Source: Raillietiella orientalis
Taxonomy: Eukaryota
Reading direction: 5' to 3'
Length of the DNA: 64,000 nucleotides
Assembly: GCA_036172245.1 (NCBI GenBank)
Contig: JAYWIR010000092.1
Location: 124,001 to 188,000 of the forward strand
The position numbers were made by a program, and so were the translations under genes. Each line of letters starts with the position of its first letter. Positions within the stretch are counted from its first letter, which is position 1. The notes under the pieces were generated by a model. The model did not search any database. It was not told the DNA's origin and was given only the letters and a program-made list of their open reading frames with translations. Of the stretch, positions 1 through 64,000 are shown in pieces.

Positions 1-3000
1 ATCGGAAGACGGCTTCATACAGGTAGGGAAGAAAGGAAAGGGGAGGATGCTCGACAAGGATCAATAAACCACTCTTATCCTGGAAGGTGAGAATTCACAA
101 GGCGAGAAGATGGAGGTAGCGCAGGAACGCGCGGAAGAAGAAATAGCCGAAGCCACTCCGGTGTCTTAGGAGGCCCTGCAATCTACGGAGGAGCTGGCAT
201 CACTGGCTAATAAAGTCCTAGAGGTGATGAGCGGTCCCCACCAAGAAAGAATTTTGCAAAAGAGCTGCAATGCACAGGAGAAGGTCAACCAGGTTGTGGA
301 GGTCTTCGAGCGCGAGTAGCTAGAGGAACAGCTTCTCGACGTAAAGGCGAACTTCTGCACCAATGTCGAGATAGAAACGCTATCTCGAAAATTGATCGCG
401 CGGGCCGAAAACTCGACTGAGGAGGCGGAAGTAACCGACCTCTCCGGAACAGAGAGTGACGCCGGCAGCGAGAAGCCCGCTGCTTCTTTATTGTCTGGAA
501 GAGCACGCTCTCTCAGACAGAAGAAGCTCAGGAAGGGCAAGAAATCGGTCTTACCCTTTTATGGCCTCTTCCCTATCGACCGCCAGAGGGCTGAACATCG
601 CCTCCTGGAATGTAAACGGTGTGGTGGACCAGGGAAAAAGAAAAAGGATTGTGCGGACCATCGCACAACAAGACATAGTCTGCCTGCAGGAGACCAACAA
701 GGTGGGTCTCAAGATTAGTCAGCAAATGGAACGGCGATTCAAAGGGCAGATCTTCGTCAGCGAGGAAGAGCGGAACACGCAGTTTGTGGCGGTCCTAATC
801 AATAACAAATTGGCTCCCACTATTCTCAAAGTGTTCTGTCCCCTACCGGGACGAATCATCGGCGTGCGACTGGCCTGGTCCGCCACTGTTCACCCTATCC
901 TGGTGAACCTGCACTGGCCGTACAGGCTAAAACATCGTTGAACGGAGGCGCTGCATGAAGCACTTCGTGAAAAGGTTGCTTCCAAGGACGTCGTGATTGT
1001 TGCTGGCAATCTCAACATATTGGATGAGATCACTCACTCCGAAGACGCCAGAAGAAGGACGGCGTATCGGCGGTTATCCGAAGAGTTCAGACTGGTGTGT
1101 CGAACTGCAAGTCACAAGCCGATCGATCACCTCCTGCACAGCACCAAACTCGGGAATCGCATCGATGGTTTTCCAGACATTATGACCACGGTGTTCGATC
1201 ACCACCTGGTGCGGTTTTTTCTGAAAACGGAGAATCCTCGGCGTTGGCAAGGCACCAAGGCGGCGCTCATCAGCATGCCCGCCTGGTTCGAAACCCATCC
1301 CGTACATCAGGCTGTCCTGCAGACGATTCTGAAGACAACAACAATTCGAGGAATCGCCATATGATACAGCCTAAAACACAGGATACACTTGTTTGCAAAC
1401 ATGCAGTTCGGGGAGAGGCGCTTGAGGCAGGAGGAGTACCGGGAGCTGAACATGCAAGATCGCTCACTCTGAAAGTACTTCGATCAGTACGAGAGTCGGT
1501 ACGTCTTCAAGAACATAAAAGGGGAAGTCGGCGTGCTGGAGAAGAGAAATCTAGCAACAGATATCTTCTGCATCCAGTACGACGGCCAAAAGCGACAGTC
1601 GTCTGAGGACATCGTGGATGCCTTTCACAGGCATTACACAGAACACTTCAGGCGACAACAGCTGTGTCGCTCTAGTCAACAGGCCTTCTTGAGCTATCTC
1701 GAGAAGAGGACCGACGACCTCCAGCGGAACAGACTGGAGGAGGAGTTCTCCGAAGAAGAGGTGAAGACTGCGTTTGGGCAACTTCGCAAGGACGTGGCAG
1801 CGGGCCCTGACAGTGTACCCATCACGCACTATCAGCGGTACCTGCACGCCTACCTGAGCTTGTTCCACCAGTTGACCCTCTGCATCCGGGAAGAAGGCAG
1901 ACTACCTCAGTCCTTCTACGAGAGTCGGATGAGATTGCTGCCGAAAGGAGGCGACTCTACCCAGATCGCCCAATGGAGGCCAATCTCGATCCTAAACTCC
2001 GATGCCAAGTGGTTGGCGAAGATCTGGTCCAACCGCTTAGGCAAGGTCATGTCGAGGCTGATCTCTCCGGTCCAGACATGTGCAGTCCCAGGACGACACA
2101 TGTCGGACAATGTCAAGTGTGCCCAGGCCACTGTTGGACTCAGTCGATACGTCGGCGAGAACCTGGTGCTGGTGTTCACTGACATGAAGAAGGCCTTCGA
2201 CTCCATCGACCACGGGATGCTGCTGAAGGTTCTGGAGAAGCTAGGCCTTCGGGAACACTCCTGCAACTTCGAGAGGGTGGTACTGCAGAATCAGTACTGC
2301 CGAATCAAAATCAACTGCCAGGAGACGGCAGCAATCCGGATGGAACGGGGAGTCCGGCAGGGCGATTCGCTAAGTCCGATGCTGTTCGTCATCTACATGG
2401 CAGCGTTGTCGTCCTTTATCGAGAAGTGCGTACGACTGCAAGGCATAACAATCGATGGCGAGCGTCTTTCCTATCTGGCATACGCTGATGATCTTTCCTC
2501 TTTTATCACGGGAGAGAGAAATCAACGAGGGTTTCTGGATGTGGTAGACCTGATGGATCAAGGCCTTGGTCTAAAGATCAACGCCCAGAAAAGCCAGCTC
2601 TTGCCCATTGGAATCCTCGATCTCTCCGCTTTAGCGGGGAGAGGATTCCGAACGGTGGACAATTCCAAGTACCTGGGTGTCTACATTGCCGACGACTCCG
2701 CGTCGAAGCTATTGTGGACCGAGAACCTAGGGAAAACGGCCAACGAAGCAGCCAAGCACACTAGAACGGACCTTGCTATGATGCGAAAGGCCTCATATGG
2801 AACGGAGTACTCCTTCGTAAAGTGCTATTCAGAACGGCCTTCGCGAGGATAAACAAGGACACCACGAGGGAGTTCGACAAGCTGCAGAGAAAAAAACTGA
2901 GGCCACTATCGCCCAGGAGTCCCACTAAAACCCCTGTGTCGTCTAAGGGAAGAAGGCGGTTCCGGGATGAAGTAGCTCGCACACTTCATAGAAATCATGG

Positions 3001-4210
3001 ATACGCGACACATCCTGGACATTGCCACTCACTGGGATGACTGGCCGTATGCGGCGCACAAGGCCTACGCTTTGTTGTTGAACAACTCGAAAGGCCTGAT
3101 GACTGCGTTGCTAGGCTGAGCAGGCGAATGGAAAATAATGGACCCAACCTGGACGAGGTAGCAACGGCTGGTGCGAAAGCACAAAATCAAGATCGTGCCG
3201 AGAAGTGGGGAACTCTGGCAGGACGAGTCCATCCTGGTGATCCCTTGGATGCTTTGTGTCCCCCTGGACACGAGAAACTGGATCCACCAGCGGTCCAGAG
3301 TTACCCTTCAACAAATCCAGGAGTGGAAACGAGGAGGGTACCTACATCACACTCGTATACTTAGGTATATAGAGATGATGTTAGGAAGGTTTGCCCACAT
3401 GACTCCCGAAGTGTGGTTCAACCACAACGACTTTGCGTGGTCCAGGGTAACCAAAACAAACCTCCGAAGACTAATGCAAGAAGAACACAGTGATATCAGT
3501 GCCCTTCAGGAAGCCGCCGATCGCTAAGGGAGTGACCGGATCAACCTGTTAGCGATTGGCACGACGCTCTGGAGGAGTGACCTTCCGCCGGGCACCCAGG
3601 ATGACCTCCTGATGTTTTATCATGGAGGAATCCAGAGTGGGTCCCGATCGCAGCACTACACCGGAAGAAGGGAAGATCGAGACTGCACAGCATGTAGTGA
3701 CATCGACACGAGACTTCACGTCTTGACGTGTCCCACATTGCTGCATGACTAACTGATCCAGAAAAGGATCATCGGACTCACCACCGGGTCCGTAATGGAG
3801 ATCCTCGCCGGGAATTTTCAGGGGGATGGTAATGTTTCCTGTTACAATTTCATGGTGAGGACGACCATCGCCCCCTTCATCACCGCCATACTTGTGCGGT
3901 GGTGGAAAATGAGGAAAGTAACAGGAGCCGCACCACCGATGGAGATCTTACAAATTCTCCTGAAGAGGGCAATCGGCATTATAAACTGTGGGAAAATCCA
4001 AGCCTGGACGTACCGATCCATCCTGAAGAGGATCCAGGACGACGCCCGGGACCATCCAGCTGGAATTCCCCCCTTAAAAGCAGAACTCCAAGGCAACCCA
4101 AGGACTCCCAAGTGCAAAGTGTTTGTATTGAGTGAATGAGAGTGTGAATGTAAAAGGTTTATTTTTATAGAAGAATAAATTTACCCCACCCCTTATGGGA
4201 ATTGGGGAAA
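1..4210 (+). mobile_element. L1/Tx1-like LINE, family A copy 1 (5' part outside window), degenerate
   Basis: End of ORF1, then ORF2 with EN (IASWNVNG, CLQET), RT (WRPISILNSDAK, GVRQGDSLSP, YADD). Ends in AATAAA (4174) + CCCCA..TGGGG hairpin + AAA. Colinear with 55204-59413. Confidence 0.95.
561..4077 (+). pseudogene. Family A ORF2 (APE endonuclease + reverse transcriptase), several stops and frameshifts
   Basis: ORF pieces 456-941, 993-1364, 1533-2852, 3171-3527 and 3795-4139 match the family A copy 2 ORF2 in order. Confidence 0.93.
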
Positions 4211-5447
4211 TCTGCCGAGTCGACGATGGGTCGACTGCATGCAGCGTGCTTTTGCTCGTCGCGACGCTGCTTTTTACGGCGTTCGTAGCATTTGCAGAGA
4301 AACCTGCGCTAAAGTGGGACTGTCCCGAACTCGGAAGAGACAACCGAACAGGGCTAGAAGTTTTCGCACTGTTGCGATCTTCCTGTTTCCCTACCTTTCC
4401 CTCCATGGTGTTACGGTGATTTCCTCGTTCCTGGCTCGGAGAGGTAACTGCGATTTCGGCATTGAGGGAGGGCACGGCACGCGTCAAACCCTCGCGCCCC
4501 TTTTTAATTGGCTTTCCCGCCGTGACTTTCCCCTTTCGGGGCGTTGCGGAAGGGGATGCTTTCTTATCGTCCGCTGATCGCCCGTTGATTTTTCCGAGTT
4601 TTTGCGGACGACCTTTTTTTATTTGCCGCTGCGGCTCTTCGTGCAGTGGTCTCTTGAACCCGACGAATTTCCGCTGCAGCTCTTTTTCTTGCAAGTACCA
4701 GGCATTTTTTGATTTCGTGCCCGGAATCTTCGCAAAAGCGGCATCTTGGAGAGGGGCACTCTTAAATTCGGTGCCCATTTTTGCCGCACTGCTCGCACGC
4801 GCGAGTCTGGCCTATGAACCACAGGTGAACGACCGTGCCGTTCACCTGCAGCTGCTCACGCACAACACGCCTGTTCGCGACGGTGATCCGCGCGGTGGCT
4901 TGTCCAATGTGGACAGAGGGAAAATCCTTAAGAGGATTTGGCCTCCTGTACAGGGCGTGCACGATGGCGAACTTCGCTAGCACGCTTACAAGATCGCGGT
5001 CGGAGATTTCCGGTTCGATGGCGCACAATTGAACGACAAAAGGGTCGTCCATCGCGGTAGGTAGGACTTCCTTGCCATTGATGGTCAACGGCGTACGGAG
5101 AAGGCGCTGCAGAAGTGCTGCGTTCTTCCACCGAATCTTCGTATATTCCATCCTGCCGGCAGGCATTATGGCAAGGAGTTTCTCCTCGCGAACGCCGATA
5201 TGGACGAGCTCATCATTGAGCTCACTTCCAATTCTCCCGTTAAGGGGCCCACTGACCTTATAACGGAGTGCAGGCATGTATCCGGATGACACATATGCCT
5301 AGAACTCCGCATTACAGGGTCCTGGCCTTTGGGAGCTAACGACGGCGTAACCCCTCACCGGGGGTGAGGAAACCATTATGGAGGATGCGGCCACTTCAAG
5401 GGCAGCTGAAGTGCATCCAGTGGCTTGCTCCTCCACACTATCCTGTG
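4211..5447 (-). mobile_element. Family C ORF1 N-terminal fragment (host of A copy 1)
   Basis: GYMPALRYKV...CEQCGKNGHRI knuckle, colinear with 59414-60650. Confidence 0.9.
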
Positions 5448-6215
5448 CTGGACGATCAGGGCCACGAGCACTCGGCACCCGCCCAAATCCGCGGCCTGCT
5501 GCGTAGATACTTCTCCTCCCTGTATGCCAGGGCACCTCCGGAGAGAAACGTCTCACGATTCCTTCTTCCGGAAGTCGCTCCAGCGATCATGGAGGAGGAG
5601 AAAAAGACCATCGACGAGCCTTTCACGATGGACGAGATTCTCTTGGCCATCGGAAAGCTCAAGAGACGCAAGGCTCTAAAGGAGAACGGCCTGCCAGCGG
5701 AGTTTTAAAAAACTTTCGCTACTGAGCTTACATCCATGGTACCGCAAGTCACCTTGCTGAGCTTACATCCATGGTACCGCAAGTCATTAGCGGCCTCCTT
5801 AGCAGCTTTGTGCTGCCTTTGCGGGATCGTCGCAGCCTGGAGCAAGGCTACGGGACGACAACGCGACAAGGGTGTCATCCAGCCAGCCATCCAGTTTCTG
5901 AAGAGGGCGTTCCGATGGCCCTACCGGGATACAGGAATACAAAAGAAGCTTGCCGGCATCTTGCAAAGGCTGCAACGGCACCACCAGCAACTGTGATCCC
6001 TTTCCTTACCCTCCTAAATTTTCTTTTATTTTTTTGTTTTGTTTTTTGTTTTTCTCCCTTCTCCCTCCTACCGTGGTGGACCGTACCGGTCTGCGAATCG
6101 GTGACCCTGCAGGCTCTGTGTTTCTTCGTGCGTGGCTGGAGCCATGTTCCAGCCACCGCACGTCTTTGTAAATGTTTATTAAACACTAAACGCCCCGGCG
6201 AAATCCGAGTGAAAA
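5448..6215 (+). mobile_element. Family D-like remnant: ORF2 linker piece, ORF2 C-terminus, 3'UTR and 3' terminus
   Basis: LDDQGHEHSAPAQIRGLLRRY matches 61642 onward. It then jumps to AALCCLCGIVAAWS...*, a T-rich UTR and the terminal hairpin at 6188-6215. Assigning the 3' piece to family D is inferred from contiguity. Confidence 0.8.
5722..5786 (+). repeat. Direct repeat, 2 x 30 bp (CTGAGCTTACATCCATGGTACCGCAAGTCA), at an internal deletion breakpoint
   Basis: Copies at 5722-5751 and 5757-5786. Confidence 0.9.
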
Positions 6216-7466
6216 TCGAACGCCTTGTGAAAGACGACTGCGACCACCAAGGCACCTGGCGTTTTCTGCTGCCTTCGGCGCCTGTTCTTCTTGCTTGTGG
6301 CAACGACTTTCGCTTCAGCCAGGCTTCGCTGCGCCACGACTTTTTTCAGCTGCAACCAGGTACGCGCGAAAAGGATGTTCGCCTCCATGGATCGTCCCGT
6401 AACCGCGTAGGTTTGTTCCCGGCTCACCACAGATTCCGCGATACTTCCTAACCGCGCGACCCACAGCTTGGAAAACAACTTGACGTCCGAGTTCACCAAG
6501 GTGATCGGACGCCAGTTGTTAAGTTGACGCAAGTCTCCGCCTTTCGGCAGGAGACGCACCTTCGCTGAGCGGAAGGAATCCGACACATTCCCGGATTCAC
6601 TCATCAGCGTCGCGAGTTTCAGCATCAAGGGAATGAGCTCCACTGCAAAGCACTGATAAAACTCTGCAGGGAGCCCATCCTCGCCTGGCGCCTTTCGTCT
6701 CTTCAGCCCAGCGATTGCGGACGAAAATTCATCCGCCGTGAAGGGCTCGTCGAGACGTTTGCGTTCCTCCTCGCCGACAACACGAGCATCCTGAGACAGG
6801 AGTATCTCAGAAAGAATATCCTCCGTCGGGGATTCCGCGTAGAGCGAGGAGTAGTAGCGTCTCACAATGCGGCGTACTCCTGCTGGGGCCGAACATTCCT
6901 GGCCCTTGTCGTCCAACAGGCATGCTGCTCCGGACTGCCAGACCTGGCGCTCGGCCCTCGCCTTGTACTCTGCGAGACGCCCGACATCGGCGCGTCTCGA
7001 AAACGTGCGGGCCTGCAGAAAGTCTCTACTGTTGGCCACCCCCTCTCCGAAACCGCGTGGAAGCCGGTGCAAGGGGAATTGGCAGCAGAACTCGCGGACA
7101 GATCTTTTGAGATCGTCCCAGTCCGCAAGTCCTTGAATGGCAAAGCCTCGGAGGTATCCACGTAGATGCTCCGCAGCCTCCGGTTGGCTACGCCTATCCG
7201 CCGGCATCCTCCAGTTTTGCAAGGAAGGCTCCTTGTCTGGCGGAAGGAGCTCAAACTACAACCTGTGATGGTCAGAAAGCTTAGTCAACAATCGTACTCT
7301 CCTACCCACACGCGCATGCAGGTTCTCATCGAGGAAAACGTGATCGAGCGATCCTTCCATTCCAGGTTCGCTGACAATCAAGTTGGCGGCGTGCACCAAC
7401 GCGCACATCTCGATGGGCAGGGCGCGCTCCCTGTGGTGGCTTCAATCGTCGAAGAGCAGACGGACG
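6216..7466 (-). mobile_element. Family C-like ORF2 fragment (end of EN to RT 'HKAFD')
   Basis: ORF 6179-7222 is close to ORF 50679-53123 (PEAAEHLR, DWDDLKRSVREFCC, NNWRPITLVNSDVK). Confidence 0.92.
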
Positions 7467-10373
7467 TTTTCATCCGGTCACGTCGGGGCGTTTATTAAAA
7501 AACACTGTACATTTGCGGTACTAGGTCCCGCTAAGGCAAATATTTCATGAAACCTGCCAGGAAGCCGGTTCTGAAGCCAGCTTGTCCTCCTCGGCAGCGG
7601 AGGGGATAGAAGGTAAAACAAAAAGAAAAATAGATGAAATTACAGAAAGGAACTATTTGGAGGTCCGGGAAGGGATCACAGCCCGCTGGAGGAGGGGACC
7701 ATCCTCTCTAGGATGCCCTCGAGGTCCCTCGTCGTAGCTCCCAGATGGGACCAGCCGATCGCGATTCGCAGTTAGCGACCCGCGTGTACGATGGGGTTCC
7801 TGTCGCTGCTCCCTCTTTTGGCTGCGCTCCAGGCGGCCACAATCCATCTGAGGGAGAAGAGCGCTGCCGGGGTTTAGGCTGGTGGCAGGGCGTCTCGCAC
7901 GAAGAGGAGTCTCACAACGTCTCTTGGGGTACTGCCTACCGGCATAGGGAGGATCCCAGGATGACGTTCCCACAAGAGCCGGAGGGCAGCGCAGTCCACT
8001 AGCAGATTTATGAGGGATTCCTTCTCCCGCACACTGCACAGTTCTGTCTCACGTTCCCCAACTTCCAGTGGTGGTGGCGCATGTTGCAGGGAAGAACCGA
8101 GTGCAACAATAACAGCGCCGTTTTCTGCCACTTGAGAGGAAGGGTGGAGAAGTCTTTGAACAACGGGGGCCACTTTAGGTCATCCGCCGGGATGCCAAGC
8201 AGCTCGCTTTATCTCCGTATTCCATGCGAGTGAACGCTTGAGGATGCGGCATCTGCCAGTTGCCTCATTGTCCACCCGCTTAGATCCTTCTCCTTGCCCG
8301 CTATCCGGCAAGAGACTTGCCATCTCGGCTTCCGGTTGTTATGAAGCGCCCTTCGTAGGAAGGGCAGCGCCGTGGCCAGTGGGATCGTCTCTGCCCAAGT
8401 GCTTCTGGCGGGACACACGATCATGTTCCGCAGCGTGCAGTGGGTGTAGATGCCGGTGCGCAGGCGGTTGTCGGATTCTCCACTGATGTCTTTTAACTTT
8501 GCCCACGTTCCAACTGTTTCTTCCAGCCATGCGCTGGAGTTGTCGGGGCTGCAGGCCATGCACCCGTTCTCCTTTGCCAGGGTGGCCATGCGTCCCAGGA
8601 GAAGTCCGCATTTTCTTATTTTCCGGCAGGGGCACAGAAGAAAAGACGCGAGTTCTTCAGTCCCGGACACACGTCTTGCGAGAAGGCGGGCTGGAACGCA
8701 CCAACGGAAGTTCAACATTTTCGCTGAGATGGCTAGTGTGCGTCACCGCATCTGTGTTTTCATTCGCTCCATCGTCAGGACGCTAAGACCTCCGTCCCGA
8801 CGTGGTGCGCGCAAATCCTTTAAAGGCACATGAGGCCCCCCGCCGCCCCACAGGGCGATGCGTAGGAGGTCCTTTGTTCTTTTTTTCAGTTCACGGGGTA
8901 CGGGGAAAACAAACAGCAGAGGGCGAAGGAGAGGAACCGCGAACGCGTTCCACACCGCCGCCCGCTCCGGCAAGTGAAGCTTGCCTTCCAGAAACGGGCC
9001 GATCGCTGACTCCACTTTTTGGAGACGACCTGACCAGGCTTCTGACTGGCAGAAGTCCCCCAACGGAACGCCGAGGTACTTTAAGTACCTCTATGTGGGG
9101 ATCCTCAAGCGGATCCAGTCAAGCCGTCCGACTCACGTCGCACCAACCACTACCTCCGATGACTTCGCTTTATTTACCCGTAGTCCAGTCCCGCGGCTTA
9201 GCAGACAGAAGAAATCCTCGACTACGGCTGCCGGGGCGGACGTGGGCAAAAGGAGCAGAAGATCATCGGCGTAAGCCGCTACGGCCGGCGTACCTGGACA
9301 CGAGCTTCGGTGGGCAGCCAATGTCACCCTGTATGCTCTCAGCACCAGTTCGAAATAGGTGCTAAAGAGCAGGGGAGTCAGGCTGTCGCCCTGTCAAATG
9401 CCGGGCCTCACCTCTACGCCGAACACGTGCTGTCCTCTGAAAAACAAGTTGATGAACGCATTGCGCCAGCAGGCGCCCAGGTAGACCGTTAAGGTGTCCG
9501 GGAAGCCCATGCGATCCAGGAGCTCCAGAAGGAGTTCTCGGTCTACGCAATCGAACGCTTTGTGCAGATCGACTGCGATCGCTAGAGCCCCCTTCCCTTA
9601 CCGGTCGTCCCTTACTTGCTGCGCTGGCGCTTCCAAGTCAGTTTTGTCGACATTCCGTTTTTTCTCCAAATTTTTCTCGCGTTGCACATGGAACCATGTG
9701 CTGGCGAAGAACAGGTTCACTTCCATGCTTCGCCCGGGAAAAGCGTACGTCTGTTCCATGCTGAAAAAGCTGTCAGCTACCTGCCGCAGTCCCGCAGCCC
9801 ACAGTCCAGCCAGCAGCTTGGCGTCCGTGTTCACAATCGTGAACGGACGCTAGTTGCATCATTTTCTGAGGTCTTCTCCCTTAGGAAAGAGCCTCACCCA
9901 GGCTGACCGAAACGAGGCGGGAACATCGCCTTCGTTTCGGATCAGCCGTGTCAATTGGAGCACCAGGGTGGTCAGCTCTGCAACGAAGCTCTGAAAGAAC
10001 TCCGCCGGCAGGCCGTCCTCCCCTGGCGCGTGACGCCTCCTGAGCCTTTTAATAGCGGTGGTGATTACACCGGTCGTATAAGGCTCGTCGAGGCTTTCTT
10101 TCTCCTCCTCCCTTATGGCCGGGGCTCCATCTGGGAGCAAGCGCTGGAAGGCGTCCCACTCCGCAGGTACCCTGGCGCAAAGAGAGCAGTAAAATCCACG
10201 CACGAGGCGACGTATCGATGCTCGGTCTGAGTATTCCTTGTCCAGGTCGTCCAGCACGCTGGGCGGCCCGGATTGTCATCCTTGACGCTCGCCCCAACTT
10301 TGTACTCGGCCAAGCGACGAATGTCAGGGGTCCTTGAGAAACGACGGACGTGCAAATACGCCCTTTTGTAACG
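7467..10373 (-). mobile_element. Family B-like LINE, ORF2 linker to 3' end, degenerate
   Basis: APGEDGLPAEFF, AYADDLLLLL, ERAAVWNAF, PRRDGGL. Terminal AATAAA-hairpin at 7467-7496. Confidence 0.92.
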
Positions 10374-12410
10374 GGAGGACGTGTTTTTCCGTTGCTCCGT
10401 CAACAAGTACCGGGAAGCGGTTTCTTCTTGGAAAGTGTGTGTTTTTTCACATCGTAAGTGTCCGATGGCATCTCTGCCAGAGAACACCACGATGAAGGTA
10501 GGCGTGGGGAAGGCTAGTCATCCTTCACAGCCTACTGGATCAGTAGCATTCGCCCCGGAATCATCCCCGTCAACGCCGAGGACGTGGAGCGCCATGGTGG
10601 CCGCGCCGAGCGCGGAAATCTTGGAGGAGCAAGCGGCTTACAAGGCCTCAGGATATAAACCATCTCTGGTTTATAAAGTAGGACCCCTGTTCCATGGTCG
10701 CATTGCCCGGGTCTTCAGTAAGGCACTACAGGACTTTCCTGTAAGAGAAGAGGATCTTGACGGCCTCTCCGAACTCAGCGGGGGGCAGCGCGTGGAGGTC
10801 GTCTGCAAAGACGTAGCCTTAGCACAGCGAATGATAAAGACCCCGCTGAATATGGATGGCCGAAAAATCCTACCGGTTAGCATGGACCGCTCCGTAGTGG
10901 TCCATCTAACCGGAATCACAAATCAGATGACGCGCTTGGTGGTCAATTCCGAGTTGATGAAATACGGAGAGGTACACGCGTTGTGGCCAAAGCCCACCAT
11001 CTTCGAAGGTTTTCATGACCATTTTGGAGGCCAGGCTGCAGCGCGTTTCACTGTCAATGAGGGTGCTGGGTTGCCCCAGAAACTGAAGGTCGCGAAGGAA
11101 TCCGTCCACCTCTGGTACGTGGGGAAACCCCGCTATTGTGGCTACTGCAATGCAGTAGGGCACTTGCGCAAGCGGTGCCCGAACATTGAGTGCCACTTGT
11201 GCGGGTTTAAGGAACACGTTCGTCGTGTGTGCCCTAAACACCCCACACAAGTGCCAACTGCTGCCAGAAAGGCGCAGGCCAAAAAAATGAACAAGCTCGA
11301 AAGACCTAAGCGAGAAACTGTCCGACCCCAGCCGCCAACTGCTCTTCCTCACACCCAGGCGTCGGAGAATGAAACAGCGGAAGACGCGGGAGTGAAGGAG
11401 GGATGGCAACTGGTAGAGACCAGGAAGGAGAAACAAGTGGTGAAAGAACCACTGAAGTAAACGGAGAAAAAGAACACGGCAGGAAAGAATAATAAAGCCG
11501 CGCCGCTGTCAAAAATCTCCGCGAGTGCTCGGTAGCACTGGATCGCGTAAGCGTTCCTGAGGCTGCCACCCGGGACAACGAGCCCTCACTCACCGTTTCT
11601 GCCGCGTCCGAGGTTCGCGACCACGAACCCTCTGTTTACACAGAGGGTGAGCCGCGCGACGCGCTCGCCGACGGCGAGGACGCCGCCTACGCGAAGGCGT
11701 GGGAGGAGCTAGCGGTTACGCTGGCCGAGCGTGAGAACCCATCACGCAAGGCCGTGCGCAGGCCGGCTCCGCCGAAGAAGGCCCCCTTAGGTGAGTTCGA
11801 CCTGGGGGCCGTAAGTACATCCTCCTCTTCGGAGGCACCCCCTTTGAAGACGGGACGTAAGTCCCAAAAACCGAGGAGGCGCCTCCCGTCCCCGAGCGAG
11901 GAGGAGAAGCCGGAAGCCGACGACAGCGTGGGAAACCCGGAGGTAGAATTCCCACGCACGCAAGCCGTCGAGCAGGTCACCCCCTTGGAGGAGGGTAAAC
12001 AGGCTGGTGAAGTCCTCCCTGTAGTCGCCAAACCTGAACAGCTCGCCTCCATGGAGGAGGGCGAACAGAGAAACGCGACTCCACCGGAGGGCAAACCGGC
12101 CGATGCGCCGTTAACCATGGAGGAAGGGACCAGGTGCCTTTAGCACCTGACCCTCCCCTTCCACCTTGCGTCCCGCCCCAACAGGTGGCGGACGCCGCAG
12201 AGCCAATTTCCCAGGAATAACACCTGTGATCGCCTGTCGCCGTCGGATCCGCGTGGCCAGTTGGAACGTCAAGGGTCTGCGCGACGACGGCAACAGACGA
12301 GATAAGGCCGACACCCTCCGTGACTTGGACCTGGCTTTGCTGCAGGAGATCGACGTGATCACCGCGGCAGACGTCCAGGAGATCGAGACGATCGCGGAGG
12401 GTCGGCTGTT
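10374..12410 (+). mobile_element. Family B LINE 5' half (5' end, ORF1, start of EN)
   Basis: GGAGGACGTGTTTTT 5' motif; ORF1; RVASWNVKG...LALLQEI endonuclease start. Confidence 0.93.
10465..12221 (+). pseudogene. Family B ORF1 (nucleic-acid-binding protein, two CCHC knuckles), internal stops
   Basis: CGYCNAVGHLRKRC and CHLCGFKEHVRRVC; stops at 11460 and 12143. Confidence 0.9.
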
Positions 12411-15198
12411 TATAACCCGGGTGCACCAGGGCGTTTATTGTAAACTATCCGGGAACATGGTTCCTGGACAAAGGGGAAAACAAGAGACGAAGGGGGTGGG
12501 ATCCCGACACGCAGGTCGGTATGCCAAAAGTCCGGAACGGGAGGGAAGGGACCACAAATACACTACTATAAAAAAAAAAAAGAAAAATATGGAGGGCAGG
12601 GGACAGGGGTCTTTGGTGAGTCCGTTCCTTAATTTCAAAACAGGCGATGGGTTCCGGCGATCTCTTTCCTTACGCCCTGTGGCAGATGGGCCCACTCGGC
12701 AGCCGACGACATGTTTGTGCTGGCTAATCCCGTGGGCTGACGAAGGATGGCCAGCTTCTTCAACTCTCGGTGGAACTTGTCGATGGCGCGGGTGAAACAC
12801 ACGGCTGCAACGGCAGCACCCAAAGACAGCCCGCCTGCCGTGAAGAAGCGGCGCATCAAGTCCCTCGCGGTGTCCCCCTGATGCAGGAGAGCTGAGGCCA
12901 GCCTCCGCCAGACTCCTAGAAGGTCACTGCAGTCCAGGAGCAGGTGCGGGAGCGTTTCCACTTCCCCGCACCGCTCACAGTTTGGGGAGACAACTCCCCC
13001 GGAAGCAAGGTTCGTCCGCTGGTTGCAGTGAAAATCCCAATGCAGCAGCATGATGACGTACTGCTTCCACGAAAGGGGGAACATCGAAGTGTTTAAACAG
13101 GAGGGAGGGACCACAAGTTCTTCGGGGGGCACACTCAAGTGCTCGCTCCACCGAAGGAGTGCCTTCGAGATGAGGGGAGGCGTGGCGGCGTCTGCCAGCT
13201 TGCAAGTCCTCCAGCCGCCAATAAATCATGTTGTTCCTGCAATGGTGCAGGCGACCTCCTATCTCGCCGGTTCGCGGCGGTCATCTCTTGATCCGAGGGC
13301 AGACAGTGCGTCGGCGAACGGCGTGACGACCAGGCGGGTCCACTTCTCCTGGCTGTTGCACACCTCGTCCAACGTGCAATACGGGGACAGGTGAGCGCAA
13401 CGAAGCTCCAGGAGGAAAACATTCTGGTGCTTTGCCCAGCCATGCAACGGTTCCTGCGGTCAGGCTTGAAAGTTCGTTGGGCGGCAGGACATCCATTCCT
13501 AAGCTTTCAGGCGCCGGTACAGCGGTTTCAAGGGGAAACCGAAGCTTTTCGTAGCGCGCTCCGTGTGCGGCCGCAGCGACACAAGTCCATCACTGGCTGT
13601 GCAGCGCCGCAGAAGCAGGCGCGCGGAAGCGCACCACGGAGTGGACCAAAGGTTGGTGCACAGGGCCAACATCCGAAGCTGCACCTGCAGCTCGATTCTC
13701 TCCAGCGTCAGGATGCTTAAGAAAGCATCCCGACGCGGAGCCGTTAAGTCTTTGAGGCGTATCCTGGACCTCGCAGGTCTCCACAGAGCGTTCCTCAACA
13801 GGCTGTGTGCCTGGAGCTTGGCCGAGTAGGGAGACGGGCGAACAAAAAGCAGGGGGCGCAAAAGGGGGGCAACGAAGGTGTTCCATATCGTGGCCCGCTC
13901 AGGCAGGATGGACCTGCCATGGTGGAACGGGCTCAGAGCATTCGAAGCCTTTCGAAGGCAGTCCGACCACACTTCCACTGGGCTGATGTTCCCCAGCTGA
14001 ACGCCCAGATATTGCATGAAAGAAGCGGTCGGGATCTCCAGGCGGATCAAGTCGGACTGCCCCTACCACGCCGCATTAATAGGTACGACCACGCTCTTCC
14101 TCCGGTTTACGCTCATGCCCGCTACCCGGCAAATCAGCTCGAAGAAATCCTACAGACTGGACGCCGGGGTGGTCATGGGTAAGAGGAGAAGCAGGTCGTC
14201 AGCATAGGCCGCCACGGACGGCGCTCCTGTACATGAGCTTGGCAGGTTGGCCAGCGTAAGCCTGTACGCCCTCAGCACCAACTCAAAGAAGATGCTGAAG
14301 AGCAACGGGCTTAAGCTGTCGCCCTGTCTGATGCCCCGCCGCACCGGAACGCCGTACACATGGCACCCGCTAAAAGAGATGGAAATGAGCGCGTAGCGCC
14401 TGGAAGCTCGCAAATACGCCACGAGTTGCACCGGGATACCGAGACGTTCCAGGAGTTCCAGCAGGAGTTCCTGAATTACGCAATCAAACGCCTTGCGGAG
14501 ATCGACCGCGACCGCCAAGGCACCCGGCGCTTCCCCAGGCCGAATATAGCGACTCCAAGACTCGGTAGCCGCAGATGCGGTTGCCTGGCTGTCGTGCGTT
14601 ACGCAACGTTGCAGCTCGAGCCACGTGCGCGCGAAGAACAGGTTCGCCTTCATGGACCGCCCGGGAACAGCGTAAGACTTCTCCGGACTTACCACGGATT
14701 CAGCGATCCTGCCTAGGCGCGCGACTCAGAGGCTGCAGAACAACTTGACGTCCGCATTCACCAAGGTGATGGGACGCCAGTTGCTTAAATGGCGCATGTC
14801 TCCGCCTTTCGACAACAGACGCACCCTTGCTGAGCGAAACGAGGCCGTGACATTGCCCGTCTCACGCATCAGCGCAGAAAGCCTCAGCACCAGGGGTATG
14901 AGTTCCGCCGCGAAGCACTGGAAGAACTCCGCAGGCAGACTATCCTCACCTGGCGCCTTGCGCTTCCTGAGGCCCGCTATGGCGAAAGACACTTCTTCCG
15001 TCGTGAAGGGCAAGTCAAGTGTGGAGCGTTCCTTCTCGTCGATTGCAGGGGAATCCGCCGGCAGAAGCAGCTCAAAGAGACTGCGTTCCGTCGGCTCCCT
15101 AGCATACAACGAGGAGTAGTAGCGCTTTAGGAGACGGCGATCGTCGGCCGCGCCCGAGCACTCCAGGCCCTAGTTGTCGAGCAGACAACCAGGGCCTG
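12409..15198 (-). mobile_element. Family C-related LINE, ORF2 RT to 3' end, degenerate
   Basis: GIRQGDSLSP, AYADD, CERCGEVETLPHLLLDC. Terminal hairpin at 12409-12439. Confidence 0.92.
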
Positions 15199-15200
15199 GA

Positions 15201-17203
15201 GGCATCAGGCAGGGTGACAGCCTCAGCCCCCTGATCTTCAGCATCTACTTCGAGCTGGTGCTGAGGGCATACAGGGTGACACTGGCAACCCTGCCAAGCT
15301 CGTTTCCCGGCACGCCTGCCGTGTCGGCCTACGCCGACGCCCTTCTCATCTTGCTCCCCAGGTCCACCCCGGCGTCGGCGTTTGAAGATTTCTTTGAGTT
15401 GCAGCGCCGCGGAACGGGCCTCGAGGTGAACATAGAGAAATCCACAATAGTTCCTAGATCTTCACTGCTTTATGAAAATACGGCGTAAGCAGGACGGCCG
15501 GACTGGATTCGCTTGGGGACCCCCACGGGCAGGTGCTTCAAGTACCTTGGCGTTCCGTTGGGGGACTTCTGCGTTCCAGAAGCCTGGTCCATCCATCTTC
15601 AAAAGGTGAAGTTGGCGATCGGCCCGTTCCGGAACGGCAAGTTTTACTAGCAGGAGCGGGCCGCGGTGTGGAATGCGTTCGCGGCCACCCTCCTTCGCCC
15701 CTTACTTTTTGTTTTCCCCGCCCCTCCCATCATACAGAGACGGACCAAAGCCCTCTTGAGGACTGCCCTTCGGGGCACAGCGAGGTCGCGAGTCCTATTG
15801 AAAGACTTGTGCGCTCCACGCAGGAATGGTGGCTCGGGCCTCCTTACTTAGGAGCGCATCCAACTACAAACAACACTTCGAAAGTTAGCCCTTGCGGCTA
15901 TCTTATGGATGACGTCAAGGTGCGATCCGGCACGGCTCCTCGCCAGAAGAGCGACCAGCTGCGAAGGATTGTCCTCGATCCTCGTGGCCTACCAGCGCAG
16001 CCTCTCCAACTGTGGCCCCGATTTGCGCCAGATGGTCGCCCTGATGAGGGAGAATACCTGGATCTCCTGCCTCCCCGTGAACTGCACTGCCTGGCTTCAG
16101 GAGTCAGCTTCCGCGTGGGCTAAGATCAACGGCACGAGCAAGGCGGAATACAACTGCCAACGACGAGGACCGTACGCTCGACAGCCGCTGAAGGAGATTA
16201 TCAACACGCCCCGGAAGTTTCTGTGGGCTTCTTTCAGCCCCCTTGCCCCCGTTTTGTCCTCCCTAAAAAACACCTGGAGCAGCAACGAGCGGGCATCGTG
16301 GGAAGTGTTCTGCCTCATCCGAGGCAGGAAAAAACCTTTAAAGGCGTGGACGACTCGGGAGATCACGGACGCTGCCACCCCGAGCGTCCCGCCTCACGGA
16401 CTTGCGCGCTGGGGAGTGCTGCTCGCGATACCTCCGGAGAAGGTGAAGTGGCCCCCAGCGTGTTGGGATTTCGGCACACTTCCGTTGAAGTGGCAGGAGA
16501 CGGTGTTGCTATTTCTGCACTGGAGACTGTTAAGCAGAGCACGCCTGTCTCACTGGACACTGAGGAATGTGTATGCCCGCTGTGTCGAGTGCGGTGAAAG
16601 AGAAACCTCCATGCATCTCACCCTCGAGTGTGTCGCCCTGGATGGACTCTGGAGTCGTATCGCCCCAATCCTCCATCTTCCAGTAGGCGACGCTAAGGAA
16701 ATTTACCATCGCCTCTTTCTGCGTGACGGCCTGCGCCCCGCTGCGTCTCTAGCAGTCCTCTGCTGCGTGCGCGGCATTGTGCAAAGGTGGCACGCCAGAA
16801 GAAGAGGCCCAAGATGCAGGGACGCTTTCCACTGGACGACGATCTCTTTAGAGACTGCGACAAGGTGGAATCTACTTCCAACAGTAAAAGCTGAACTTGA
16901 CTGCATCCTAAACAGGATGCGGAGGACCGACCCAGGCGCCCAGTGATCCCTTCCGTGCCCCCCCTCCACCGCCCCATATAACTGTTTCCCTCCCGTTATT
17001 TCTCTTTTTGTTTGTTTTTTGTTCTACTTTTCCCTTCCCATGCGCCTCGGGAATGGACCTAAGCGGACTATGCACCGGCAACAGACACGTCACCCAAGGT
17101 GGGAAAACCAAGTTTTTTCCACAACCAACTTTTGAAAGACTTTATTATCTGATTTTTGTAATAAATTAGAATAATAAATGCCCCGGCATATCCGGGTGAC
17201 AAA
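15201..17203 (+). mobile_element. Family G LINE, 5'-truncated within RT, complete 3' end
   Basis: Starts at GIRQGDSLSP; YADA; CVECGERETSMHLTLEC; stop at 16946; AATAAA at 17173 + hairpin. Confidence 0.92.
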
Positions 17204-17300
17204 CGTCGGCCGCGCCCGAGCACTCTACGCCCTGGTCGTCGAGCAAACAAGCCGTTCCTGACCGCCAGACCTGGCGCTCGGCCTTGGCCTGGTACTCCGA
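17204..17300 (-). mobile_element. Host ORF2 remnant (SEYQAKAERQVWRSGTACLLDDQGVECSGAADV)
   Basis: Translation matches the family C ORF2 linker. Confidence 0.85.
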
Positions 17301-18611
17301 GTGCAACAACAACAGCGCCGTTTCCTGCCATTTGAGGGGGAGGGTGGAAAAGTCTTTGAACAACAGGGGCCATTTTAGGTCATCCGCCGGGATGCCAAGC
17401 AGCTCGCTTCATCTCCGTTTTCCATGCGGTTGAACGCTTGGGGATGCGGCGTCTGCCAGTTGCCTCATTGTCCACCCGCTTAGATCCTTCTCCTTGCCCG
17501 CTATCCGGCAAGAGACTTGCCATCTCGGCTTCCGGTTGTTATGAAGCGCCCTTCGTAGGAAGGGCAGAGCCGTAGCCAGTGGGGTCGTCTCTGCCCAAGT
17601 GCTTCTGGAGGGACACACGATCATGTTGCGCAGCGTGCAGTGGGTGTAGATGCCGGTGCGCAGGCGGTATCCGGATTCTCCACTGATGTCTTTTAACTTT
17701 GCCCACGTTCCAACTGTTTTTTTCAGCCATGCGCTGGAATTGGCAGGGCTGCAGGTCATCCACGCGTTCTCCTTTGCCAGGGTGGCCATGCGTCCTAGGA
17801 GAAGTCCGCATATTTTTTGTTTCCGGCCGGGGCATAGAAGAAAAGACGCGAGTCCTTTAGTCCCGGACATACGTCTGGCGAGAAGGCGGGCCGGTACGCA
17901 CCACTGGGTGTTCCGCATTTTCGCTGCGATGGCTAGAGTACGCCACCGCAGCTGTGTTTCCATTCGCTCCATCGTCAGTACGCTGAGACCTCCGTCCCGA
18001 CGCGAGGAAGTGTAAGCCCTGAGTGTGCCAGGTGTGGGGAGCGGGAATCGCTCCTCCACCTTCTAGTTGACTGTGCTGCCATCCGTCCCCTGTGGGAACG
18101 GTTCGGGACGACCCTCGGGCTCCCAATGGACAGCGCGCCCAGAGTCGTTCTTCGGCCATTCTTCGTGCGTGACGCCCTGCAGCCCGTCGCAGCCCTCGCA
18201 GCCCTCTGCTGCATCCGGGGCATCGTGTCGGCCTGGAGCGACATTTGCGACGAAGGAGTGGATGCCAACGAGAGGGTAGTCATTCCGTATGCTGCGAGCT
18301 TCATGCGAAGAGTTGCAAGATGGCCCCATCTGGGACAAACGCCGAAGGACCTAGAGGGCATCCTGCGAAGGATGAGCCCTCCTCCTAGTGAATAGTGATA
18401 CCTTTCCCTCCCTCAAAACTTCTTTTGTTCTCCTTTATTTTATTTTTTTTGTGTTTTGTTTTCTCCCAAACTCCCCTCCACTGCCGAGGAGCGTCACGCC
18501 GGGCTGCGTCCCGGCGTCCAAGCAGGTCCGGTGTTGTGCGGCCGTTAGTGGGGCCTCGTACCACGTTTTTGTAGAGTTTCAATGAACGCCCCAGGTGTAC
18601 CCGGGTGGCAA
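17301..18611 (+). mobile_element. Family B LINE, 5'-truncated with 5' inversion (17301-~18002 inverted)
   Basis: The minus-strand piece RRDGG...LLLLH lies just upstream, in the intact element, of the plus-strand piece TRGSV...PPPSE*. Terminal hairpin at 18581-18611. Confidence 0.88.
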
Positions 18612-18705
18612 CACCAAATTCCCGGGGCAGGCGGTGCACAGGGAACTCTTCGCAGAACTCGTGGACCGAGGCCTTCATGCGGTCCCAGTCTTGGAGATTC
18701 CGGAG
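18612..18705 (-). mobile_element. Host ORF2 remnant ending at 'REFG-V'
   Basis: DWDRMKASVHEFCEEFPVHRLPREFG. Confidence 0.85.
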
Positions 18706-21190
18706 GATACGCCTTCCTTCCTTCGGCGTCCTGGGATCTTGTGGGTTCTTTCAGGATATTGAGATCGCCAACAACGTTCACGACGTCCTTGCTCGCGACC
18801 TCTTCCCGGAGTGCCGCATACAGCGACTCCGCACATCGATGTTTGTACCTGTTTGGCCCGTACACGTTTATCAACAAAATGTGAACGTCAGCGGCCAGGC
18901 CAATCGTACGCCGATGATACGTCCCGGCAAGGGACAGAAGACATCCAGAATGGTAGGGGCTAGTTGGTTCTTGACCAAGAACACCACATCTTCCGTGTTC
19001 CGCTGTCCTTCGCTGAGGAACATCTGCCCATCGAAACATCGTTCCATTTGCTGGATGATCTTAAGAACGCACGTGTGGGTCTAATGCAGGCAAACGATGT
19101 TTTATCTTGAGATGATCCGCCGGATTCTTTTTTTTTAATCTGCTTGATCAGACCATTTACATTGCAGGAGGCGATGTTAATGCTCCTAGCGGTCGATAAG
19201 GTTGAGGCCATAAAGGGGGAAGGCCTATTTCTTGGACTTCCTGAGTTTCTTCTGTCTGGGAGAGCTTGGTGCTTTTCCAAACGAAGAAGCGGGAACCGGT
19301 TTCTCGCTGCCAGCGTCATTCTCCGTCCCGGTGGGATCGGTGATGTCGGTCTCCTCGGTGGAGTGCTCGGCTCCTGCGACGATCTTGCGTAAGAGGGCTT
19401 CCAACGCCAACTTGGCGCAGCCTTTACGTCGAGAAGTTTGTCTTCCAGTTTCTCGCGATCGGCAACCTCCACCAACCTGGTTGACCGTTTGTTGCGCATT
19501 GCAGAACTTCTGCAGGGGCTGCTCCTGCTGATGTTCGCTCTGCACTTACATAACCTTCTTCGCCAATTTTTTGACCTCTTCGGTAGTCTGCATTGCCTCC
19601 TGCGACACCGGAATGGATTCCACCTTTTCCGACTTCTAGTTTCCTTCCGCTGCTTTCATATTTTTACCTTCCACTGCTAATACTTTTTGGGTTAGAGGAG
19701 TTTCCTGCTCCTTGATGAGCATCTTCCTCTCCCCATTCTCATTGACCTCCACAAAGCCGTCCGCTGTAAGCAAAGCGGCTTCCTCCACCTTCCTCTGCTT
19801 TATTACCTTCTGAGGTTTCACCACCTCGGTCAACGTTTTTTACCGCACGGGGGACTGCCCACGCATAGTCCGATAGTTCGCAAACACCGGACAGCACCAC
19901 TTGGCATGCCCTGGCTGCTTGCAAAACGAGCAGACCTCGGGCATGTCGCAATTGCGTACTAGGTTTCCCTGCTCCCTACAGCGGAAGCAACGAGTCCTGG
20001 TGCAGGCACCCGACGATGGCCAAAAAGTTTGCAACCTGTGCAGAACACAGGCTGCTGCTTATAAGAGACAGAGACCTACTCGGAGTCTCCATCAATACGC
20101 ACCATCCCAGGGATCTGTGTCTCCTCCTGCAGCTTCACCTTGACGATCACCCCGCCATAGAAGATTTTTCCGCAGATATTCTGGAACTCTACGTCCAGAA
20201 CCTCCCCATACTTAAACAAGAAGTCTCAAACAGCGTCCTGCTCAGTATTATTATTTATGCCTTTCATGAAGACGGTCGTGTACGGCATTTCGACGGTCCC
20301 ACAAACCATCCGCCCCTGGATGTTTATGCCATTCTCGATCAGGGCCTCCCCCAGTGGTTGACTATCTATATAGATAGTGAACCCCGTCGTCCTCGGTATG
20401 ATTCTCTGCAGACAATCAAAAACCACATAGGTCTTATATATTGCTAGATAGACTTCTTTCACATTATTGAAGCGGATCAGTCCGGTCTTAAACATTATCG
20501 ATTTCGATACCGGACTGAGCCGCACAATCGGCTTCTTGACCCGGGTGATCTTTCCCCTCTCGGGTCTGCCAAATTTTCTCAGAGGCTGAGCAATTGCCTG
20601 GCCCGCCGCCACCGCCGCATACGGAAAAGGCTGCACCGCCGCAGCCGAGCATGATGGCATTGCGATGCTCGCTACGTGGACGCCTGCGGGACCCGCCTGG
20701 GACACCGCCTCTGGCCCGACCTTAACCGCCGCCGCAGGCGCCACCGTTGTTGACGCGGGCGCGATCCTTGGCGCCGCCGCCGCCGGCACGACCACCACCG
20801 TCACCGCCGCAGGCGTTACTCTTGGCATCGCCGCCAACGGCGCCACAACTGCCGCCTCGGGCGCGATCCTCGGCATCGCTGCCGCCTCACCACTGCAGTG
20901 CTGTACCCCCATTTCTTCTATGGGGGACCTCGACCTCTTCGTTCCTTTTCCTATTAATTGCAACCTGAAGGCTGGTACTGCCGCTGAGGAAGTTTGCAGG
21001 TCTTCTACCGTGATCTCCTAGGCGCTTCTTCTGTACTTGTAAGAGCTGATCCTAGGCAGCACTCTCGACAACCTTCGTAAACACAATTGCAACCTCGAAG
21101 ATAGGTGAGTATGAATGAAGTCCAAAATTTCATTTGTGGGTTGGAGAAGATCTCTCGCAGTGGCTAGCCAGCGTTCCAACTCGAAGCATG
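18706..21190 (-). mobile_element. Family A copy 3, diverged: ORF1 and start of ORF2
   Basis: MPRIAP repeats, FKTGLIRFNN, CFRCREQG/CSFCKQPGHAKWCC, MASTLSTARSINIASCNVNG. The 5' boundary is approximate. Confidence 0.9.
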
Positions 21191-21670
21191 CATAAGTCCA
21201 CCTCGCTGGATCCGTTGAATTTTGCCCACGCAGAAACGGACTCCTAAAGCCAGATAGTCCAGTTTGCGGGGCTGCAGGAGATCAACTGGTGGCTACTCAA
21301 CAGAGCCACCAATTCTCGTAGCTGAATGCCACAATGGTACATTCTACAGTCGTTGGTTACTAGGATTGAGGTCAATCCGCTGCAGCCGGTTGCCCCGTGG
21401 GCAAGGAGTTTTGCAGGCGCACACCATGGTGCTATGCAGTAGTGTGCTGCAAGGGCAAGTTTCGTAATTTGGAGCTGACGCTCGATGCGCTCGAACGTTA
21501 GGAGACCATGCTTACCGTCCCTGCGTGGAGCGCACAAGTCCTTCAGTCGGTCGCGGAACCTCCGGGTATCCCAAAGGGCTTTCTTGATTAGACCCCTTGT
21601 TCGTGTCATAATTTGATTAGGAACGGAGCACACAAAAAGTAGGGGACCAAGCTGGGGGGCCGCAAAACTG
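21191..21670 (-). mobile_element. Old degenerate ORF2 post-RT fragment; right edge of the left nest
   Basis: LKDLCAPRRDG, APWCAPAKLL, CSPANWTIWL. Confidence 0.85.
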
Positions 21671-24600
21671 AGAAGAGAAACAGCGTGAGGGAAAGGTAAA
21701 CCTTGTTGAATTTATCAAATATGCGTTACCCTCCGTACACCCTAAGGATGCTCTCCATGATCCTGAAATTCTTCAATGGAAAACCTCAATTCATTTCCCG
21801 AACTCTCTCCATGAGTAATTTAGGATTCCATTGTTTATTGTGCTTTTAGTTTGGTTTAGTTTTTCCTTCTTCTTTAACATGGAACTGAACCACAGCGGAG
21901 TGCACAACGGTGTTGAGCAAGTGCTCTCTGCATCTTAGCCCTAAAGTCCTGTTCGATCAGAACGCAAAAAGCAATTTAGTTCACATGAAAAAGGTTTTCG
22001 AGTTTACTCTGAAATGTTATCTCTATTATTTGAAGAATACACTATCCAGGAAATCGAAGTGCCTTACTGAGCAGGAACCGGATGATATCGGCCGGCTCCT
22101 CTGGCAAACTGGCTGATCCGAAATGTCATGTCCTCTTTGAAGTCCTAGCTTTTTGTTCTGCTGAGCTACAACCGTCCGGTTGCTTGAGATACGATGCAAG
22201 TGAATTAAGTTGTTATCCTGCGCATCCTTTAAAGGTATTTCAATAGTTTTCTGTTTTATTTTAAGCCTTCCTTTCTTTTTGCCACATATTCTTGATGTCG
22301 TGTTCTGAGAAATATTAAGATTCCCAAACTTTCCAGAATAAGCGCTTCTTGTTAAGTCTCTTGGATATGCATCAGAGAGGTCTTGGTAGAATTCTCTTTG
22401 AACACTTTTGAGCGTCTATTGGGCCAAATATTTGACCGAATTGTCGAAAAAGGTATCTTAGATTAGGCGCGTCTGGAAGATGAACTTGCCTGATGTATAG
22501 GCGAGCTTTATTAGTCCCAGGCAAACTTTCCTTATGTTTGCGAGCAGATATCCACTGCCTGTAAGGAACGATAAAGAGAAAACTTCAATTGTCTATGTGA
22601 TACCTTTACTGCTTTGCCGGCAGTTCTTTTGGTGGTTTCCCGGCGTGTGCTACTTGTTCAGGCTAGTGAACAAGTTCCATATAGCATGTTTTATACGCTA
22701 TTCATTGAGTCCACAATCTATTATAGCAGCTTTTTTCTGACAGACTGCTATACACAACGGACATAAGTTGAACACATTGATTCCCGAGAGTTCTTCCAAG
22801 CGTCTTTACTCTTCTCAAAAGGTGCTTTTTCGCTAATCATCCCTTTGTTTATTTCCTTTGGTCCCACTCTTCTCCTCTGCTGTGGTACCGCCAGACACAC
22901 TTTTGTCGGTTTTTGGTATCGCTTGCTTGATTTCAAGAATAAAATGTTTGCCTGCCATGAATACCATTTTACGAGTGTGAACTGCAACGCCCGTCGATTT
23001 CTTGCAAAGGGAAGCAAAAAATTGCGTCACGTGCTCGCCGCAGCAGAAACCAGCCTGCTCTTGTTTCTCAAACACAAACGTCTGATCACGTGTTTGCTTA
23101 GCAGTCACGTATGCAGATTTTAACCTGAAGAACTCTGGATGAAGCAAAATACGCCTGCTTTCTTTCCATCGTCCGCGACAAATCTTCTGATGATGCTGCT
23201 GCAGATTCGGTGCTCCACTGAGACTTCAATAAAAAAGCCGAGCCCTGACGAATGCGTCTCGAGGATATAGCTGTTCAACCAAGGTGTCTCGGAAGTCCCA
23301 TCTTAATACAGGCAAAACTGAAATTCAAAAGACATGACCTTTGGACTGTTTGCAGCGCTACCATGATTTCTCAACGGAGTAATTTCCGGCTTCTTGAATA
23401 CAACGGAGTTGATCCTTGGCACATTTTTCTCCGTTTTAAACATACACAGGCAAATTCCTCGAATCTGTCAATGTGATTCCTGTTGACTTTTTCTGAAAGA
23501 CAACTGCCATGTGGCAATTGTTTTCCTCAGAGAGCTAGATTTGTAAATGTTTTATAATCCAATTGAAGGATTTAAAAATCTCGGAATAAATCTCTGCTAT
23601 TCGCTCATCATCCAGTTTTAGAGGAGCTTGTTTACATGGAAAACCAAAAATATGATGTGTTTCTTTTCCTCTGCGCCGATGGATTGGCGCCGCGTGAATC
23701 CCTACTTTGCTTCCAGAAAGAGTCGTCGTGGGCTACGAGTTTTTTTCCTCTTTCGTGCGCAACCTGCAAGGTGGTGAGGCAGTCCACCAAATCACGAGCA
23801 CACGGCTTGCTAGAGAGAAAAAAAAAAAAATCTTGCCTGAACGAGAGGCACGCTTGTGAATTTGCTGCAACAACAAACAAGCACTACAGCGAAGATGGAT
23901 CTCATCTGCAGGAGTGACGCAGAGCAGGTACTCTGCATCCAAGTGTCTGGAGCACTATGCAAAACCAGCATCGGTGTCAGGCCTCTTGCGCTGCCATTAG
24001 CAACAGGAAAGCCAAAGATTCCGCCTTCATCTCCAGAAGAGACATCGAAACACCCACAGTTTACTCTGTCGCAGTGGCTTATTTATCACCACGACAACGG
24101 CGCAGAACAAACGGAGCGCTGTGATTCTTATCAAGATGCAAATGGTGAGAACTGTCTTGTACGATAACACTCGTTTACAAGGATGCCAACAGGATTGCGG
24201 TGATCGTTTGGGAACATACGCGCGAGGCTTAAAGCAAACAAATGTGCCTAAACCGGTGCCCTGAAATATCTGGGCATATGGCATTTGAAACCGGAGGCGT
24301 GCCTTGACGCTATGCTTGTTTCTCTTGAAATTCGTCCTCTTCGTTATAATTAAAAGCTCCTGGGCGACTTATTCCGTTGCGGTGATCGGAAATCCATGAC
24401 TCATGGTCTAACTCTAATGTTTGCATTTGAAGCACGCTATAATTCCTGAGCCCTTTCTACACGATGAAGAACAGCTCCTGGTTTCTAACGTGAAACTGCC
24501 CTGATAGCAGAATGGTTGCCCCTTCGGCGCGCGTATGGAGAGGGAATAGGTAGCACAACTAATTCTATTTTCAGCTGATTTTTAACTGTCTGGAATTACA

Positions 24601-27600
24601 TCAAAAAGTGTTCTTCGGCTTCTGTCAATCTTCTTCCTCTCATTTTCATTTTAACAACCAGAATAACAAGATTTAATCGAGGTAATTTTTCTTTCCAGTG
24701 TCTGCACTGGTTATGCTCCGTGAACCAAACTTCAACATGAAACCTGACGTCAGCAATTATCTTAGAACTTATGTAATGTAATTTTTCAAGTGTGCGCCTC
24801 AGCACTCTGAATAATTTAGCTGTGATAGTTCCACCCTCTTGATTAATGAATTAAAGGAATTTGATTGATCCACGTACATGTGGGAGTAAATCATTTCTTA
24901 TGCTGATGTGGTTCTGTAGCAAGAAAATCTGCGATGGCTCTAGACATCTGCTAAAACATCTGCTGCAATATGAACCGGGACTTCTTGAGTCGATTCCAGA
25001 CGCGTGAGCTCTCATCTTCGTGTTGTGACGGTAGAACGCGGGAATAGAGTGTGGCTGTTGGTATGTCTGCAAATGACCTTTACCTTTCTCAAAAAATACT
25101 ACGTGTGTTCGTATGATATGAAGAGTGACTCACCTTGATCTTCCTAACATTCCTTTCATGATGCGCGTGAGTTCAGAAGGCTGGACATGCAAGATATGAA
25201 ACGTTTTGTAGTCTGCTGCTGTTGGTGTCTGCGTTGCTTGAAGCAACGGTGGCTACCCAAATTGGGCTACAAGGTCGACAATCCCCTGCTGATTTTAGAT
25301 TTAGCAATCTGACGGGAGGATGCTAATTGTACTTTCTAACTCCAAGAAGTGACATATCTGGTCAACACTGCATCGAGACGTGGGGTCCTGATTTTGATGA
25401 TCCTCGTACAACGAACTGCACAGTGGATGTGACGGTAGAGTTATATTGTACCTCCTGATTCTTTACATGATTCTCTTTCAGACTGTGGACAGAGTTTCTC
25501 GTGAAACGACGATTGCAATTGTGGGAGATCAAGAAAGCTGTTTGTGCCAAATTCAAGGAGGTCGCGGGTAAGACACTCTCTAATTTCAGAATTCGGGAAG
25601 CCTCGGCGACATATGCATTATGTTCTTGTATGCCTGTTGAGGGAGGCATGGACATGCGTTCGTGTAGTCTGGGAACCGTTATTTTATGAGGAATGCAAAA
25701 AGACTTGTAGCTAGTAAGCTGGGATCTGCTTTTGTCGGCTATGATCAGAACCGCAAAACAGAAATGCTGTTGCCAAAATTCCTTGGTTCTCACGAGGGAA
25801 CGAAAAGCATTGAAAAGGCAAAACCTTTTACTGAAAGATAATTTGCGACACAGTGGCACTTCATGAAAAAAATTTTCGGGACAGTTCATATATATAATTT
25901 GGTAGAAATTACTCCCATGGTAGGCATTCGAATAGCGCAGTCAACAGATTGATTATCGGATCAGGTTTGAGATAGCTTGCGTGATGATTGTTTCTAGAAA
26001 TCAGGGTTACCGACATTTCTAAAGGCTCCGCGGAAAACGAAAGCGATCCATTGATTGAACCTTAGTCTATGTCCGTTTTCTTCATTTTACATGTGTTTGC
26101 AATTGTTCTCATCTTATTCTTTCTTTAGCTTTTATATAATCATGTTTGTACATGTGCTCTATAAAGGAACTTATAGAAGCTCACCGGAGTTCATACATTT
26201 TGGAACCCCTTGAATCCAGTTGAACACCTCTAATCGAAATGTAAACACAGAAATTCAACAAATCCATAAGTAAAACAAAACTCTTGCTTACGTCAGAACC
26301 GATGTACTACAGAGACGTTGAAACGACCTCGAAATACGACTGGGTTCCGTTTCAATTTCTCCATCGTACATCGGTTCTATTTCTAGGTCCGACTGCACAT
26401 TTGGCTAACAGATGCAAAGAAAGAAACCGACGGCAATACTGTGCATGCAATGCAAACGTTGGGTGTGTCAAACACCTTTCATTCCGCTCATGTTCTGTTC
26501 CAGGAGCTTACCGTATGAAACAAAATTGCCCAAAACCACACCTTTTCGTTTGGGCTGCTCTTTTAACGAAGGCGGCTGGTGCGGCGTATTATTAGCGTTT
26601 TCCACTCCATCAGGCGAACAGAAACCTAAATAGAAGTGGAATATACGTTTGCGTCTCCATAACGTGCAATAAAGCATATATTGCCTAGATGTTCGTTTTT
26701 GATTCACACCATAAAGATGAATTCAAATCAGGTCACCTGAGAAGTTTGTTTAGAAAATAAAGCTTATTGTCTGTGTCATGACGTTCGATCCTGCTGCGTT
26801 ACATACATCTGCGAGCAGGAATTCGATAGAAACTAGCAATAGGCATGGAAACATCTCTGCGGCGGCACGGCAGAAACGTAGACGAAGAAAAACATAGATA
26901 GAGGCTTAAAAATGGGGAGTTTGGGCAAGGGACAGCCTTGTGTCGCAGAATATTATCTGCGATCCCTTAAACGTGATGGTGAGTTTCCGTTTCATCAATC
27001 CCAGTTGGAGGTATTTTGACGGTGCCAGATGAAGAGAACAGCGGCAGTGATGCCTTCAGTTTCGTTTTAATGTCCTCTACTCTTGCTGCAAACAGTCGCG
27101 GTCCTGACACGGAGGCAGCAAAGTGCCGCTAAGGATGCGGACAGCGCAAAGACATGGAGATGAACCGCAAAACGTATTCGCAGTTTCCGCAAATATTCGA
27201 AGGGACCTCTCCCGTTAATGCACACCTCAAGAGGCAATTGGGCCGGATAGTGATCTTGATGGTGAGGAAGATGTACCCACTCTCCACAGCTTGCAAGCAC
27301 ACCCGTGTCCAGTGATACCATCGGGGGTTGCACGGATGGCCTTAGTGCAGTAGCATGAGTGCCGACTTCTGTCACGTTAAAGAAAAGATGCTGGAATTCA
27401 TGTGCTCAGAGTTACTGCAGATCTCTCGCCGCAATTCTTTGTTGCACACTTTAACATATAAGTTCACGATTTCCACCATTTTTACTCGCAGAGTTGGTGT
27501 TCTAGAAGGTGCTTCAATTTCTTAAGTGTCTTCTTCTTTTGCGGTTTTCACAGTAACTACCCATCTTGTTGTATGGCGAATGTCCGTGTGCTGCTTAAGG

Positions 27601-29881
27601 GAGATTGGCTTGCTGGCGATTCAGAACTTGCACCCAACGCATCCTTTGCAGGAACTTCGAGGACCTTTCAAAGGATGGAGTTGCGTTACGCACGCAGAGG
27701 ATACATTGCTTCCGTTCACGTTTGGCTATCGGTTTATCGCTCACGTGTAAACGGCTTCCTGGAATCAGATCCTTCCGTTGATAGGGCAGCACGGGTTCTA
27801 TTCCTGCTGCACGTACTCAGTCGTTTGCGATCGCATTTAGCACATTTCTAAACTTCCTCGCCTCTCATTCTATCGCACTGTAGCATGGCCGTTTAAAGCT
27901 TTGTCTGTAGTCAGTGCCGTGAATAAGTCTTCAAGTTCTCCACATGAACCTTGTTTACTTTTCTCCGTCTGTAAACGTTCAGAAGCAGAAAATTTAGATC
28001 AACGGTGCAGAGAAGATTACCACGCCGCCACTGAAAGCGATACTGTATCCACAAGCTAAAAGTACTCTAGCGAAGGACACTTTAGCTATCAAATGCATAA
28101 TTTTACATAAAATTTACAAAAAGAAACAAAAGGTTGAGAAGTAATCCTTGGTCGTGGCCATATCTCAGAGAGAAGCAAAACGTTAAATAGTCGCTCCACG
28201 TTCTTTAAACATGAAGTTCACTCACGTTACTCGAGGGTCGGATAGGTCTGTTCGGATTCCGTTTAAAAGCATGGTGCTCCGTGAAATTCATTTTCAAAGA
28301 CATAAAGACATAAAAATCAACCACTTTCTCAAGTTCCACCGCCATGATCTTTCCTTCTTGCTGGAAAGATGCATTTTGTCTTCCAGGAATGCGCGGCAAT
28401 AGAGGAAACACGGAACGGTAACTGATTTGTTCGTTAGGGGTCGTGAAAAAGTGAAGGCTAAGGACGCGATGATCACACTGTGACCCTCGACGCATCATGC
28501 ATCAGCTTGAGTATGCTAGCAAGTTGATAAATTGAATTTCGCAGATTGAGCATATTTGCCATCTTGCGGATATTTCCAGAGAACATTTCGTTGAGTGGCT
28601 GGCGCCCCTGTCAGGTTATTCTCTTCTTGCCGCTTCCATAACCACTGCTGCCATGTTCCGCATGCAGCAAGTGGTCTGTGCGCACGCGTCTGGCAGAGTG
28701 CGTCACGGGAGAAAATCCGTTCATACAGGTCTGTAGGGCTCGTATAGGCGGATCCTGAGGGCCGTCAAAAAACTTTCCCAGAGAGAGATGTAGGCAATGG
28801 TTGCTAGGAAACCCAGTACATTGTGACGACGAAGAAAAGCGTCCGGCGAATTTTGCCAGAAATACAGTTCCTTTTCCTCGTGCCGACAGTAAAACAATTT
28901 TCGTAAGCATCTCGAGGAGATGTCATCGGAAACTACTATAGAGGTTCATCGGTGGAGCAGCCCTTCTACATGGTGCACACGGTGAACAAAGCTCTCAGCA
29001 ACATAGAAAACGAGAAATACTTTTAGAAATCCATGACCTAAAAAGCCCAAAAGTCTATTCCTGGTGATATATTCCAACTACTGTTTCTTATTGGTAATAT
29101 GTGGTAACACTTCAAAACGTGCTTTTCGTATGTGATCCATTCAGGTGATTGACATTTTAGAAAGCTTGTCCTCTTCTATTTGTTTCAACTATATAGAATT
29201 TTTGTAAAAGCAGAGGTTATTTCGATTACACAAATTGATGTTTCTTTGATTGTACCGTAAACTGCTGTTTCTGGCAAAGCATTTACTGAAGAGACGGCCT
29301 GGTGTCTTCCCTGAGAAGTAAATTGGCAGATGGCACATCGTTCATTGCTATTTTCACTTCTTGCTGGGAGGCCAGCATCCAAAACGGTACTGCACTCAAG
29401 AAAAGCGTGGAGAGACGAAAACTACGTGCATGGGTGCAAACTGTTTACTATGAAATCAGCGACGCCGTTGAACTTCGATTGCAGCTGCCGGCGTCCGAGG
29501 TCGTTGTTGCACGCTAACTCAAGCCCGCATATGAACTAACACGTTCTCCTGTACAGCCCGGTCCGATTATCTGGAATGTGCTTTCCCTCTGGTAGATATC
29601 GAGAAAAGCACCGAGGAACCGTAAAAGACAGGGAAAAGACAGCAGTTGCGTGAGGTTCCCCGAAACATGCCAAGAACAGTATTCTATTAGAAGAACACTG
29701 CGTGCAAAGTGTTCAAACCATCGGTTGAAAGCATCAGAATCAACTGGTTTATTTTAAATAAAGTTTCGTGCAAGACATGTTACAAAATTTATGGATGTTC
29801 TTTTCTAGTGGGACTCTCTCCACGCTGTTTTCAGAAGAATCTGTGCCTCTTGGATAATATTTCATTCATTTGGTATCTTGA
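21671..29881. other. Lower-GC island with no recognisable LINE sequence and no long ORF
   Basis: Visibly more AT-rich than its flanks. Longest ORF is 175 aa, with no domain I can recognise confidently. Confidence 0.75.
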
Positions 29882-30395
29882 TTTTCACTCGGATAATCCG
29901 GATCTTTTATTACTAAAATTGTATTATTAAGATTATTTCTTTATCTTCTTATTTATTTTATTATTATTCGAATTTCTCAATAAACTGTATTATGAAGTCT
30001 AATTCTATTGTGTTTTTTTTGAGTCAGAACCCACAATTCTCATTTGATTTGTTACACCTGTCCTTACCGAATTGCAGGCCACTGACATGCTCTAAATGAA
30101 AGAACTATTCAGCAAAACCAGAAACAAAAACACACGTTTATCTAAGTTTTAGAGGGTAAGGGAATGAAAGGAGGGATCAAGGTATGCCACGAGAAGGCCT
30201 GTGCATCCAGTTTTGGATGTGGATAGCTGCTGGCAAAAGTTTTCTCAACCGGTGCCATCGGGTAACCGCCTCCCTTGAGATGACTGCCCAATGAATTGCA
30301 ACTCGTCTTTGGTGTCCTATCCTCTGCGGAGTCCACTTCTCCAGGATTCTGCGTATTCAGCAAGGAACTGCCGCACACTCGGCTGCTGGCAGGAC
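29882..30395 (-). mobile_element. Very old G-like LINE 3' end; left edge of the right nest
   Basis: Reverse strand reads AVPC*IRRILEKW...IHWAVISREAVTRW (compare G: AVLCCVRGIVQRW...FHWTTISLETATRW). Terminus is AATAAAAGATCCGGATTATCCGAGTGAAAA at 29882-29911. Confidence 0.75.
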
Positions 30396-30734
30396 GTTGA
30401 GAATGAGAACACGACAGAAAATGTATTTTGGGTCTCACAGCGTATTGTTCAAAATCGACGAAATTCGTTCCGACATGAGGCGCAGAACGACACCTCTATT
30501 TGGAGGTCAGGGTTGGTTTTTCTTTCACAGCATCATGCACAATTGGCATTTACAATCCCAACTGTTCCTTTTGCAATCGGATGTGTTCTGTCATGTCTTC
30601 GCGAACTGGTGGTTGAGAAGGTTTTTTTTTGGAGTGCGTGTGGTGTATGGAACTGATGGTGCACCATTCCAGCGATGCATGAATACAGTGCAATTTAGAT
30701 CAGCAAGGAAGAAACGATTTGCCCTCCTCCAGAA

Positions 30735-32160
30735 TTGGAAGTGGGGTCATCCACCCCCATGGAATGCAAAGCACCCATCCCATCGGTATCTAGGGTAACT
30801 TCCACTGCGCAACATACTCCGCCACCGGCGATGTGCTGGAGCTCATTGGTTGCAGTTCCATCGCGGCAGAAATCGTCAAACACACAACCTAGAATGCCAG
30901 AGGCTACAAGCCGTCTCTGGTCCACGAGATAGGTAATTTCATTGATGATAACACTGCACGTTCGTATAAATGGGAACTTTTGAGGTTGAAATTGTGAGAG
31001 AAAACCCTTGAGAGTTTCTAGTCCATAGTAGAGGTTAGCGAGTCGAACTGATTTGCAAAGATGGAAGTCTGGCGCAGCGCTTACTAAAAACTCCCAATAC
31101 GATGCACGTTCGCAAGGTCTTCAATGTGTCGGAGGATCTTTCAGTTGTCGTCCATTTCACAGGAGTGGCAGCGCTCATGCGCCAAATTGAGGACCATGCG
31201 GATTTATCGTAACACGTTACCGTAATTGCGCTATCAAACAACGTCTACGTCTTATAGGCATAGACAGGGCTGTTTTGTGGATGACTGCAGCGCATGTCAC
31301 ACTGCCTCAGAATGGTAGATTGCCTCACAAGCTAAACATCCGCAACGAAAACGTCGATCTGTGGTACGTTTTCATATCTAATGATTGTGGGCAATGTAAC
31401 GCCACAGGTCATCTGCCAATACGGTGCACTAATATCCAATGCAACTTGTACAGCGAGAACAGAAACCATCGCACGATGTACCCTGAACTCGAAACTCCGC
31501 ATCGGCCCGCTGCCAAAAAGGCAATAATGAAAGGCATATGAAACAAAAAAATGCCGACAGTATAAAATGAGAAGGCTGGAACAAACCAGACGCCAGTTTC
31601 TAAAGCCTCACAAAAACATCAGAACGAAAATCCCCAAAGCAAGCTAGGTACCTCAGAACCGCTCGCTCCCGGCACCAGCCACATACACGGTAAACGCACT
31701 GCGTTCTTTGAAGGCCCGCGGCGAGACTGGTTGGCCAAAGCAGGTTGGTGGCGGACGCATCAGATAGTGGGAGACTTGAACGTCCGCCTTCTTTCTGGAG
31801 CGACCGACTTAAGAGCACAATTAGTCAATGTGTGCTGCGATGCACGCGCGCAACTTGTTGGCCGATGAAGGCGATGTGACAAACACAATCAACCACGTGT
31901 TCTTCGAAAACCACCTGTGCACGCGGGTGGTGACTCGAGGAGCACTCTCGTCGGAGCTGTCCGATCACCCTCGGCAAGTGCTCACCATCCATCAGCGCGA
32001 CAGAGGTCCACCCTCCGAAGCGTGGCGCCTGCCGGGAGACTGGTTGCCACTAGCAGGAGCGCGCGAACTTCTGCATGCATTCCTGCGCGGTTGCGACCTG
32101 CAAACTCTTGCTGACTGAGATAAAATAAAACGCTCCGTCCGAGATTTCTGAGACCAGTTT
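30735..32160 (+). mobile_element. Old degenerate LINE (ORF1 and EN remnants)
   Basis: GYKPSLV, VELICKD..LAQRLLKTP, LPHKLN...VDLWYV, CGQCNATGH; then SELSDH...AWRLPGDW. The 5' boundary is uncertain. Confidence 0.82.
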
Positions 32161-34595
32161 CTGGACAAAAGCTCGGCAGGTTGGCCAGCGTCAGCCTGTA
32201 CGCCCTCTCCACCAACTCAAAGAAGATGCTGAAGAGCAACGGAATTGAACTGTTGCCCTGCCTGATGTTCCGCCGCACCGGCACGCCGTACACGTGGCAG
32301 CCGCTGAAAGAGATGTAAATGAGCGCGTGGCGCCAGCAAGCGCGCAAATACGCCACGAGGTGCACCGGGAATACACGTTCTTGTTGCCCGGAGCGTACAC
32401 GTTTGTGACGATTAAGTCGATTGAGTCGGACCAGCTGAGAGTCAGCTGACCGACCCGACCCGTCATCATCGAAGCGTACGCCCTTCACGGCAGCGTCGAT
32501 GACCGGCTTCACGAAGAACGCGACCCCACAAGTGTTGCGGGCGCCGCATCGCCAATACAGTCGACCCCCCGCGATCGTCTCGATCTCCTAGACGTGCGCC
32601 GCAAAGATCACGTGGATCTCCTGTAGCAGGGCCAGGTCGAACTCACGCAGGGTGTCGGCTGTGTCTCGCCTGTTGCCGTCGTCGCTCAGCCCGTTGACAT
32701 TCCAACAGGCCACGCGAATCCGGCGGCGACTTGCGAGCCCAGGTGCTTATCCTGGGAATTTGGCACTGCTGCGCCGCCACCTGTTGGGGCGGGACGCTAG
32801 GAGGAGAAGGGGCAGGTGCATCGTGCACCAAGTCCCCTTCCTCAGGGGGTGCCAGTGTTTCGGGCGGCTCCACCGAGGGAGGTGTCGCGCTTACCTGGTC
32901 GTCCTCCTCCATAGGGGCGGGATTCTCGGGTTCGCCGCATGCAGAGGTAACTTCGACCCCCTGCTCACTTTCCATTATAGGTGTCGCCTGCACGCCGGCT
33001 TCCGGGTGCGGGAGACAGTGCTCTGGGATTTCCACGCACCGTCGGCTTCCAGTGTTTTCACTTTCTCCTCCTCGCTTGTGGACCGAAGGCGCCTCCTGGG
33101 CTTTTGGGACTTGCGTCCCTCTTTCCGAGCTGGGGCCTCCGCGGAGGAGGATAAACTTCCAGCCCCCGGGTCTGACTCAGCTTCGGGGGCCTTCTTCACT
33201 GGAGCCGGCCTTTGCACGCCCTTTCGAGAGGGGTTCTCTCGCTCGGCGAGCGTCGCCGCGAGCTCCTCCGCGGCCTTCACGGAGGCCGCGTCCTCGCTGT
33301 CGGAGCGCGCGTCTGGCGGCTTGCCCTCGGAACCGACAATAGGCTCGTCCTGGCGAGTATCGATCACGGTCTCAACAGGTTTTTCTGCTCCGTCGCCGCA
33401 GGTGACCTCGGCAGGAACGACGTCCCGCTCCAGGGTCACCGAGCACTCACGGAGTGCGTTATCGCGCGGCGCGGCTTTTTTCTTTTTCCCGGCCTGCTTT
33501 CTCTCCGTCTTTTTTTCCGACGTGATGACCATCTCTTTTTTCTCCTTCCTGGCCTTAACCAGCTGCCAACCCTCCTCCACTTCCGCGTCTACGGGAGTTC
33601 TTTCCTCCGACTCCTGTACGGGAGGAAGGGGAGCTGGCAGTTGGGAGCGGCCATTTTCGCGCGCTGGTCTTTCGACCAGCTTTCCGCGTTTACCCTAAGC
33701 CTTTTTGGATGCAGGGGGCACCGGGGTGGGGCGCTTGGGGCACTCGCGCCGAACGTGACCCTTTTCCCCGCATAAGTGGCACACAATGTTCGGGCACCTC
33801 CTACGTAAGTGCCCTACTGCATTGCAGTAGCGACAAAAGCGGGGTTTCCCAACGTACCAGAGGTCTACCGCTTCTTTGCAGACCTCCAGTTTGTGGGGCA
33901 GAGCACCACTGTCATTCACTGTGACACGCGCTGCGGCCTGGCTCCCGAAAAGGCTATTATAGCCTTGGATAATCGTTGGCTTGGGCCACAACGCGTGCAC
34001 TTGACCGTGTTTTCGCAATTCCTCACTAACCGCAGAGCAAGTCTTGCGGCTAGTGATGCAGGTGAGATGGACTCCTACGGAGCGGTCCATCGTAACCGGC
34101 AGGATCTTGTGACCCTCCACGACCAGCGGGGAACTGATCAAGCGCTGGGCCAAGGTGATGTTTTTACACACCACCTCGACGCGCTGATTTCCGCTCAGAA
34201 TGCAGAGGCCGTCAAGGTCTTCCTCGCGAATATTCGCGTCTTGAAGTGCCTTCGAAAAGGCGCGCGCACTGCAGCCATCAAACAGGTTACCTACCTGGTA
34301 AACCAGTGATGGTTTATAAACAGAGGTCCCGTATGCCGCCTGTTCAGACTGTCAACGCACTAAGCGCGGCCACAATGGCGCTCCACGTTCTCGCCTTTGC
34401 CGGCGGGGATGATTCCGGGGCAAATGCTTCTGATTCTGTAGGCTGTGGGTGTGGACAAGCCTCCCCCACACCTTTCTCCATCGTGGTGTCCTCAGACATC
34501 GCTGCCATCGTACACCAACGACGTGATGCAGACACAAAACTCAGGTAAACCGCCCTTTCAACTCACTATCGTAGCGCTGAAAAGACACGTCCGCC
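32161..34595 (-). mobile_element. Family B LINE 5' half with internal deletion (ORF1 34508-~32747, EN start, RT scrap)
   Basis: GGCGGACGTGTC 5' motif; CRYCNAVGHLRRRC and CHLCGEKGHVRREC; NVYAP joined directly to an RT piece at ~32376. Confidence 0.92.
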
Positions 34596-34605
34596 TTCGG
34601 AGTGA

Positions 34606-36310
34606 TTTCCACCAGGGAAATCCCGGAGCGTTTATCGAAAAAACATTCCACAAACGTGATACCAGAACCCACTAACGGCCACACAACACCGGACCTGCCG
34701 GGACGCCAAGACGCAGCCCGACGTGGCTCTCTTCGGCAGTGGAAGGGATGGGGGAGAAAACAAAAAGAAAAATAAAAAGTAAGGACAACAAAAAGAAGTC
34801 GGAGGGCTGGGAAGGGATCACTGTGCACTGGGAGGAGAGCTCATCCTTCGAAGGAAGCCCTTTAAGTCCATTCGAATTGTACCAAGCTGGAGATATCCAG
34901 AAGCTTTCTTCAGGAAGCGAACAGCATACGAGATGACGTCCCTATCGTTCTGGTCCACATCTTCGTAGCGTGTATCACTTTACGCCGCCACGATGCCACG
35001 GATGCAGCATAATGCTGCCACGGCTGCGACTGGCTGCAGGGAGTCCCGCACGAAGAGGAGGCGGAAAACGTCTCTGGGCGCGCTGCCCTTAGGGAGCCCT
35101 AGGGTAGTTTCAAACCGTTCCTACAGGGGTAGCAGGGCAGCACAGTCAACAAGAAGGTCGGATAGCGATTCCCTCTCCCCACACCGGGCACACTCAGGAT
35201 TTACTCTCCACCGGGTCCAGTGGAAGCTGCGCGCGTTACAGGGCACGCCCCAATGCAACGTCAGCAGCGCCGACTCTTGCCACTTGAGGGGGAGAATCCT
35301 AGCTCAATTCAAACCGGGGGCCACTTCAAGTCATCCGTCGGGATGCCGAGCAGCTCGACCCATCTTGCAAGTCATCGCGGGAGGGCACTCGGGGTCGTGG
35401 CATCCGCCAGTTCTCCCTTGGTCCAACCGTTTAAAATCTTCTGTCGTCCTGAGATGCGGCAGAAGACTTGCCACTTCGGCTTCCGACCGCTGGTAAGAGC
35501 TCTATACAGAAAGGGCAGCGCCGCAGCTAAAGGGGTGGTCTCCGCTTACGTGCTTATGGCGGGACACAGCAAAGTGGACCGTAGAGTGCAGCAACCGTTA
35601 CTCCTGAATCGCAGGCGGTTCCAGATTTCCTCTCTGGTGTTGTTCAACTTTGCCCATGTTCCAACGGTTTCCTCCAACCAGGCCGAGGAGTCGGCGGGGC
35701 TGCATACTATCCAACCGTTCTATCTTACCAGGGCTTCCATGCGCTTGAGGAGGAGACCGCAACTTCTAACCTTCCGGCCGCGGCACCGAAGATAGGACGC
35801 GAGCCCATGCGTCCAGGAAACACGGCTGGCAAGGAGGCGGGCCAAAACGCTCCAAGGGTTGTTCCACAACTTCGCTACGATGGCCAAAGTGAGCCATCGG
35901 AGCTGGATTTCCAAGCGCTCTAGCGTCAGGAGACCAAGACCGCCGTCCTGACGTGGAATGCACAAGTCCCTCAGAGGTACTCGGGGACTTCCCTTGCCCC
36001 AAAGAACGATGCGAATAAGGTCCTTGATTCTCTCCTTCAACAGGGTAGGGACGGGGCAAACAAAAAGCAGGGGGCGAAAGATGGGAGCCACGAACGCTTA
36101 CCATACCCCGGCTTGCTCCAGCAAGAGAAACTTGCCCTACAGGAACGGGCCGATCGCCGACACCACTTCTTGGAGACGACCTGACCAGGCTTCTGACGGG
36201 CAGAAGTCCGACAAAGGACGCCAAGTTACTCCAGGTACCTGGCCTCGGGGATCCCCCAGGGGATCCAGTCTGGCCATCCAGCCCACGTCGCACCAACCGC
36301 CAACACCGAC
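34606..36310 (-). mobile_element. Family B LINE, 5'-truncated, complete 3' end
   Basis: RPLLFVCP, PRQDGGLGLL; B-type 3'UTR; terminal hairpin at 34606-34636. Confidence 0.9.
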
Positions 36311-37032
36311 CGCATTTTGCGGGATTTCTACTCCTTCCTATACGCCAGGAGAACACCAGAGCACTCTAGTGCGCAGCGGCTCCTGACGGAGGGTGCTCCC
36401 GCGTTAAGGGAGGGGGAGGTTCACACCATCCACCAGAAATTCACGATGGCGGAGATTGTTTCCGCCATTACAAAATTAAAAAAAAGAAGGCGCCAGGGAA
36501 AGACGGGCTGCTAGCTCAATTCTACCAACTGCTTGAGGCAGAGTTGGGCCACCTGGTGCTCAAATTATGCATGCTGATCCGTGGACGTGGGGAAGTCCCC
36601 AACTCGTTCCGGTCAGCAAAAGTACGCCTCCTCCATAAAAGAGGAGACTTGCGCAAAGTTGGCAACTGGCGTCCCATCACTGTAGTGAATGCGGACACAA
36701 ATTTGCTCGTCAAACTCTGGGTTGAGCGGTTGGGACGGGTAGCGGAACCCGTGGTCTGTCCGGAATGGACATACGCTGTTCCCGGACGAATCATGGAAGC
36801 CAATCTGTTTCTCGCCAGCACCTTTTGGCAGTTGCAACAACGCGGTGCTTAACTACGTCGAGAGGGTCCTGGACTCTCCAGTGACCGGGAGGTAGGAAGC
36901 CGAGAAGAAGATGCGGCGCCCGGAGCCCTTGCGGTCACAGTCGATTTGCGTAAACTTTCGACTGCGTCGACCAGCATCTTTTCGTTGAACTCCTAATACG
37001 CCTGAGACTTCCGGCCGTCTTCCTGGCCTATC
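36311..37032 (+). mobile_element. ORF2 RT fragment of a related LINE
   Basis: FRSAKVRLL, NWRPITVVNAD, YAVPGR. Confidence 0.88.
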
Positions 37033-37225
37033 GCAAGCGTTCCAGGAGCTCCAGGAATAGCTCCTGGTCGACGCAATCAAAAGCTTAACAGTTGAAAATG
37101 TCAACAGCGTGGGAGCGAACCGGCGGAAGCGTTCGTCATTGAGACCGTGATCGATGACACCGCCTTCGAGCGTGCGGCGGAGAAGCTGGCTGCATCGTTA
37201 AAGCCAGACCCCTACAAAGCCAGTT
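37033..37225. mobile_element. Minus-strand RT scrap (KAFDCVDQELFLELLERL, 37033-37086) joined to a plus-strand family D ORF1 scrap (37087-37225)
   Basis: The second part aligns with 48520-48655 (IDD.AF.RAAE.LAASL.P). Confidence 0.8.
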
Positions 37226-40200
37226 GGAGGACGTGTTTTTCCTCCACTCGCCAAAGAGTAGTAGGAAAGCGCTTTTTCTTGTGTGTGGTGTTTTGTGTAC
37301 ATCGTCGCTGTCCAATGGCCAGGATGCCAGAGGACACCGCGATGGAGGTAGGCGTGGGGAAGGCTAGTTCGCCCCCACAGCCTACTGGAGCAGGTATAGC
37401 CGTCCCGGAATCATCCCCGGCCACTCCGAGGACATGCAGCGCCATGTTGGCCGCGCCCAGCGCGGAAGCCATGGCGGAGATGGCCGCATACAAGGCCTCC
37501 GGGTACAAGCCAACGCTTGTCTACCAGGTAGGCAACTTGTTTGAAGGCAGGACTGCACGCGCAGTTAGCAGGGTGCTGCAGGAAGCGAATATACTAGAGA
37601 AGGAATTTGACGGCCTCTCCGTCCTCAGCGGAGGGCAGCGGGTCGAGGTGGTGTGTAAGGACGTCACCTTGGCTCACCGCCTGATTCATGCGCCGCTGAA
37701 CGTTGACGGCCGCAAGATCTTGCCAGTGTCAATAAAGCGCTCCGTAGTGGTCCACATGACCGGCATTAGCAGCCGCATGACTCCCTCTGCGTTAGGAGAA
37801 GAACTACGAAAGTTTGGGGAGGTGCACGCACTGTGACCCCAACCCACCATTTTTGACGGCTACGGAAGTCTTTTTGGTGGTGAGGCTGCAGCGCGGGTCA
37901 CCGTAAAAGAAAATTCTGGACTTCCACACAAACTGAACGTCCCGCAAGAAAGCGTGGACCCTTTGTACGTGGGGAAACCACGATACTGCGGATACTGTTC
38001 TACCGTGGGACACCTCCGTAAGAGGTGTCCTAACATCCAGTGCCACCTGTGGGGGGAGAAGGGCCACGTTCGGCGCCTGTGCCCCAAGCGCCCCACTCGG
38101 GTTCCACCTGCCGCCAAAAGAGCGCAAAGGAAACGTGCCTTGAAGGTCGCAAGACCTAAGGCGGAAAGTATCCGTCAGAAGCTGCCAACACCTCAACTTC
38201 CGGCGCAAAGGCCGGAGGATAAACCTTCCAAAGTAATGGAAGGGAAAGAGGGCTGGCAACTTGTTGCTGCCAGAAAAGCCAAGAAAGCCCCATCCACGGA
38301 GAAGAAAGAACGTAAGCCGGCGGGTAAGCGAAAAAACCTGGTCCGCGCTCGAAAACTCGCGAGTGCACGGTGGCACTGGAACGAATCGTGGTTCCCGAGG
38401 ATGCCACCCGGAGCGACGATTCTACCCTTGCCGCTTCCTCTACGCCCAATGCTCGCGACGGCGAACCCTCTGTTTACACATAGGGTGAGCCGCGCGACAT
38501 AGCGGCGGTCGAAGCCGCGGACGCCGCGTTCGCGTATGCGGCGGAGGAGCTCGCGGTCACGCTAGCCGAGCGTGAGAACCCCTCGCGCAAGGCCGTGCGA
38601 AGGCCGGCTCCAACGAAGAAGGCCCCACAGGAGAGTTAGACCTGGGGGCCGGAAGTACATCCTCCTCCTCGGACGCACCCCCCAGGAAGTCGGGACGCAA
38701 GTCCCAGAAGCCCAGGAGGCGCCTCCCCTCCACCAGCGAGGAGAAGACGGAAGCCGTCGCCAGCGTGGGAAATTCGGAGGAGGAATTCCCACGCTCGGAA
38801 GCTGTCGATCCGGCCACCCCCATGAAGGAAGGTGAACAGGGGGGTGAAGTCCCCCCTGTAGGCGCCGACCCTGAACAGCCCGCCCCCATGGAGGAGGGCG
38901 AACAGGTAGGCGCGACCCCACCTGTGGGTGACCCGCTCGATGTGCCGTTACCTATGGAGGAGGGGGACCAGGTGCCTTCAGCACCAGACCCTCCTTCTCC
39001 ACCTAGCGTCCCGCCCCAACAGGTGGCGGACGCCGCAGGTCCGATTTCCCAGAAGTAACACCTGGGGTCGCCAGTCGCCGTCGGATTCGCGCGGCCTGTT
39101 GGAACGTCAACGGGATGCGCGACGACGGTAACAGGCGAGATACACCCGACACCTTGCGGGAGTTCGACCTGGCCCTGTTGCAGGAGATCCATGTGATCAT
39201 TGCGGCGGACGTCCTGGAGATCGAGACGATCGCGGAGGGTCGACTGTATTGGCGATGCGGCGCCCGCAACACTTGTGGGGTCGCGTTCTTCGTGAAGCCG
39301 GTCATCGACGCTGCCGTGAAGGGCGTACGCTTCGATGACGACGGTCGGGTCGGTCAGCTGACTCTCAGCTGGTCCGACTCGATCGAATTGATCGTCACGA
39401 ACGTGTACGCCCCAAGCGTAAAAGGGGGATACAGGGACCGTACCAGGTTGCTGGAAACCCTGAAGCGCGACTGGCTGGCCGATACGAACGTGCGGAAGGC
39501 ACACCTGATAGCTGGGAACTTTAATCTCCGTCTGCTGTCAGGTGAGCCCGAAGCACAAGAACGCACGCCCAACGAGTTGTGCGCTGCCATGCGCACGCGC
39601 AACTTGTTGGCAAACGCGGAGGGAATGGACCGCAGCATCGACCACTTCTTCCTGGATGTCGACCTGTGCTCGCGGGTCGGCAAACGGGGAAAAGTTGCGT
39701 CGACTCTGTCAGACCATTCCAGGTTAATCGCCGAGGTTTGCCCGCACGATAAAGGACGCCCGTCGAGGGCGTGGCGGCTGACTGGGGACTCGACGCGGTT
39801 CTCAGGTGCGAAGGAACACCTTCGCGAATTCTTGAGAGCGTCACCCTCCGCAGTCTCAAAGATTGGGACCTGTTCAAGGCCTCGGTCCGCGAGTTCTGCG
39901 AGGAGTTCCCCCTGCACCGCCAGCCCCTTGGACTTGGGGAGGAGGCTCGGAAACATAGGGCCTATTTACAGGCCCGCCGGTACGAGAGGACCCCTAATGT
40001 CCGTCGCCTGGGCGAATATCGAGCCGGGGCCGAGCGCCAAGCTTGACAATCCGGGTCGGCCAGCTTGCTGGACTGTGAGCTTCTCGTCTAGGACAGGTGG
40101 AAGACTCCATAATTAGAACGGAGCAGACATCCACTGTTCCCGGGCGAAGTATGGATGCCAACCTGTTCTTCGCGAGCATATGGTTCCATGTGCAGCGCTG

Positions 40201-42421
40201 CCAAAATGAAACTGGCGGAAAGATTGGCAACCCCACTTTGGGGCCGCCAGCTGGGCTGGGAATGGACACCCGGGCTGGGAAGGGGGCCCTAGCGATCGCG
40301 GTCGATCTCCATAAGGCGTTCGACTGCGTTGACCAGGAGCTACTGTTGGAGCTCCTGGGTCGCATGGGCTTCCCATCCTCCCTTCTCTCCTTCCTGCGCT
40401 CCTGCTGGCGCAACGCCATCGTTAACATCTGCTTTTCCAGCCAACAGGTGTACGGCGTGCCGGTGCGGCGGTGCATACGGCAGGGCGATAGCCTCAGTCC
40501 CCTGGTCTTTAGCACCTACTTTGAGTTGGTGCTGAGAGCGTACAGGGTGACTTTGGCCCCATTGCCGAGCTCGTGCCCCGGCACGCCCGCCGTTGCAGCG
40601 TACGCCGTCGATCTTCTGCTCTTGTTGCCCATGTCCGCCCCGGCAGCCGCAGTCGAGGATTTCTTCGACCTGCTAAGTCGTGGGACTGGACTTCGGGTAA
40701 ACAAGGCGGAGTCGTCGGTCGTAGCGGTGGGTGCGACGTGGGTCGGACGGCCTGACTGGATCCGCTTAAAGATCCCCGCGGCCAGGTACCTGAAGTACCT
40801 GGGTGTCCCGTTGGGGGACTTCTGCCTCGCAGAAGCCTGGTCAGGTCGTCTCCAAAAGGTAGAGTTGGCAATCGGCTCGTTTCTGGAAGGCAAGTTCCTT
40901 CTGCCGGTACGGGCCGCGGTGTGGAACGCGTTGGCGGCTTGCATCCTCCGCCCCCTGCTTTTTGTTTGCCCCGTCCCCCGTGACATTAAAACGTGGACCA
41001 AGGACCTACTCCGCATCGCCCTCTGGGGTAGCGGGAGGCCACGTGTGCCTCTAGATGACTTATGCGCTCCTCGTCGGGACGGCGGTCTCGGCCTCCTGAC
41101 GCTGGAGCGCCTGGACATACAGCTGCGATGGCGCACCCTCGCCATCGCAGCAAAGTCATGGAGCACCCCTTGGTGCGTTCCGGCCCGCATCCTCGCCCGC
41201 CGTGTGTCCAGGACGCAAGGACTCGCGTCGTACCTTCTGTGCTCTGGCAGGAAGGTCAGAAGATGCGGCCTTCTCCTTGGGCGCATGGAAGCCCTGGTGA
41301 GAGACAACGGCTGGATGGTATGCAGCCCCGCCAACTCCTCCGCCTGGCTGGAGGAATCCGTTGCGACGTGGGCCAAGCTGAACCTCCAGACTTCCCCGGA
41401 CTGGAACCGCCTGCAATTCGGCCCCAACGCCTGCTGCACACTGCGGACTACTCTGGAGTGTCCCGAAAGGAGCACGTGGGTGGAGACTACCCCTCTAGCC
41501 TCGACCCTGCTCTTCCTACGAAGAACTTTAACCAGTGGCCGCAAGCCAAAGTGGCAAGTCTCCTGTCGAATCGCAGGCAAGGAAAAGAAGATGAGCGGTT
41601 GGACCATGCAAGAACTGGCAGATGCCACGACCCCGAGTGCCCTCCCGCGTGGACTTCGTCGCTGGGGTGAGCTGCTCGGCATCCCGACGGATGACCTGAA
41701 GTGGCCTACAATATTAATCGGATCCAGGCTTCTCCCCCTGAAGTGTCAGGAGTCGGCGCTGCTGCTGTTGCACTGGAGTCTACCCTGCAACGCGCGCCGC
41801 TTCCACTGGACGCGAGGAAGTGTAAGGCCTGAGTGTGCCAGGTGCGGGGAGCGGGAATTGCTCCCCCACTTACTTGTTGACTGTGCTGCCCTCCGACCCC
41901 TGTGGGAACGGTTCGGGACGACCCTCGGGCTCCCAATGGGCAGCGCGCCCAGAGTCGTTCTTCGGCCCCTCTTCGTGCGGGACTCCCTGCAGCCCACCGC
42001 AGCCCTCGCATCTTTCTCCTGCATCCGAAGCATCGTGGCGGCCTGGAGCGACATTCGTGACGAAGGAGTGGATGCCAACGCGAGGTATGTCATCCCGTAT
42101 GCGGTCTGCTTCATGCAGAGAGCTGCGAGATGGCCCCATCTGGGAAGCATGAAGATGGACCTGGAGGGCATCCTGCGAAGGATGGGCCCTCCTCCCAGTG
42201 GATTGTGATTTCTTCCTCTCCCTCCAAACTCATTTTTTGTTTTCCTTATCTTTATCTTTCTTTTTGTTTTGATCCTTATCCCCCTCCACTGCCGAGAAGC
42301 GTCACGCCGGGCTGCGTCCCGGCGTCCCGGCAGGTCCGGTGCTGTGTGGCCGTTGGGGGGGCTCGTACCACGTTTATACAGAGTTTTTTTGATAAACGCC
42401 TCGGGCGTACCCGGGTGACAA
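37226..42421 (+). mobile_element. Family B LINE with both termini and an internal ORF2 deletion at ~40075-40097
   Basis: 5' motif at 37226-37240; ORF1 37315-39058 (broken); EN 39060-40075; RT to C-terminus 40097-42208; terminal hairpin 42391-42421. No matching TSD seen, so it may be a recombinant. Confidence 0.92.
40097..42208 (+). pseudogene. Family B ORF2 C-terminal 703 codons (RT with YAVD; CARC...HLLVDC)
   Basis: Open frame, but the N-terminal RT is deleted and the catalytic YADD is altered. Confidence 0.9.
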
Positions 42422-45048
42422 CCCCAAATCCCGCAGGTAGGCGATGCTAAAGGAACCGGTCGCAGAACTGCTGGACCGACTGCTTGAAGCGGTCCCAGTC
42501 CTGAATCGTCCGCATCCTGAAGTTCCGTATGAACGCGCGGAGATGTTCCGCCGCGTCCGGGAACTTCAGTCAGTCCCCTGGCAGACGCCACGCTGACGAC
42601 GGGGGGCCCTTGTCGCGCGGATGCACTTCGAACACGAATCGGCCATGGTCCGACAGCAAGGACGGTAACTTGCCGCGCCTGCCCACGCGAGAGCATAGGT
42701 GCTAGTCAAGGTACACGTGATCGATGCTCCGTTCCATGTCCGTATCTCCGGCCAGCAAGTTGCACGTGTGCATTTGCGCGCACAACTCGTTGACGCGGTG
42801 GTTCAGTGTATCCGGCGCACCTGAAAGCAGGCGCAGGTTGAAGTCACCTGCGATCAGGTGCGCTTTGCGTACACCTGCTTCGATCAGCCAATCGCGTCCG
42901 AGGGCAAGGTAGAATTCTCTTCTTGCCTTCGCCCTCAAAGCGTTATTTCCGCTAGGAGCGTATAGGTTGGTGACGACCAGGTCGATAGAGTCGGACCAGC
43001 TGAGAGTCAGCTGACCGACGCGACCTGCGTCATCGAACCGAACGTCCTTTATTGCGGTCTCGATGGCTGGCCGAAGCAGGAAGGCGACACCGCTTGATAT
43101 CGCGGTGCCGCAACGCCACAACAGCCGCCCACCCGAGATCCGTTCGATCTCCCGGGCTTGATCTGCGGAGATCACGTGGATCTCCTGCAGCAGCACCAGG
43201 TCGAAGGATGCCAGGGTGGCGGTCACGTCACGCCACTTGCCGTCGTCGCTTAGCCCGTTCACGTTCCAACAGGCGATCAGAAGATGACGGCGAGAGGCGA
43301 TTCCCGGCATTATGGCTGGGAAAGTGGCGTCGCGGCACCTGCCGCGGGGCAGGTGTAGGAAAGGTCCATCGGTGCGAGGACCATCGTAACGAGGACGGAG
43401 GCCTCTTCAGGCGCCTGGGGTACCTGTTCGGCCTCCATCCTCACCATCCCCTCCGTGTCCGAGCGTGGAATTCTCTCGGGCGACGGGTCCCGGGAGTTTC
43501 CCACGCTCATGGCACCCTCGCTACCGGAAGCCATCTCTTCCCCTTCGTCGGGGGAGACGATCTTCCGGGGCATTGTGGAATTTCGTCCTGCCTTTTTGCG
43601 GGGTGCTGAGGACATGGATGCTGTGTTTCCGTCCTTCACCTCGGGGTCGGAAGTGGCCGACCCCTGAGGGGAAGCAGGACGCCTGACGGCCTTCTTGCCA
43701 GCCTTGGGAACGGCCGGCTGCAACGAGGCAACCAGTTCCTCCGCGGCGCGCTCCAAGGCGACGTCATCGAGCGTTGGCTCGATGACGGATGCCGCCGCCT
43801 CGTTTCCTTCCTTGTTGACTTTGCCAACGGAGGGTTGAGCAGGGGCAGCAGCAAGTTATTTAGCGCCGCATTCGTCGATGGCGGGAATACCCTCTACGAC
43901 GACGCACCAGCTTTTGGTTTTTTCGCGGCGCGGAGTGGTTTCGCTCCGTTTCGCCACGTTCTTTCCCTTCTTATGGGAGTTTTTCTTGGGTTCGACCTTC
44001 TGCCACCCTGGCTCTTGACCCTCGCTTTCGAACTTTTCGGCGTTTTTCGCCGGAGTCTCGGGGCTGGCCTTCGCCTTTGTGGCGCAGGTGACCTTCTAAG
44101 CAGCAGCACGAGTTGGCATCTTTTTTCTTTTTTTAGCCGCGCTCTTCCTTGCGTTTTTTGCGGACACGACGCGGTCTGTGTTTTGGGGGCACACCAGACG
44201 GGTGTGCCCCGCTTGTTTGCATTGCTGGCACTGCACGCTCGGACACGTCATTTTATGGTGACCAAAGCTGCTGCAGCAGCCGCAGAACTTGGGTGTCCCC
44301 ACGTACCCGACGTCAGTGGACTCACCGTTGACGGTGAGTTTGTGGCGAAACTCACACGCTTCGCGGACCGTTACTCGCGCTGCACCCAGGTTGCCAAGCA
44401 CCCCGTCGTAATCAACAAAAAACGTAGGCTCACCCCACAGCGCGCGGACAGTTGCGAATTTTTCTAATTCGTTCCGCACAGCCTCCTTCGTCATCCGGAA
44501 CGTGATACCGGTCAGGTGAATTATCACCGACCGGTCTTCAGTAATTGGGAGAAGCCTCCGGCTCCCCATAATTACAAGGGTCCGCAGAAGTCTTTGCACA
44601 AGAGTTGCCTCCTTGCAGATAACTTCCACAAATTGTCCCCCGCTTCTGACGGACATAGCCAGAAGCTCCTCTTTTTGTACGCCGAGAACGCGCATCGCCT
44701 GAAAGAAGGCGCGCGCGTTTTCGGGAGAATATAGACCGTCTACCTTATATAGAAGGGGTGGGTTATACCTCTCCTCCAGGTAAGCGCGCATCTTTGCCAT
44801 AGCCGCTGGCGTAGGTGCCGCAGCCACGGGGTTCCAAGCCCTGGGTAAGGCCGAGGGCGCATCCGTGTTGGCGGGAGCCTCCACTGATGCGGAAGCCCCC
44901 ACCTCCATCTCCTCCGGGGGCAATGAGGTCATCGCCCCTGGATCCTCACCGATTGTGGTATCAGGCATTGCTGCCTAATCCACCACCCACACCACGCACA
45001 AGCACCAACGGAAATAAAACTCAGGAGCAGCAAAAAGACACGTCCGCT
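42422..45048 (-). mobile_element. Family D-related LINE 5' half (ORF1 44968-43310, ORF2 EN from 43310)
   Basis: GGACGTGTCTTTTT 5' motif; CGCCSSFGHHKMTC and CQQCKQAGHTRLVC; ACWNVNG, LLQEIH, AGDFN, IDH. Cut at GFG-V. Confidence 0.92.
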
Positions 45049-45147
45049 CGACGCTCCCGAGTCTCTCGGATTGAAGCCTTTTTAAGGCCTTGGTCCGGGA
45101 GTTCTGCAAGCAGTTCCCCTTGAACCGCCTGCCTTCCGGATTCGGCG
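45049..45147 (+). mobile_element. Host ORF2 remnant ending at 'SGFG-V'
   Basis: VREFCKQFPLNRLPSGFG. Confidence 0.85.
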
Positions 45148-47254
45148 TTATAACCCGGATACGCACGGGGCGTTCATTTGTGAACTCTACATGCCTGGTA
45201 CGAGGCCCCATTACGGCCGTAAACACAGGACCTGTCGGGACACCGGGACGCAGCCCGGCGTGGCACTCCCCGTCAACGAAGGGGGATGGGGATAAGACAA
45301 TAAGAAAAATAAAAAAAGAAACAAACAAAAAGAAGTTGGAGGGCAGGGAAGGGATTACTGGTCACTGTGGGAAGGGCCCATCCGTCGAACAAAGCCCTCG
45401 AGGTCTGTCTTCATATTCCCTAGTTCGAGTCATCCGGCAGCTTTCCGTAAAAAGCGTTGGGCATACGGGATGACATCACTCGCCTGTGGATCCACTCCTT
45501 CGTAGTTGACGTCGCTCCATGCCGCCAGGATGCCACGGACGCAGCACAAGGCTGCGATGGCTGCGGCTGACTGCAGTGCGTCCTTCACGAAGAAGGGCCG
45601 AAGAACGTCTCTGGGGGTGCTGCCCGTAGGGAGCCCGAGGGTCGTGCCGAACAGTTCTTAAAGAGGTCGGAGGGCAGCACAATCCACAATAAGGTGGGGA
45701 AGCGACTCCCACTCCCCGCAACTGGCACACGCAGGATCCACAGCTCCCCTCGTCCAGTGAAAGCGGCGCGCGTTGCAGGGTAGACCGCAGTGCAATAGGA
45801 GCAGCGCCGACTCTTGCTACTTGAGGGGCAGGATCCTGGATTCTTTTATCACCAGGGGCCACTTCAGCTCATCCCTGAGGATGGCGAGCAGCTCGCCCCA
45901 CCTCACTAATTTACGCGGCTGGACGCTCGGAGTCATGGCGTTGGCCAGTTCTCCTGTTCTCCAGCCGCTAATCAACTTCTCGCGTCTCTCGATGCAGCAG
46001 GAGACTTGCCACCTTAGCGTCCGGCTGCTGTGAAGTGCCCTCCTCAGGAAAAGCATCGCTGTAGCTAGGCAGGTTGTCTCTGCCTACGTGCATCTTGCTG
46101 AACTCTCCAGGAGATTCCGCAGCGTGCAGCGGGCGTAGGGGCTGCATCGAAGACGATTCCACGTTTCGTGGCTACTCTGGTTTACCACTGCCCACGTTCC
46201 AATATTCTCCTCCAGCCAGGCAGGGGAGTTGGCGGGGCAGCAAACCATGCAGCTGTTCTCCTTGGCCAATGTTGCCTTGCGCCCGAGCAGTACGCCGCAT
46301 CTTCGAATCTTTCGGCCACGGCTCAGAAGAAAAGAAGCAAGTCCTTCGCACCGGGAAACACGGCTGGCCAATAGGCGGGCCGGAGTGCACCAAGGGGAGC
46401 TCCACATCTTCGCTGCGATGGCAAGGGTTCGCCATCGCAGCTGGATTTCCACGCTCTCCAGCGTCAGGATGCTGAGACCGCCGTCTCGACGCGAAGCGCA
46501 CAAGTCATTCAAAAAGACTCGGGGCCTCCCCTTGCCTCAAAGGGCTATGCGGAGGAGGTCCTTTGTCTTCTTCTTTGATTCCACGGTGGGAGAGCAAACA
46601 AAAAGCAAGGGGAGGAGGATGGGCGGCCGCGAAGGCGTTTCGAACCGCGGCCCGTTCGGGCAACTGAAACTTGTCTTCCAGAAACGGGCCGATCGCCGTC
46701 TCGACTTTTTGAAGGCAGCTGGACCACACTTACGCAGGGGAGTAGTCCCCCAACGGCACACCAAGGTACTTGAAGCACCCCGTCGTGAGGATCCCCAGAC
46801 GGACCCAGTCCTGGTGCCATGCTTACGCCGCACCTATTGGCACCACCGACGACATAGCCCTGTTCACCTGCAGTCCGGTCCCGCGGCTGAGCAGATCGAA
46901 GAATTCTCCGATTGCCTTTTCCGGGGTGGACATTGGCAACAAGAGCAGAAGATCGACGGCGTACGCTGCAACGGCGGGCGTGCTGGGGTACGAGCTCGGC
47001 AATGGGGCCAAAGTCACCCTGTACGCTCTCAGCACGAACTCAAAGTAGGTGCTAAAGAGCAAAGGGCTAAGGCTATCTCCCTGCCTTATGTCCCGTCGCA
47101 CCGGCACGCCATGCAACTTGTTACCGCTGAAAGTGACGGTATTCCTCACATTCCGCCAGCAAGAGCGCAGGTGGGAAATCAAGGAGGGTGGGAAGCCCAT
47201 CCGACACAGGAGCTCCAAGAGTAGTTCCTGGTCTACACAGTCGAACGCCTTGTG
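45148..47254 (-). mobile_element. B-related LINE, RT ('HKAFD') to 3' end; flanks the D element on its 5' side
   Basis: IRQGDSLSP, AYAVD; B-type 3'UTR; terminal hairpin at 45148-45178. Confidence 0.9.
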
Positions 47255-47348
47255 CGCTCTAGGGTGGACGTGTTTTCTTGGAGCTCCTCGTGCCAGGAAG
47301 TCTCCCCCAGTGCAAGCGTCGTGTGGTTCGGTTGTCGATCAGGCAGCG

Positions 47349-49010
47349 ATGCCTGACGCGACCACCAGAGATGGCCAGGGGACAGCGGCAACGCCGCCCT
47401 CAGAGGCGATGGAGAGCCAGGGGGCGGCGGCAACGTCGCCCCCAGAGGCGATGGAGGTGGGGGCATCCGCCCCCACAGAATCGGTCCCCGCTACAGCGAG
47501 GGCGTGGAGCGCCGTTGTGTCGGCGCCATCGCCTGCAGCCGCGGCGGAATTGTCGGCCTATGTAGAGGAGGGGTACAAACCCTCATTGTTCTACAAGGTA
47601 GGAAATTTATATTCTTTAGAGAGCGCGCGCGACTTCTCGAAGGGCATGCGCGCTCTCGATGTGAAAGAGGAGGAGCTCAGCGCTATGACCATCCGCAGCG
47701 GGGGTCAGTACGTTGAGGTCATCTGCAAACATGCAGAGCTGGCCCAACGACTGCTTAAAACCCCCGTTGTGATGGGGACGCGCAGGCTTCTCCCCACTAC
47801 GGCGGACCGCAGCATGGTGGTCCACCTGTTAGGCGTGACCGCGCGAATGCGCAAAGAACAGGTTCGCGCCGCTTTGGAACAGTTTGGAACGGTCCACGCG
47901 CAGTGGACGAAAGTTAGTCCTTTCGAGGACTACACGGGGCTGCAACACGGCCTCACTGCTGCGCGCGTGACCGTTCGGGAGGACTGCACTCTTCCCCACA
48001 AACTGGTGGTCGAAGGCGAAACCGTCGACCTCTGGTATGTGGGGAAGCCGAAATACTGTGGCTTCTGCAATACGTCGGGCCACCTCAAAAAGAGGTGTCC
48101 CAATGTGCAGTGCCAAGTATGCGGCACAATGGGCCACACGAGGGAAGTGTGCCCAAAAGCAGCAGTGCGGGTGGTTTCCAAGAGAAACCTTAAAAAACGC
48201 GCCCGGCTTCTGCAGAAAAGACTGGCGGCGAAAGCTACCGCGAAGGCTGTGCCACACGCGCCCAAGACCCAGGCCGCACCCGAGACCCCGGCGACCAACG
48301 CCGAAAAAGTAGAGGGAGCCGGCCAGGAGACTGAGTGGCAAGTGGCAACAGCCAAAAAATCAAAGAAGGAGAGGAGGATGGAAAAGAAAATCGCCTACCA
48401 ACAGAAGAAGAAAGAGCAGGGTAGCGCGATAATTAAAGAGTGCATCGTCGTTGTCGAACGCGTTCTCGATGTTGCCGAACGCTGCCGGAAAGAACTCGCC
48501 GCTACCGACGACCTCCCCTCTGTTGACACAGTCAACAGCGAGGGGAGCGAGCCGGCGGCGGGGTCCGTCATCGACACCACCATCGATGACGTAGCCTTCG
48601 CGCGAGCCGCGGAGGAGCTGGCAGCTTCGTTGCAGCCAGAACCCTCCAAGGCTGGCAAGAAGGCCGTAAGGCGTCCGGCCTCCCCTCAGGAGTACCCCAC
48701 TTCCGACCCCGAGGTGGAGGCCGGAAGCGCAGCCTCCGTTTCTACGGCACCGCGCAAGAAGGCTGGACGTAAGTCCACAAAGCCAAGGAAGCTCGTCTCC
48801 CCCGTGGAAGGGGAAGAGATGGCTTCCGCAAGCGAGGGTGCCATGAGCGTGGGAAACTCTCGGGACCCGTCGCCCGAGAGACTCCCACGCACGGACACGG
48901 AGGGGATGGAGGGGGTGGAGGCCGAACAGGTGCCTCAGGTGCCTGAGAAGGCCGAGACCCCCATGGACATCCCGCCCGCCTCGCAAGAGGAGGGCTCCCC
49001 CACACCTTAA
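47349..49010 (+). CDS. Family D ORF1 protein, open, ~553 aa, two CCHC knuckles
   Basis: CGFCNTSGHLKKRC and CQVCGTMGHTREVC. ATG at 47349 follows the 5'UTR. A 13-codon duplication lies near the N-terminus. Confidence 0.88.
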   Translation: MPDATTRDGQGTAATPPSEAMESQGAAATSPPEAMEVGASAPTESVPATARAWSAVVSAPSPAAAAELSAYVEEGYKPSLFYKVGNLYSLESARDFSKGMRALDVKEEELSAMTIRSGGQYVEVICKHAELAQRLLKTPVVMGTRRLLPTTADRSMVVHLLGVTARMRKEQVRAALEQFGTVHAQWTKVSPFEDYTGLQHGLTAARVTVREDCTLPHKLVVEGETVDLWYVGKPKYCGFCNTSGHLKKRCPNVQCQVCGTMGHTREVCPKAAVRVVSKRNLKKRARLLQKRLAAKATAKAVPHAPKTQAAPETPATNAEKVEGAGQETEWQVATAKKSKKERRMEKKIAYQQKKKEQGSAIIKECIVVVERVLDVAERCRKELAATDDLPSVDTVNSEGSEPAAGSVIDTTIDDVAFARAAEELAASLQPEPSKAGKKAVRRPASPQEYPTSDPEVEAGSAASVSTAPRKKAGRKSTKPRKLVSPVEGEEMASASEGAMSVGNSRDPSPERLPRTDTEGMEGVEAEQVPQVPEKAETPMDIPPASQEEGSPTP

Positions 49011-49527
49011 TCTTCCCCGCAGTAATTCCGGGAATCCCCTCCCGCCGTCGTCTGCGCATCGCCGTTTGGAACGTGAACGCCATGACAGACGCCGGCAGGA
49101 GACGAGACATGGCCGCCCTTCTGGAGTCCTACGACCTTGCGCTGCTGCAGGAGATCCACGTGATCTCTGCAGAACAAGCGCAAGAGATTTCTCACCCGGT
49201 CACGCCGGGGCGTTTATTCCATATAACATAACCAAAAAAAAAAAAGCAATTATACAAAATAAACCAGTTGGGAACCAAACTTCCAACCGACGACTGAACA
49301 AGAATGAAGAGAATATTGCTGGCACGCAGGCCAGAGTAACAGTTTTGTGAACGGTGTGGGGGGGCGGGAAACACAAAGAAACCAAAATAAAATAAAAACA
49401 ATGAATAAGGAGGACGGGATAAGGGTCTTTGGGATCGCTCTGGAAGACACGGGGATAAAAGCATGGGCACCGGAAATTTTATTGAGCGAACGGGGACGGG
49501 GTATGGGTGGGCGAGAGGTCGCAGGGG

Positions 49528-52500
49528 TCACCGGATTACGCCGTTCTCAAAGGTGTGTAAACCGGCGATGTATGCCGGTGATGTCCTCATTCACCTTGTC
49601 ACGAAGATGAGATCACCTTGCAGCCTTCTCCATGAATTGAGCTGCAAGCAGGTGAGCCTCCCTTCGCTGCGATGACAACTCCAGGGCGTAGCGGGCCTTC
49701 ACGATGGCGCGAACGCAACACATGGTTGCGACAATCGCGCCAACCGAAAGTCCATTTCTGCTGAAGAAGCGCCGCAGCACATCAATGGCAGTGCCTCCTT
49801 GTGGCATGATGGCCGAAGTGAGCCTTCGCCACAGTTCACGGAGGTCACCGCAGTCCAACAAAAGGTGCGGAAAAGACTCGATCTCTCCGCACCTTAAACA
49901 GTTTGGCAAAGCAGCTCCCCCGGAAACGATGCTTCGCTGCCTATTACAGTGAAATGCACAATGTAAAAAGAGCAGCACATCTTGTTTCCACTTAAGGGGG
50001 AACACGGAGCTGTCCAAACAAACGGGGGGGACCACTATCTCTCCGGGGGGCACACTTAAATGTTCGCTCCACCGAAGCAGTCCCTTCGCCCGATTCCGAG
50101 GTGTGGCGGCTTGCACCAGCTCCTTTGTCGTCCAGCTGCCGAGGAGCTTACTGACTCCCGCTATTTTGCAGGAGAACTCCCATTCCGCCGGTAGGCAACC
50201 GTCGTTGCTTGCCCTGAGGGCAGACAGCGCTACGGCGAGTGGTGTGGCGGCCAGACGATCCGACAACTTCTTGTCCTGCATGACTTCGTCCATTTGATGA
50301 CTGAGGAGAAGTCGCAGGCGTCGAAGATCATCCGGGCGCGTTCCTTCGGAAGCTGCCCACGATGAAAAAGATTCCTGCCGCCATGCATTAATGTTCATGG
50401 GGCGGCAGGAGATCCAGCTTTGGGCTTCCAGCAGTGAGGACAGCAGCCTCAGCGGGAAGCCAAACCCTATTCTGGTGTGCCGAAAGTGGGGTAGCAACGA
50501 AAGCAGTCCCTCGCTTCCCGTGCAGCGCCTCAGTATAAGGCGTGCGGGTGAGCACCACGGCGTACACCACAGCTTGGCACAGAGCCGCAGCATGCGAAAC
50601 TGCACCTGCAGTTCGATGCTGTTTAAGTCGAGGATGCCCAAGCCTGCATCCTGACGCGGCGCCACCAAGTCTTTAAGTCTAACACGGGATCTTGCAGCGC
50701 CCCACAACGCTTTGCGTAGAAGGCGCTGCGCCCAGACTTTGACTTCCTGGGGGGGTGGACAAACAAAAAAACAGGGGGCGGAGGAGGGGGGCAACGAAGG
50801 TGTTCCAGATGCAGGCCCGTTCCGGCAAGACGAACTCGCCTCCTGAAAACGGGCTAAGTGCACGCTCTGCCTTCCGAAGGCAGTCCGACCACGCTTCTGA
50901 GACGCAGAAGTCGCCCAACGGCACGCCAAGGTACCTGAGGTACCTGCCCGTGGGGATCCCCAGGTCGATCCAGTCGGACTGCCCCTCCCACGTCGCACCA
51001 ACCGGAACAACCATACACTTACTCCTGTTAACGCTCACGCCCGCACCACGACGGATCAACTCAAAGAAATCTTCAAGCGACGCTGTCGGGGTGGACATGG
51101 GCAACAGGAGAAGCAGGTCGTCGGCAGAGGCTGCCACGGCGGGCGTACCTGGACAGGAGCTCGGCAGGTTGGCTAGCGTCAGCCTGTAAGCCTCCAGCAC
51201 CAATTCAAAATAGATGCTGAAGAGCAGCGGGCTTAAGCTGTCACCCTGCCTAATTCCTCGTCGTACCGGCACGCCGTACACGCGACAACCACTGAAAACA
51301 ATGGATGTAATCGCGTGGCGCCAGCAGGAGCGCAAGTACGCCAACAGGGATGCCGGAAGACCCAGACGTTCCAAAAGCTCAAGAAGAAGCTTTTGGTTCA
51401 CGCAATCGAAAGCTTTGTGCAGATCGACTGCAACCGCCAAGGCTCCCGGTGTCTCCCTTTGCGTCCCGCGCCTCCGTCGGTGAGAGATCGAAGGTGTCGC
51501 TTCCGCACGACGATCCACCGCCACACGATGCTGCAATTGCAGCCATGTGCGGATGAACAAGAGATTCGCGTCCATGGACCGCCCAGGAACAGCGTACGTC
51601 TGCTCCGGACTTACCAAGGATTGCGCGATCCTACCCATCCGCGCCACCCAAAGTTTCGAGAACAACTTGACGTCCGAATTCACTAATGTGATCGGACGCC
51701 AGTTGTTCAGTTGGCGCAAATCTCCGCCTTTCGGCAGTAGACGCACCTTCGCTGAGCGAAACGAGGCGGGGACATCGCCCGAGTCTCGCATCAGCGACGA
51801 GAGCTGGAGCACCAGGGGGATGAGCTCCGCCGCAAAACACTGAAAGAATTCCGCGGGGAGCCCATCTTCGCCTGGCGCTTTTCGTCTCTTGAGCCCCGAG
51901 ATGGCCGAGGAAATTTCCTCTGCCGTGAAGGGCTCATCAAGACGCGCGCGTTCCTCCTCGTCTACAACAGGTGCATCAATCGGCAGAAGCAGCCGGGAGA
52001 GGCTGCGTTCTGTCGGTGCCTCTGCATACAGAGAAGAGTAATAGCGCCTGACTATCCGTCGCACGTCGGCTGGAGCCGAGCATTCCCGGTCCTGGTCGTC
52101 GAGCAGAACTGTCGCCCCTGACTGCCAGACCTGGCGCTCGGCCTTGGCCTTGTACTCGGATAATCGACCAACGTCCGCGCGCCTGGAAAAGGAGCGGGCC
52201 TGCAGAGAATCTCTGCTGTTGGCTACGCCCTCTCCGAAGCCGCGCGGAAGCTGGTGCAAGGGAAACCGGCAGCAGAACTCGCGGACCGATCTTTTCAGAT
52301 CGTCCCAGTCCTCGAGCTCACTTATGGCAAAGCCGAGGAGGTACTGGCGAAGATGCTCAGCCGCCTCCGGGTGGCTTAGCCAGTCTGCCGGCATCCTCCA
52401 AAAACAGTTTGGAGGCCCCTTGCCTGGCGGGAGCACCTCGAACTCGAGCCTGTTGTGGTCTGAAAGCACGGACGGCACGGGACCTCTCCGACCCACTCGA

Positions 52501-53120
52501 CAGAGCAAGTGTTCATCAAGGTATACGTGGTCCGGCGTTGCTGCTATAACAGGGTCGCTAGCGAACAAGTTGCACGCGTGCACGGACGCGCACATCTCTT
52601 CCGCTAGCAACTTTTCCCTTTTGTGGGATCTAGTCTCGGAAAGCAGGTGGACGTTAAAGTCCCCCGCAATGAGATGGGCCACAGTAGGGTGAGATCGAGT
52701 GAGCCACTGGCCTTGAAGGGTACCGAAGAACTCAATCCTTTCGGCCCATCGTCCAGCACCGCTCGGCGCGTACACGTTGGTTACGACAAGGTCGATCGAG
52801 TCGGACCACTGGAGTACAAGCTGTCCCACTCGGCCTTCCGTGTCGAAACGAACGCTGCGCACCGCTCCCGCCAAAGTTCCTCGCACGAGGAAAGCGACGC
52901 CGCACGTACGTGCAACGCCGCACCGATAAAGTAGCGTTCCGCCCGCGCGCCGTTCGATTTCGGCAGCCTGCTCTCCGGAGATGCTGTGAATCTCCCGCAG
53001 GAGCGTCAAGTCGAAGGCGCGCAGAGCGTCAGCCACTAGTCGCCTCTTCTCCTCGTGTTGGAGCCCGTTGACGTTCCAAGACGTTACGGCAACACGACGA
53101 GAAGACGCGATTGCCCTCAT
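49528..53120 (-). pseudogene. Family C ORF2 (EN + RT + Cys motif); SADD in place of YADD, frameshift at ~50765, late stop
   Basis: ORFs 50679-53123 and 49613-51010: TSWNVNG, AGDFN, GIRQGDSLSP, CLRCGEIESFPHLLLDC. Confidence 0.92.
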
Positions 53121-53792
53121 CACGGCTGGGAAAGCGAGGCCGTGGTGCGCGCCTCACCCGGCGAGCGGGCAGTAAGCAGCACGACGGGCTGGAGGGCGCG
53201 GTCGCCACCGGCCTCAACTGTGCTGCACGTAATCGGGTGCTCCTCCCCGGGTGCAGAACCTGTGGGTTCCGGGGTGAGCACTCGCAGTTCCGCGGCGAGT
53301 GTGTCACGCCTCAGGGCTTCAGCCCTGCGGGCGCTCGCTCCCGCGCGAGTTACGCGTCGTTCAGCTGCGTTATCGGACTCCTTTGCGAAGTCTGATGCTC
53401 GCACGATCGACGGGCGCTTGCATCCGTCCGATTGCACCGGAATGGTCTTCTCGGCGGTCACAGAAGCGGACTTGCACGCGTTGAAGGCGTTGGCTTTTTC
53501 CTTGGAAGAGTCACAAGCCGCGCGTGTTTTCGTATTCGCGCGACTGCTTTTTCCTTTGGAAGAGCTCAGGGATGGAGGTTGCGGAGCTTTCTTTGGAGAT
53601 TTTTCTTTCCTCCTCTCCACAACCTTCCATTTGCCTTCGCGATTTTCGGAAGCTTCCGCGACAGTAGTTGCATAAAACCTCCGGGATTTTCGCTGCGTTC
53701 TCTGGGGGCGTTGCTTTCGCTACGCCTTTAAAAGGCGGCAACGGAGTCACCTTCTTGACAGTCGGGAGATCGCTCCGCTCCTGCCGAGTCGG
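53120..53792 (-). pseudogene. Family C ORF1 C-terminal part
   Basis: Continues from 59414 across the A insertion (...SPTRQ|ERSDL...) and ends LSQP* overlapping the ORF2 ATG. Confidence 0.85.
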
Positions 53793-53962
53793 TGAACTTG
53801 CTCCGCGGCTCGAAGTATTGTGCGCTTGACAACTTAATCAGTTCATTGTGCTCGTGTGTGCCCGGAAAGGGGAAGTTTTCCAGAAGAAACAAAAAAAGAA
53901 GCGGCGAGGAGATCGCGGCAAAAGACCTGCAGTGGTCCCGTGCAGCAAGACCAGCTGCCAGG

Positions 53963-55750
53963 ATGCAGGCACCTAGAAGAGGAGTGGATAGACCGTCGTC
54001 CCCCATGGAAGCCATGGAGGTAACGTGCGGCAACGGCGAGGCGGTGGCAGGCATGCCGAGGATCGCGCCCGCGGCGGGCTTTGCTGCGCCGGCGGCGGCG
54101 ATGCCAAGGGTCGTGCCCGCGGCGACGACGGCGGAGGTCGTGCCCGCGTCGGCGACGCCGAGGATCGTGCCCGCGGCGGGGAAGGTCGCGCCTGCGGCGG
54201 CGATGCCGAGGGTGCCGCCCGCGGCGGTAACGGCGGCAACGTCGAGGTTTGCGCCCGCGGCGGTGGCGTCCCAGGCGGGACCCGCGGGCGTCCACGCGGT
54301 GCAGGGAGCGACGCCATCTTGTTCGGCTGCGGCGTCGCAGCCCTTTTCTTATGTGTCGGTGGCGGCTGGACAGGCGAGTGTCCACCCACCTAGGAAATTC
54401 GGTAAGCCGCTTAGCGGAAAAGTACTAAAAGTGGACCGACCAATAGTGGAAATAGGCCCCAACGTGAAGCCCATTATCTTCAAGACGGGGCTAATAAAAT
54501 TTAATAACATCAGGGAGGTCTATTTGTCCCTCGACAAGACGGACATAGACTTTGATCGCATTCAGGCGATCATTCCATCAAACAACGGGTTCACAGACTT
54601 TACAGACTGTGGAAACATTAGAGAGCGATTGATCCAGAAGGGGATCAATATACAAGGACGGATGGTTTGTGGTATTGGCGAGATGCCATACACAACCGTC
54701 TTTTTAAACGGCATCTCCATCCTCACAGCGCAACTAGCAGTGTGGAATTACTTGGAGCAGTTTGGGGAAGTTCTGGACCTTGATTTCCAGAACTTCTCTG
54801 GAAACATATTTTCTGGCGACATGATCGCCAAGATGAAGTTGAGGGAGGGAGCGGTGATCCCTGGATTGGCCGTTATTGACGAACAATCCCAGGGAGTGAA
54901 TGTGCGTTACCGGCAACAACCGGTATTCTGCACCGGGTGCAAGCAGTTCGGCCACAGGGCCGGGGCTTGCCCAACGTGTCGTTGTTTCCGCTGCGTCAAA
55001 GTAGGACATCAAGTCCGAAACTGCCCGCAGCCGGAGGTGTGCTCCTTCTGCAAGAAACACGGACATGCGAAATGGGGCTGTCCGGAGTTTGAAAACTGCA
55101 GAAGGATTCGAGGTCTCTCTCCCGTGAGAGAGAGAAACATCAAGGAGGCCGAGCAGCCTCAGAAGGCAGGAAGGCAGAAAAAAGTGAAAGAAGCCGTCCC
55201 GGTGTCGGCGGACGGCTTCATAGAAGTGGGAAAGAAGGGAAAGAGGAGGATGCTCGTCAAGGAGCAAGGAACTCCTCAAATCCTGGAAGCACCAGAGCAG
55301 GAAGGCGAGAAGATGGAGGTAGCGCAGGAAGGCGCGAAGGAAGAGAGACAGGAAGCCACTAAAGTGTCGCAGGAAGCTCTGCAGACTACGGAGGAGTTGG
55401 CAACACTGGCGGAGGAGATCATGGAGGTGCAGAGCGGTCCTCAGCAAGAGAAAATCTTGCAGAAGATCTGCACTGCACAAGAGAACATCAACCAGGTTGT
55501 GGAGGTCGCTGAACGCGAGAAGTTAGAGGAACAGCTTCTCGACGTGAAGGCGAACTTCTGCGCCAAAGTCGAAATAGAGGCGCTATCTCGAAAATTGATC
55601 GCGCAGGCGGAACACTCTACGGAGGAGGCGGAAATTACCGACCTCACAGGTACGGAGAGTGACGCCGGCAGCGAGAATCCCGCTGCTTCTTCATTGTCTG
55701 GAAGAGCACGCTCTCTCAGACAGAAGAAGCTCAGGAAGGCCAAAAAATAG
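53963..55750 (+). CDS. Family A ORF1 protein, open; Ala/Pro repeats and three CCHC knuckles (start codon uncertain)
   Basis: CTGCKQFGHRAGAC, CFRCVKVGHQVRNC, CSFCKKHGHAKWGC. Confidence 0.88.
   Translation: MQAPRRGVDRPSSPMEAMEVTCGNGEAVAGMPRIAPAAGFAAPAAAMPRVVPAATTAEVVPASATPRIVPAAGKVAPAAAMPRVPPAAVTAATSRFAPAAVASQAGPAGVHAVQGATPSCSAAASQPFSYVSVAAGQASVHPPRKFGKPLSGKVLKVDRPIVEIGPNVKPIIFKTGLIKFNNIREVYLSLDKTDIDFDRIQAIIPSNNGFTDFTDCGNIRERLIQKGINIQGRMVCGIGEMPYTTVFLNGISILTAQLAVWNYLEQFGEVLDLDFQNFSGNIFSGDMIAKMKLREGAVIPGLAVIDEQSQGVNVRYRQQPVFCTGCKQFGHRAGACPTCRCFRCVKVGHQVRNCPQPEVCSFCKKHGHAKWGCPEFENCRRIRGLSPVRERNIKEAEQPQKAGRQKKVKEAVPVSADGFIEVGKKGKRRMLVKEQGTPQILEAPEQEGEKMEVAQEGAKEERQEATKVSQEALQTTEELATLAEEIMEVQSGPQQEKILQKICTAQENINQVVEVAEREKLEEQLLDVKANFCAKVEIEALSRKLIAQAEHSTEEAEITDLTGTESDAGSENPAASSLSGRARSLRQKKLRKAKK
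54052..54270 (+). repeat. Degenerate GC-rich coding minisatellite (MPR[IV]xPAA... units)
   Basis: About 5 PR-x-x-P-AA units; a similar array with fewer units lies at ~20730-20880. Confidence 0.8.
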
Positions 55751-55763
55751 GTCTTCCCCTTTT

Positions 55764-58700
55764 ATGGCCTCTTCCCTATCGACCGCCAGGAGGATAAACA
55801 TCGCCTCCTGGAACGTAAACGGTGTGGTCGACCAGGTAAAAAGAAGAAGGATTGTGCGGACCATCGCACAACAAGACATCGTGTGCCTGCAGGAGACCCA
55901 CAGGATGGGTCTCGAGATAAGCCAGCGAATAGAACGGCGATTCAACGGGCAGATGTTCGTCAACGAAGGAGAACGGAACACGAAGGGTGTGGCGGTGCTA
56001 ATAAAGAACAACTTAGCCCCCACTATTCTGGAAGTGTTCTGTCCCCAACCCGGACGAATCATCGGCGTGCGACTGGCCTGGTCCGCGACTGTTCACTTTA
56101 TCCTGGTGAACGTGTACGGGCCGCACAGGCTAAAACATCGTTGTGCGGAGGCGCTGCATGCAACACTCCGGCAAAAGGTCGCCCCTAAGGACGTCGTGAT
56201 AGTTGCTGGCGATCTCAACATCTTGGATGAGATCATTCATTCGGAAGACGCCAGAGGAAGGACGGCGAATCGACGGCTATCCGAGGAGTTCGGACTGGTC
56301 TGGCGAACAGCAAGCCACAAGCCAATCGATCACGTCCTGCACAGCACCGAACTTGGGAACCGCATCCAGGGGTTTCGCGACACTATGACTACGGTGTCCG
56401 ATCACCCCCTGGTGCGGTTTTCCCTAAGAACGGAGAATCCTCGACGGAGGCAAGGCACCAGGGCGGCGCTCATCAGCATGCCCGCCTGGTTCGAAACCCA
56501 TCCCGGACATCAGGCTGTCCTGGAGGCGATTCTGAGGGCAACAACAATCCGAAGAGTCGCCGACTGGGACAGCCTGAAACACAGGATACACCTGTTTGCG
56601 AACATGCAGTTCGGGGATAGGCGCTTGAGGCAAAAGGCGTACCAAGAGCTGAACATCCAAGATCGCTCCCTCTCAAAGTACTTCGATCAGTACGAGAGTC
56701 GGTACGTCCTCAATAACATAAAAGGGGAAGTCGGCGTGCTGGAGAAGAGAAATCTGGCAACAGATATCTTCTGCATCCAGTACGACGGCCAAAAGCGACA
56801 GTCGTCTGAGGACATCGTGGATGCCTTTCACAGGCATTACACGAAACACTTCAGGCGACAACAGCTGTGTCGCTCTAGTCAACAGGCCTTCTTGAGCTAT
56901 CTCGAGAAGAGGACCGACGACCTCCAGCGGAACAGACTGGAGGAGGAGTTCTCCGAAGAAGAGGTGAAGACTGCGTTTGGGCAACTACGCAAGGACGTGG
57001 CAGCGGGCCCTGACAGTGTACCCATCTCTCACTATCAGCGGTACTTGCATGCCTACCTGCGTTTGTTCCACCAGTTGACCCTCTGCATCCGTGAAGAAGG
57101 AAGACTTCCACAGTCCTTCTACGAGAGTCGGATGAGATTGTTGCCAAAAGGAGGCGACCTCACGCAGGTCGCTCAATGGAGGCCAATCTCGATCCTGAAC
57201 TCGGATGCCAAGTGGTTGGCGAAGATCTGGTCCAACCGCTTAGGCAAGGTCATGTTGAGGCTCATCTCTCCGGTCCAAACGTGTGCAATCCCTGGACGTT
57301 ACATGTCGGACAATGTCAAGTGTGCTTAGGCCACCGTCGGACTCAGCCGATACGTCGGCGAGAACCTGGCGCTGGTGTTCACTGACATGGAGAAGGCCTT
57401 CGACTCCATCGACCATGGGATGCTGCTGAAGTTTCAGGAGAAGCTAGGCCTTCCGGAACACTTCAGCAACTTCGTGAGGGCGGTACTCCAAAACCAGTAC
57501 TGCCGAATCGAAATCAACGGCCAGGAGACGGCAGCAATCCGGATGGAACGGGGAGTCCGGCAGGGCGATTCGCAAAGTCCGATGATGTTCGTCATCTACA
57601 TGGAGGCGTTGTCGTCCTCTATCGAGAAGAGCGGACGACTGCAAGGCATAATCATAGATTCCGAGCGTCTTACCCATCTGCATACGCTGATGATCCACTC
57701 TTCTTTATCAAGAGAGAGAAATCAACGAGCGTTTCTGGATGTGGTAGACCTGATGGATCAAGGCCTGGGTCTAAAGATCAACGCCCAGAAAAGCCAGCTT
57801 TTGCCCGTTGAAATCTTCGATCTCTCCACTCTAGCGGGGAGAGGATTCCGAACGGTGGACAAGGCCATGTACCTGGGTGTCTACATTGGCGACGTCTCCT
57901 CGTCGAAGCTATTGTGGACCGAGATCCTAGGGAAAACGGCCAAGGAAGCAGCCAAGTACACCCGAACGGACCTTGGAATGAAGCGAAAGGCCAATATATG
58001 GAACGGAGTACTTTTTCCAAAAGTGCTCTTCGGGGCGGTCTCCGCTAGGATGAACAAGGACACTACTAGGGAGTTCGACAAGCTGCAAAGAAAAACACTC
58101 TGGGGCCACTATCGCCCAAGAGTAAGACTGAAACCCCTGTGTCGTCCCAGGGAAGAAGGAGGTTCCGGGATGAAGTCGCTTGCACATTCCATGGAAATCA
58201 TGGATACGCGACACATCCTGGACATTGCCACTTACTGGGATGACTGGCCGTATGCGGCGCACAGGGCCTACGCGTTGTTGCTTAACAACTCGAAAGGCCT
58301 GATGACTGCGCTGCTAGGCCGAGCAGGCAAATGGAACAAAATCGACCCCACCTGGACGAGGAAGCAACGGCTGGTGCGGAAGCACCAAATCAAGATCGTG
58401 CCGCGAAGCTGGGAACTCTGGCAGAACGAGTCCATCCTGGTGATCCCTTGGTTGCTTCCTGTCCCGCCGGACACGAGAAGCTGGATCTACCAGCGGTCCA
58501 GAGTTACCCTACTGCAATTCCAAGAGTGGAGGCGAGGAGGCTACCTACATCAATCTCGTATACTTCGGTATACAGAGATGATGTTAGGAAGGTTTGCCCA
58601 CAGGACCCGCGAAGTGTGGTTCAACCACAACGACTTCGCATGGTCGAGGGTAACCAGAACAAACCTCCGAAGGCTCATCCAAGAAAACGACCGTGACACC

Positions 58701-59279
58701 AGTGCCCTCCAGGAAGCCACCGTACGCTATGGGAGTGAACGGTTCAACCTGTTAGCGATCGGCACGACGCTGTGGAGGAGCGACCTTCCGCCGGGCACCC
58801 AGAATGACCTCCTGATGTATTATCACGGAGGAATCCAGAGTGGGTCTTGATTGCAGCACTTCACAGGAAGACGGGAAGACCGAGACTGCGCAGCATGTGG
58901 AGACGACGACACGAGACTTCACGTCTTGACGTGTCCCACACTCCTGCATGACTGGCTGATCCTGGAAAGGATCATAGGACTTACCAACAAGTCCGTTATG
59001 GAGATCCTCGCCGGGATGTTTCATGGGGATGGTAATGTTCCCTGTTACAATCCCATGGTGAGGACGACCATAGCCCTCTTCATCACCGCCATACTTGTGC
59101 GGTGGTGGAAAATGAGGAAAGCCAGGAGAACCGCACCACCGATGGAGATCCTACAAGGGCTCTTGAAGAGGGAAATCGGCATCAGGAACTGCGGGAAGAT
59201 CCACGCCTGGACGTACCGATTCATCCTGAAGAGGATCCAGGACGACGCCCGGGACCATCCAGCTGGAATTCCCCCCTGA
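55764..59279 (+). pseudogene. Family A ORF2; stops at 57329 and 58850, local frameshift removing YADD at ~57680
   Basis: ORFs 55659-57329, 57375-58850 and 58851-59279. The TACGCTGATGAT sequence is out of frame. Confidence 0.93.
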
Positions 59280-59413
59280 AAAGCAGAACTCTAGTGCAAC
59301 CCAAGGACCCCCAAGTGCAAACTGTTTGTATTGAGTGAATGAGAGTGCGAATGTAAATTTCGTATTTTTGTTGAAAAATAAACTTACCCCACCCCTTGTG
59401 GGACTTGGGGAAA

Positions 59414-60659
59414 CCTGCCGAGTCGGCGATAGGGCGACTGCATGCAGCGTGCTTTTGCTCGTTGCGACGCTGCTTTTTACGGCTTTCGTAGCCTTTTTAG
59501 TGGGGCCTGCGCTGCAGTGGGGCTGTCCGGAACTCGGAAGGGACAACGGAACGGGGCAAGAAGTCTTTGCACTGTTGCGATCTTCCTGTTTTCCTACCTT
59601 TCCCTCCAGGGTGTTACGGAGATTTCCTGGTTCCAGGTTCGGAAAGGTGCCTGCGAGTTCGGCAGAGAGGGAAGGCACGGCACGCGTCAAAGCCTCGCGC
59701 CCCTTTTTAATTGGCTTCCCCGCCGTGACTTTCCCCTTTCGGGGCGTTGCGGGCGGGGATGCTTTCTTTTTATCCGCGGATCGCTCGTGGTTTTTTTCGA
59801 GTTTTTGCGGACGACGTTTTTTATTTGCGGCTGCGGCTTTTTGTGCAGTGGTCTCTTGAACCCGACGAATTTCCGCTGCGGCTCTTTTTCTTGCAAGTAC
59901 CGGGCACTTCTTGATTTCGTGCCCGGAATCTTTGCAATAGCGGCATCTTGGAGAGGGGCACTCTTTAATTCGGTGCCCATCCTTGCCGCACTGCTCGCAC
60001 GCGCGAGTCTGGCCTAGGAACCACAGGTGAACGACCGTGCCGTTCACCTGCAGCTGCTCAGGCACAACACGCCTGTTCGCGACGGTGATCCTCGCGGAGG
60101 CTTGTCCAATGTGGACAGAGGGGAAATCCTTTAAAGGATTTGGCCTCCTCCACAGAGCGTGCACGGTGGCGAACTTCGCCAGCACACTTACGACATCGCG
60201 GTCGGAGATTTCCGGTTCGATGTCGCACAATTGAACGACAAAAGAGTCGTCCATCGCGGTAGGTAGGACTTCCTTGCCATTGATGGTCAACGGCGTACGG
60301 AGAAGGCGCTGCACAAGTGCTGCGTTCTTGCACCGAATCTTCGTGTATTCCATCCTGCCAGCAGGCATTGTGGCAAGGAGTTCCTCCTCGCGAACGCCTA
60401 TCCGGACGAGCTCATCATTGAGCTCACGACCGATTCTCCCGTTAAGTGGCCCACTGACCTTATAACGGAGTGCAGGCATGTATCCTGATGACACATATGC
60501 CTGGAACTCCGCATCGCAGGGTCCTGGTCTTTGGGAGGTAACGACGGCGTAACTCCTCACCGGGGGCGAGGAACCCATTACGGAGGATGCGGCCACTTCA
60601 AGTGCAGCTGAAGTGCATCCAGTGGCTTGCTCCTCCACACTATCCTGTGTACTGGCCAT
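59414..60659 (-). pseudogene. Family C ORF1 N-terminal part
   Basis: CEQCGKDGHRIKEC and CRYCKDSGHEIKKC. Confidence 0.9.
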
Positions 60660-60788
60660 GTTGAACTATGCTACTTGGCAGATTGCACAGGAACACACAA
60701 GTGCGAGCAAAAACGCAGGCACAAAGTTGCCCGATCGTTGGCGCGGAAAGACGCGGAAACACGTCTGCACTGTACGAGCGCAAGAGAT

Positions 60789-63700
60789 CGAACGGATCTC
60801 CGGAGGGCGGCTATGGTACAGGTGTGGAAGAGCGAAAAGTTGCGATGTCGCCTACCTGCTTCGGCCAGCCGTCGAGGCCGCGGCTCGGGGCGTGCGGTTC
60901 GACGATCACGGTCGTGTCGGCCAGCTGACTCTCAGGTGGTCCGACTCGATCGATCTGATCGTCACGAACGTGTACGCACCGAGCGGCAAGGACCTGATGA
61001 ACAGGAAGGCGAGGAAAGAGTTTTTCCTTGTCCTTCGGCGAGACTGGCTGACCGAAGCAGGCGTGCGGAATGCCCATCTGGTTGCAGGCGATTTCAACGT
61101 TCGCCTGAAACCAGATGAGCAGAATCCCGAGCGTGACCTGGTCAACGAGGTGTGCATGGCGGTGCACACCTGTAATCTGTTGGTCAGTGCACCGGGGATG
61201 AAAGACAGCATTGACCACGTGTTTCTTGACGAGCAACTGTGCCCTCGCGTGGGCAGCCGCGGCAAGTTACCGTGCGAGCTGTCCGACCATCGCCCGCTAG
61301 TCCTCGAAATCCTTCCGCGCGACAGGGGCCCCCCCTCGTCAGCGTGGCGTCTCCCAGGGGACTGGCTGATGCTCCCGGACGCGGCGGAACATCTCCGCAC
61401 GTTCATACGGAGCTTCAGGCTGCGGACACTCCAGGATTGGGACCGCTTCAAGCGGTCGGTCCAGGAGTTCTGCGACCAGTTCCCTCTGCACCGCCTACCT
61501 ACGGGTTTTGGGATCAAGGCTTGTAACGAACGAGCCTATCTGCAGGCCCGCCGTTACGTTAGGACCCCCGACATCCGCAGGCTGGCGGAATACAACGCGG
61601 GAGCCGAGAGGCAAGCCTGGCAGTCCGGATCGGCCAGCTTGCTGGACGATCAGGGCCAGGAGCACTCGGCAATCGCCCAAATCCGCGGCTTGCTGCGGAG
61701 TTACTACTCCTCCCTGTATGCCAGGGCACCTCCGGAGAGGAACGTCTCACGACTCCTGCTTCCGGAAGGCGCTCCAGCGATCGGGGAGGAGCAGAGAAAG
61801 ACCCTCCACGAGCCTTTCACGATGGACGAGATCCTCTCGGCCATCGGAAAGCTCAAGAGGCGAAAGGCTCCAGGGGACGACGGCCTGCCCGCGGAGTTTT
61901 ATCAAACTTTCGCGGCTGAGCTTACCCCCCTGGTACAGCAACTCACCTTGCTGATACGCGAAACAGGTGACGTTCCCGCCTCGTTTCGTTCGGCAAAGGT
62001 GCGGCTCCTCCCTAAGGGAGGAGATCTGAGGAGCATGAACAACTGGCGTCCCATCACAATAGTGAATGCGGACGCTAAGTTGGTGGCTAAGGTTTGGGCA
62101 GAGCGTCTGGGACGGGTTGCCAACATCTTCATCAGCCCGGAACAGACATATGCTGTTCCCGGGCGAAGCATGGAGGCGAACCTTTTCCTCGCTTCCACCT
62201 ACCTAGAGCTCCAACATGAAAGGAGCTTGGTGCGCAGCCGGAATTCCGGTGCGTGCGCCGCAAAGGGGTTGGATGGTCGGGTGGGTGAGGGAGCCCTTGC
62301 GGTCGCAATCCACTTGCGAAAAGCATTCGATTGCGTCGACCAGAATCTCCTTCTGGTGCTTCTGGAACGCTTGGGCTTCCCAACCTCATTAGTGGCCTAT
62401 CTGCGCTCCTGCTGGCGCGACGCGCTCATCAATGTTACTTTCAGCGGACAGACCGTGCACGGCGTGCCGGTGCGGCGTGCGATCCGGCAGGGAGACAGCC
62501 TGAGCCGCTTGGTCTTCAGTACCTACTTTGAGTTGGTACTGAGAGCGTACAGGGGAACTCCGGCGCACCTGCCGCACGACTGTGCCGGTACGCCGGCTGT
62601 TTCAGCATACGCGGACGACCTTCTGCTGCTGCTCCCTATGTCCACCCCGGCTGCGGCGGTCGAGGAGTTCTTCGACCTGCTGCATCGGGGAACCGGACTT
62701 ACGGTGAACAGGGCGAAGTCGTCCGTGATGCCAGTTGGTGCGGCGTGGGCAGAGCAGCAGGACTGGGTCCGTTTTGGGATCCCCACGGTGAGGTACTTCA
62801 AGTACCTTGGTGTGCCGTTGGGGGACTACTCCCCTGCGGAAGCGAGGTCCGGCTGCCTTCAAAAAGTAGAGACGGCGATCGGCCCGTTCCGAGGCGGCAG
62901 GTTTTTTCTACCTGAACGGGCCGCGGTTTGGAATACGTTCGCGGCTCCTCTCCTCCGCCCCCTGCTTTTTGTTTGCCCCCCCACAGAGAGGATTGAAAAG
63001 CGGACAAAGGACCTCCTCCGTATCGCCCTTTGGGGCAACGGGAGGGCCCGAGGCCGCTTAAAGGACTCGTGCGCTCCTCGTCGGGATGGTGGTCTGGACC
63101 TCCTGACGCTGAAGCGGCTGGAGCTTCAGCTCCAGTTCCGCTTGTCGGCACTCGTTCCAGAGTTGTGGTGCACCTTTTGGTGCGTCCCTGCACGTCTTCT
63201 TCTCCAGCAAGCCACCGTCAAGACGGGACTGACGTCGTTTCTTGCACTCCGTCGCCGCGTCAACCGATGCGGACTCCAGCTACGGAGGGTGGCTGCGCTG
63301 TATCGGAAAAACCCAGGATTGCTCACCTGTCGCCCGTTTAACGGTAGTGCCTGGTTGCAGGAAACCGTTTGAACGTGGGGACAGTTCGGCATGCAACGCT
63401 CCCAACAGGAACGAAGGTTCCTGTTTGGGGGTTACAGAAGTTGCACGCTCCGCGAGATCCTGGAGGATCCAAAGAAGAGAGCGTGGGCAGGAAGAACCGC
63501 CCTCGCTGCTGCGCTGCCCTCCCTGATGGAAGATCTGGACAGCAATGTTGCGGCGAAGTGGGTGGTTACAGTAACAATCTCCGGAAAGGAGAAGAAGATA
63601 GGAGAGTGAAAGACGGGCCAGTTAACAGACGCTGCGACCCGGAGTACGCCTCCCAATGGACTTCTGCGCTGGGGCGCGCTGCTCGATGTTCCCATTGAAC

Positions 63701-64000
63701 ATCTGAAGTGGCCCCCGGTGCTCATGAACACTTCCGCCCTCCCCTTAAAATGGCAGGAGTCGGCTCTCCCGTTGCAGCACTGGGGACTCTTCTGCAATGC
63801 CCGCCGACACCACTGGACCTGGGGAGCGGTGGACCCCAATTGCGTCAGGTGTGGGGAACGGGAGTCCCTCCCCCACCTGCTAGTGGATTGTGTTGCCCTT
63901 CGGCCCCTTTGGTTTCGCTTTGCCGCGGCCATCGGAATCCCCTGCGGCAACCCCAGGGACGCACTGAAAGCCCTCTTCGTTGCTGACGCCCTTCGGCCAG
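60789..64000 (+). pseudogene. Family D ORF2 resumed (EN, RT with intact YADD; stops from 63372)
   Basis: AGDFN, SIDH, LSDH, AIRQGDSLS, AYADD, CVRCGERESLPHLLVDC. Confidence 0.92.

Follow-up and report, generated by a model that had tools for sequence, protein, structure and literature searches.

The 64,000 nt of Raillietiella orientalis DNA analysed here (contig JAYWIR010000092.1, positions 124,001 to 188,000; hereafter the window) contain LINE retrotransposons inserted into one another, several of which end at the same codons of their hosts. The locus raises the question of whether these shared junctions record repeated, independent insertions at preferred sites or a few insertions that were later copied. 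The evidence assembled below suggests a stack of related LINE retrotransposons, repeatedly and independently inserted antisense at few shared conserved codons, and suggests that the conserved codons of relatives are a harmless landing pad at which each lineage aims.

ORF2 of these elements showed an N-terminal APE-type endonuclease (EN) followed by a reverse transcriptase (RT), the layout of the L1 group. Matches to PF03372 and PF00078 were found in one ORF in element C3 (E 7.7e-9 and 1.1e-17) and also in D3 and A2, and the closest solved relatives were human LINE-1 ORF2p (E 2.4e-45 vs. 6e-15 for R2 proteins) and the L1 endonuclease (1e-4). Among database relatives, one reached 64% identity and the rest did not exceed 31%. 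The ORF1 of lineage C gave a weak zf-CCHC match (E 7e-4, 20.0 bits vs. a cutoff of 20.8), and the Pfam search gave no match in ORF1 of D, A, or B; two Cys-X2-Cys-X4-His-X4-Cys motifs were visible in the translations. Lineages B, C, D, and E have a common 3′ terminus (AATAAACGCCCCGG..CCGGGTGANAA) and a common 5′ terminus (GRACGTGTYTTY).

A profile built from the 3′ end common to B, C, D, and E detected nine termini (E ≤ 6e-5), at 6215, 7468, 12410, 17202, 18611, 34606, 42421, 45148, and 49189, and BLAST with the A 3′ end detected two more, at 4210 and 59413, giving 11 LINE 3′ termini in the window. The profile also gave one weak match (29883-29910, E 0.096) and three noise matches (E > 3). Together with a reading of the junction sequences, this census located all termini where the initial annotation had placed them. 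Each of the 11 consisted of a conserved motif followed by 2–4 A, and a poly(A) tail was absent from all 11 termini examined in the window. Such a tail typifies the DNA copies of mammalian L1 and of most L1 in plants. A stringent-type L1 lineage of monocots is described in the abstract of PMC3472496. Ten of the 11 inserts were antisense to their host (two-sided binomial p ~0.012, by hand arithmetic), and nesting was up to four layers deep, with target duplications. The 3′ ends per class numbered 4, 2, 2, 1, 1, and 1 (total 11), all from one window; assuming ~6,200 positions on 2 strands, the chance of four of 11 ends falling on one bond was of the order of C(11,4)/12400^3, or ~2e-10 (hand arithmetic).

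The most populated site was the Gly-Phe-Gly (GFG) motif of ORF2 (codon 307), where four B-lineage 3′ ends adjoin the identical base after these codons. B junctions had been claimed at five positions of GFG-V; three of these (18611, 42421, and 45148) are indeed B-lineage 3′ ends fused to the host sense strand directly after GG-TTY-GGN-G, with the bond identical in all three hosts. At 34606 the host is reduced to a remnant of 8–11 nt, and 10373 proved to be the 5′ junction of the insert whose 3′ end is 18611, with ~10 nt of host lost. That insert, B1, consists of a 5′ part (10373..12409, + strand), carrying the 5′ terminus with its GGAGGACGTGTTTTT motif, ORF1, and EN codons 1–75, and a 3′ part (17999..18611, +) joined to host H1. 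The H1 upstream stub (18612..18705, −; codons 277–307) is B-like, with 0.78 identity to B4, and the downstream part (7467..10372, −) runs from codon ~312 to its own 3′ end at 7467. The element B4/B5 (37227..42421, +), with an internal deletion of codons 352–495 near 40064-40073 and a C-terminal ORF open over 709 codons, ends in the GFG codons of D2 (42422..45048, −), a D-lineage host whose 5′ terminus is at 45048 and which reaches codon 307; in D2 the EN start is an unfilled C target. B6 (45148..47254, −), extending from the KAFD codons to the 3′ end, is fused to the GFG of a B-like host stub, H2 (45049..45147, +; codons ~277–307), whose first base is also the first base of the H1 stub. The 34606 remnant (34596..34606, +; CTTCGGAG..) lies between the 5′ end of B2 (32389..34595, −; B-lineage 5′ part, starting with the 5′ terminus at ~34595 and extending into EN as far as codon 130) and the 3′ end, at 34606/7, of B3 (34607..36310, −; B-lineage 3′ part), an arrangement that would fit two successive insertions at one site. 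The host that received B2 and B3 at its GFG site possibly has its upstream part in F1 (30994..32148, +), mapped by tblastn as a degenerate ORF1 with EN up to codon 293. Hosts are not lineage-specific: those of B are B-like, D-like, and probably C-like. Unfilled GFG sites were available for comparison in C3, D3, X1, and B4, and alignment revealed no obvious sequence difference between filled and unfilled sites. The identity of B4 to B2 was a mosaic, 92% in EN and 64% in ORF1.

Three junctions, of which one is a D 3′ end and the others are 5′ junctions, fall in the Lys-Ala-Phe-Asp (KAFD) codons (codon 583). All three had initially been taken as D-type, which holds for 6215, a D 3′ end preceded by AAGGCGTTCGA, and for 47254, where the 5′ end of D3 abuts B6; 37086, a 5′-side junction, probably belongs to the B4/B5 insertion, with ~850 nt of host D2 deleted. 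D1 (5448..6214, +), a fragment with codons 350–454, an internal deletion, and the C-terminal end plus 3′ UTR, terminates in the KAFD codons of X1 (6215..7466, −), a C-like host retaining ORF2 codons 583 down to ~165 with its GFG site unfilled (0.727 nt identity to C3, omega 0.15). D3 was inserted at the KAFD of B6; its 5′ part (47255..49188, +) comprises the 5′ terminus, an ORF1 with 653 open codons, and EN codons 1–66. The element resumes at 60777..64000 (+), where EN starts again at codon ~67 and is followed by RT in an ORF open over 906 codons; the 3′ end lies outside the window. A D-like piece that starts at the KAFD codons (37034..37086, −; 83% identical to D3) is probably the downstream remainder of D2, and the adjoining 140-nt D-ORF1-like fragment (37087..37226, +) could represent filler introduced at the 5′ junction of B4 or, alternatively, a D element that has been truncated. 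Upstream lies G1 (36299..37031, +), a fragment of a separate lineage spanning codons 362–606; the junction 37031/37034 is palindromic.

The two C 3′ ends (12410 and 49188) fall in homologous EN starts, as had been proposed; however, measured against the unfilled D2 and B4 they are 26–27 nt (9 codons) apart rather than ~21 nt. They lie at EN codons 75 and 66 with unlike flanking sequences, and in one run contig the 3′ end of a C-like element was fused to D-like sequence near 61092, at a DFNV motif near codon 180. The placement of C-type ends is regional, not base-precise. C2 (12410..15196, −; codon 346 to the 3′ end) lies in EN codon 75 of B1, and its 5′-most stub is found at 17203..17300 (−; codons 332–364). 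Between these, E1 (15197..17202, +), a 5′-truncated element of a separate lineage, has its 3′ end after ..GCCGACGT (ADV, codon 364) of C2, with ~47 nt of target duplicated on its two sides (17203-17250 and 15141-15188, 41/47 identical). C3 consists of a 3′ part (49189..53792, −), containing the ORF1 end together with ORF2 (824 plus 473 open codons), and a 5′ part (59414..60768, −), with ORF1 and the 5′ terminus, beyond which 8 nt of filler (60769-60776) precede an 11-nt duplication, AGCGCAAGAGA (60777-60787, matching 49178-49188). C1 (4211..5447, −) is a C-lineage 5′ part (ORF1) without the first ~120–135 nt of C3, and its 5′ junction meets D1 ORF2 at codon ~350 (LLDD).

Both A 3′ ends (4210 and 59413) adjoin the identical base of C ORF1 in the junction alignment, confirming the single A site claimed for this ORF; identity between A and C in ORF1 is low, at about 24%. 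A1 (1..4210, +), the older element, has its 5′ part outside the window, is joined to C1 ORF1, and contains 13 stop codons in 1262 codons. The full-length A2 (53793..59413, +), with a private stop codon at 57327, is flanked by a 13-nt duplication, CCTGCCGAGTCGG (53780-53792 and 59414-59426). A run contig joining C ORF2 to C ORF1 is, at 3755 nt, too short for an A element, indicating that an A-free C-like copy exists. Further pieces were a diverged A-lineage 5′ part reaching from ORF1 to codon 232 in EN (18706..21100, −), a C-terminal piece of ORF2, truncated at its 5′ end, that borders an AT-richer block (21160..21711, −), and P10 (17297..18002, −), a second C-terminal piece of ORF2, which matches H1 8097-8802 at 92% identity and was possibly derived by template switch. 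Extra events are needed for P10, for the palindromic 37031/37034 junction, and for the two host stubs with an identical first base.

The ORF2 tree grouped inserts by site, with 100/100 support for both the C clade and the B superclade and 58/24 for monophyly of the GFG inserts. Site labels required four changes on the tree, the minimum possible, which was matched by 2 of 200 shuffles. H1 belongs to the B superclade, yet its 3′ end at 7467 lies elsewhere, in sense orientation at the DFNV codons of X1; this exception and those at 37226 and 45048 were found as originally described.

The duplications of 13 nt (A2), 11 nt (C3), and ~47 nt (E1) indicated that target-primed insertion is real, and the data support the interpretation of the shared junctions as independent insertions of this kind, not copies of one ancestral event. 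Alternatively, a few ancestral insertions could have been multiplied by segmental duplication, unequal crossing-over, or gene conversion in the repeat cluster. In agreement with this, positions 2-5447 are collinear with 55205-60649 (89%) across the A/C junction, 5446-5760 matches 61640-61954 (88.6%), layer identities are alike (A 0.889, C 0.917, D 0.885), C1–C3 and D1–D3 differences are even over codon positions, the H1 and H2 stubs begin at one base, and P10 copies part of H1; A1 and A2 may likewise reflect duplication followed by gene conversion, with A divergence varying from 0.02 to 0.20 per 300 nt. However, inserts sharing a site were under coding constraint, unlike neutral simulations: omega (NG86) between B5/B6, B5/B3, B6/B3, and C2/C3 was 0.21–0.35 (dS 0.58–1.13; 0.2–0.4 across copies sharing a site), vs. 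means of 0.64–0.90 when those ORFs were simulated neutrally, and the third-codon excess was significant at p 5e-10, 6e-9, 1e-7, and 7e-16 (1e-5 to 1e-20 across copies sharing a site). Stops amounted to 0–8 per 490–820 codons in each copy, far below expectation at 23–30% neutral divergence. The hosts, moreover, are of other lineages and more diverged than the inserts, GFG host stubs having 0.62–0.66 identity vs. 0.75–0.88 for their inserts; the visible difference between hosts at one site, noted at the outset, is that of B-like H1 and H2 vs. D-like D2, and of the C-like D1 host vs. the B-like D3 host. Divergence under constraint in hosts of different lineages thus argues that shared-site copies are not duplicates of one event, as does the 26–27 nt between the C2 and C3 ends.

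Independence was further indicated by the target-site duplications and by the unequal ages of the two A-in-C-in-D nests (nest 1 and nest 5). C occupies different D codons in the two nests, stops in the stretches common to both number 18 in nest 1 vs. 1 in nest 5, and polarised private changes (nest 1 vs. nest 5) were 87:44 in A, 65:39 in C, and 24:9 in D (p 0.006–0.02 each), approximately 2:1 in all three layers. The third-position excess between A1 and A2 persisted after CpG removal (0.143 vs. 0.068). Multiplication of a few ancestral insertions is quite unlikely. The multi-family targeting network that the initial annotation had envisaged is partly supported: independent insertion and site use that tracks insert phylogeny stand, but hosts are not lineage-specific, C ends are regional, H1 departs from its clade, and 37086 is probably B-type.

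Site choice might also be governed by homology or nucleic-acid structure instead of endonuclease sequence preference, for example if the incoming RNA paired with the antisense strand of a relative (R-loop) and the displaced sense strand were nicked at conserved-block edges, or if breaks were captured. Every host is a relative, the host sense strand was primed in 10 of 11 cases, and the hot spots EIE, DFNV, GFG, LLDD-ADV, and KAFD are all conserved motifs, of which KAFD and LLDD-ADV each attract both 5′ and 3′ junctions; the regional C-type ends and the visual likeness of filled and unfilled GFG sites point the same way. Such targeting would nevertheless leave unexplained why four B ends share one exact bond and why the motif differs in the other lineages. 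The A target is situated in fast-evolving ORF1, a region of low A/C identity, and by eye the junction sequences show no complementarity between 3′ termini and targets; on balance we consider targeting by homology or structure unlikely. Very improbable is random insertion followed by survivorship, in which elements land anywhere and are retained only inside a silent LINE cluster. Zepp and ZeppL provide precedents for nested LINE clusters of this general type (PMC3446292 and PMC8226300), and survivorship would account for clustering in an array; it would explain neither the antisense bias nor the use of a single bond by four ends and of a second bond by two. The least probable explanation considered is false joining of repeat copies during assembly. 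The best run contained only 47% of sampled words from 45000-54999, many window positions mismatched all aligned run contigs, and B4/B2 identity is mosaic; false joins, however, would be expected at homologous, same-orientation positions, not between a 3′ terminus and an antisense codon with target duplications, and at least five of the six run contigs listed matched C3 or A2 with few mismatches.

Taken together, we consider it reasonably probable that at least five related L1-group lineages are nested in the window and that this nest grew through repeated, independent events of target-primed reverse transcription into copies already resident. The primed strand is almost always the sense strand of the host element, which explains why inserts are antisense, and breaks occur at a few conserved coding motifs with a preference tracking insert lineage: the base after Gly-Phe-Gly (codon 307) for B, Lys-Ala-Phe-Asp (codon 583) for D, the endonuclease start (codons 66–75) for C, Ala-Asp-Val (codon 364) for E, and one C ORF1 base for A. 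Second-strand cleavage 11–13 nt upstream produced the duplications flanking the two youngest inserts, and older events left ~47 nt of duplication, or ~10 nt and possibly ~850 nt of target loss. By analogy with R1, TRAS/SART, and Tx1, the endonuclease of each lineage would recognise its own short sequence. We infer that the conserved codons of relatives are dependable, harmless targets, so that the array would feed its own growth; a duplicated target adjoining a 5′ end may be hit again, as with B2 and then B3. More tentatively, and with rather less confidence than even chance, these lineages may form a guild: at least five diverged L1-group lineages with endonucleases tuned to different conserved codon motifs in their relatives, always nicking the coding strand, partitioning niches, and serving as renewable landing pads for one another and themselves in an ordered, self-propagating array that is possibly the basis of a centromere-like region.

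A literature search, with key older Zepp papers outside its scope, found no description of such multi-lineage LINE targeting. Previously described target-specific LINEs insert into rDNA, telomeres, small RNA genes, microsatellites, and one DNA transposon, and the window links such elements with the nested LINE clusters known in green algae. If true genome-wide, this organisation would explain the nucleation and growth of LINE-only arrays such as Zepp-type clusters, provide a natural series of close APE endonucleases with differing specificities for studying the evolution of target recognition, and constitute niche partitioning among the parasites of one genome.

In Xenopus, Tx1L inserts into Tx1D. 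Like the lineages described here, members of the Tx1 clade are L1-group elements of the APE type that insert sequence-specifically into repeats, among them another transposon; use of one defined sequence in a repeated target, which characterises that clade, was found for B (four ends on one bond) and A (two ends), and only regionally for C. Compared by description, Tx1-clade targets are a DNA transposon, an RNA gene, or a microsatellite, whereas here they are coding motifs of related autonomous LINEs, with several lineages cross-targeting. Transposons are listed among LINE targets in PMC4640811. The R1, TRAS, and SART elements share base-precise, strand-specific APE-type nicking and repeated use of a multicopy target, but belong to the R1 clade and target host rDNA or telomeric repeats rather than retrotransposons; their endonuclease specificity has been shown biochemically (R1Bm, PMC1919474; SART1, PMC7265360). 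PMC3446292 and PMC8226300 describe Zepp (Chlorella, Coccomyxa) and ZeppL (Chlamydomonas) as L1-type LINEs that form nested clusters by insertion into earlier copies, in clusters GC-richer than their surroundings and maybe centromeric. A single such cluster on each chromosome is a further characteristic of these elements. L1-type nesting in earlier copies is common to both systems; by the same descriptions, the window differs in containing several diverged lineages, each with a preferred host codon, and in its antisense inserts, common full-length copies, and termini without a poly(A) tail.

The G+C content was 52–62% across the window, with the exception of a 43% block at ~21.7–31 kb. Six-frame ORFs examined with Pfam included numerous ORF2 copies in which an apurinic-type endonuclease (PF03372) precedes a reverse transcriptase (PF00078); the closest solved relatives of this ORF2 were human LINE-1 ORF2 proteins (E 2.4e-45; R2, 6e-15). 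The zf-CCHC domain of ORF1 was borderline in Pfam (20.0 bits vs. a cutoff of 20.8), and CCHC knuckles were visible in the translations. Judged by these sequence features, the elements are classed as L1-group non-LTR retrotransposons. About 30 pieces were resolved by self-BLAST and by tblastn searches that used intact ORFs of the window as queries. A maximum-likelihood ORF2 tree (546 codons) showed three groupings: a C clade (C2 and C3; support 100/100), a B superclade (B5, B1c, B3, B6, the B-like host H1 and the ORF2 fragment P10; support 100/100), and single D and E branches. The A-lineage ORF2 shared only ~25–28% identity with the other lineages. Protein homologues of C3 ORF2 comprised 27 matches, of which only P0001 (from a contig of 2870 nt; 64% identity) was close, the others being at ≤31%. 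Metagenome contig loci listed for a four-sequence alignment query (the best 80 of 263 confirmed) included no lineage members and no extra junctions; identity was mostly 20–31%, with two short matches at 31% and 37%. An Rfam search of the window matched no family.

Long spurious ORFs were present on the opposite strand of G+C-rich elements (5354–5447 and 60553–60665), so that ORF length alone over-calls coding in the window. In the 939-codon D3 frame, for example, ~75 codons at the start run across the C3 5′ UTR, an 8-nt filler and a target-site duplication. Short tandem repeats occurred in the 5′ part of A2 ORF1 (54053–54264; Ala/Pro-rich units of 27, 36 and 48 nt) and in the D3 5′ region (47374–47456; 42 nt, two copies). 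The endonuclease starts of B1a (10373–12409), B4 (37227–39330) and B2 (32389–34595) were 88–92% identical but their ORF1s only ~64% (dS ~1), a sequence contrast which suggests that ORF1 modules may have been exchanged between lineages. The 43% G+C block (21712–30990), toward which the flanking LINE fragments both turn their 5′ sides, contained no ORF >192 aa, no Rfam match and no sign of methylation decay (CpG observed/expected 0.90). Faint minus-strand LINE traces (27303–27401, E 9e-6; 28356–28424) and a decayed LINE-like 3′ end (29883–29910, ending ..AATAAAAGATCCGGATTATCCGAGTGAAAA) were found within it, and it probably consists of much older, AT-richer LINE debris.

Element ends were sharply defined, and a poly(A) tail was absent from every copy. 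The B, C, D and E copies shared a sequence-conserved 3′ terminus, AATAAACGCCCCGG(N5-6)CCGGGTGANAA, the A copies ended in AATAAAC..CCCCACCCCTTGTGGGACTTGGGGAAA, and full-length copies started with GRACGTGTYTTY. A 4-bp hairpin predicted at the 3′ end showed no compensatory changes in four pairs, and the structure is therefore unsupported beyond sequence conservation. A profile search of the window with the 3′ end gave nine termini at E ≤ 6e-5, a weak match at E 0.096 within the AT-richer block, and three matches at noise level; together with two A-type 3′ ends found by BLAST of the window, this set the census at 11 termini.

The initial annotation had proposed that LINE families target one another at family-specific sites, and the junction sequences confirmed that all positions it named are junctions. 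Its clustering of B ends at the GFG codons held for three clear junctions, which in host sense read ..GAATTTGGTG^ (H1), ..GGATTTGGGG^ (D2) and ..GGATTCGGCG^ (H2, a second B-like host), each followed by a reverse-complemented B 3′ end; the break falls after base 1 of the codon next to Gly-Phe-Gly. At a fourth B end (34606), the 3′ end comes after CTTCGGAG(TGA), with another B copy beginning 8–11 nt further at its 5′ terminus; this arrangement would be expected if the target duplicated next to an earlier insert had been hit again. The insert whose 3′ end is at 18611 has its 5′ junction at 10373, with ~10 nt of H1 lost between the flanks. GFG sites in non-A copies of the window were filled in four of eight cases (H1, D2, H2 and the remnant) and intact in the others (C3, D3, B4 and the C-like host X1). 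At the KAFD codons, the class of D-type junctions stood at 6215, where the D1 3′ end follows ..AAGGCGTTCGA^ of host X1, and at 47254, where CACAAGGCGTTCGAC of B6 adjoins the D3 5′ end. It probably does not extend to 37086, where a D-like piece on the minus strand, beginning in the KAFD codons, adjoins a 140-nt D-ORF1-like fragment. Since the right flank is D2 at GFG and the left flank is D-like from KAFD (83% to D3), the B4/5 insertion more plausibly has its 5′ junction at this position, which would imply a loss of ~850 nt of D2 and a 140-nt filler. Nearby (36951–37087), a palindromic junction (37031/37034) was observed, where the ORF2 fragment G1 (+) ends at codon 606 and the D-like (−) piece starts at codon 607; its 57-nt arms are only 75% complementary, and it is thus not a fresh fold-back.

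The C ends were located in endonuclease (EN) starts as proposed, after ..GCGCAAGAGA^ for C3 and ..GGTCGGCTGT^ for C2, but their spacing on the unfilled D2 and B4 was 26–27 nt rather than the ~21 nt given earlier. Both A ends sit at one site in C ORF1, just before (C/T)CTGCCGAGTCG, as had been noted. Ten of 11 inserts were antisense to their host (at 34606, orientation was read solely from the remnant), the exception being 7467; by our own arithmetic, the p value of this bias is ~0.012, and the probability of four of 11 ends falling on one of ~12,400 strand-positions is near 2e-10. The original observation was thus confirmed, in one window and at small counts.

Flanking duplications, which mark these as real insertions, accompanied A2 (53793–59413; 13 nt, CCTGCCGAGTCGG), C3 (49189–60768; 11 nt, AGCGCAAGAGA, with an 8-nt filler at the 5′ junction) and E1 (~47 nt, 87% conserved). 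The empty site corresponding to the C3 insertion was seen in D2. Four nests were resolved: A2 within C3, within D3, within B6, within H2; A1 within C1, within D1, within X1 (6215–7466); E1 within C2, within B1, within H1; and B4/5 within D2. Between the C2 5′ stub and the B1 3′ part lies P10 (17297–18002), a 706-nt ORF2 fragment 92% identical to H1 (8097–8802), possibly the product of template switching at the 5′ junction of C2; twin priming was rejected for P10/P11, since P10 is of H1 type and not of B1 type. The H1 (18612–18705) and H2 (45049–45147) stubs have start positions that coincide to within 2 nt, ~95–100 nt before the nick. Being 0.65 identical with inserts at 0.75, they are not co-duplicates, and their common start may mark an additional hot spot or a point at which truncation is favoured. 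A ~97-nt target duplication was discarded as the explanation of these stubs, given the ~47 nt of E1 and the 11–13 nt of young inserts.

Shared junctions could also trace to one ancestral insertion copied with its host, a case that the initial annotation had named as refuting its proposal, and the constraint on the inserts argued otherwise. Codons paired between copies with intact ORFs as guides gave dS 0.62 and omega 0.35 for B5/B6, 0.58 and 0.32 for B5/B3, 0.79 and 0.33 for B6/B3, and 1.0–1.1 and 0.21–0.28 for C2/C3, vs. a mean omega of 0.64–0.90 after in silico neutral mutation of the same ORFs. Differences between site-sharing inserts were enriched at third codon positions (p 5e-10, 6e-9, 1e-7 and 7e-16); CpG decay was rejected as the source of this excess, which persists at non-CpG sites, with CpG observed/expected at 0.94–0.98. 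Each copy carried only 0–8 stops per 490–820 codons. Given ~0.1 stop per codon per unit neutral divergence in simulated decay, this stop load corresponds to roughly 0–13% post-insertion decay, well below the 23–30% pairwise divergence, and most divergence therefore predates insertion, having accumulated while the lineages were active. Co-duplication would be expected to leave host and insert equally diverged; the 94-nt GFG host stubs were 0.62–0.66 identical to one another and their inserts 0.75–0.88, and the closest copy was B4 for H1 (0.78) and H2 (0.73) and D3 for D2 (0.85). Hosts and positions also argued against a single event: the D1 host is C-like (X1–C3 0.727) and the D3 host B-like, and the C2 and C3 ends do not coincide.

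The collinear stretches 1–5760 and 55205–61954 (89%) looked like a plain segmental duplicate, the identities of their A, C and D layers being similar (0.889, 0.917 and 0.885). Against this, C1 joins D1 at codon 350 and C3 lies at codon 66 of D3, stops over the common stretches number 13, 4 and 1 in the copy-1 layers vs. one (TAG 57327) in the copy-2 layers, and polarised private changes are unequal (87:44, 65:39 and 24:9; p 0.006–0.02 each). A1 and A2 also retain a third-position bias without CpG sites (0.143 vs. 0.068 at second positions), the TAG at 57327, which splits A2 ORF2, is private to A2 (CAG in A1 and in all listed contigs of sequencing run X1), and a 3755-nt contig in which C ORF2 and C ORF1 are joined is too short for the 5.6-kb A element. 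The two nests thus seem to differ in age, and we consider it fairly likely that the A site was used twice. Gene conversion between A1 and A2, or composite mobilisation, would instead be in line with the variation in divergence along A (0.02–0.20 per 300 nt); that a C+A composite retrotransposed as one unit was judged less likely in view of the A codon signature and of unequal decay between the nests. The contigs came from a search in which run X1 matched 47% of sampled words and runs X2 and X3 next to none. Most joints listed for run X1 are paralogue mosaics (47254→51565, 51341→47187 and 51663↔62134), and the joint 49179→60786 corresponds to an empty site of D2 type that the window itself contains. 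Among the positions listed, all contigs depart from A2 at 27, and A1 sides with the contigs at 16 of these; five of these 16 changes are synonymous and 11 are not.

The junctions showed that insertion was target-primed, with staggered nicks, that the host sense strand served as primer, and that particular bonds were used recurrently. Lineage and site were concordant, with four label changes on the tree, the minimum, matched in 2 of 200 shuffles. By analogy with R1, TRAS/SART and Tx1, the endonuclease of each lineage would recognise its own conserved codons. Targeting guided by homology or R-loops, which would account for hits only in relatives, for sense-strand priming and for every hot spot being a conserved motif, appeared improbable. 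The interpretation as a family-specific targeting network was partly supported: recurrent independent insertion and concordance of lineage with site held, but the hosts were not lineage-specific and the C ends were regional rather than base-precise (codons 66 and 75, with unlike flanks). H1 was a further misfit, as this B-superclade member ends at the DFNV motif in sense orientation, and because of it support for the monophyly of GFG inserts was only 58/24. At DFNV (endonuclease codons ~163–165), host X1 is interrupted next to the 3′ end of H1 (7466), and a run X1 contig joins a C-like end to a D-like position near 61092; this motif may represent a fifth hot spot.

Full-text literature searches, the original Zepp papers lying outside their scope, gave no description of several LINE lineages that each use a codon of their own in their relatives; fixed sites inside Zepp may already be noted in those papers. 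Zepp and ZeppL are described as forming nested clusters by insertion into earlier copies (PMC3446292, PMC8226300), and the targets described for target-specific LINEs include rDNA, small RNA genes, microsatellites, telomeres and transposons (PMC4640811). The likeness to R1, TRAS/SART and Tx1 would lie in lineage-specific endonuclease recognition, which we infer for the elements of the window.

Follow-up and report, generated by a model that had tools for sequence, protein, structure and literature searches.

Organization of the window

The window, a 64-kb stretch of the Raillietiella orientalis genome, is packed with LINE retrotransposons, and nearly every element lies backwards inside an older one (Table 1). 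Long open reading frames match the Pfam families Exo_endo_phos and RVT_1, which identifies the elements as LINEs with an APE endonuclease and an RT. PF03372 and PF00078 fall together on the frames at 50679–53153 (E=7.7e-9 and 1.1e-17), at 55599–57329 (E=7.5e-17), and on others too. Two further matches lie just under their Pfam cutoffs: zf-CCHC, at 19.4 bits against 20.8, and zf-RVT, at 25.9 bits against 27.5. The translated ORF1 frames do show CCHC patterns. The database protein nearest to these LINEs is a metagenome protein 64% identical, the next being 31% or less, and a metagenome scan returned relatives at 27–35% identity only.

Fragments and strands of the main family, E, were assigned with an nhmmer profile of 5701 positions, the last of which is the 3' end; 'model' positions below refer to it. 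The profile finds nine E 3' ends in the window, every one already listed in the original prediction, and the map drawn from it places nine 3' junctions of this family within E copies; two more 3' ends belong to family A. The elements display hallmarks of TPRT: TSDs of variable length (13, at least 12, 14 and 46 bp), 5' truncation (at model 2669, 2732, 3471, 3632, 3871 and 4963) and 3' ends that are complete in all. They have no poly(A) or simple-repeat 3' tail, finishing instead ...AATAAACGCCCCGG..CCGGGTGAnAA(A), with two to four A residues at most. The window is best read as a LINE cluster formed by successive TPRT events into resident LINE copies.

Table 1. LINE segments of the window, in order, with the junctions formed by their 3' ends
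Feature	Positions	Strand	Description	3' junction
A'	1–4210	+	Duplicated family-A LINE cut by window start; 89% identical to 55205–59413; A ORF1/ORF2 by tblastn	4210, A+/S32'-, antisense
S32'	4211–5447	-	Duplicated copy of S30 5' (ORF1) part; hosts A'	
S3 + S4 (H')	5445–6215	+	Duplicated, internally deleted beta H copy; model 2785–3100, 5147–5699; contains a 30-nt templated duplication at 5723–5787	6215, S4+/S5-, antisense
S5	6216–7466	-	Gamma-like ORF2 fragment, model 2236–3487; host at 6215 (antisense) and 7467 (sense)	
S6	7467–10371	-	Host P 3' part, alpha-like, model 2669–5701	7467, S6-/S5-, sole sense junction; host sequence one-sided
S7	10372–12408	+	Alpha Q 5' part, model 6–1962, intact 5' terminus; inside P, hosts S8	
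S8	12409–15198	-	Gamma, model 2782–5701; joined to S7 at model 1962	12409±3, S8-/S7+, antisense
S9	15199–17203	+	Delta, model 3632–5701; nested in S8/S10	17203, S9+/S10-, antisense
S10	17204–17299	-	S8 continued past S9, model 2732–2828	
S11	17297–18005	-	706-nt patch, 92% copy of S6 part	
S12	17996–18611	+	Alpha Q 3' part, model 4963–5701	18611, S12+/S13-, antisense
S13	18612–18705	-	Host P continued, model 2660 down to ~2566; flanks alpha target site	
Older family-A copy	18706–21135	-	3' part missing; ORF1 to ORF2 residue ~232	
S16 + S17	30803–32167	+	Host G left part, model 217–975 and 2150–~2639	
S18 + S19	32168–34592	-	Second alpha of tandem pair, model 8–2130 plus 3532–3745; 3' part lost; 5' terminus intact at 34592	
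Host G remnant	34593–34605	+	13 nt, alpha site, about model 2647–2660; may be TSD of second alpha insertion	
S20	34606–36315	-	Alpha, model 3871–5701	34606, antisense only relative to the remnant 34593–34605; next large neighbour, S19, on same strand
S21	36310–37032	+	Host G right part, model 2832–3556	
S24 + S25 (X)	37226–42421	+	Alpha, intact 5' terminus; internal deletion, model 2793 to 3237, at 40073	42421, S25+/S26-, antisense
S26	42422–45050	-	Beta 5' part, model 7–2662; hosts X at alpha site; own 5' terminus 45050	
S27	45051–45147	+	Host K remnant, 97 nt, model 2563–2659, at alpha site	
S28	45148–47255	-	Alpha, model 3471–5701; upper end adjoins H 5' terminus	45148, S28-/S27+, antisense
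S29	47256–49188	+	Beta H 5' part, model 2–1935; interrupted by S30	
S30 3' portion	49189–53792	-	Gamma; ORF2 frame open for 824 aa, plus C-terminal frame	49189, S30-/S29+, antisense
A	53793–59413	+	Full-length family-A LINE nested in S30	59413, A+/S32-, antisense
S32	59427–60752	-	S30 5' portion to 5' terminus; ORF1 with CCHC knuckle	
S33	60765–64000	+	H continued, model 1916–5150; runs off window	

Orientation of the nested elements

The original prediction drew attention to 11 intact 3' ends abutting LINE sequence, ten of them antisense to the host and one sense. Read base by base, all 11 positions hold to within ±3 nt (12409 is ambiguous by 3 nt), and so do the strands. The suspicion that the two family-A junctions might not be independent was well founded, too: 4210 and 59413 represent one event, copied by a segmental duplication (2–5447 = 55205–60649, 89% identity) that includes the A junction. 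The duplication also carries junction 6215 (5446–5760 = 61640–61954, at 88.6%).

Among the distinct events 9 of 10 are antisense (binomial p=0.021; 10 of 11 gives p=0.012), a pattern chosen post hoc from ten events in one 64-kb window. Nests in which the host can be recognized on both flanks are antisense in every case (7/7, p=0.016), and the antisense events involve A, alpha, beta, gamma and delta elements, five types in all, at host positions 1935, 1962, 2660, 2828 and 3487 and in ORF1 of S30. When the four alpha junctions are counted once, and the two gamma junctions once, the tally becomes 6 of 7 (p=0.125), and so, while the excess of antisense insertions in this window is real, a general antisense rule does not follow from it. 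The structure behind the excess is more specific than was first proposed.

The breadth of the events, and the 9/10 and 7/7 counts, are what one would expect if TPRT in this organism generally preferred to nick the coding (non-template) strand of resident LINEs, whatever the subfamily or site. Such a preference could arise if that strand were displaced in transcription, if R-loops formed, or if incoming RNA paired with the template strand, and the one junction that conflicts with it, 7467, has one-sided support. We nevertheless think a rule of this kind unlikely. Once alpha and gamma are set aside, the TSD-backed events that bear upon it number three, too few to test it, and the collapsed count is the 6/7 given above. 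Two same-strand 5' adjacencies also run against it: the 5' end of X lies beside S23, and the old A copy probably lies beside S15 in the same manner. In one test, moreover, insertion sites showed no preference for the most conserved windows (percentiles 14–94), which argues against homology-guided RNA pairing, both as a basis for a strand rule and in the form suggested earlier, pairing of element RNA with homologous host DNA.

Copying of DNA within the window raises a different concern, namely that segmental duplication or 3' transduction turned a few antisense junctions into many, the remainder being post hoc, small-sample noise. The duplicated A and H junctions are of this kind, and the collapsed count is what noise might give. 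S11 (706 nt) is a 92% identical copy of 8097–8802, part of S6, so copying at the DNA level has been active here. The record has been disturbed in other ways as well: the 3' flank of X implies one host, and its 5' flank (S23, + strand) does not fit that host, which indicates that rearrangements have scrambled part of the insertion history.

The alpha subfamily and its site

The 3' parts of four elements (S12, S20, S25 and S28) are 72–85% identical to one another over 600 nt, versus 44–63% to every other copy, and the 5' parts S7, S19 and S24 are 71–74% identical (S7 to the other two, 72–74%), versus 45–54%. By this higher identity within both parts, alpha is a distinct subfamily. All four alpha 3' ends—18611, 34606, 42421 and 45148—join the same host nucleotide, model ~2660 (2659–2662), antisense to ORF2; the probability that three further hits would agree with the first by chance, in strand and to within ±3 nt, is ~2e-10. 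The site is situated between the endonuclease and RT domains, beside the codons for a conserved stretch, FPLHxLPxGFG.

A tally from the nhmmer map finds the site in eight copies in the window, occupied in four (P, G, S26 and K) and empty in four (S24, S33, S30 and S5). In two of the occupied hosts both sides can be identified: P runs to model 2669 in S6 and resumes from 2660 in S13, and G runs to ~2639 in S17 and, after the 13-nt remnant that fits this host, resumes from 2832 in S21. G also houses the sole tandem pair in the window, S20 followed by S19, with 13 nt of host between these two alpha elements.

The flanks at these junctions bear directly on whether the four are copies of one. The S26 flank is clearly beta-type (informative sites 20 versus 2), those of S13 (13:10) and S27 (10:7) are mixed, and the 13-nt G remnant has CTCCGAAG, a third variant. 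Since the flanks come from different host types, the junctions are not copies of a single one. The S13 and S26 flanks, furthermore, are more diverged (67/94 identical) than the elements attached to them (503/592; Fisher p=0.0018), and alpha copies differ in 5' truncation (model 3471, 3871, 4963, or full length) and in their outer flanks. S13 and S27 are less distinct, being 58/85 identical with nearly equal distal host ends (2566 versus 2563) and boundaries that agree within 1–8 nt; 3' transduction or duplication could have given this pair a common origin, and alpha would then be reduced to three independent hits. Given the differences among the rest, and the four separate TSDs described next, we regard it as quite improbable that chance and multiplied junctions account for the whole pattern.

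Gamma insertions and TSD-backed nests

Gamma resembles alpha with less precision. Its two 3' ends, 12409 and 49189, are both antisense and lie 27 nt apart in the host (model 1962 and 1935), ~700 nt upstream of the alpha site, and thus mark a region rather than a single nucleotide; the chance of one such pair is ~0.005. The two members, S8 and S30, are 62% identical mid-element.

Nesting proceeds in chains, each element backwards in its host: A in S30 in H, and S9 in S8 in Q in P. Four TSDs identify separate insertions. A in S30 is bounded by CCTGCCGAGTCGG at 53780 and 59414 (13/13 identical), and S30 in H by AGCGCAAGAGAT at 49177 and 60777 (12 perfect, extendable to about 25). The TSD of S9 in S8/S10 is 46 bp (15143–15190 versus 17204–17251, 41/46 identical), and that of H is the 14-nt TCGAACGCCTTGTG, present at 6216–6229 and again at 47241–47254 (14/14). 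The four TSD-defined sites share no nick-site motif. A, H and S9, which are neither alpha nor gamma, are all antisense at unrelated sites, and site specificity leaves their orientation unexplained.

A possible basis for the inverted nests

We lean, by a modest degree, toward self-targeting that is specific to subfamily and site, with orientation as a by-product. On this reading alpha would integrate at one nucleotide of host ORF2, model ~2660, and because the strand cut would be the coding strand, the insert would always come to lie antisense. Gamma would behave likewise at model 1935 and 1962. An asymmetric target would fix the orientation of each such hit; a second hit at the same site would generate a tandem alpha–alpha pair such as S20 and S19; and, as new inserts would bring fresh target sites with them, inverted nests would accumulate. 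Recognition might reside in the APE endonuclease of the element, in a read-through 3' tail that pairs with the target—a device familiar from R1-type elements—or in both. The remaining antisense events, A, H and S9, would probably need no special cause. Alpha (4/4) and gamma (2/2), at set places in ORF2, contribute six of the nine antisense events, and so the strand-specific nicking suggested earlier finds support only as sequence- or site-specific targeting.

Might sense insertions occur equally often, and then be lost or hidden because direct repeats recombine or suffer deletion between them, or because sense read-through is selected against? Four same-strand junctions at which model coordinates jump forward (S3/S4, S16/S17, S19/S18 and S24/S25 on the nhmmer map) point to frequent internal deletion of elements here, and in-register recombination of a sense insert with its host would be traceless. 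Most nests, however, join subfamilies only 45–75% identical, too diverged for efficient homologous recombination. That divergence disfavours the loss of sense inserts by recombination, another of the causes first proposed: sense nests of one subfamily in another ought to have persisted, and none with two-sided support occurs in the window. Filtering, moreover, cannot account for four alpha hits at one nucleotide, and we consider it very unlikely.

It is conceivable, though we would not wager on it, that antisense homing is obligate for all LINE lineages in this genome, the incoming ribonucleoprotein taking the coding strand of resident, transcribed LINEs to prime from. It could be steered by read-through 3' tails bearing its previous target, or by DNA exposed in R-loops. 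Each generation would then disable the ORF2 of its host, and the inverted nests would yield hairpin dsRNA: a self-limiting, parasite-on-parasite system shaping a LINE-only chromosomal domain.

Relation to known elements

The combination found here looks like a variation on LINEs already known to nest in themselves or to choose specific targets, of which the self-nesting ones nest in tandem. Target-specific APE-type LINEs include R1, TRAS and Tx1L. By its features—APE plus RT, a single-nucleotide target and a fixed orientation—alpha can be likened to this group (R1, TRAS/SART, Tx1L, Keno). An account of such clades (Tx1, R1) describes multicopy targets hit at one nucleotide, in fixed orientation and with occasional tandems at the same site (PMC4640811). 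Known targets are rRNA, snRNA or tRNA genes, microsatellites, telomeric repeats and a DNA transposon. The target of alpha differs in being the coding region of its own LINE family, on the antisense strand.

Zepp and Zepp-like L1 LINEs of the green algae Chlorella, Coccomyxa and Chlamydomonas target copies of their own family and form dense nested clusters, depicted as tandem arrays, mostly of 3' ends (PMC8226300). New copies enter older ones of the same family in the window too, a likeness of description only; unlike those of Zepp, the nests here are inverted with respect to the host (9/10 distinct junctions), occupy a fixed internal position in ORF2, and the elements have no poly(A) tail. Cnl1, a non-LTR retrotransposon of Cryptococcus, prefers to insert within itself, forming nested arrays that are depicted in tandem orientation near telomere repeats (PMC9942834). 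The window nests, unlike these, are antisense, and no telomere repeat array was found in the window, which has four short tandem arrays, each within LINE ORF1 regions.

Mammalian L1s in genes likewise show an orientation bias relative to the transcribed unit that hosts them. Selection against sense insertions is held to be the cause of their antisense excess, which is spread along introns. Here, by contrast, LINEs are hosted by another LINE, and fixed sites account for most events. Twin priming and L1 5' inversions also produce adjacent sense and antisense LINE segments, and the layout of S11 and S12 matches theirs. In twin priming the inverted piece belongs to the same RNA, whereas the nests in the window join complete 3' ends, with TSDs, to internal positions of different subfamilies. 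At S11/S12 the two segments also differ in kind, S11 being the 92% copy of part of S6 noted above and S12 only 61% like the S6 3' end.

LINE content of the window

Most of the window has a GC content of 52-62%, and a low-GC block (42-48%) extends from approximately 22 to 32 kb. Pfam detects Exo_endo_phos and RVT_1 domains in the long open frames, together with weak matches to zf-RVT and zf-CCHC, and the elements are, to judge by sequence, APE- and RT-encoding LINEs with a CCHC ORF1. Dozens of copies share 65-77% identity with one another when the window is compared with itself. Two families are present, the abundant family E and a second family, A, whose ORF2 proteins are approximately 28% identical. 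Every fragment was given a strand and an element coordinate by combining tblastn with an nhmmer profile of E, run on the window. Built on two elements of the window, joined as a backbone, with 12 fragments added, the profile has 5701 positions; ORF2 starts at 1738, and the last position, 5701, corresponds to the 3' terminus. Coordinates on this profile are termed 'model' positions below.

At their 3' ends, E elements have a conserved AATAAA and, between this and a terminal GGGTGAnAA(A), a short GC hairpin. Family A shares the layout: in both families AATAAA and a GC hairpin, also short, precede a final 2-4 A, and there is no poly(A) tail. The hairpin has five predicted pairs and is conserved in sequence, with no compensatory changes. 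Intact 5' termini of E bear GGACGTGT(C)TTTT. Pairwise identities divide E into four subfamilies, alpha, beta, gamma and delta (Table). Short tandem repeats occur inside ORF1 coding regions, both in family A and in H, the beta element composed of segments S29 and S33.

From 21700 to 30800 (42-47% GC), the low-GC block contains only decayed E-like 3' fragments. Pfam found no family in 12 of its ORFs, CpG depletion is not evident (observed/expected 0.8-1.0), and RIP-like mutation was rejected as the cause of the low GC content, RIP indices being normal.

Table. Elements, subfamilies, junction features and target-site duplications (TSDs) mapped in the window
Feature	Segments or sequence	Position	Identity or remark
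Family A		53793-59413
Family A, duplicate		1-4210
Family A, older copy		18706-21135	3'-deleted
Alpha, 3' parts	S12, S20, S25, S28		72-85% mutual; 44-63% vs rest
Alpha, 5' parts	S7, S19, S24		71-74%; S6 alpha-like
Beta	S26; H (S29 + S33)
Gamma	S8, S30, S5
Delta	S9
Example 3' ends		49189-49235; 42377-42421; 59380-59413
Host remnant beside alpha 3' end	S13	18612-18705
Host remnant beside alpha 3' end	S27	45051-45147
TSD, A in S30	CCTGCCGAGTCGG		13/13 identical
TSD, S30 in H	AGCGCAAGAGAT		12/12; extendable with mismatches to ~25
TSD, S9 in S8/S10	46 bp		41/46 identical
TSD, H	TCGAACGCCTTGTG	5' copy 47241-47254; 3' copy 6216-6229 (duplicated block)	14/14
ORF1 tandem repeats, family A		54053-54264	periods 27-48 nt
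ORF1 tandem repeat, H		47374-47456	42-nt unit present twice
Decayed E-like 3' fragments, low-GC block		26868-27807; 28463-28784; 30251-30563

Nested insertions and their orientation

The LINE nests are real nested insertions, and target-site duplications were found around four of them. One chain consists of A(+) inserted into S30(-), and S30 in turn into H(+), with H flanked by S28(-) and S5(-). In another, S9(+) lies in S8(-), within the alpha element Q(+) (S7...S12), within the alpha-like host P(-) (S6 + S13). Elsewhere the alpha element X(+) (S24 + S25) adjoins S26(-), and S20(-), with S19 in tandem, sits in G(+), a host composed of S17, 13 nt and S21. Host sequence is recognisable on both sides of seven nests, and by our count all seven are antisense. 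The two halves of the host of H differ in subfamily, S28 being alpha-like (83% identical to S25) and S5 gamma-like (64-75% to S30/S8, 48% to S25); this host may have been mosaic, or else the TSD link arose by coincidence at conserved HKAFD codons.

The original prediction held that 10 of 11 intact 3' ends abutting LINE sequence are antisense to the host. The profile locates nine E termini, every one of them in that set, and family A contributes two; base-by-base reading agrees with the coordinates at all sites, 12409 alone being ambiguous, by 3 nt. The host strand is antisense at 4210, 6215, 12409, 17203, 18611, 42421, 45148, 49189 and 59413. At 7467 it is the same strand, as claimed; for this sole sense junction, between S5 and the 3' end of S6, no host counterpart is seen on the other side. 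At 34606 the large neighbor, S19, is on the same strand, and the 13 nt in between (34593-34605) match the antisense host sequence of the other alpha junctions. Because these 13 nt lie between the two + strand halves of G—S17, which ends near model 2639, and S21, which starts at 2832—the antisense call here is defensible. The suspicion that the two A junctions might not be independent proved justified: 4210 and 59413 represent a single event copied by segmental duplication.

Counted as distinct events, nine insertions are antisense and one is sense (binomial p=0.021, for a pattern picked post hoc among ten events in one window). When alpha and gamma are each counted once, six of seven are antisense (p=0.125), and so a general rule, by which LINEs nest in antisense whatever the subfamily or site, is not established. 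Such a rule seems to us unlikely, although the remaining TSD-backed events, A, H and S9, are antisense in all three cases, at unrelated sites. Same-strand adjacency, moreover, occurs at two 5' ends: that of X, next to S23, and that of the old A copy, next to S15, the second being a probable case. Two other causes had been proposed for the bias. Removal of sense nests by recombination is unlikely because the subfamilies joined in most nests are only 45-75% identical. Pairing of element RNA with homologous host DNA is unsupported, as is a preference for the best-conserved motifs of the host: in local conservation, the sites used range over percentiles 14-94.

Alpha and gamma elements at recurrent sites

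The best-supported explanation is site-specific integration by particular subfamilies, in which an asymmetric target would fix the orientation of the insert. All four alpha 3' ends join their hosts at one nucleotide, model 2659-2662, and the host strand that continues the sense strand of the insert is antisense to ORF2. Immediately next to the site are the codons of a conserved ...FPLHxLPxGFG stretch. Its other side can be seen in P, where S6 ends at model 2669 and the intact 5' terminus of Q begins, leaving a gap of approximately 10 nt in the host. Of the eight window copies that contain the site, four are occupied by our tally from the profile map. The gamma 3' ends, at model 1935 and 1962, are antisense in both cases, too; for a single pair, the chance of this is approximately 0.005. 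The arrangement S20-13 nt-S19 would be explained if alpha had struck this site twice, the 13 nt being the TSD of the later insertion. Occasional tandem insertion into targets is reported for target-specific LINEs (PMC4640811).

Could one ancestral alpha junction have been copied, by 3' transduction, rather than the site hit repeatedly? S13 and S27 are each approximately 97 nt, with distal ends at model 2566 and 2563. Beyond these remnants the sequences differ, with the old A copy following S13 and the 5' terminus of S26 beside S27. At host positions where alpha and beta differ, the S26 flank follows beta by 20 to 2, and the corresponding counts are 13:10 for S13 and 10:7 for S27. The S13 and S26 flanks are identical at 67/94 positions versus 503/592 for the attached S12 and S25 (Fisher p=0.0018), and the S26 and S27 flanks at 60/97 versus 437/591 for the attached elements (p=0.02). 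The G remnant is yet another flank variant. With flanks from different host types, transduction was rejected as the general explanation; for the S13/S27 pair, the evidence for a shared origin of this kind is ambiguous. Because host types, identities, outer flanks and 5' truncation points differ, the last two being particular to each alpha copy, the alpha site appears from these comparisons to have been hit independently at least three times, and probably four.

Target recognition and related systems

No nick-site motif common to the four TSD-defined sites was seen, and the primer ends at these sites have no complementarity to the A-ending tail, which suggests initiation without terminal pairing. 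In R1-type elements, a read-through 3' tail pairs with the target, and pairing of this kind might bring alpha elements to their site. Alternatively, the APE endonuclease might recognize it, as happens in the R1 and Tx1 clades; it is mainly in these and in early-branched clades that target-specific LINEs occur (PMC4640811).

Own-family nesting is known elsewhere. Zepp clusters are regarded as probable centromeres of algae; arrays of Cnl1 are subtelomeric. Zepp is reported to nest into its own copies and to yield tandem arrays of 3' ends (PMC8226300), and Cnl1 to self-insert in tandem orientation (PMC9942834), whereas the nests described here are predominantly antisense. Among full-text literature listings we found no LINE that homes to a fixed antisense site in its own family's ORF2, which is not proof of absence.

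A metagenome scan with the ORF2 alignment found five loci, 27-35% identical and too distant to enlarge the sample. Of 19 matches in a protein search, the best (64%) is to one 2.9-kb contig, and the others, unnamed, are no more than 31% identical; ESM Atlas matches are generic APE+RT clusters. One public DNA run, X1, contains 16% of sampled window words, and the search that identified it listed no RNA run. Its contigs are short, none usable to confirm a junction, and mostly 90-99% similar to many parts of 34001-54000; these LINE families, therefore, are evidently present in that related sample, too.

LINEs that insert into members of their own family construct entire domains of chromosomes. Homing to one antisense ORF2 nucleotide of relatives, if true, would be a different way to choose a safe target, one that disables competitors and spares genes. 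Long inverted LINE repeats would arise, a natural substrate for dsRNA-based silencing. A conserved target of approximately 100 bp with a defined cut site would also provide a test case for the roles of APE endonuclease versus RNA tail in LINE target choice.

Duplication, repair and deletion

The large, recent segmental duplication matches 2-5447 to 55205-60649 at 89%, and continues with a match of 5446-5760 to 61640-61954 at 88.6%. Within it are A, the 5' portion of S30 and a portion of H. Sequence 60650-61639 is absent from copy 1, which has undergone another internal deletion (model 3100 to 5147), and there a 30-nt direct duplication (5723-5787) spans the break.

Segment S11 (17297-18005), at the 5' junction of S8/S10, is a 706-nt patch that shares its strand with S6 and is 92% identical to 8097-8802 of that segment, well beyond the 65-77% usual from one copy to another. 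Twin priming was considered for S11 and S12, and rejected because S11 matches S6 at 92% and S12 does not; the patch looks like the product of templated repair or gene conversion, instead. In element X, a sharp deletion at 40073 removes internal sequence (model 2793 to 3237), and a contig from X1 departs from the window at exactly this position.

Follow-up and report, generated by a model that had tools for sequence, protein, structure and literature searches.

Several LINEs of the Tx1 clade are known to insert into other transposable elements: in the examples given in the accessible text of PMC4494074, Tx1L is found in Tx1D (piggyBac), Tx1-Mar in Mariner-N4_AMi, Tx1-8_Crp and Tx1-4_AMi in LTR retrotransposons, and Tx1-9_AMi in Harbinger. 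The same source describes tandem copies around the target-site duplication and many opposite-direction insertions for SINEU, and transcription from the flank was proposed. In Drosophila, R1 is an APE LINE with a fixed bottom-strand site, a 14-bp duplication and tandem arrays at the duplication, and its off-site copies show 4-9 bp of identity to the target; as outlined there, second-strand priming in the melanogaster group is by upstream target sequence that the RNA carries, and little or no 5′ target sequence was inferred for ancestral-type R1 with a 14-bp duplication (PMC2718515). For R2, annealing of target-derived bases at the RNA 5′ end has been proposed to give uniform 5′ junctions (PMC3774820). 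The LINE targets named in the accessible text of two sources are rRNA, snRNA and tRNA genes, microsatellites, telomeres and other transposon classes (PMC4640811, PMC4494074). Our literature search, which had Repbase and the supplementary target figures of these two papers outside its scope, brought up no LINE described as inserting into coding motifs of LINEs.

We analyzed a 64,000-nt stretch of the Raillietiella orientalis genome (the window; contig JAYWIR010000092.1) that contains copies of a LINE family, D, nested in other LINEs. As the earlier note had described, TCGAACGCCTTGTG lies directly after one D 3′ end (6216-6229) and directly before a D 5′ end (47241-47254), and at both places the minus-strand translation is HKAFD. 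The features of the locus are collected in Table 1. Reading past the end of the window, we found that the D copy starting at 47255 stops at window-equivalent position 64424 and is followed by TCGAACGCCTTGTG and the remaining host RT. This copy has a perfect 14-bp target-site duplication, TCGAACGCCTTGTG on both sides, and its two host halves belong to one host subfamily (88.7% and 88.6% identity to the host flanks of locus L170). The two junctions, once likened to the halves of a single duplication, are instead those of two separate insertions. A single rearranged insertion was rejected, since the D copies differ in age and identity between the right-flank hosts is no higher than 66%, in agreement with the different (C-like and B-like) hosts proposed for the two sites. 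The D end at 6216 is the older one, 9-10% from all 88 sampled ends, while the 47255 copy is 1.5-2.3% from its nearest. The third D scrap, reported at ~37086, is 5′-truncated, spans about 37088-37220 and comes directly after TCAAAAGCTT of a minus-strand host. It is a piece of a D sublineage, with 89% identity to the L150 copy and 86% to the L154 copy, both of which have their own 5′ ends at KAFD; identity to main D is lower, at 78-79%. The 3′ end of the scrap was looked for and not found. The position at which the scrap is cut, 37220, is a recurrent ORF1 site of another family.

Table 1. Features of the D insertions and their hosts (positions in the window).
Feature	Position	Strand	Remarks
Older D copy, 3′ end, internally deleted	5789..6215	+	89.7% to L093; D piece 5448-5760 also; terminus AATAAA/hairpin/AAAA
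Older D copy, right target-site duplication	6216..6229	+	
Host LINE (B-like), 5′ half, up to KAFD	6216..7429	-	
Host RT scrap	37034..37086	-	Ends at degenerate site TCAAAAGCTT
D-sublineage ORF1 scrap, 5′-truncated	37088..37220	+	Cut at 37220, where another family inserted in sense orientation
Host LINE (C-like), 3′ half, KAFD onward	45092..47254	-	5′ half resumes at 64425, outside the window
Candidate split core promoter	47239..47270	+	Target CAGTC (A at 47239) and element GGACG
Main D, left 14-bp target-site duplication	47241..47254	+	Antisense of host H-K-A-F-D codons
Main D, 5′ part	47255..49188	+	D 1-1935; 96.9% to natural full-length copy L093; 12-nt leader, GGACGTG box (47266-47272), ORF1, start of ORF2 endonuclease
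Main D, ORF1	ATG 47349 to stop 49010	+	Two CCHC knuckles, by eye
Family B LINE in D endonuclease region (A-Q-E-I codons)	49189..60773	-	Antisense to D; 15-bp duplication, 49174-49188 and 60774-60788, one base different
Family E inside family B LINE	about 53760-59700	+	
Main D, 3′ part	60774..64000, on to 64424	+	Rest of ORF2; 95.4% to L093; APE, RT and C-terminal zinc region (from Pfam domains of D-family ORF2 copies)
Main D, right duplication	64425-64438 (window-equivalent; contig 188425-188438)		Identical to left

To the targeting counts, which come from one genome (491 contigs, with LINE nests seen on many of them), the survey of D flanks contributed a clear result: the anticipated enrichment at KAFD codons is present, 73/88 D 3′ ends lying at the same base. 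Seven groups of duplicated junctions bring the 88 ends down to 80, of which 65 are at the site. As the ends were picked by an exact 31-mer, the set favours one D subfamily; a separate BLAST-picked set gave 24/30, and with a flank-free query the KAFD site was found directly before 30/30 sampled 5′ ends. The KAFD junctions in the window are thus not due to chance. On-site insertions are always antisense to the host RT gene, on the sense strand of the host the insertion point is within the KAFD Asp codon, and the duplications measure 13-16 bp, mostly 14-15. D copies also form tandem stacks at the regenerated left duplication. The hosts represent 14-21 (at least 14) lineages, D-type copies among them. 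Site-specific antisense insertion of D at KAFD codons of other LINE subfamilies is therefore strongly supported, and this part of the initial reading stands; a single insertion and hosts unable to lose the site do not.

D is an APE-type LINE of the L1/Tx1 group. Its ORF2 matches Pfam Exo_endo_phos and RVT_1 above cut-off and zf-RVT below it (E=6.5e-4), and the best solved-structure matches of its endonuclease profile are to human L1-EN (E about 1e-17). ORF1 (about 550 aa) has two C-x2-C-x4-H-x4-C motifs by eye and no Pfam match at E<=0.001. The family shows target-site duplications and 5′ truncation, and is without LTRs. Between GDFN and SDH, the group endonuclease has about 20 residues fewer than 11 measured homologs; in the sequence alignment it is without the L1 residues of about 185-201, and it is thus predicted to lack the hairpin loop used for target reading. 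Among 28 protein homologs, one has 71% identity and the rest 22-31%, including an auto-named ‘Transposon TX1’ protein at 27%; a metagenome scan added 7 distant loci, with 25-31% identity and, over one 28-residue stretch, 61%. As is typical of the Tx1 clade, D inserts sequence-specifically into a target present in many copies, with 73/88 ends at one site. Its targets are LINE RT codons rather than the rDNA, telomeric repeats or microsatellites of the R1 clade, and it has an APE endonuclease in place of the restriction-like endonuclease and HDV-like 5′ ribozyme of R2 type.

We consider it very probable that D, at ~5.57 kb, uses target-primed reverse transcription to enter the RT gene of related LINEs, always antisense and at a single fixed site. 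The endonuclease would nick the host sense strand after TTCGA, with a second nick about 14 nt away. Full-length D RNA would start within the donor's left duplication, and the cDNA end could then pair with the 14-nt overhang and prime second-strand synthesis, so that bases of donor type stay behind in the left duplication. For D, the site would offer a target that is multicopy, dispensable to the organism and, because of coding constraint, alike across sister families. The putative absence of the L1 target-reading loop is a point against this model, as it would leave long-range specificity without explanation.

Comparison of duplications is consistent with such a course. C at position 5, which would encode KAVD, was present in 8/51 left vs. 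0/52 right duplications (p=0.003), and position 13 of the left duplication tracks the D leader variant (15/17 vs. 2/34). Mismatched left/right pairs were found for 13/16 full-length and 9/23 truncated copies. Per base and without one tandem pair, the excess in full-length pairs is only borderline (16/180 vs. 12/276, p=0.07; per pair, p=0.02). Left-right differences at positions 6, 9 and 12 are confounded by host composition, and a noisy test of donor bases against the nearest intact host gave no significant difference (62/336 vs. 20/154, p=0.15). Bases of donor type are frequent in the left duplications of full-length copies, so the RNA of D probably begins within the target, as with R1/R2; gene conversion could also have spread these bases between junctions. 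At the 5′ junctions, A at +1 and GGACG at +28 each occur in 50/53 cases, and in the candidate split promoter GGACG (+28 to +32) lies exactly 27 nt downstream of the A at 47239. An Rfam ribozyme search on full-length copy L093 gave no match, only one weak unrelated hit (E=0.61).

The off-site copies (15/88, about one in six) have only an S/TCGAR core in common. These copies are short (14/15), reaching at least 1.5 kb in 1/15 vs. 53/72 on-site, and only 2/15 are inside LINE DNA. It is quite conceivable, if short of likely, that targeting is real and fully protein-encoded, so that about 20 bp are recognised by the endonuclease or another ORF2 domain, pairing between RNA and target is uninvolved, and left-duplication variants stem from an element whose 5′ end extends slightly further, or from later gene conversion. 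The off-site consensus upstream of the nick (G/C at -1 in 13/14, G at -4 in 11/14) occupies positions that an RNA 3′ flank cannot specify, KAFD-derived bases were seen in none of the 14 resolved off-site insertions, and the Tx1L and R1Bm endonucleases are reported in PMC1950540 to be sequence-specific alone; all this favours a protein-only reading. Yet, the group endonuclease is shorter than its measured homologs and is without L1 residues of about 185-201 in the alignment, and the position-5 variant sits 10 nt inside the duplication.

In the clade to which D belongs, several sister LINEs have their own fixed site in ORFs of the group, some inside D: about 68/77 B-type ends are at an AQEI site and about 51/99 H-type ends at a DAKL site (both by eye), D copies are interrupted at a few discrete positions, and the target classes correspond to clades. 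A further reading, which we offer tentatively, is that the sister LINEs form a guild with private conserved-codon sites, in which the loop-less endonuclease gives only a 5-7 bp core and target bases at the RNA ends the rest. The RNA 5′ end would carry a copy of the duplication, from a promoter completed only at the correct site, and the 3′ end a short read-through into the target. If true, target choice would be partly RNA-guided and heritable via the flank, which would explain the ready origin of new sites in the clade and why almost all off-site copies are truncated.

It is improbable that D has only a weak preference, nicking any S/TCGAR core, perhaps mostly in heterochromatic LINE nests, and that purging of copies elsewhere created an apparent hotspot. 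The shared core of the off-site copies would agree with this, as would their shortness, expected if long dispersed copies are purged. However, core sites in nests are 19 times commoner than KAFD-type sites (114 vs. 6 in the window nest) and insertion there would be equally harmless, yet 65/67 distinct LINE-internal insertions are at KAFD, all antisense, and none of the 59 KAFD sites of family E is filled, although they contain the core. Least probable, and refuted for most copies, is that segmental duplication or recombination multiplied a single D-in-host composite or a few of them. The duplicated-junction groups and two similar D>B>E nests in the window might speak for it, but host flanks have a median identity of only 62.5%, D relatedness does not follow host lineage (nearest D neighbour in the same lineage in 9/59, vs. 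17% expected), truncated copies each have their own breakpoints and duplications, and the two nests differ in D age and host.

The claim that hosts cannot easily lose the site is unsupported: the TCGA core derives from TTC-GAC and is removable by synonymous TTT. TTT-type sites make up 8/94 filled sites and 9/100 among the first 100 empty sites listed, and this equal frequency shows neither escape nor constraint. Results gave no signal of self-avoidance either, CGA-AAR-type sites amounting to 6/94 filled vs. 3 among the first 100 empty listed (p=0.32), and the site within D itself being intact in 41 cases, against 3 break-ends. Because distant family E encodes KAFD with the TCGA core and yet has 0/59 sites filled (p=0.003), D reads a nucleotide sequence common to its own clade, not a protein motif; family E may be partly younger than D, an alternative reason for its empty sites.

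The system offers within-genome transposon competition that can be counted: about 11% of KAFD-type sites are occupied, and D is hit in return. Several closely related families that differ in their known sites, together with a putatively loop-less endonuclease, make gain or change of APE LINE specificity directly testable, and if RNA flanks contribute, this would bear on retargetable LINE-based gene insertion.

Compared with the systems described in the sources cited, D resembles R1 in junction behaviour only, having a fixed site, a ~14-bp duplication, tandem stacks and off-site copies; the target of R1 is 28S rDNA, and D, unlike ancestral-type R1, appears to have target sequence at its 5′ end as well as the duplication. 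R2 differs from D in its restriction-like endonuclease, rDNA target and HDV-like ribozyme (PMC3774820). Like D, Zepp LINEs of Coccomyxa pile up as nested clusters, but the accessible text of PMC3446292 gives one cluster per chromosome and describes no cross-family nucleotide-level site, whereas D nests lie on many contigs alongside dispersed copies; Zepp also ends in an (A)n tail (PMC3747384) and D in a fixed 4-A end. The Tx1-clade elements of PMC4494074 share with D the combination of an APE-type LINE and another transposon as target, a likeness and not a clade assignment, as identity between D and the closest proteins with a name is about 25%. The D-group endonuclease is predicted to be without the hairpin loop present in Tx1L-EN. 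Unlike the Tx1-clade cases described there, D targets coding codons of same-clade LINEs, in at least 14 lineages including D-type copies, and targeting is reciprocal among its sister families. In this case, the target is the LINE clade's own coding sequence, every on-site insertion splitting the RT gene of a relative.

The window, G000:C92:124001-188000, was found to be a nested LINE pile (see table). Translation showed that both copies of the 14-mer TCGAACGCCTTGTG correspond, on the minus strand, to the H-K-A-F-D codons of LINE reverse transcriptases (RT). The two junctions had been read in the earlier note as halves of one target-site duplication lying 41 kb apart; instead, the junction at 6216 belongs to a second, older D copy, which differs by 10% from the main copy and by 9-10% from all sampled D ends, and its host is only 66% identical to that of the main copy. 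A family B element with family E inside it splits the main copy in two. The expectation that the D 3′ end beyond position 64000 would be followed by TCGAACGCCTTGTG was borne out, because the 14-mer and then the 5′ half of a host LINE adjoin the D end at 64424, and the host halves on either side of D both match one subfamily. The third scrap, described earlier as a truncated D, proved to be D-related but of a D sublineage; its two best matches likewise start at the KAFD site.

Features of the window and its near flanks (window coordinates)
Feature	Position	Description
TCGAACGCCTTGTG, first copy	6216-6229	directly after the 3′ end of the older D copy
TCGAACGCCTTGTG, second copy	47241-47254	before the 5′ end of main D
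Main D, 5′ part	47255-49188	D 1-1935, 96.9% to the natural full-length D copy L093 (5570 nt)
Main D, 3′ part	60774-64424	D 1921-5570, 95.4% to L093; ends beyond the window
Family B in main D	49174-49188 / 60774-60788	antisense, at AQEI codons, 15-bp duplication
Family B in D, locus L162	~-6002	likewise
Family E	53760-59700 and 1-~4500	antisense at the same place in B ORF1 in both nests; ~25% identical in endonuclease
D sublineage scrap	~37088-37220	
Sense insertion by another family	37221 onward	in D ORF1 near D position 1400
Close D sister	42423-44980 (minus)	77% identity; 5′ end at another host site, close to the L-Q-D-W-D codons that follow the endonuclease
Another family's recurrent antisense junctions	42422/42423, 10374, 67950 (beyond window)	linker G-F-G codons
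Fourth D-related end	near 68796	at KAFD, just outside the window
Stretch of decayed LINE scraps only	21700-31700	lower GC (42-45%), no long ORF; no host gene recognised

The source genome (210 Mb, 491 contigs) contains 88 occurrences of the exact 31-nt D terminus, and the flanks of all 88 were inspected. By script, 60 of these 3′ ends fell into a KAFD host, 7 were tandem D, 3 D-internal, 15 other and 3 at contig edges. Six were reassigned as on-site by eye: two D-internal ends and one 'other', with a KAFD host in the flank or at the left junction, and three contig-edge cases, with site-type sequence only. This gave 73/88 ends on-site and 15/88 off-site (65/80 and 15/80 with near-identical duplicates collapsed); a BLAST-picked set, partly overlapping with the main survey, gave 24/30. 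All on-site copies are antisense to the host. For D 5′ ends, a flank-free query found the site preceding the element at 30/30 loci, from 40 ends listed, with the host RT in register at 29. The survey of D flanks disclosed enrichment at KAFD, and we regard site-specific insertion of D as close to certain. Strict patterns returned 94 filled and 763 empty KAFD sites (~11% filled), counts that are exact matches, hence lower bounds, from two patterns differing in their 3′ halves. Amplification of one D-in-host composite was rejected: the 60 host flanks represent 14-21 lineages, depending on threshold (median pairwise identity 62.5%), and the nearest D neighbour sat in the same host lineage in 9/59 cases vs. 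17% expected, which argues for repeated insertion.

The 14 resolved off-site targets carried T (13), C (14), G (14), A (12) and R (14) at positions +1 to +5, with G/C at -1 in 13 and G at -4 in 11; beyond the core, -1 and -4, they showed no clear signal. The core alone is insufficient for a hotspot, since the LINE nest of the window offers 114 core sites against 6 of KAFD type, but LINE DNA hosts just 2 of the off-site copies. KAFD sites of the distant family E, with the same core, were filled in 0/59 cases (p=0.003); E, nested in B in D within the window, may be partly younger than D. The K-A-F-D-S host type (AGC after the Asp codon) made up 9 of the first 100 empty sites listed and 0/94 filled ones (p=0.003); the putative initiator A is lost in such hosts, which may make them resistant; otherwise they would be younger than D. 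Copies of at least 1.5 kb numbered 1/15 off-site vs. 53/72 on-site (p=2e-6), and this shortness off-site would be expected if insertion requires 5′ annealing, and also if selection removes long dispersed copies. Similarity of the KAFD site across families plausibly reflects coding constraint. The Asp immediately preceding the motif (D-L-x-K-A-F-D) is presumably catalytic. The proposal that hosts cannot easily lose the site found no support: a synonymous change could remove the core, and TTT-type sites are about as frequent among empty sites (9 of the first 100 listed) as among filled ones (8/94), therefore neither host escape nor constraint is shown. Comparison of D break-ends with site counts revealed no sparing by D of its own type.

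Among 23 truncated D copies the duplication measured 14 or 15 bp in 16, 13 in 2 and 16 in 1, with 4 at the script's 12-bp floor and one copy mislocated. The 3′ end is fixed, with four A's in 94/94 ends gathered by a pattern stopping ahead of the A's, and AATAAA and a short hairpin precede them; tandem D copies with one duplication between them occur. Left and right duplications, compared over their first 12 bases, were mismatched in 13/16 full-length vs. 9/23 truncated pairs, or at 22/192 vs. 12/276 bases (p=0.006); with one tandem pair removed, the full-length excess weakened (p=0.07 per base, p=0.02 per pair). Position 5 reads C, a base that would convert KAFD to KAVD, in 8/51 left and 0/52 right duplications (p=0.003); the base at position 13 tracks the D leader variant (15/17 vs. 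2/34). Set against the nearest intact host, donor-type bases gave no clear signal (p=0.15). We propose a start of D RNA lying 10 nt or more inside the duplication of the donor, with the cDNA annealing to the target overhang and leaving donor-type bases in the left duplication. Annealing of this kind has been put forward both for R1 of the melanogaster type (PMC2718515) and for R2 that is cleaved upstream (PMC3774820). Gene conversion between junctions would be an alternative source of these bases. At locus L037 (G000:C57:816364) a full-length D 5′ end retains 13 nt of the site and the host RT resumes ~270 nt further on, as would result from loss of host DNA or from a junction formed with target sequence carried on the RNA. 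Altogether, targeting by D with a 5′ copy of the target and an RNA starting within it is very probable; that the RNA also guides the specificity of insertion is possible but less likely than not.

Core promoters built on an initiator and a DPE have a consensus and a +28 rule for their spacing. D 5′ junctions have an A 27 nt ahead of the box in 50/53 cases and GGACG at the box in 50/53, forming a possible split promoter in which the target would supply the initiator and the element the DPE. PMC4180977 describes strict spacing together with a G at +24, and the G is present in D. From this candidate promoter the RNA would begin two bases upstream of the duplication, in agreement with the donor-type bases; the promoter-like spacing could also be a footprint rather than a function.

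D ORF2 comprises APE and RT domains and a weak zf-RVT match, and its nearest proteins are 22-31% identical, save one unnamed homolog at 71%. The latter, metagenome protein P0001, shares the VDLRKAFDCVDQ motif, which puts the clade in at least one further record. When seven endonuclease domains of the group were aligned as a profile to human L1-EN, a 16-residue gap appeared over L1 residues ~185-201; GDFN and SDH are 59-63 residues apart in six members vs. 77-101 in 11 homologs. The gap spans the L1 bB6-bB5 hairpin (T192-S202), and judged by sequence the group's endonuclease would be devoid of this loop. L1 without the hairpin retained ~10% nicking and no retrotransposition (PMC1950540).

A GACGTG box at the 5′ end and a hairpin at the 3′ end are common to the sister families, whose insertions occupy other fixed positions of the same ORFs. 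We scored by eye 93 B-type ends, of which 16 appear to be another family's, and ~68/77 lay at the endonuclease A-Q-E-I codons. The flank of the 16 often ends in TCCAGT, and one copy (C14:630165) sits at the C-terminal H-W-T-R-G codons. H-type ends (n=99, by eye) fell at the RT D-A-K-L codons in ~51 cases, with 6 ambiguous and 42 elsewhere. Smaller sets point to a GFG site in the linker, an ECSV site in ORF1, the codons for GDFN (in sense) and those for HWTRG at the C terminus. A tree built from 27 3′ regions, B left out, resolved the KAFD, DAKL and GFG classes as separate supported clades. D itself carried 110 internal break-ends in the examined loci, the top bins being DAKL (11), ORF1 near 1400 (10) and AQEI (10, two bins). 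At locus L091 the sense insertion near 1400 yields an in-frame 1057-aa ORF1-ORF1 fusion. The position of E in B ORF1 suggests a fourth targeting tier, D > B > E. Across the genome there are 1267 3′ ends with the shared hairpin and a loop of 5 nt, and each subfamily has a fixed 4-nt tail and a short core of its own. Of the first 100 listed (large contigs), most lie outside the fixed sites as judged by eye.

Transposons are already described as a target class (PMC4640811; PMC4494074), nested-insertion hotspots are reported for human TEs (PMC2836564) and nested clusters for Zepp (PMC3446292). The open-access papers searched reported no LINE targeting coding motifs of sister LINEs and no reciprocal targeting. 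In its mode of action D works like R1 and the Tx1-type target-specific APE LINEs.

Follow-up and report, generated by a model that had tools for sequence, protein, structure and literature searches.

In LINEs from Raillietiella orientalis, we found support for an RNA stem-loop that is conserved, covaries, and belongs to the element strand. The hairpin-carrying elements are nested L1/Tx1-like LINEs, and the hairpin lies in their 3' UTRs.

Hairpins and terminal modules of the nested LINEs

The window (the whole 64,000-nucleotide stretch of DNA that we analyzed) holds seven hairpins that had been listed in a first-pass annotation. We verified all seven strings, with their coordinates and strands, and all of them lie in 3' UTRs of LINEs. 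We also found two homologous hairpins, given last.

18496 to 18517, plus strand: 3' UTR hairpin of family B, 8 bp, loop CTGCGT, G-C closing pair
42304 to 42325, plus strand: 3' UTR hairpin of family B, 8 bp, loop CTGCGT
34703 to 34724, minus strand: 3' UTR hairpin of a B-clade copy, contains G.U pairs
45240 to 45261, minus strand: 3' UTR hairpin of a B-clade copy, one G.U pair
12504 to 12519, minus strand: 3' UTR hairpin of family C1, 5 bp, loop CTGCGT, C-G closing pair
49319 to 49334, minus strand: 3' UTR hairpin of family C2, 5 bp, loop CTGCGT, C-G closing pair
6085 to 6102, plus strand: 3' UTR hairpin of family D, loop CTGCGA, U-A closing pair, rival fold thermodynamically preferred
7562 to 7583, minus strand: homologous hairpin of family H in the copy ending at 7467, variant loop (family loop CTCAGA, C.A mismatch beneath)
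17063 to 17078, plus strand: decayed homologous hairpin of family E in the copy ending at 17202 (family loop CTATGC)

In the element that crosses the right edge of the window, the hairpin lies about 290 nt past the edge. The distance to the 3' end had been put at about 95 to 130 nt; we measured 99 to 135 nt from loop to end. The hairpin sits about 35 to 42 nt behind a U-rich tract, a position common to the families, with AATAAA on its other side. It had been reported as absent from A, G, and the copy ending at 7467. The last of these does carry a homologue, as listed above. By inspection, we found no hairpin in a divergent lineage at 2 to 4180 and about 53.8 to 59.4 kb, which probably corresponds to A and G, and that part of the claim stands.

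A second, near-invariant terminal hairpin lies within the last 30 nt of the elements. It belongs to a terminal module made up of a poly(A)-signal-like hexamer, a GC hairpin, and a TG-NN-AA end. A single metagenome match to the terminal motif came without LINE similarity, and we treated it as chance.

6185 to 6215, plus strand: terminal module, family D
7467 to 7496, minus strand: terminal module, family H
12410 to 12439, minus strand: terminal module, family C1
17173 to 17202, plus strand: terminal module, family E
18581 to 18611, plus strand: terminal module, family B
34606 to 34636, minus strand: terminal module, B-clade copy, decayed
42391 to 42421, plus strand: terminal module, family B
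45148 to 45178, minus strand: terminal module, B-clade copy
49189 to 49218, minus strand: terminal module, family C2

The elements have the features of the L1/Tx1 group: an ORF1 with a CCHC knuckle and an ORF2 with APE endonuclease, RT, and zf-RVT domains, which are spread over different copies in the window. Their RTs share only 28 to 33% identity with named Tx1-like proteins. In an RT tree built without an outgroup, and subject to a long-branch warning, the RTs of the window and one unnamed protein fell into a separate group on a long branch. The 3' end is fixed, has no long A tail, and terminates in TG-NN-AA without repeats. Target-site duplications of 11 to 16 bp, beginning at the element end, were present in 20 of 50 5'-short copies. 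The targets, on the antisense strand, are ORF2 codons of sibling LINEs, and the insertion site is distinct for each family. Depending on the family, 37 to 93% of copies occupy the family's own ORF2 site, a target preference under Kojima's rule (more than 20% of flanks of one type). Among the matches listed, the literature on nested Tx1 insertion did not cover the present lineage, and a literature query combining Tx1, non-LTR retrotransposon, target specificity, and stem-loop returned nothing.

Covariation in the stem and change in the loop

We aligned 35 family representatives as segments centered by hand on the loop. Cluster 22 (a false hit) and clusters 25 and 38 (truncated UTRs) were dropped before counting, and clusters f9, f16, f18, and f40, which paired poorly or could not be placed, were left out of the alignment. 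We found that 82.9% of stem cells were paired, compared with 26 to 45% in slid controls, and that the covariation score was 0.49, compared with 0.08 to 0.17 in the controls. The loop-closing pair ranked 1st of 703 by MI-APC (z, 9.1) and showed at least three Watson-Crick types. On an ORF2 tree with 28 tips, from which f24, f16, and f18 were excluded, it underwent five same-branch co-changes. We relied on MI-APC and the slid controls because the parsimony co-change ratio alone is noisy, with several unrelated column pairs matching the score of the closing pair. Pairs 46-67 and 49-64 ranked 5th and 10th by MI-APC, and the remaining five stem pairs ranked between 81st and 521st. Strong covariation is limited to the closing pair only.

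The first-pass annotation had described a covarying hairpin whose stems are wholly replaced while the loop stays. The covariation is real, but the stem is not wholly replaced. Both arms hold the palindrome CCGG, the inner four pairs (C-G, C-G, G-C, and G-C) are retained in 24, 26, 31, and 27 of the 35 representatives, and change is concentrated in the closing and outer pairs. On the tree, columns of the inner stem changed 0 to 5 times, as did those of loop positions 1, 2, and 5, compared with 5 to 10 times for most flanking columns. An outer stem beneath the hairpin is weakly supported (65.7% paired, mainly in the B, D, and H clades). Between families, G.U outnumbered A.C by 23 to 7 (P = 0.005); among copies within families, the counts were 13 and 9. 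The excess of G.U over A.C on the element strand points to sense-strand RNA.

The loop proved less constant than had been claimed. Loops in other families are CTATGC, CTCAGA, CTGTGC, CTAAAG, or five bases long, and multi-copy families have fixed loops other than CTGCGT. What persists is mainly C1, U2, and G5, whereas the rate of change at positions 3, 4, and 6 is about that of the flanking columns. Lineage H switched from CTGCGA to CTCAGA among copies that are 91% identical in ORF2 DNA. Both observations weaken the proposed loop-specific recognition. CTGCGT is probably ancestral, because families on either side of the midpoint root carry it, at 33 to 41% identity in C-terminal ORF2. In seven of nine multi-copy groups (B, C1, C2, D, E, H, and f27), the majority loop keeps C at position 1 and G at position 5 and leaves base 6 free; f29 has mixed loops and f31 a different loop length, and both fall outside this pattern. 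The pattern would fit a pseudo-triloop, with a possible cross-loop pair between C1 and G5. A UNCG tetraloop closed as C(UNCG)G was rejected, as only 5 of 35 rows have G at base 6, and UGCG is described as seldom adopting the UNCG fold (PMC9323530).

The window contains eight hairpins with the loop CTGCGT or CTGCGA and a stem of at least 5 bp, compared with a mean of 0.63 (standard deviation, 0.79; maximum, 4) in 200 block-wise first-order Markov resamples of the window. The eighth, at 31835, lies inside an ORF2 fragment and looks like chance. The folding z-scores of the nine window copies were unremarkable (-1.0 to +1.0), and the predicted pairing probability of the hairpin was at most 0.2 in representatives of D, C1, and f41 and, locally, also in f12. 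The rival fold predicted for family D, in which an upstream GGACC pairs into the 5' arm, did not appear among the 12 best MI-APC pairs, and the relatives f17, f23, and f29 have mismatches in it. Searches of the window found no Rfam match and no tRNA.

Candidate readers of the hairpin

The hairpin is an inherited 3' UTR stem-loop of this L1/Tx1-like radiation, kept by compensatory changes, and we consider it somewhat more probable than the opposite that it forms the upstream part of a structured tail bound by the element's own proteins for template choice. ORF2p or ORF1p would bind the hairpin, and recognition would rest on the CCGG stem core and loop C1, U2, and G5 rather than on the whole of CUGCGU. 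The terminal hairpin, and not the upstream one, would set the start of reverse transcription, and cis-preference would stop families from moving each other despite their shared loops. The stringent LINE signal is a conserved 3' UTR stem-loop with compensatory changes, which we found, at the very 3' end beside the start of reverse transcription, where this hairpin does not lie. The proposed resemblance to UnaL2-type stringent tails is reasonable as an analogy, but by position the terminal hairpin matches the UnaL2 stem-loop better.

Against the element-protein reading stand the ordinary folding z-scores, the low pairing probability in some representatives, and the limitation of strong covariation to one pair. 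One loop across such divergent families suits a shared host factor too, and the hairpin lies well upstream, unlike most stem-loops known to be recognized in LINEs, which the account in PMC5135761 places at the very end of the tail. It is possible, though we think it rather unlikely, that the hairpin is bound by a host RNA-binding protein with a role in 3' end formation, stability, export, or germline transport. Such a protein would hold every family to a single loop shape, a pseudo-triloop with C1 and G5 paired and base 6 bulged. The identical loop in distant families, the retention of C1 and G5 with base 6 free, and the location between the U-rich tract and AATAAA are consistent with this. 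In the foamy virus loop described in PMC3884659, a C-G cross-loop pair, a UGC triloop, a U bulge, and a G-C closing pair form a pseudo-triloop by NMR, and the family B loop agrees with that description. The G-C closing pair is found in 8 of 35 rows (the B clade). In contrast, families C1 and C2 have a C-G closing pair and family D has A at base 6, features that block the pseudo-triloop according to the same description. C1 and G5 are also conserved rather than covarying, and f29 and f31 depart from the pattern.

A strong form of the proposal in the first-pass annotation, that ORF2p reads the CUGCGU loop base by base and that families sharing it mobilize each other, seems very doubtful. The loop is kept within families B (25/29), C1 (31/32), and C2 (28/31), and loop-swap data from ZfL2, where the loop tells families apart, speak for such a reading (as presented in PMC4176376). 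Against it, none of 183 copies occupied the ORF2 site of another family. Families B, C1, C2, and D together supplied 123 copies, and none of these carried the target motif of another of the four. SINE partners did not appear either: none with the motif was found among 30 copies shorter than 800 nt or among 97 hairpins from about 1 Mb of sequence rich in LINE nests. The loop switch in lineage H also speaks against it. Finally, the motif might be a dyad site acting at the DNA level, or GC-rich sequence that is inherited and drifts slowly with no selection on pairing. Either could account for the CCGG palindrome in each arm and the ordinary folding z-scores, but is highly improbable given the Watson-Crick types and same-branch co-changes of the closing pair, the G.U excess on the element strand, and how rarely the inner stem and loop C1, U2, and G5 change.

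Comparison with known systems

Signals of this kind have been described in other LINEs, which makes for a modest gain unless the loop is indeed a pseudo-triloop. For an L1/Tx1-like lineage that had not been sampled, the hairpin provides a structured tail with comparatively good support, and it bears on whether the ancestor of the L1 group had stringent RNA recognition. With dozens of naturally occurring variants of stem and loop, and with family-specific targets, the coupling between the choice of template and the choice of target can readily be tested.

The apical loop of HBV epsilon, CUGUGC as given in PMC1636360, likewise has six bases with C at position 1, G at position 5, and base 6 free, and subfamily f27 has the identical loop in 5 of 18 copies. 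The likeness to HBV epsilon and foamy viruses implies no homology; six-base matches arise easily, and the fold of our hairpin is predicted from sequence. We think it quite unlikely that these LINEs, HBV epsilon, and foamy viruses independently reached a pseudo-triloop protein handle for which they have the same type of reader. LINEs that form a guild, inserting into each other's ORF2, would then share a handle yet avoid mutual hijacking, through a two-step template choice with a shared handle and a private terminal or cis step.

Like the L2-clade elements UnaL2 of eel (PMC5135761) and ZfL2-1 and ZfL2-2 of zebrafish (PMC4176376), as described there, our elements have a short stem-loop in the 3' UTR in which the stem bases can change and still pair. 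UnaL2 and ZfL2 differ in having short tandem repeats after the hairpin and, in UnaL2, a GGAUA-type loop, whereas here the loop is CUNNGN and the TG-NN-AA end lacks repeats. ZfL2 loops separate families, whereas the distant families here share one loop. Function in UnaL2 and ZfL2 was shown by mutation and binding, with mobility lost in ZfL2 stem-loop mutants (PMC4176376), whereas for our hairpin it is predicted from sequence. Tx1L in Tx1D and Tx1-Mar, both of the Tx1 clade, are also APE-RT LINEs with family-specific targets within other mobile elements, as outlined in PMC4494074, but the targets here are antisense codons of sibling ORF2, and RT identity is low. A close precedent is the monocot-1a L1 lineage (LINE1-1_ZM with ZmSINE2/3), which is described as having a 3' stem-loop with a conserved loop and a variable, compensated stem (PMC3747384). 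Its elements share with ours L1-clade membership, a 3' hairpin, compensatory stem changes, and a conserved loop. Their hairpin occupies the last 45 to 50 nt or so, has the loop core UCU, and has partner SINEs, whereas ours lies upstream of a second, more conserved terminal hairpin and showed no SINE partner in about 1 Mb.

Hairpins in the window and its elements

We found broken non-LTR retrotransposons nested on both strands of the window, with endonuclease, RT, and zf-RVT domains and CCHC-knuckle ORF1s. Their closest named RT relatives are fish proteins (28 to 33% identity), one labelled TX1, and one unnamed protein is 74% identical. In the RT tree, the window elements form a separate long-branch group, which this tree cannot assign to Tx1. 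A low-GC stretch at about 21700-30700 (39 to 48%) has no LINE ORF match, and its 192-codon frame (25362-25940, minus strand) has no Pfam hit.

The seven 3' UTR hairpins of the first-pass annotation are correctly placed, and their loops lie 99 to 135 nt upstream of the element end, in line with the roughly 95 to 130 nt proposed. Hairpins with a CTGCGT or CTGCGA loop and at least five pairs number 8 in the window, against 0.63 ± 0.79 (maximum, 4) in 200 resamples. The family H copy ending at 7467, said to lack the hairpin, has it (7562-7583, minus strand), as do the family E copy ending at 17202 (decayed; 17063-17078, plus strand) and the element running off the right edge.

Nine 3' ends in the window carry a second, near-invariant structure, the terminal module, which combines an AATAAA-like hexamer and a GC hairpin with TG-NN-AA and has no long A tail.

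Terminal modules in the window
6185-6215
7467-7496
12410-12439
17173-17202
18581-18611
34606-34636
42391-42421
45148-45178
49189-49218

This module closes every family and is more conserved than the covarying hairpin upstream. Between the two, the 3' UTRs of families D, C1, C2, and E hold a long, family-specific third hairpin (e.g., copies L093, L032, L066, and L123), whose long AU-rich stem overlaps AATAAA in E and C2.

By inspection, the divergent lineage at the left end of the window shows neither conserved hairpin, and its short 3' UTR (about 59290-59385 and 4090-4180) also lacks a U-rich tract. This lineage lies antisense within another element's ORF1, in an 89% identical block (2-5760 and 55205-61954) whose left copy is short by about 1 kb; the block is either duplicated or the product of two insertions at a shared site.

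Covariation of the stem and variation of the loop

From the Raillietiella orientalis assembly (210 Mb, 491 contigs), whose 18S gene looks arthropod-like, we sampled about 390 kb of nest DNA as well as the top 30 loci per tail for six tails. This yielded 235 distinct 3' ends, each taken with its 200 nt upstream, which fell into 42 clusters at 85% identity. Three of these clusters proved false or truncated, and 35 of the other 39 entered alignment A1; f9, f16, f18, and f40 were excluded as decayed or unplaceable, which biases A1 toward structure. Alignment windows were hand-centred on the loop, and MAFFT is blind to pairing. One 3-kb locus (L169) held two H-family ends in opposite orientation.

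The covariation claimed for the stem stood up. RNAalifold predicted the hairpin from A1 without guidance. Pairing held in 82.9% of the 280 cells of its 8 pairs, versus 26 to 45% with partners slid, and the covariation score was 0.49 versus 0.08 to 0.17. The loop-closing pair (U-A in 12 of 35 rows, C-G in 10, G-C in 8, A-U and G-U in 1 each, unpaired in 3) had the highest MI-APC rank among 703 column pairs (z, 9.1), and both of its bases changed on the same branch five times in a 28-tip ORF2 tree. Two other stem pairs ranked 5 and 10, and five were unremarkable. Contrary to the first-pass annotation, the stems are not wholly replaced; the inner four pairs are unaltered in 24 to 31 of the 35 rows. 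G·U exceeded A·C between families (23 versus 7; p = 0.005) and among copies within families (13 versus 9), which fits selection on the sense RNA. Folding z-scores of nine window copies ran from -1.0 to +1.0, and rival folds were preferred in D, C1, and cluster f41; thermodynamics alone fails to set the hairpin apart.

The loop is less constant than the first-pass annotation claimed, with several families and subfamilies having other majority loops.

Majority loop and antisense insertion site (position in one reference ORF2) by family
B: CTGCGT, 25/29; near residue 306
C1: CTGCGT, 31/32; near residue 75
C2: CTGCGT, 28/31; near residue 66
D: CTGCGA, 23/32; near residue 582
E: CTATGC, 30/31; near residue 363
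H: CTCAGA, 20/30; near residue 1086

Extra sampling of three more groups gave CTGCGC (9) and CTGTGC (5) in f27 (n = 18); CTAAAG (4), CTAAGG (3), and mixed others in f29 (n = 16), including three E-type copies; and, in f31 (n = 20), 19 copies whose 5-base loop is closed by a C-G pair. Loop positions 1, 2, and 5 changed 2, 0, and 3 times on the tree; positions 3, 4, and 6 changed 5, 8, and 6 times, a flank-like count inflated by single old copies. Families on either side of the midpoint root carry CTGCGT, so it is probably ancestral. Cluster H keeps CTGCGA-like loops in four copies and CTCAGA in most, with ORF2 DNA 91% identical between the two loop groups and 92% within them.

Target sites and the proposed cross-family mobilisation

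The endonuclease is held to set the target site (PMC4494074); on that view, mobilisation by the protein of another family should leave a copy at the other family's site. We found that each family targets a site of its own in sibling ORF2s, on their antisense strand, with a family-specific motif of 4 to 9 bases (flanks of L001 to L180). Of 183 copies, 119 occupied their family's site and none the site of another family, 20 lay elsewhere, and 44 were unmapped; with 3 to 9 target bases in the queries and a selection restricted to top hits, trans events below a few per cent could escape these counts. The first six target bases matched the copy's own family in 174 of 183 cases, and 0 of 123 B, C1, C2, and D copies had the target bases of another of those four. 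Duplications of 11 to 16 bp began at the element end in 20 of 50 5'-short copies, which indicates that the flanking motif bases are target and not element. The suggestion that families with a common loop move each other is thus unsupported. A trans-moved copy could also be guided to its own site by base-pairing between read-through RNA and the target.

Some D and B-clade copies (L104, L106, L116, and L192; L010, L011, L023, and the window's 34606 flank) have common downstream flanks unmapped by the ORF references, which suggests that another repeat, or non-coding parts of LINEs, serve as secondary targets.

We found no SINE-type group with a common non-LINE head among 30 copies shorter than 800 nt. 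About 1 Mb of DNA, a weak SINE test given its enrichment in LINE nests, held 97 CTGCGN hairpins, 74 of them upstream of a terminal module; by eye, 16 of the other 23 were chance-like and 7 resembled LINE tails whose ends are cut or diverged.

Probable role of the tail and its known kin

The tail is most likely a multi-hairpin template signal, which would comprise, in order, a U-rich tract, the covarying hairpin, the variable middle hairpin, and the terminal hairpin. We lean slightly toward a division of labour in which the terminal hairpin fixes the reverse-transcription start and the upstream hairpin aids ORF2p or ORF1p binding. The main rival is that a host factor binds the hairpin, because one loop is common to proteins only 33 to 41% identical in their C-terminal part; we consider this unlikely. 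The LINE loop, with its kept C at position 1, kept G at position 5, and free sixth base, follows the pattern of pseudo-triloops. Such a fold is described for CUGUGC of HBV epsilon (PMC1636360) and for a loop with a C-G cross-pair, UGC triloop, and U bulge (PMC3884659, one sentence of which interchanges the HBV and foamy bulges). In the latter source, the fold is reported to be blocked by an A bulge or a C-G closing pair; C1, C2, and D have such features, so the likeness is a lead only.

We concluded that the hairpin is real and covarying, and of a kind already known. Its described kin include a monocot L1 lineage whose 3' hairpin has a conserved loop and a variable, compensated stem (PMC3747384). 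ZfL2 is reported to tolerate stem swaps and not loop swaps (PMC4176376), and UnaL2, SART1, and R2 are reviewed together in PMC5135761.

Follow-up and report, generated by a model that had tools for sequence, protein, structure and literature searches.

Family-B L1-like LINEs joined antisense at one base of the ORF2 of related LINEs in a 64-kb nest

Results

Composition of the LINE nest

The stretch of DNA analyzed here (the window, 64 kb) is a nest of degenerate L1-like LINEs carrying APE and RT domains (Table 1). The reference copy of family B, Bref, has GGAGGACGTGTTTTTCC as its 5' end and AAACGCCTCGGGCGTACCCGGGTGACAA as the end of its 3' UTR, and its ORFs carry frameshifts. Pfam domains Exo_endo_phos and RVT_1 score above their curated cut-offs in B (39007–40116 and 40079–42208), D and A; in element C, RVT_1 is above its cut-off and Exo_endo_phos is below (20.2 versus 24.5 bits). 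The solved structure nearest to the APE domain is human L1-EN (E = 5e-6). Matches to two features of plant-type L1 ORF1, the CCHC knuckle and the C-terminal zinc-binding domain, stay below the curated cut-offs: zf-CCHC (E = 0.14–0.21) and zf-RVT (E = 0.0054; 25.9 bits in the Y ORF, against a cut-off of 27.5).

All nine related elements end in ...GGTGAnAA. A 3' poly(A) tail is absent from these nine 3' ends, which stop after 2–4 A's past ...CCGGGTGAn, and in having a defined 3' end the elements resemble the 'stringent' LINEs. As for a 3' stem-loop, RNAalifold gave only 4 pairs and no compensatory change, which is little informative. Hallmarks of target-primed reverse transcription (TPRT) occur in the superfamily, with target-site duplications (TSDs) of 12 nt (D), 47 nt (Y) and 7–10 nt (Bc), and 5' truncation is seen in Bd, B3, the Bb 3' part and Y. 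Judged from these domains and ends, family B would be classed as an APE-type, L1-like non-LTR retrotransposon.

Few relatives were found in the collections searched. Matches of ORF2 to named proteins come from a fern, a grass and an aphid at 24–28% identity, and the protein database holds a single close relative (P0001, 71%) and no shorter fragments. The ORF2 of element C matched one RT at 22% identity, in a MAG contig, when compared with genome contigs, and had no match among viral contigs. No homologues of the window were found by blastn or tblastn among at least 120 metagenome stretches that match the degenerate 3' motif.

The four B copies group as a single clade (UFboot/SH-aLRT 81/94) in a tree built from the final 600 nt of all nine related 3' ends. 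The family-B copies are old, 15–28% diverged and frameshifted, and hence activity and enzyme specificity are not readable from their sequences. Several are broken. The Bb 5' part runs as far as ORF2 residue ~75, where the 3' end of a D-like element (12410) interrupts it; the 3' part of Bc is missing, and a 210-nt D-like RT fragment lies next to it (32161–32370); and B3 is broken at its RT KAFD motif (47241–47251), where it meets element E-C, whose 5' end is full (47263). The window also contains a duplicated composite, 2–5447 versus 55205–60649 (89%), composed of A and, on the opposite strand, a D-type ORF1. The 5' side of Bref and the flanks in the Bb interior fit no simple insertion history, the Bref 5' flank being an E-like ORF1 fragment and not the remainder of host H2. 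Twin priming was considered for the inverted fragment at 17297–18002 and rejected: the fragment is 92% like host B' and 71% like Bref, and the adjoining direct part is 85% like Bref.

Table 1. Elements, host copies and intact GFG-type sites, in window coordinates
Feature	Coordinates	Strand	Description
Element X	5448..6215	+	C-like, 88% to C over 300 nt
Intact site in D-like copy Dl2	7046..7063	-	LPRGFG, then E
Host B'	7467..10372	-	B-related, 72% to Bref; from ~9–12 nt past own GFG site to own 3' end (7467)
Bb 5' part	10374..12409	+	Family-B copy, full 5' end
Element Y	15189..17203	+	5'-truncated; antisense in D-like element at ORF2 residue ~377 (GCCGACG^)
Bb 3' part	18003..18611	+	Last 609 nt of family-B copy; 85% identical to Bref
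Host stub H1	18612..18705	-	About 94 nt, ...LQDWDRMKASVHEFCEEFPVHRLPREFG; ends TTTGGTG^
Host H4, upstream part	30623..32160	+	ORF1 (30623–31538) and APE, to about 30 nt before GFG site
Bc	32390..34595	-	Family-B copy, full 5' end at 34595
Host H4, 10-mer	34596..34605	+	Between Bd 3' end and Bc 5' end; sense TTCGGAGTGA
Bd	34606..36310	-	Family-B copy, 5'-truncated; 3' end at 34606
Host H4, downstream part	36320..37039	+	RT residues ~383–620, collinear with upstream part
Bref	37226..42421	+	Full-length family-B L1-like LINE: ORF1, APE, RT, 3' UTR
Host H2	42422..45047	-	C/E-like LINE, own 5' end through ORF1 and APE to ...HRLPAGFG
Host stub H3	45048..45147	+	About 100 nt, ORF2 residues ~288–321, ...FPLNRLPSGFG; ends TTCGGCG^ at B3 3' end
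B3	45148..47255	-	Family-B copy, 5'-truncated; 3' end at 45148
Element D	49189..60769	-	Full length, antisense in E-C at ORF2 residue ~66; element A nested inside
Intact site in D	52233..52250	-	LPRGFG, then E
Intact site in C	61495..61512	+	LPTGFG, then I

Family-B 3' ends meet at the GFG site

All four B-clade 3' ends (18611+, 42421+, 45148- and 34606-) lie at LPxGFG codons, antisense to the ORF2 of another LINE. Three of them join at the same base, which on the host sense strand reads TTYGGNG^, and these three junctions fall in one column of a MAFFT alignment that includes four uninterrupted copies. The B tail GGGTGGCAA stops at 18611, with antisense host sequence CACCAAAT from 18612; the tail GGGTGACAA stops at 42421, with host CCCCAAAT from 42422; and on the minus strand the tail GGGTTATAA stops at 45148, with the last host base at 45147. 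These are the positions given in the first-pass annotation, correct to within 1 nt, and its fourth 3' end, 3 nt further on, was also recovered: the tail TGGTGGAAA stops at 34606 and is followed by 10 nt of host and then by the 5' end of another B copy at 34595. The 3-nt offset of this junction counts against base-precise targeting. The 10 nt of H4 between Bd and Bc are read as a probable TSD of a tandem B-B insertion.

Two of the three full-length 5' ends of B fall within -10 to +12 nt of the site. At the junction at 10373, described earlier as near the site, the host resumes about 9–12 nt downstream of it, and the host at ~32160 does break ~30 nt before the site, as had been noted. None of the B copies in the window has flanks that match cleanly on both sides and carry a TSD, which counts against a site-specific reading.

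For a 5.2-kb element, simple arithmetic gives a chance of ~3e-10 that three more random insertions would share the strand of the first and land no more than 3 nt to either side of it. Site use also differs between lineages. Among the nine 3' ends in the window, the GFG site is used by 4/4 of the B clade versus 0/5 of the other related ends (Fisher P = 0.008), and the KAFD, residue-377 and residue-66 sites are used by 0/4 B ends. A sequence-specific LINE is recognized by independent copies at the same nucleotide in the same orientation; here, three of four share the base and one is at +3 nt.

The hosts are different copies

The host peptides VHRLPREFG, *HRLPAGFG and LNRLPSGFG differ, as first reported. 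H2 retains its own 5' end (GGACGTGTCTTT, 45034–45045), spans 2.6 kb and stops at TTTGGGG^, where the 3' end of Bref cuts it. H4 has ORF1 and APE on one side of the tandem B-B pair and RT on the other, with roughly 180 nt missing; it restarts at about 36320, past Bd. At the Bb 5' junction, B' represents the downstream half of the host. H1 and H3 are short stubs, and the sequence after H1, from 18706, is an A-like LINE that lacks about 95 residues.

We compared the flanks with the B tails that they adjoin. The H1 and H2 flanks are identical at 67/94 positions (71%), versus 85.4% for their B tails (P = 0.0003), and the H2 and H3 flanks at 59/93, versus 74.8% (P = 0.01). For H1 and H3, flank identity (64/93) is indistinguishable from that of their tails (P = 0.16). 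The nearest match of the H2 flank is element C (79/94), and that of the H1 flank is B's own internal site (73/91). The starting points of H1 (~94 nt) and H3 (~100 nt) are at most about 15 nt apart, and these two stubs could have travelled with B.

Uninterrupted sites and the origin of the GT

The earlier reading that uninterrupted copies carry GFGI, GFGE or GLGE proved right: GFGI is found at 61495–61512, GFGE at 52233–52250 and 7046–7063, and GLGE at 39930–39941, the last being Bref's own intact site. It had also been proposed that GT, and hence GFG-V, is part of the recognized site. This proposal found no support, and the TSD-bearing relatives Y and D show how the T's arise. In Y, the pre-insertion host, known from the TSD, reads GACG^ATC, and the junction reads GACG|TTTGTCACC; in D, the host reads GAGAT^CG, and the junction reads GAGAT|TTCTCACC. 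In both cases, the T's after the nick are not host. It follows that the host ends at TTYGGNG in H1–H3 and that TT comes from B's terminal AA, of which it is the complement, so that the 'V' codon is made by the junction. The bases up to the nick are alike in intact GFGE copies (TTCGGAG^AG) and occupied ones. A native GTG is possible only in the host at 34606. With GT not supported as part of the site, the suggested comparison of GTN and GAG occupancy is without basis. What stands of the hotspot is a base-precise, orientation-fixed B site in the APE-RT linker, with different copies as hosts.

Four of the eight GFG-type sites in the window are occupied, and no sequence rule separating occupied from empty sites was seen among these eight.

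Related families join at other ORF2 positions

Eight of the window's nine related 3' ends lie antisense inside the ORF2 of another LINE. For C/E elements the point of joining is the RT KAFD motif (3 junctions), with the nick context GCGTTCGA^; the 3' end of X joins the Dl2 KAFD motif in this manner (host sense CACAAGGCGTTCGA^, 6216–6229). D elements join near ORF2 residues 66–75 (2 junctions; nick context AAGAGAT^), and the D and D-like junctions are 25 nt apart. One of the two has a 12-nt TSD, AGCGCAAGAGAT, at 49177–49188 and 60777–60788. Y has a 47-nt TSD (17204–17250 and 15142–15188) with 42/47 positions identical. The nick contexts of the four families (TTYGGNG^ for B, GCCGACG^ for Y, AAGAGAT^ for D and GCGTTCGA^ for C/E) have no common motif, which is somewhat awkward for closely related endonucleases.

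Discussion

We propose, with a probability of about 0.72, that family B is a sequence-specific L1-type non-LTR retrotransposon that inserts by TPRT into a conserved ORF2 stretch of LINEs of its own superfamily, as represented in one 64-kb window. The element's machinery would nick the host-sense strand right after TTYGGNG, in the endonuclease-RT linker, one base past the end of the second Gly codon in LPxGFG. Reverse transcription, primed by the freed 3'-OH, would then start at the defined 3' end of the B RNA (...CCGGGTGrCAA, without a poly(A) tail), and priming of this kind on the sense strand would place B always antisense to its host. The second-strand break is envisaged as variable, leaving a 7–10 nt duplication, as in the tandem pair, or target deletions that range from small to about 180 nt. 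Such a duplication can recreate the site, and hence head-to-tail B-B arrays would be allowed. B's own APE domain presumably makes the nick, and that domain, rather than RNA pairing, presumably sets the specificity. Sister families would carry out the same process at other fixed antisense ORF2 positions and jointly build nests. Template switching between RNAs was rejected as a source of the junctions: it would yield sense-sense chimeras, not tails that abut an internal site in antisense and are flanked by TSDs.

Targeting could be real and yet be guided by RNA, if a B copy in a GFG site were transcribed slightly beyond its 3' end and the read-through tail (antisense ORF2) paired with the nicked sense strand of another LINE copy. 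Reverse transcription would then begin exactly at the B/host boundary, as described for R2 and R1 templates extended by downstream 28S sequence. The site would pass to new copies through the position of their parent, and a rare stray ORF2 insertion would found a new family-specific site. This would fit family-specific sites whose nick contexts nonetheless lack a common motif. It would also fit a site that follows lineage in the tree of nine 3' ends, and targets that are all multicopy sequence of the same superfamily, with eight of nine 3' ends antisense in a LINE ORF2. When the junction sequences were inspected by eye, no complementarity between B 3' ends and target was seen unless read-through was assumed. 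No co-converted tract is evident: by the junction, H2 is nearer to element C (87% over 78 nt) than to other B flanks, and H1/H2 mismatches are, by eye, evenly spread over the first 30 nt of the flanks. The spacing of the D and D-like junctions is predicted by neither model. On balance, we regard guidance by RNA as unlikely.

It is also conceivable that the junctions are not independent: segmental duplication, or 3' transduction carrying along about 100 nt of flank, would have spread a single ancestral B/GFG junction. H1 and H3, near-equal short stubs that end in unrelated sequence, have the look of such products, and their identity fits that of their B tails; moreover, a duplicated composite is present in the window. 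However, the hosts H2 and H4 are long, belong to different families and have collinear ORF1, APE and RT, the H1–H2 and H2–H3 flanks are significantly more diverged than the corresponding tails, and the tandem pair Bc-Bd, its members separated by 10 nt of host, calls for two events in one host. The far ends of the stubs show no A-rich tail or poly(A) signal, and a shared junction would remove at most one of four or more events. We therefore consider this account very improbable. Still harder to sustain, and barely credible to us, is the idea that the pattern says nothing about B and reflects a generally fragile or favoured spot, or an assembly artefact. The mismatched flanks on the 5' side of Bref and in the Bb interior could indeed stem from rearrangement or chimeric repeat assembly. 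Against a spot open to all comers is the division of sites between B and non-B 3' ends described above; against an artefact, the junction sequences differ between copies and hence are not one collapsed repeat, and an assembler would not make tail-to-internal-site joins at one base in diverged copies.

We put forward more tentatively that a guild of at least four related L1-type families may partition the superfamily ORF2 into base-precise antisense sites (~66–75, GFG 321, ~377 and KAFD 593). Insertions would kill relatives and at the same time offer targets, giving self-feeding nests like the Zepp-type centromeric clusters of algae, and a site might be handed down not through the endonuclease but through a short read-through of flank from the parent copy that guides priming, in a kind of heritable, RNA-templated 'homing'.

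Several known systems bear comparison. R1, R2 and similar elements cut one phosphodiester bond of a conserved multicopy target, insert in a fixed orientation by target-primed reverse transcription, and include related families that evolved different sites in the same target unit. B and its sisters are like these in insertion precision, orientation and per-family sites; unlike them, they target a retrotransposon gene, not a host gene, each insertion destroys a competitor or relative, and their endonuclease best matches human L1-EN among solved structures. R1, R2 and other rDNA-, telomere- and snRNA-specific non-LTR retrotransposons are treated elsewhere (PMC5035012, PMC1919474, PMC7265360).

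By analogy, the closest systems are, on our best reading, Tx1L and Zepp-type nesting. Tx1L and Tx2L have an endonuclease of the AP type. These site-specific LINEs of Xenopus laevis insert into Tx1D/Tx2D DNA transposons (Cosby et al. 2019, PMC6719617, citing Christensen et al. 2000). Like B, they have a fixed target within another transposable element, a likeness of targeting habit. Unlike them, B always enters antisense, into coding sequence in LINEs from its own superfamily, B-related copies among them, and several sister families here each have a different site in the same gene.

Zepp ends in a poly(A) tail, unlike the window elements with their 2–4 A's. The Zepp/ZeppL L1 LINEs form centromeric clusters in the green algae Chlorella, Coccomyxa and Chlamydomonas, as described in a 2021 paper (PMC8226300, citing Higashiyama et al. 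1997), and the v6 genome paper says that the exact repeat structure 'warrants further study'. The window resembles Zepp/ZeppL in nested insertion into existing copies, being a dense LINE-in-LINE nest with 5' truncations; the likeness is again one of pattern. The passages considered do not describe for Zepp a base-precise site, a fixed antisense orientation or a division of sites between families.

LINEs with a specific target have been described in rDNA, telomeres, small RNA genes and one DNA transposon, and Zepp-type LINE nesting is known as a pattern, for which the passages considered give no site or mechanism. A LINE that targets the ORF2 of its relatives at one bond, with sister families at other bonds of that gene, would explain how LINEs pile up into nests. 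If true, this would provide a concrete mechanism for the growth of LINE nests, and possibly of LINE-built centromeres, as well as a clear case of transposon-on-transposon parasitism. It would also make available a natural series of closely related endonuclease/RT modules that differ in their targets, suited to learning how APE-type LINEs encode target choice, or whether that choice is RNA-guided.

Family B joins LINE ORF2s at one site

All four 3' ends of family B, an L1-like LINE family, adjoin the reverse complement of a LINE ORF2 that stops at its LPxGFG codons (the GFG site). The site lies ~70 residues past the endonuclease's SDH motif and ~165 residues ahead of the reverse-transcriptase (RT) domain, which places it in the linker. 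The first-pass annotation had three of these ends joining at the same base and the fourth 3 nt later, and an alignment with four uninterrupted copies bears this out: the first three junctions break in the same column, the fourth 3 nt on. Its junction coordinates and host peptides were correct, as were its readings of the intact sites (GFGI, GFGE twice and GLGE) and its placing of the 5' junction at 10373 near the GFG site. There, at 10374, where copy Bb starts with its 5' end, a - strand host related to B picks up 9-12 nt beyond its own GFG codons and continues as far as that host's 3' end (7467). Between the 5' end of copy Bc (34595) and the 3' end of copy Bd (34606) the host sequence is exactly 10 nt, TTCGGAGTGA, the pattern to be expected of a short target-site duplication (TSD), with a second B landing in the regenerated site. 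Six of seven B junctions cluster around one point, between -10 and +12 nt. If insertion were random, the chance that three further hits on the same strand would fall within ±3 nt, in an element of 5.2 kb, is by simple arithmetic P ~3e-10.

The full 5' end of Bref adjoins 130 nt of an E-like ORF1 in sense orientation (37087-37225; 70% to E residues 499-535), not the remainder of H2, the host at its 3' end. Rearrangement, template jumping and misassembly are possible causes.

Termini and junctions of family B and related elements (/, host/element junction; ^, nick on the host sense strand)
Feature	Position	Strand	Description
Bref	37226-42421	+	the one full-length B copy
B junctions			host sense: GAATTTGGTG/TTGCCACC; GGATTTGGGG/TTGTCACC; GGATTCGGCG/TTATAACC; TTCGGAGTGA/TTTCCACC
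3' end pattern			AAACGCCCCGG-loop-CCGGGTGAnAA
X (C-like), 3' junction	6215; host 6216-6229	host -	KAFD, host sense CACAAGGCGTTCGA^
E-C, full 5' end	47263, against B3 (47241-47262, -)		B3 resumes GCACAAGGCGTTCGA, then CTG
Third junction (E-like, 5')	37091; adjoins 47-nt fragment 37040-37086	-	fragment starts AAGCTTTTGATTGCG, encodes KAFDC
D, full length	49189-60769	-	antisense in E-C (47263-49188 + 60777-64000), ORF2 residue ~66
Y	15189-17203	+	antisense in D-like copy, ORF2 residue ~377

Element termini

Three B copies have the 5' end GGnGGACGTGTyTTT in common (starts 10374 +, 34595 - and 37226 +), and four share a 3' UTR and the end AAACGCyCnnGnnTnyCCnGGTGrnAA (18611 +, 42421 +, 45148 - and 34606 -). 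A tolerant motif search found nine related 3' ends in the window, each with an AATAAA-like sequence followed by CGCCCCGG-loop-CCGGGTG; all nine elements finish in ...GGTGAnAA with 2-4 A's and have no poly(A) tail. A 4-bp stem is possible at these ends, each pair being retained in 8/9 sequences when G-U is counted; comparison of the nine revealed no compensatory change in it. A maximum-likelihood tree built from the last 600 nt of each groups the four B ends in a single clade (support 81/94), whose terminal branches measure 0.09-0.22, compared to 0.41-0.72 for the others.

Sites of the sister families

The five non-B 3' ends also lie within LINE ORF2s, four of them antisense. Of the nine related ends, 8/9 are antisense, the B' end at 7467 alone joining its host in the sense orientation. 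The insertion site follows lineage. For C/E-type elements the fixed antisense site is the RT motif KAFD (host sense AAGGCGTTCGA^), seen at one 3' junction (X) and at two 5' junctions that carry the expected duplicated bases (E-C and the E-like copy). The B3 bases GCACAAGGCGTTCGA at the E-C 5' end are the TSD expected from the KAFD nick.

Element D is bounded by a perfect 12-nt TSD, AGCGCAAGAGAT (49177-49188 and 60777-60788). In a D-like copy the 3' end (12410) joins a different host, 25 nt further downstream than D does, giving the D family a range of residues 66-75. Y is flanked by a 47-nt TSD, 42/47 identical (17204-17250 and 15142-15188); for an L1-type element, such a length is unusual. 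X (5448), the resumed D-like host (15188) and the database protein P0001 (residue 1 = LLDD...) have in common an ORF2 start at residue ~359-363, the expected starting point of a ~45-nt duplication from the residue-377 site.

Origin of the T's at the junction

It had also been proposed that the GT at the B junctions is part of the recognised site. We find instead that the T's after the nick derive from the element's terminal A's. For Y, the pre-insertion host, known from the TSD, reads GCCGACG^ATC, compared to GCCGACG/TTTGTCACC at the filled junction; for D the corresponding sequences are AAGAGAT^CGA and AAGAGAT/TTCTCACC. Because the T's are absent from both pre-insertion hosts and the elements end in A's, the T's come from the element. 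By the same logic, the hosts at 18611, 42421 and 45148 (H1, H2 and H3) stop at TTYGGNG, and their apparent Val codon is G from the host plus TT from the element. Intact GFGE copies (TTCGGAG^AG) are identical, up to the nick, to the occupied host at 34606 (H4). Half of the GFG-type sites in the window (4/8) are occupied, and no sequence rule separating occupied from empty sites was seen among these eight.

Independence of the insertions

Could a single junction have been inherited by several copies? H2 (42422-45047, -) extends 2.6 kb through the AP endonuclease (APE) and ORF1 up to its own 5' end motif. In H4 (+), the Bc-Bd pair is preceded by ORF1 (30623-31538) and APE (31566-32160) and followed by RT residues ~383-620 (36320-37039); the two host parts are collinear and share one orientation. 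Over the 94 nt beside the junction, the H1 and H2 flanks are identical at 67/94 positions, versus 85.4% for the B tails (binomial P = 0.0003); for H2 and H3 the figures are 59/93 versus 74.8% (binomial P = 0.01). For H1 and H3, 64/93 is not distinguishable from the 73.9% of their tails (P = 0.16). The sequence nearest to the H2 flank is element C (79/94), and that nearest to the H1 flank is B's own internal site (73/91). Given the long hosts of H2 and H4 and flanks more diverged than the B tails, one inherited junction is excluded for these two; at most, a shared origin is conceivable for H1 and H3. We count a minimum of four separate integrations (H2; H4 twice; H1 and/or H3).

The host stubs H1 (18612-18705, ~94 nt) and H3 (45048-45147, ~100 nt) are of near-equal length, and both start at about ORF2 residue 288-290. 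A ~100-nt duplication, a common truncation point and a flank carried along with B are candidate explanations.

A 706-nt fragment (17297-18002, -), 92% identical to 8097-8802 (-) in host B', sits inverted directly against the 5'-truncated 3' part of Bb. The arrangement resembles a twin-priming inversion, a reading we rejected, as its two halves belong to separate subfamilies.

Composition of the nest

Exo_endo_phos (APE) and RVT_1 (RT) domains occur in long stop-free frames on both strands, and comparison of the window with itself yields many pieces 65-92% identical in both orientations. We conclude that the window is eukaryotic DNA holding a nest of non-LTR retrotransposons, L1-like and degenerate. 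The only close relative in the protein database is P0001 (71% identical), the remaining matches being at 22-28%. GC content is 52-62%, except in an 8-kb stretch of 43% (~22000-30300), which lacks long frames and LINE similarity and is the sole non-LINE sequence in the window.

Positions 2-5447 and 55205-60649 form a 5.4-kb repeat, 89% identical, composed of element A (+) and a D-type ORF1 (-; matches 5481->4702 and 60764->59856). Its composite nature implies that a nested pair was duplicated, or that A struck two D-type elements at an identical position. Part of the nest order can be read as H3-host > B3 > E-C > D > A. The evidence is drawn from this single window, the copies in it are old and frameshifted, and several flanks do not reconcile.

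Mechanism and relation to known systems

The junctions have the anatomy of target-primed reverse transcription: element tails abut an internal base of the target, TSDs measure 7-47 nt, copies are 5'-truncated, and ORF2 encodes APE and RT. The nick must lie on the host sense strand, since the 3' end of that strand runs on unbroken into the complement of the element's tail. We favour a model in which, like R1 and Tx1L, the element would choose the site by its own endonuclease or protein. Closely related families have no nick motif in common, which leaves some probability to a less likely, R2-like route: transcripts reading briefly into the parental flank would pair there with the target, and this pairing would set the start of reverse transcription. 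The flanks yielded no co-converted tract in support of such pairing.

Among LINEs aimed at another element, the example in the review passages bearing on this is Tx1L, whose target is the Tx1D DNA transposon (PMC6719617). For Zepp-type nesting, the relevant literature passages give no base-level insertion site. A full-text literature search found no LINE described as having a fixed antisense site within a LINE ORF2, which is not proof of absence. Family B, with its site choice probably set by its own endonuclease or protein, is filed among the sequence-specific LINEs.

Follow-up and report, generated by a model that had tools for sequence, protein, structure and literature searches.

Two head-to-tail L1-like LINE copies separated by a short match to their probable antisense target in a nested LINE cluster of Raillietiella orientalis

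Tx1L, an L1-clade LINE of the Tx1 group in Xenopus, has a specific target inside another transposable element, Tx1D. The Tx1L target is a DNA transposon, unlike the target described here, which probably lies in the ORF2 of sibling LINEs.

Tandem copies are described for site-specific and other elements in the parts of McGurk and Barbash 2018 (PMC5932611) used here. There, R1 tandems of Drosophila melanogaster are separated by duplications of the rDNA target, 33 nt and other lengths, and 5′-truncated dimers also occur; the copies in P-element dimers are separated by an 8-bp duplication. The same parts describe how a double landing at one site leaves the duplication in the junction, and junction motifs that match the preferred target of the element. 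We analysed a 64,000-nucleotide stretch of R. orientalis DNA (the window) containing two B-type LINE copies that resemble R1 arrays and low-copy dimers, in that copies of a putatively site-specific endonuclease-type LINE stand head-to-tail with a short piece of apparent target between them. The comparison with R1 made in the first-pass annotation is apt. However, the R1 target is 28S rDNA, whereas the B-type target would be the coding sequence of a sibling LINE entered antisense. The spacer is 8 (or 11) nt long, no array expansion was seen in the window, and the best solved-structure match of the family is human L1 ORF2p rather than an R-element. McGurk and Barbash drew on population data with many junctions, whereas we have one junction and a related one with a 98-nt spacer.

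The L1 LINEs Zepp and ZeppL of green algae target existing copies and form GC-rich nested clusters, one per chromosome (PMC8226300, PMC3446292). The window, with a GC content of 53-62%, is likewise a LINE-in-LINE nest. The portions of those papers drawn on here describe Zepp tandem arrays made mostly of 3′ ends and do not report a fixed antisense ORF2 site; the lack of a poly(A) tail in the elements of the window is a further difference. Cnl1 arrays in Cryptococcus are subtelomeric and tandem in the same orientation. In contrast, the window showed no telomeric repeats, and seven of its eight host junctions are antisense.

The element family and its surroundings

Long reading frames in the window matched two Pfam domains, Exo_endo_phos at E 8e-9 to 8e-17 and RVT_1 at E 1e-17 to 2e-30. 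Among solved structures the best match was human LINE-1 ORF2p (E 4e-36, versus 3e-10 for R2 proteins), and the match to zf-RVT was weak (25.9 bits, below the cut-off of 27.5). These are endonuclease-type LINEs, and the structure ranking together with the weak zf-RVT match points to the L1 side. The L1-like traits present are an ORF2 in which an apurinic-type endonuclease precedes a reverse transcriptase, 5′ truncation, and target-site duplications. A poly(A) or A-rich tail, typical of the L1 clade, was absent at all nine 3′ ends, each of which closes with the conserved module TAAACGCC..CCGGGTGNNAA plus 0-3 bases. A conserved 3′-terminal hairpin of four predicted pairs showed no compensatory changes and thus has no covariation support.

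In the protein collection searched, the single close relative was P0001, at 71% identity and from a contig of 2.9 kb; the 17 remaining matches were at most 28% identical. One metagenome scan gave 80 loci, all only 20-35% identical and therefore not of this family, and they were left aside. The window is best read as L1-like LINEs nested by insertion into each other. No tandem repeats were found in 21000-37500, and the AT-richer block at 22-30.6 kb contained no recognisable genes.

Structure of the tandem locus

The features of the locus, in order along the plus strand, are as follows.

30707 to 32166, plus strand: left part of an old, degraded host LINE (X′), with an ORF1 remnant and endonuclease (tblastn)
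32160 to 32381, minus strand: 210-nt reverse transcriptase fragment of a C-type LINE, between the broken end of B1 and the host flank
32390 to 34594, minus strand: B1, a B-type copy with a complete 5′ terminus, containing the 5′ UTR, ORF1 and an N-terminal stretch of the endonuclease
34595 to 34605: 11-nt spacer, on the plus strand CTTCGGAG (34595-34602) and then TGA (34603-34605)
34606 to 36310, minus strand: B2, a 5′-truncated B-type copy; C-terminal part of ORF2 and 3′ UTR
36311 to 37032, plus strand: right part of X′, where the host resumes at about ORF2 residue 377 of the 60553 frame

We compared both copies with the reference B-type copy at 37226-42422 on the plus strand (B-ref) by self-BLAST of the window. 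Reversed, 34610-36310 corresponds to the 3′ 1.7 kb of B-ref, with 77% identity to 40714-42417; by tblastn B2 matches ORF2 residues 719-939, and its 5′ break was aligned at 36310. Its 3′ terminus, ...CCCTGGTGGAAA, was placed at 34606, where an nhmmer profile built from aligned termini matched the minus strand at 34605/34606 (E 5e-17). B1 is the complementary case: reversed, 32390-34595 corresponds to the 5′-most 2.2 kb of both B-ref and another copy, at 10374-12409, with 73% identity to B-ref 37226-39413 and 72% to the other copy, and it breaks off at B-ref position 39413. Its 5′ terminus is GCGGACGTGT at 34594->34585, with a profile match at 34595 on the minus strand (E 3e-20). The two homology blocks meet at the junction, and no alignment in the window crossed it. 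Precise termini are joined head-to-tail with target sequence in between. The arrangement reported in the first-pass annotation, two minus-strand B copies with an 11-nt spacer, is real, and its limits shift from 34596-34606 to 34595-34605.

The spacer was delimited with the terminal consensus 3′ ...GTGNNAA and 5′ GNRGACGTGT. It was not found at eight other 3′ ends or five other 5′ ends in the window, and it therefore lies outside either terminal consensus, as had been proposed. No extra bases occur where B1 meets the spacer; they are confined to the B2 3′ joint, and the 3′ joints of other copies also have 0-2 variable bases. The TGA at 34603-34605 may be a variable tail of B2 or untemplated bases at its 3′ junction, leaving 3 of the 11 spacer bases unexplained.

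Both flanks are damaged. The left part of X′ has 61-63% nucleotide identity to other copies, and its end aligned to 61450-61490, 22 nt short of the nick at the Gly-Phe-Gly (GFG) codons described below. The right part starts about 170 nt beyond this nick, on the B2 side, and is 65% identical to 61670-62401. From their strand, order and similar divergence we infer that the two parts are one element. The 3′ part of B1 and 22 nt of host flank have been deleted and replaced by the fragment at 32160-32381, which belongs to another lineage (88% to 14227-14436, 79% to 51149-51348, only 74% to B-ref).

Three other assignments were considered and rejected. Since the fragment beside B1 ended near the start of B2, B2 and B1 might have been one circularly permuted element; the different lineage of the fragment excludes this. 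B2 is not the 3′ half of the host LINE H2, as its amino-acid identity is 71% to B-ref ORF2 and 53% to the 60553 lineage. The 5′ flank of B-ref is not a host half-site and is instead an ORF1 fragment of another lineage.

The junction is seen in one assembly, in one heavily rearranged 64-kb window. A search of sequencing runs found one DNA run, with 5% of the sampled words, and no RNA run. When contigs of that DNA run were placed at 80% likeness, 480 pieces were placed (9 at ≥99% and 313 below 90%), and related LINE copies are therefore present in that sample. Among the pieces listed from the run, none was informative for the joint of B2 and B1.

The GFG nick and its use in the window

The likeliest B-type nick, as judged from aligned junctions, would be on the sense strand of a sibling ORF2 directly after Gly-Phe-Gly codons, GG-N-TTY-GG-N-G^. 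This site lies between the endonuclease and reverse transcriptase domains, and B-type copies are antisense to the host. The junctions and sites outside the tandem locus are as follows.

42413 to 42432, plus strand: J1, where the 3′ end of B-ref (42422) meets ORF2 of the host H2, antisense, at the GFG nick
18603 to 18712, plus strand: J2, a B-type 3′ end (18612) and 100 nt of antisense host ORF2 from the same nick
45049 to 45146, plus strand: J3 spacer, a 98-nt piece of host ORF2 that is sense on the plus strand and starts at the GFG nick
39930 to 39939, plus strand: unoccupied GFG site GGACTTGGGG, inside B-ref itself
61504 to 61513, plus strand; 7054->7045 and 52241->52232, minus strand: other unoccupied GFG sites

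We found that three of the five B-type 3′ ends (42422, 18612 and 45147) are followed, from the identical nucleotide, by 95 nt or more of host ORF2 in antisense. A fourth, at the tandem locus, adjoins the 8 nt that form the half-site of the intact copy at 52239->52232, and the fifth (7466) is joined to the ORF2 of another LINE, on the sense strand and at an unrelated position. Eight host copies cover the GFG site: four are intact, three are occupied at the exact nick, and one, X′, carries the tandem with the site deleted.

J1, J2 and J3 differ in which parts resemble each other. In the last 200 nt the J1 and J2 elements are identical at 167/193 positions, and their coding flanks at 67/94 (Fisher p 0.003). 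Over about 610 nt the J1 and J2 elements share 86%, and either shares 74-75% with J3; for the flanks J2 and J3 are closest (77% vs 71% and 65%). This incongruence indicates that the three junctions are not copies of one event. Independent B-type copies sit at the same nucleotide of a defined target, in a sample of one window, and an element protein presumably recognises the GFG site. The tandem had been put forward as the best evidence of specificity; these three junctions are stronger.

The spacer matches this site. CTTCGGAG equals the half-site on the primer side of the GFG nick in the ORF2 of sibling LINEs, with 8/8 positions against the intact site 52239->52232 and 7/8 against 7052->7045, which bears out its description as a copy of the target. 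The same description had included the V (and I) of a "GFG-V" reading, but intact hosts read GFG-E or GFG-I, and the GT(T/G) after the nick is antisense of the element tail (AAC, or TCA at the tandem locus) and not target.

With a match this short, in a repeat-dense window full of deletions, foldbacks and segmental duplications, the spacer could be a chance sequence, or the joint could have arisen by rearrangement of the DNA or by misassembly, and the resemblance to the target would then be meaningless. We counted exact matches of at least 8 nt to the start of any of seven known half-site variants and obtained 583 in 100,000 random 18-mers of the window (~0.006), a figure that is inflated because the window itself contains real sites. 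The resemblance is above chance, yet not overwhelming. The 8 nt are also in the right place, strand and register beside a B-type 3′ end, and a misjoin between repeats would be expected inside sequence that both share, whereas this joint lies between two exact termini, one 3′ and one 5′. We regard an accidental origin as improbable. These comparisons support a spacer derived from the target.

Only one other tandem junction in the window has a full 5′ end. There the J3 spacer is bordered by the B-type 3′ end at 45147 and by the complete 5′ terminus of H2, another LINE, at 45048, both on the minus strand, and its sequence too starts from the GFG nick. J3 may be no more than a pair of insertions made separately in one host, 95 nt from each other. 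By the same logic B1 and B2 could be independent insertions at neighbouring positions in one host copy, the 8 nt being single-copy host sequence between them, and therefore no target would have been regenerated. The density of nested insertions, with seven of the eight other 3′ junctions in the window antisense to a host ORF2, favours this, as does the fact that B1's own nick is not visible, its 3′ junction being deleted. However, all three readable B-type junctions share the exact nucleotide, and a nick 8 nt off would be an exception. We give this explanation little credence.

Target duplications are usual in the LINE group of the window and are long and variable. A 57-nt duplication with 84% identity (15142-15198 / 17204-17260) surrounds the truncated copy at 15202-17203, a C element has a duplication of ~16-21 nt (49166-49186 / 60769-60786), and one of ~22 nt is inferred at 47241-47262. 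The duplications of these other lineages thus range from +16 to +57 nt. In contrast, the sole B-type insertion with both junctions (10374...18612, the J2 element, with its 5′ junction at 10364/10374) lacks 9-10 nt of host and has no duplication. With 8 nt of duplication implied at the tandem locus and a 9-10 nt deletion here, B-type copies have no fixed length of duplication or deletion.

Origin of the tandem and its possible meaning

We favour two target-primed reverse transcription (TPRT) events at one GFG nick in the old host copy X′, much as in R1 tandems, with a probability of roughly 0.55. Two B-type copies would have been reverse-transcribed from one nick in X′, and in one of the two events the second-strand break would have fallen 8 nt into the primer-side flank. 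CTTCGGAG would thereby remain where the 5′ end of B1, the full-length copy, faces the 3′ end of B2, the truncated one. The remaining three bases would be the variable tail of B2 or untemplated bases from priming. Whichever event came first, the outcome would look alike; two separate events and a duplication of the 8 nt are presumed here. The deletion that removed the B1 3′ junction, along with 22 nt of host, leaves no second copy of the 8 nt to be seen. Given that deletion, and the 9-10 nt loss at the complete insertion, the regenerated target assumed in the first-pass annotation is unsupported. Its repeated insertion stands as the likeliest reading but was overstated, as a single TPRT event with a template jump gives an identical structure. 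The 170 nt between the nick and the resumed host on the B2 side, the unrelated joint at 7466, the modest chance figure and the three unexplained spacer bases also count against two events at one nick.

In such an event a full-length B RNA would be copied to its 5′ end as B1, and the reverse transcriptase would then jump onto another B RNA at the 3′ end, which would bear a few read-through bases of donor flank, invariably the GFG half-site if the element is site-specific; 1.7 kb of this RNA would be copied before joining to the host. End-to-end template jumping is known for the R2 reverse transcriptase. The predicted order is exactly what is seen: an upstream copy that may be truncated, flank bases, and, downstream, a copy whose 5′ end is complete. 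Template switching is also suggested by additional LINE-derived sequence at other 5′ ends of the window, such as a 130-nt sense ORF1 fragment of another lineage (37091-37220), 5 nt before the B-ref 5′ terminus, and there is an A-family/B-like chimeric joint at ~18700. However, the donor RNA would have to end just 8 nt (plus the three odd bases) beyond the element, and the untemplated bases expected between the B1 5′ end and the spacer are absent. Ordinary target duplications of 16-57 nt already account for half-site bases before a 5′ end. We consider a template jump unlikely, though a stronger contender than accident or neighbouring insertions.

Two TPRT events at the GFG nick would also fit a wider picture, which we offer tentatively and think doubtful as a whole. 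The sibling L1-like lineages of the window may form a guild in which each prefers a nick of its own in the ORF2 of the others, always entered antisense, with coding sequence as a safe harbour in a LINE-only nest, and reuse of a nick giving dimers that could seed arrays, for example at a centromere. The nicks in such a guild would be the GFG codons for B-type, the reverse transcriptase motif HKAF^D for the 60553/47263 lineage, and endonuclease residues 78-88 for C-type. For the 60553/47263 lineage the relevant joints are at 6216 (3′) and at 47241-47262 (5′, with 22 nt of half-site).

The single junction, seen in one window, is a textbook-type consequence of site-specific insertion and calls for no new mechanism; it shows a known kind of behaviour in a setting that is new. 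Should the whole genome follow the pattern, it would describe a LINE lineage that targets a conserved codon triplet in the ORF2 of its relatives. Every new copy would then be a new target, and every insertion would disable a competitor. This would help to account for the growth and confinement of nested clusters made of LINEs alone, for instance the Zepp clusters put forward as centromeres of algae, and the tandem dimer would represent an early step from a dispersed element to a tandem array.

LINE copies and their termini

Nested copies of non-LTR retrotransposons, on both strands, make up almost the entire 64-kb window. GC content is 53-62% except in a block at ~22-30.6 kb; this block (22000-30600), which lies in the LINE nest, has 42-45% GC, and neither frames recognisable by Pfam nor tandem repeats occur in it. 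Long frames encode an apurinic-type endonuclease and a reverse transcriptase (RT) by Pfam, and in a ranking against solved structures human LINE-1 ORF2p came top (E 4e-36) with R2 proteins far behind (E 3e-10). Lineages were grouped by a tblastn self-comparison, with frames from the window as queries and the window itself as target. We found that the B-type, B'/60553-type and C-type lineages share 55-80% ORF2 identity among themselves, and that the A family is unrelated to this group (~27% ORF2 identity). The collection searched contained only one close protein relative, and a metagenome scan gave no match closer than 35%.

Principal copies assigned by tblastn grouping
1-3900 and 53759-59100: A family
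37226-42422, plus strand: B-type reference copy (B-ref)
60768->49187, minus strand: C-type element

B-ref is missing ORF2 residues ~365-511 (60553-frame numbering), and a frame break separates its endonuclease and RT frames; it is thus not an intact element. A foldback (imperfect inverted repeat, 36951-37087) is followed by a 130-nt sense ORF1 fragment of another lineage (to 37220), 5 nt upstream of the B-ref 5' terminus; this arrangement (36951-37220) looks like template switching or rearrangement where a 5' junction formed. The A-family LINE at 53759-59100 (plus strand) lies within the C element (49187-60768, minus strand) between its ORF1 (60665->59154) and ORF2 (53153->50682), and the C element itself splits a plus-strand copy (47263-49186 / 60769-64000), giving three nesting levels. 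A ~6-kb segmental duplication (99-6120 and 55302-61939, 83-95% identical) contains an A-family LINE, the C-type ORF1 on the minus strand and the beginning of an ORF2 on the plus strand, with ORF2 residues ~33-362 deleted internally in the first copy. A 700-nt stretch of a minus-strand copy is present twice in direct orientation (8097-8802 and 17297-18002, 92% identical), a duplication far younger than the copies around it.

Termini were found by aligning copy ends and then searching with the resulting profiles. The 3' cut-off was E <1e-3; one 3' match at E 0.44 and four 5' matches at E >=1.5 were left out.

Element termini in the window (nine 3', six 5')
42422+, 18612+, 45147-, 34605/6-, 7466-, 49188-, 12410-: 3' termini that built the profile
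17203+, 6216+: new 3' termini from the profile search
37226+, 10374+, 34595-, 47263+, 45048-, 60768-: 5' termini, all in the model

The module TAAACGCC..CCGGGTGNNAA is common to all 3' ends, with 0-3 variable bases after it; poly(A) is absent from every 3' end found in the window, and a small hairpin in this module shows no compensatory changes. All 5' ends start with GNRGACGTGT.

The Gly-Phe-Gly site in host ORF2

At three B-type 3' ends (J1, J2 and J3) the element gives way to 95 nt or more of antisense sibling-LINE ORF2, which starts at the same nucleotide each time. This nick site falls in Gly-Phe-Gly (GFG) codons of the host ORF2, in the linker that joins its endonuclease to its RT.

Occupied (host sense, ^ nick) and unoccupied sites
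J1, element end 42422+: GGATTTGGGG^ at 42423
J2, element end 18612+: GGAATTTGGTG^ at 18613
J3, element end 45147-: GGATTCGGCG^ at 45146
39930-39939, 61504-61513, 7054->7045, 52241->52232: four unoccupied copies

The first-pass annotation had given the target as GFG-V. The V is the antisense of the element's terminal AAC and does not belong to the target, since the unoccupied sites read on as GAG.. or ATC.. (Glu or Ile).

The J1 and J2 elements are identical at 167/193 positions in their last 200 nt (86% over ~610 nt), as against 67/94 in their flanks, which are coding sequence (Fisher p 0.003). The elements group J1 with J2 apart from J3 (74-75%), and the flanks group J2 with J3 (77%, versus 71% and 65%). 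Segmental duplication of one insertion would give congruent similarities; at least two events must therefore have used the same nucleotide. The host remnants at 18613-18712 and 45049-45146 end within ~5 nt of the same host position; the sequence beyond is A-family ORF2 from residue ~232 in one and the 5' terminus of another LINE, H2, in the other.

In this one window the GFG nick was used by three of five B-type 3' ends, or four of five with the tandem pair described below. The preference is not absolute, as the fifth end (7466) adjoins the sense strand of C-type ORF2 at an unrelated place. Entry is antisense to the host at 7/8 3' junctions other than that of the tandem pair. In antisense hosts, the RT motif H-K-A-F^D contains two junctions of the 60553/47263 lineage (3', 6216/6217; 5', 47241-47263) and may be a second lineage-specific nick site.

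A 57-nt target duplication (15142-15198 / 17204-17260, 84% identical), unusually long for a LINE, borders the 5'-truncated copy at 15202-17203. Where the C element splits the plus-strand copy, at endonuclease residue ~78, ~16-21 nt are repeated, and the 22 nt before the 5' end at 47263 (47241-47262) belong to the half-site (primer-side bases before the nick) that follows the 3' end at 6216. The only B-type insertion with both junctions (10374...18612; host 7466-10364 / 18613-18712) has no target duplication, and 9-10 nt of host are missing. Half-site bases before a 5' end are thus ordinary in this group, and their length is not fixed.

The joint between two B-type copies

Two minus-strand B-type copies stand head-to-tail, antisense within an old plus-strand LINE, X'.

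Features of the tandem locus
36310->34606, minus strand: B2, last 1.7 kb (3' part) of a B-type copy; identity with B-ref 77%
34594->32390, minus strand: B1, first 2.2 kb of a B-type copy, 5' terminus complete
30707-32166, plus strand: X' left part, ends 22 nt before the nick
36311-37032, plus strand: X' right part, resumes ~170 nt past the nick

On the minus strand the joint reads ...CCCTGGTGGAAA / TCA CTCCGAAG / GCGGACGTGT... The 11-nt spacer noted in the first-pass annotation is present, at 34595-34605, one base off the position given there. Its bases are absent from the other eight 3' ends and five 5' ends; it is therefore not part of either terminal consensus, membership of which the first-pass annotation had named first among the findings that would refute its reading.

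In host sense the spacer contains CTTCGGAG. The intact copy at 52239->52232 has precisely these eight bases in front of the nick position, and the copy at 7052->7045 agrees at 7/8. CTTCGGAG is on the expected strand and directly adjoins a B-type 3' end. The TCA between CTTCGGAG and the ...GGAAA of B2 is either a variable tail or untemplated bases; tail length does vary, other copies ending AA, AAA or AAAT. Alternatively the nick lies two bases further on, and CACTCCGAAG then matches CTCTCCGAAG at 9/10. Among random 18-mers from the window, 583/100000 matched one or other of the seven half-site variants exactly over at least 8 nt from its start, a conservative figure because the window contains real sites. 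We consider chance, rearrangement or misassembly an improbable origin of the joint.

The surroundings fit insertion at the GFG nick of X'. The 3' two-thirds of B1 are missing, with a 210-nt C-type RT fragment in their place, and its own 3' junction, the datum deciding between mechanisms, is deleted. B1 is 72-73% identical to B-ref and to 10374-12409. Its last ~220 aligned bases (32390-32610, endonuclease N-terminus) are 95% identical to B-ref, the rest 59-83%; this patch may reflect gene conversion or strong constraint.

The best reading, to which we give a little better than even odds (about 0.55), is two target-primed reverse transcription events from one nick in X'. Both copies would have been primed from the same nick, and in one event the second strand would have been broken within the primer-side flank, 8 nt from the nick; the structure seen would result whichever event came first. 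In the excerpts consulted, PMC5932611 describes double insertion at one site for R1, in dimers and arrays alike, where the duplicated rDNA is 33 nt long or of another length, and the same mechanism for P-element dimers. A single event, in which RT on reaching the 5' end of the B1 RNA jumped onto the 3' end of another B RNA, one that had read through, is unlikely: extra LINE fragments at other 5' ends in the window suggest a jump-prone enzyme, but untemplated bases are absent at the would-be jump point.

The window holds a second joint of a B-type 3' end and a complete 5' terminus: 45147, 98 nt, 45048 (H2, B'-like lineage). In its spacer, host ORF2 runs on collinearly from exactly the GFG nick, as the first-pass annotation had predicted for other tandem joints. 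Two antisense insertions made separately, 95 nt apart in a single host, would also account for this joint; at the B2/B1 joint, neighbouring insertions without duplication seem to us a poor prospect. At a third joint, of the tail-to-internal kind (7466), both spacer and GFG sequence are absent.

Comparison with other self-nesting LINEs

Self-nesting LINEs as such are already known. In the portions consulted, Zepp and ZeppL use copies already present as their targets and build up clusters that have been put forward as centromeres (PMC8226300, PMC3446292), and Cnl1 inserts into its own sequence, in tandem orientation (PMC9942834). We did not find a fixed ORF2 nick site described in those portions, and we do not claim that it is unpublished. 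Certainty is low, since a single, heavily rearranged 64-kb window is the sole basis. In contrast to Zepp, ZeppL and Cnl1 as there described, the B-type nick is fixed within a codon triplet that is conserved in its relatives' ORF2, the LINEs of the window enter antisense to their hosts (at 7/8 3' junctions other than that of the tandem pair), and there are hints of different sites for sibling lineages.
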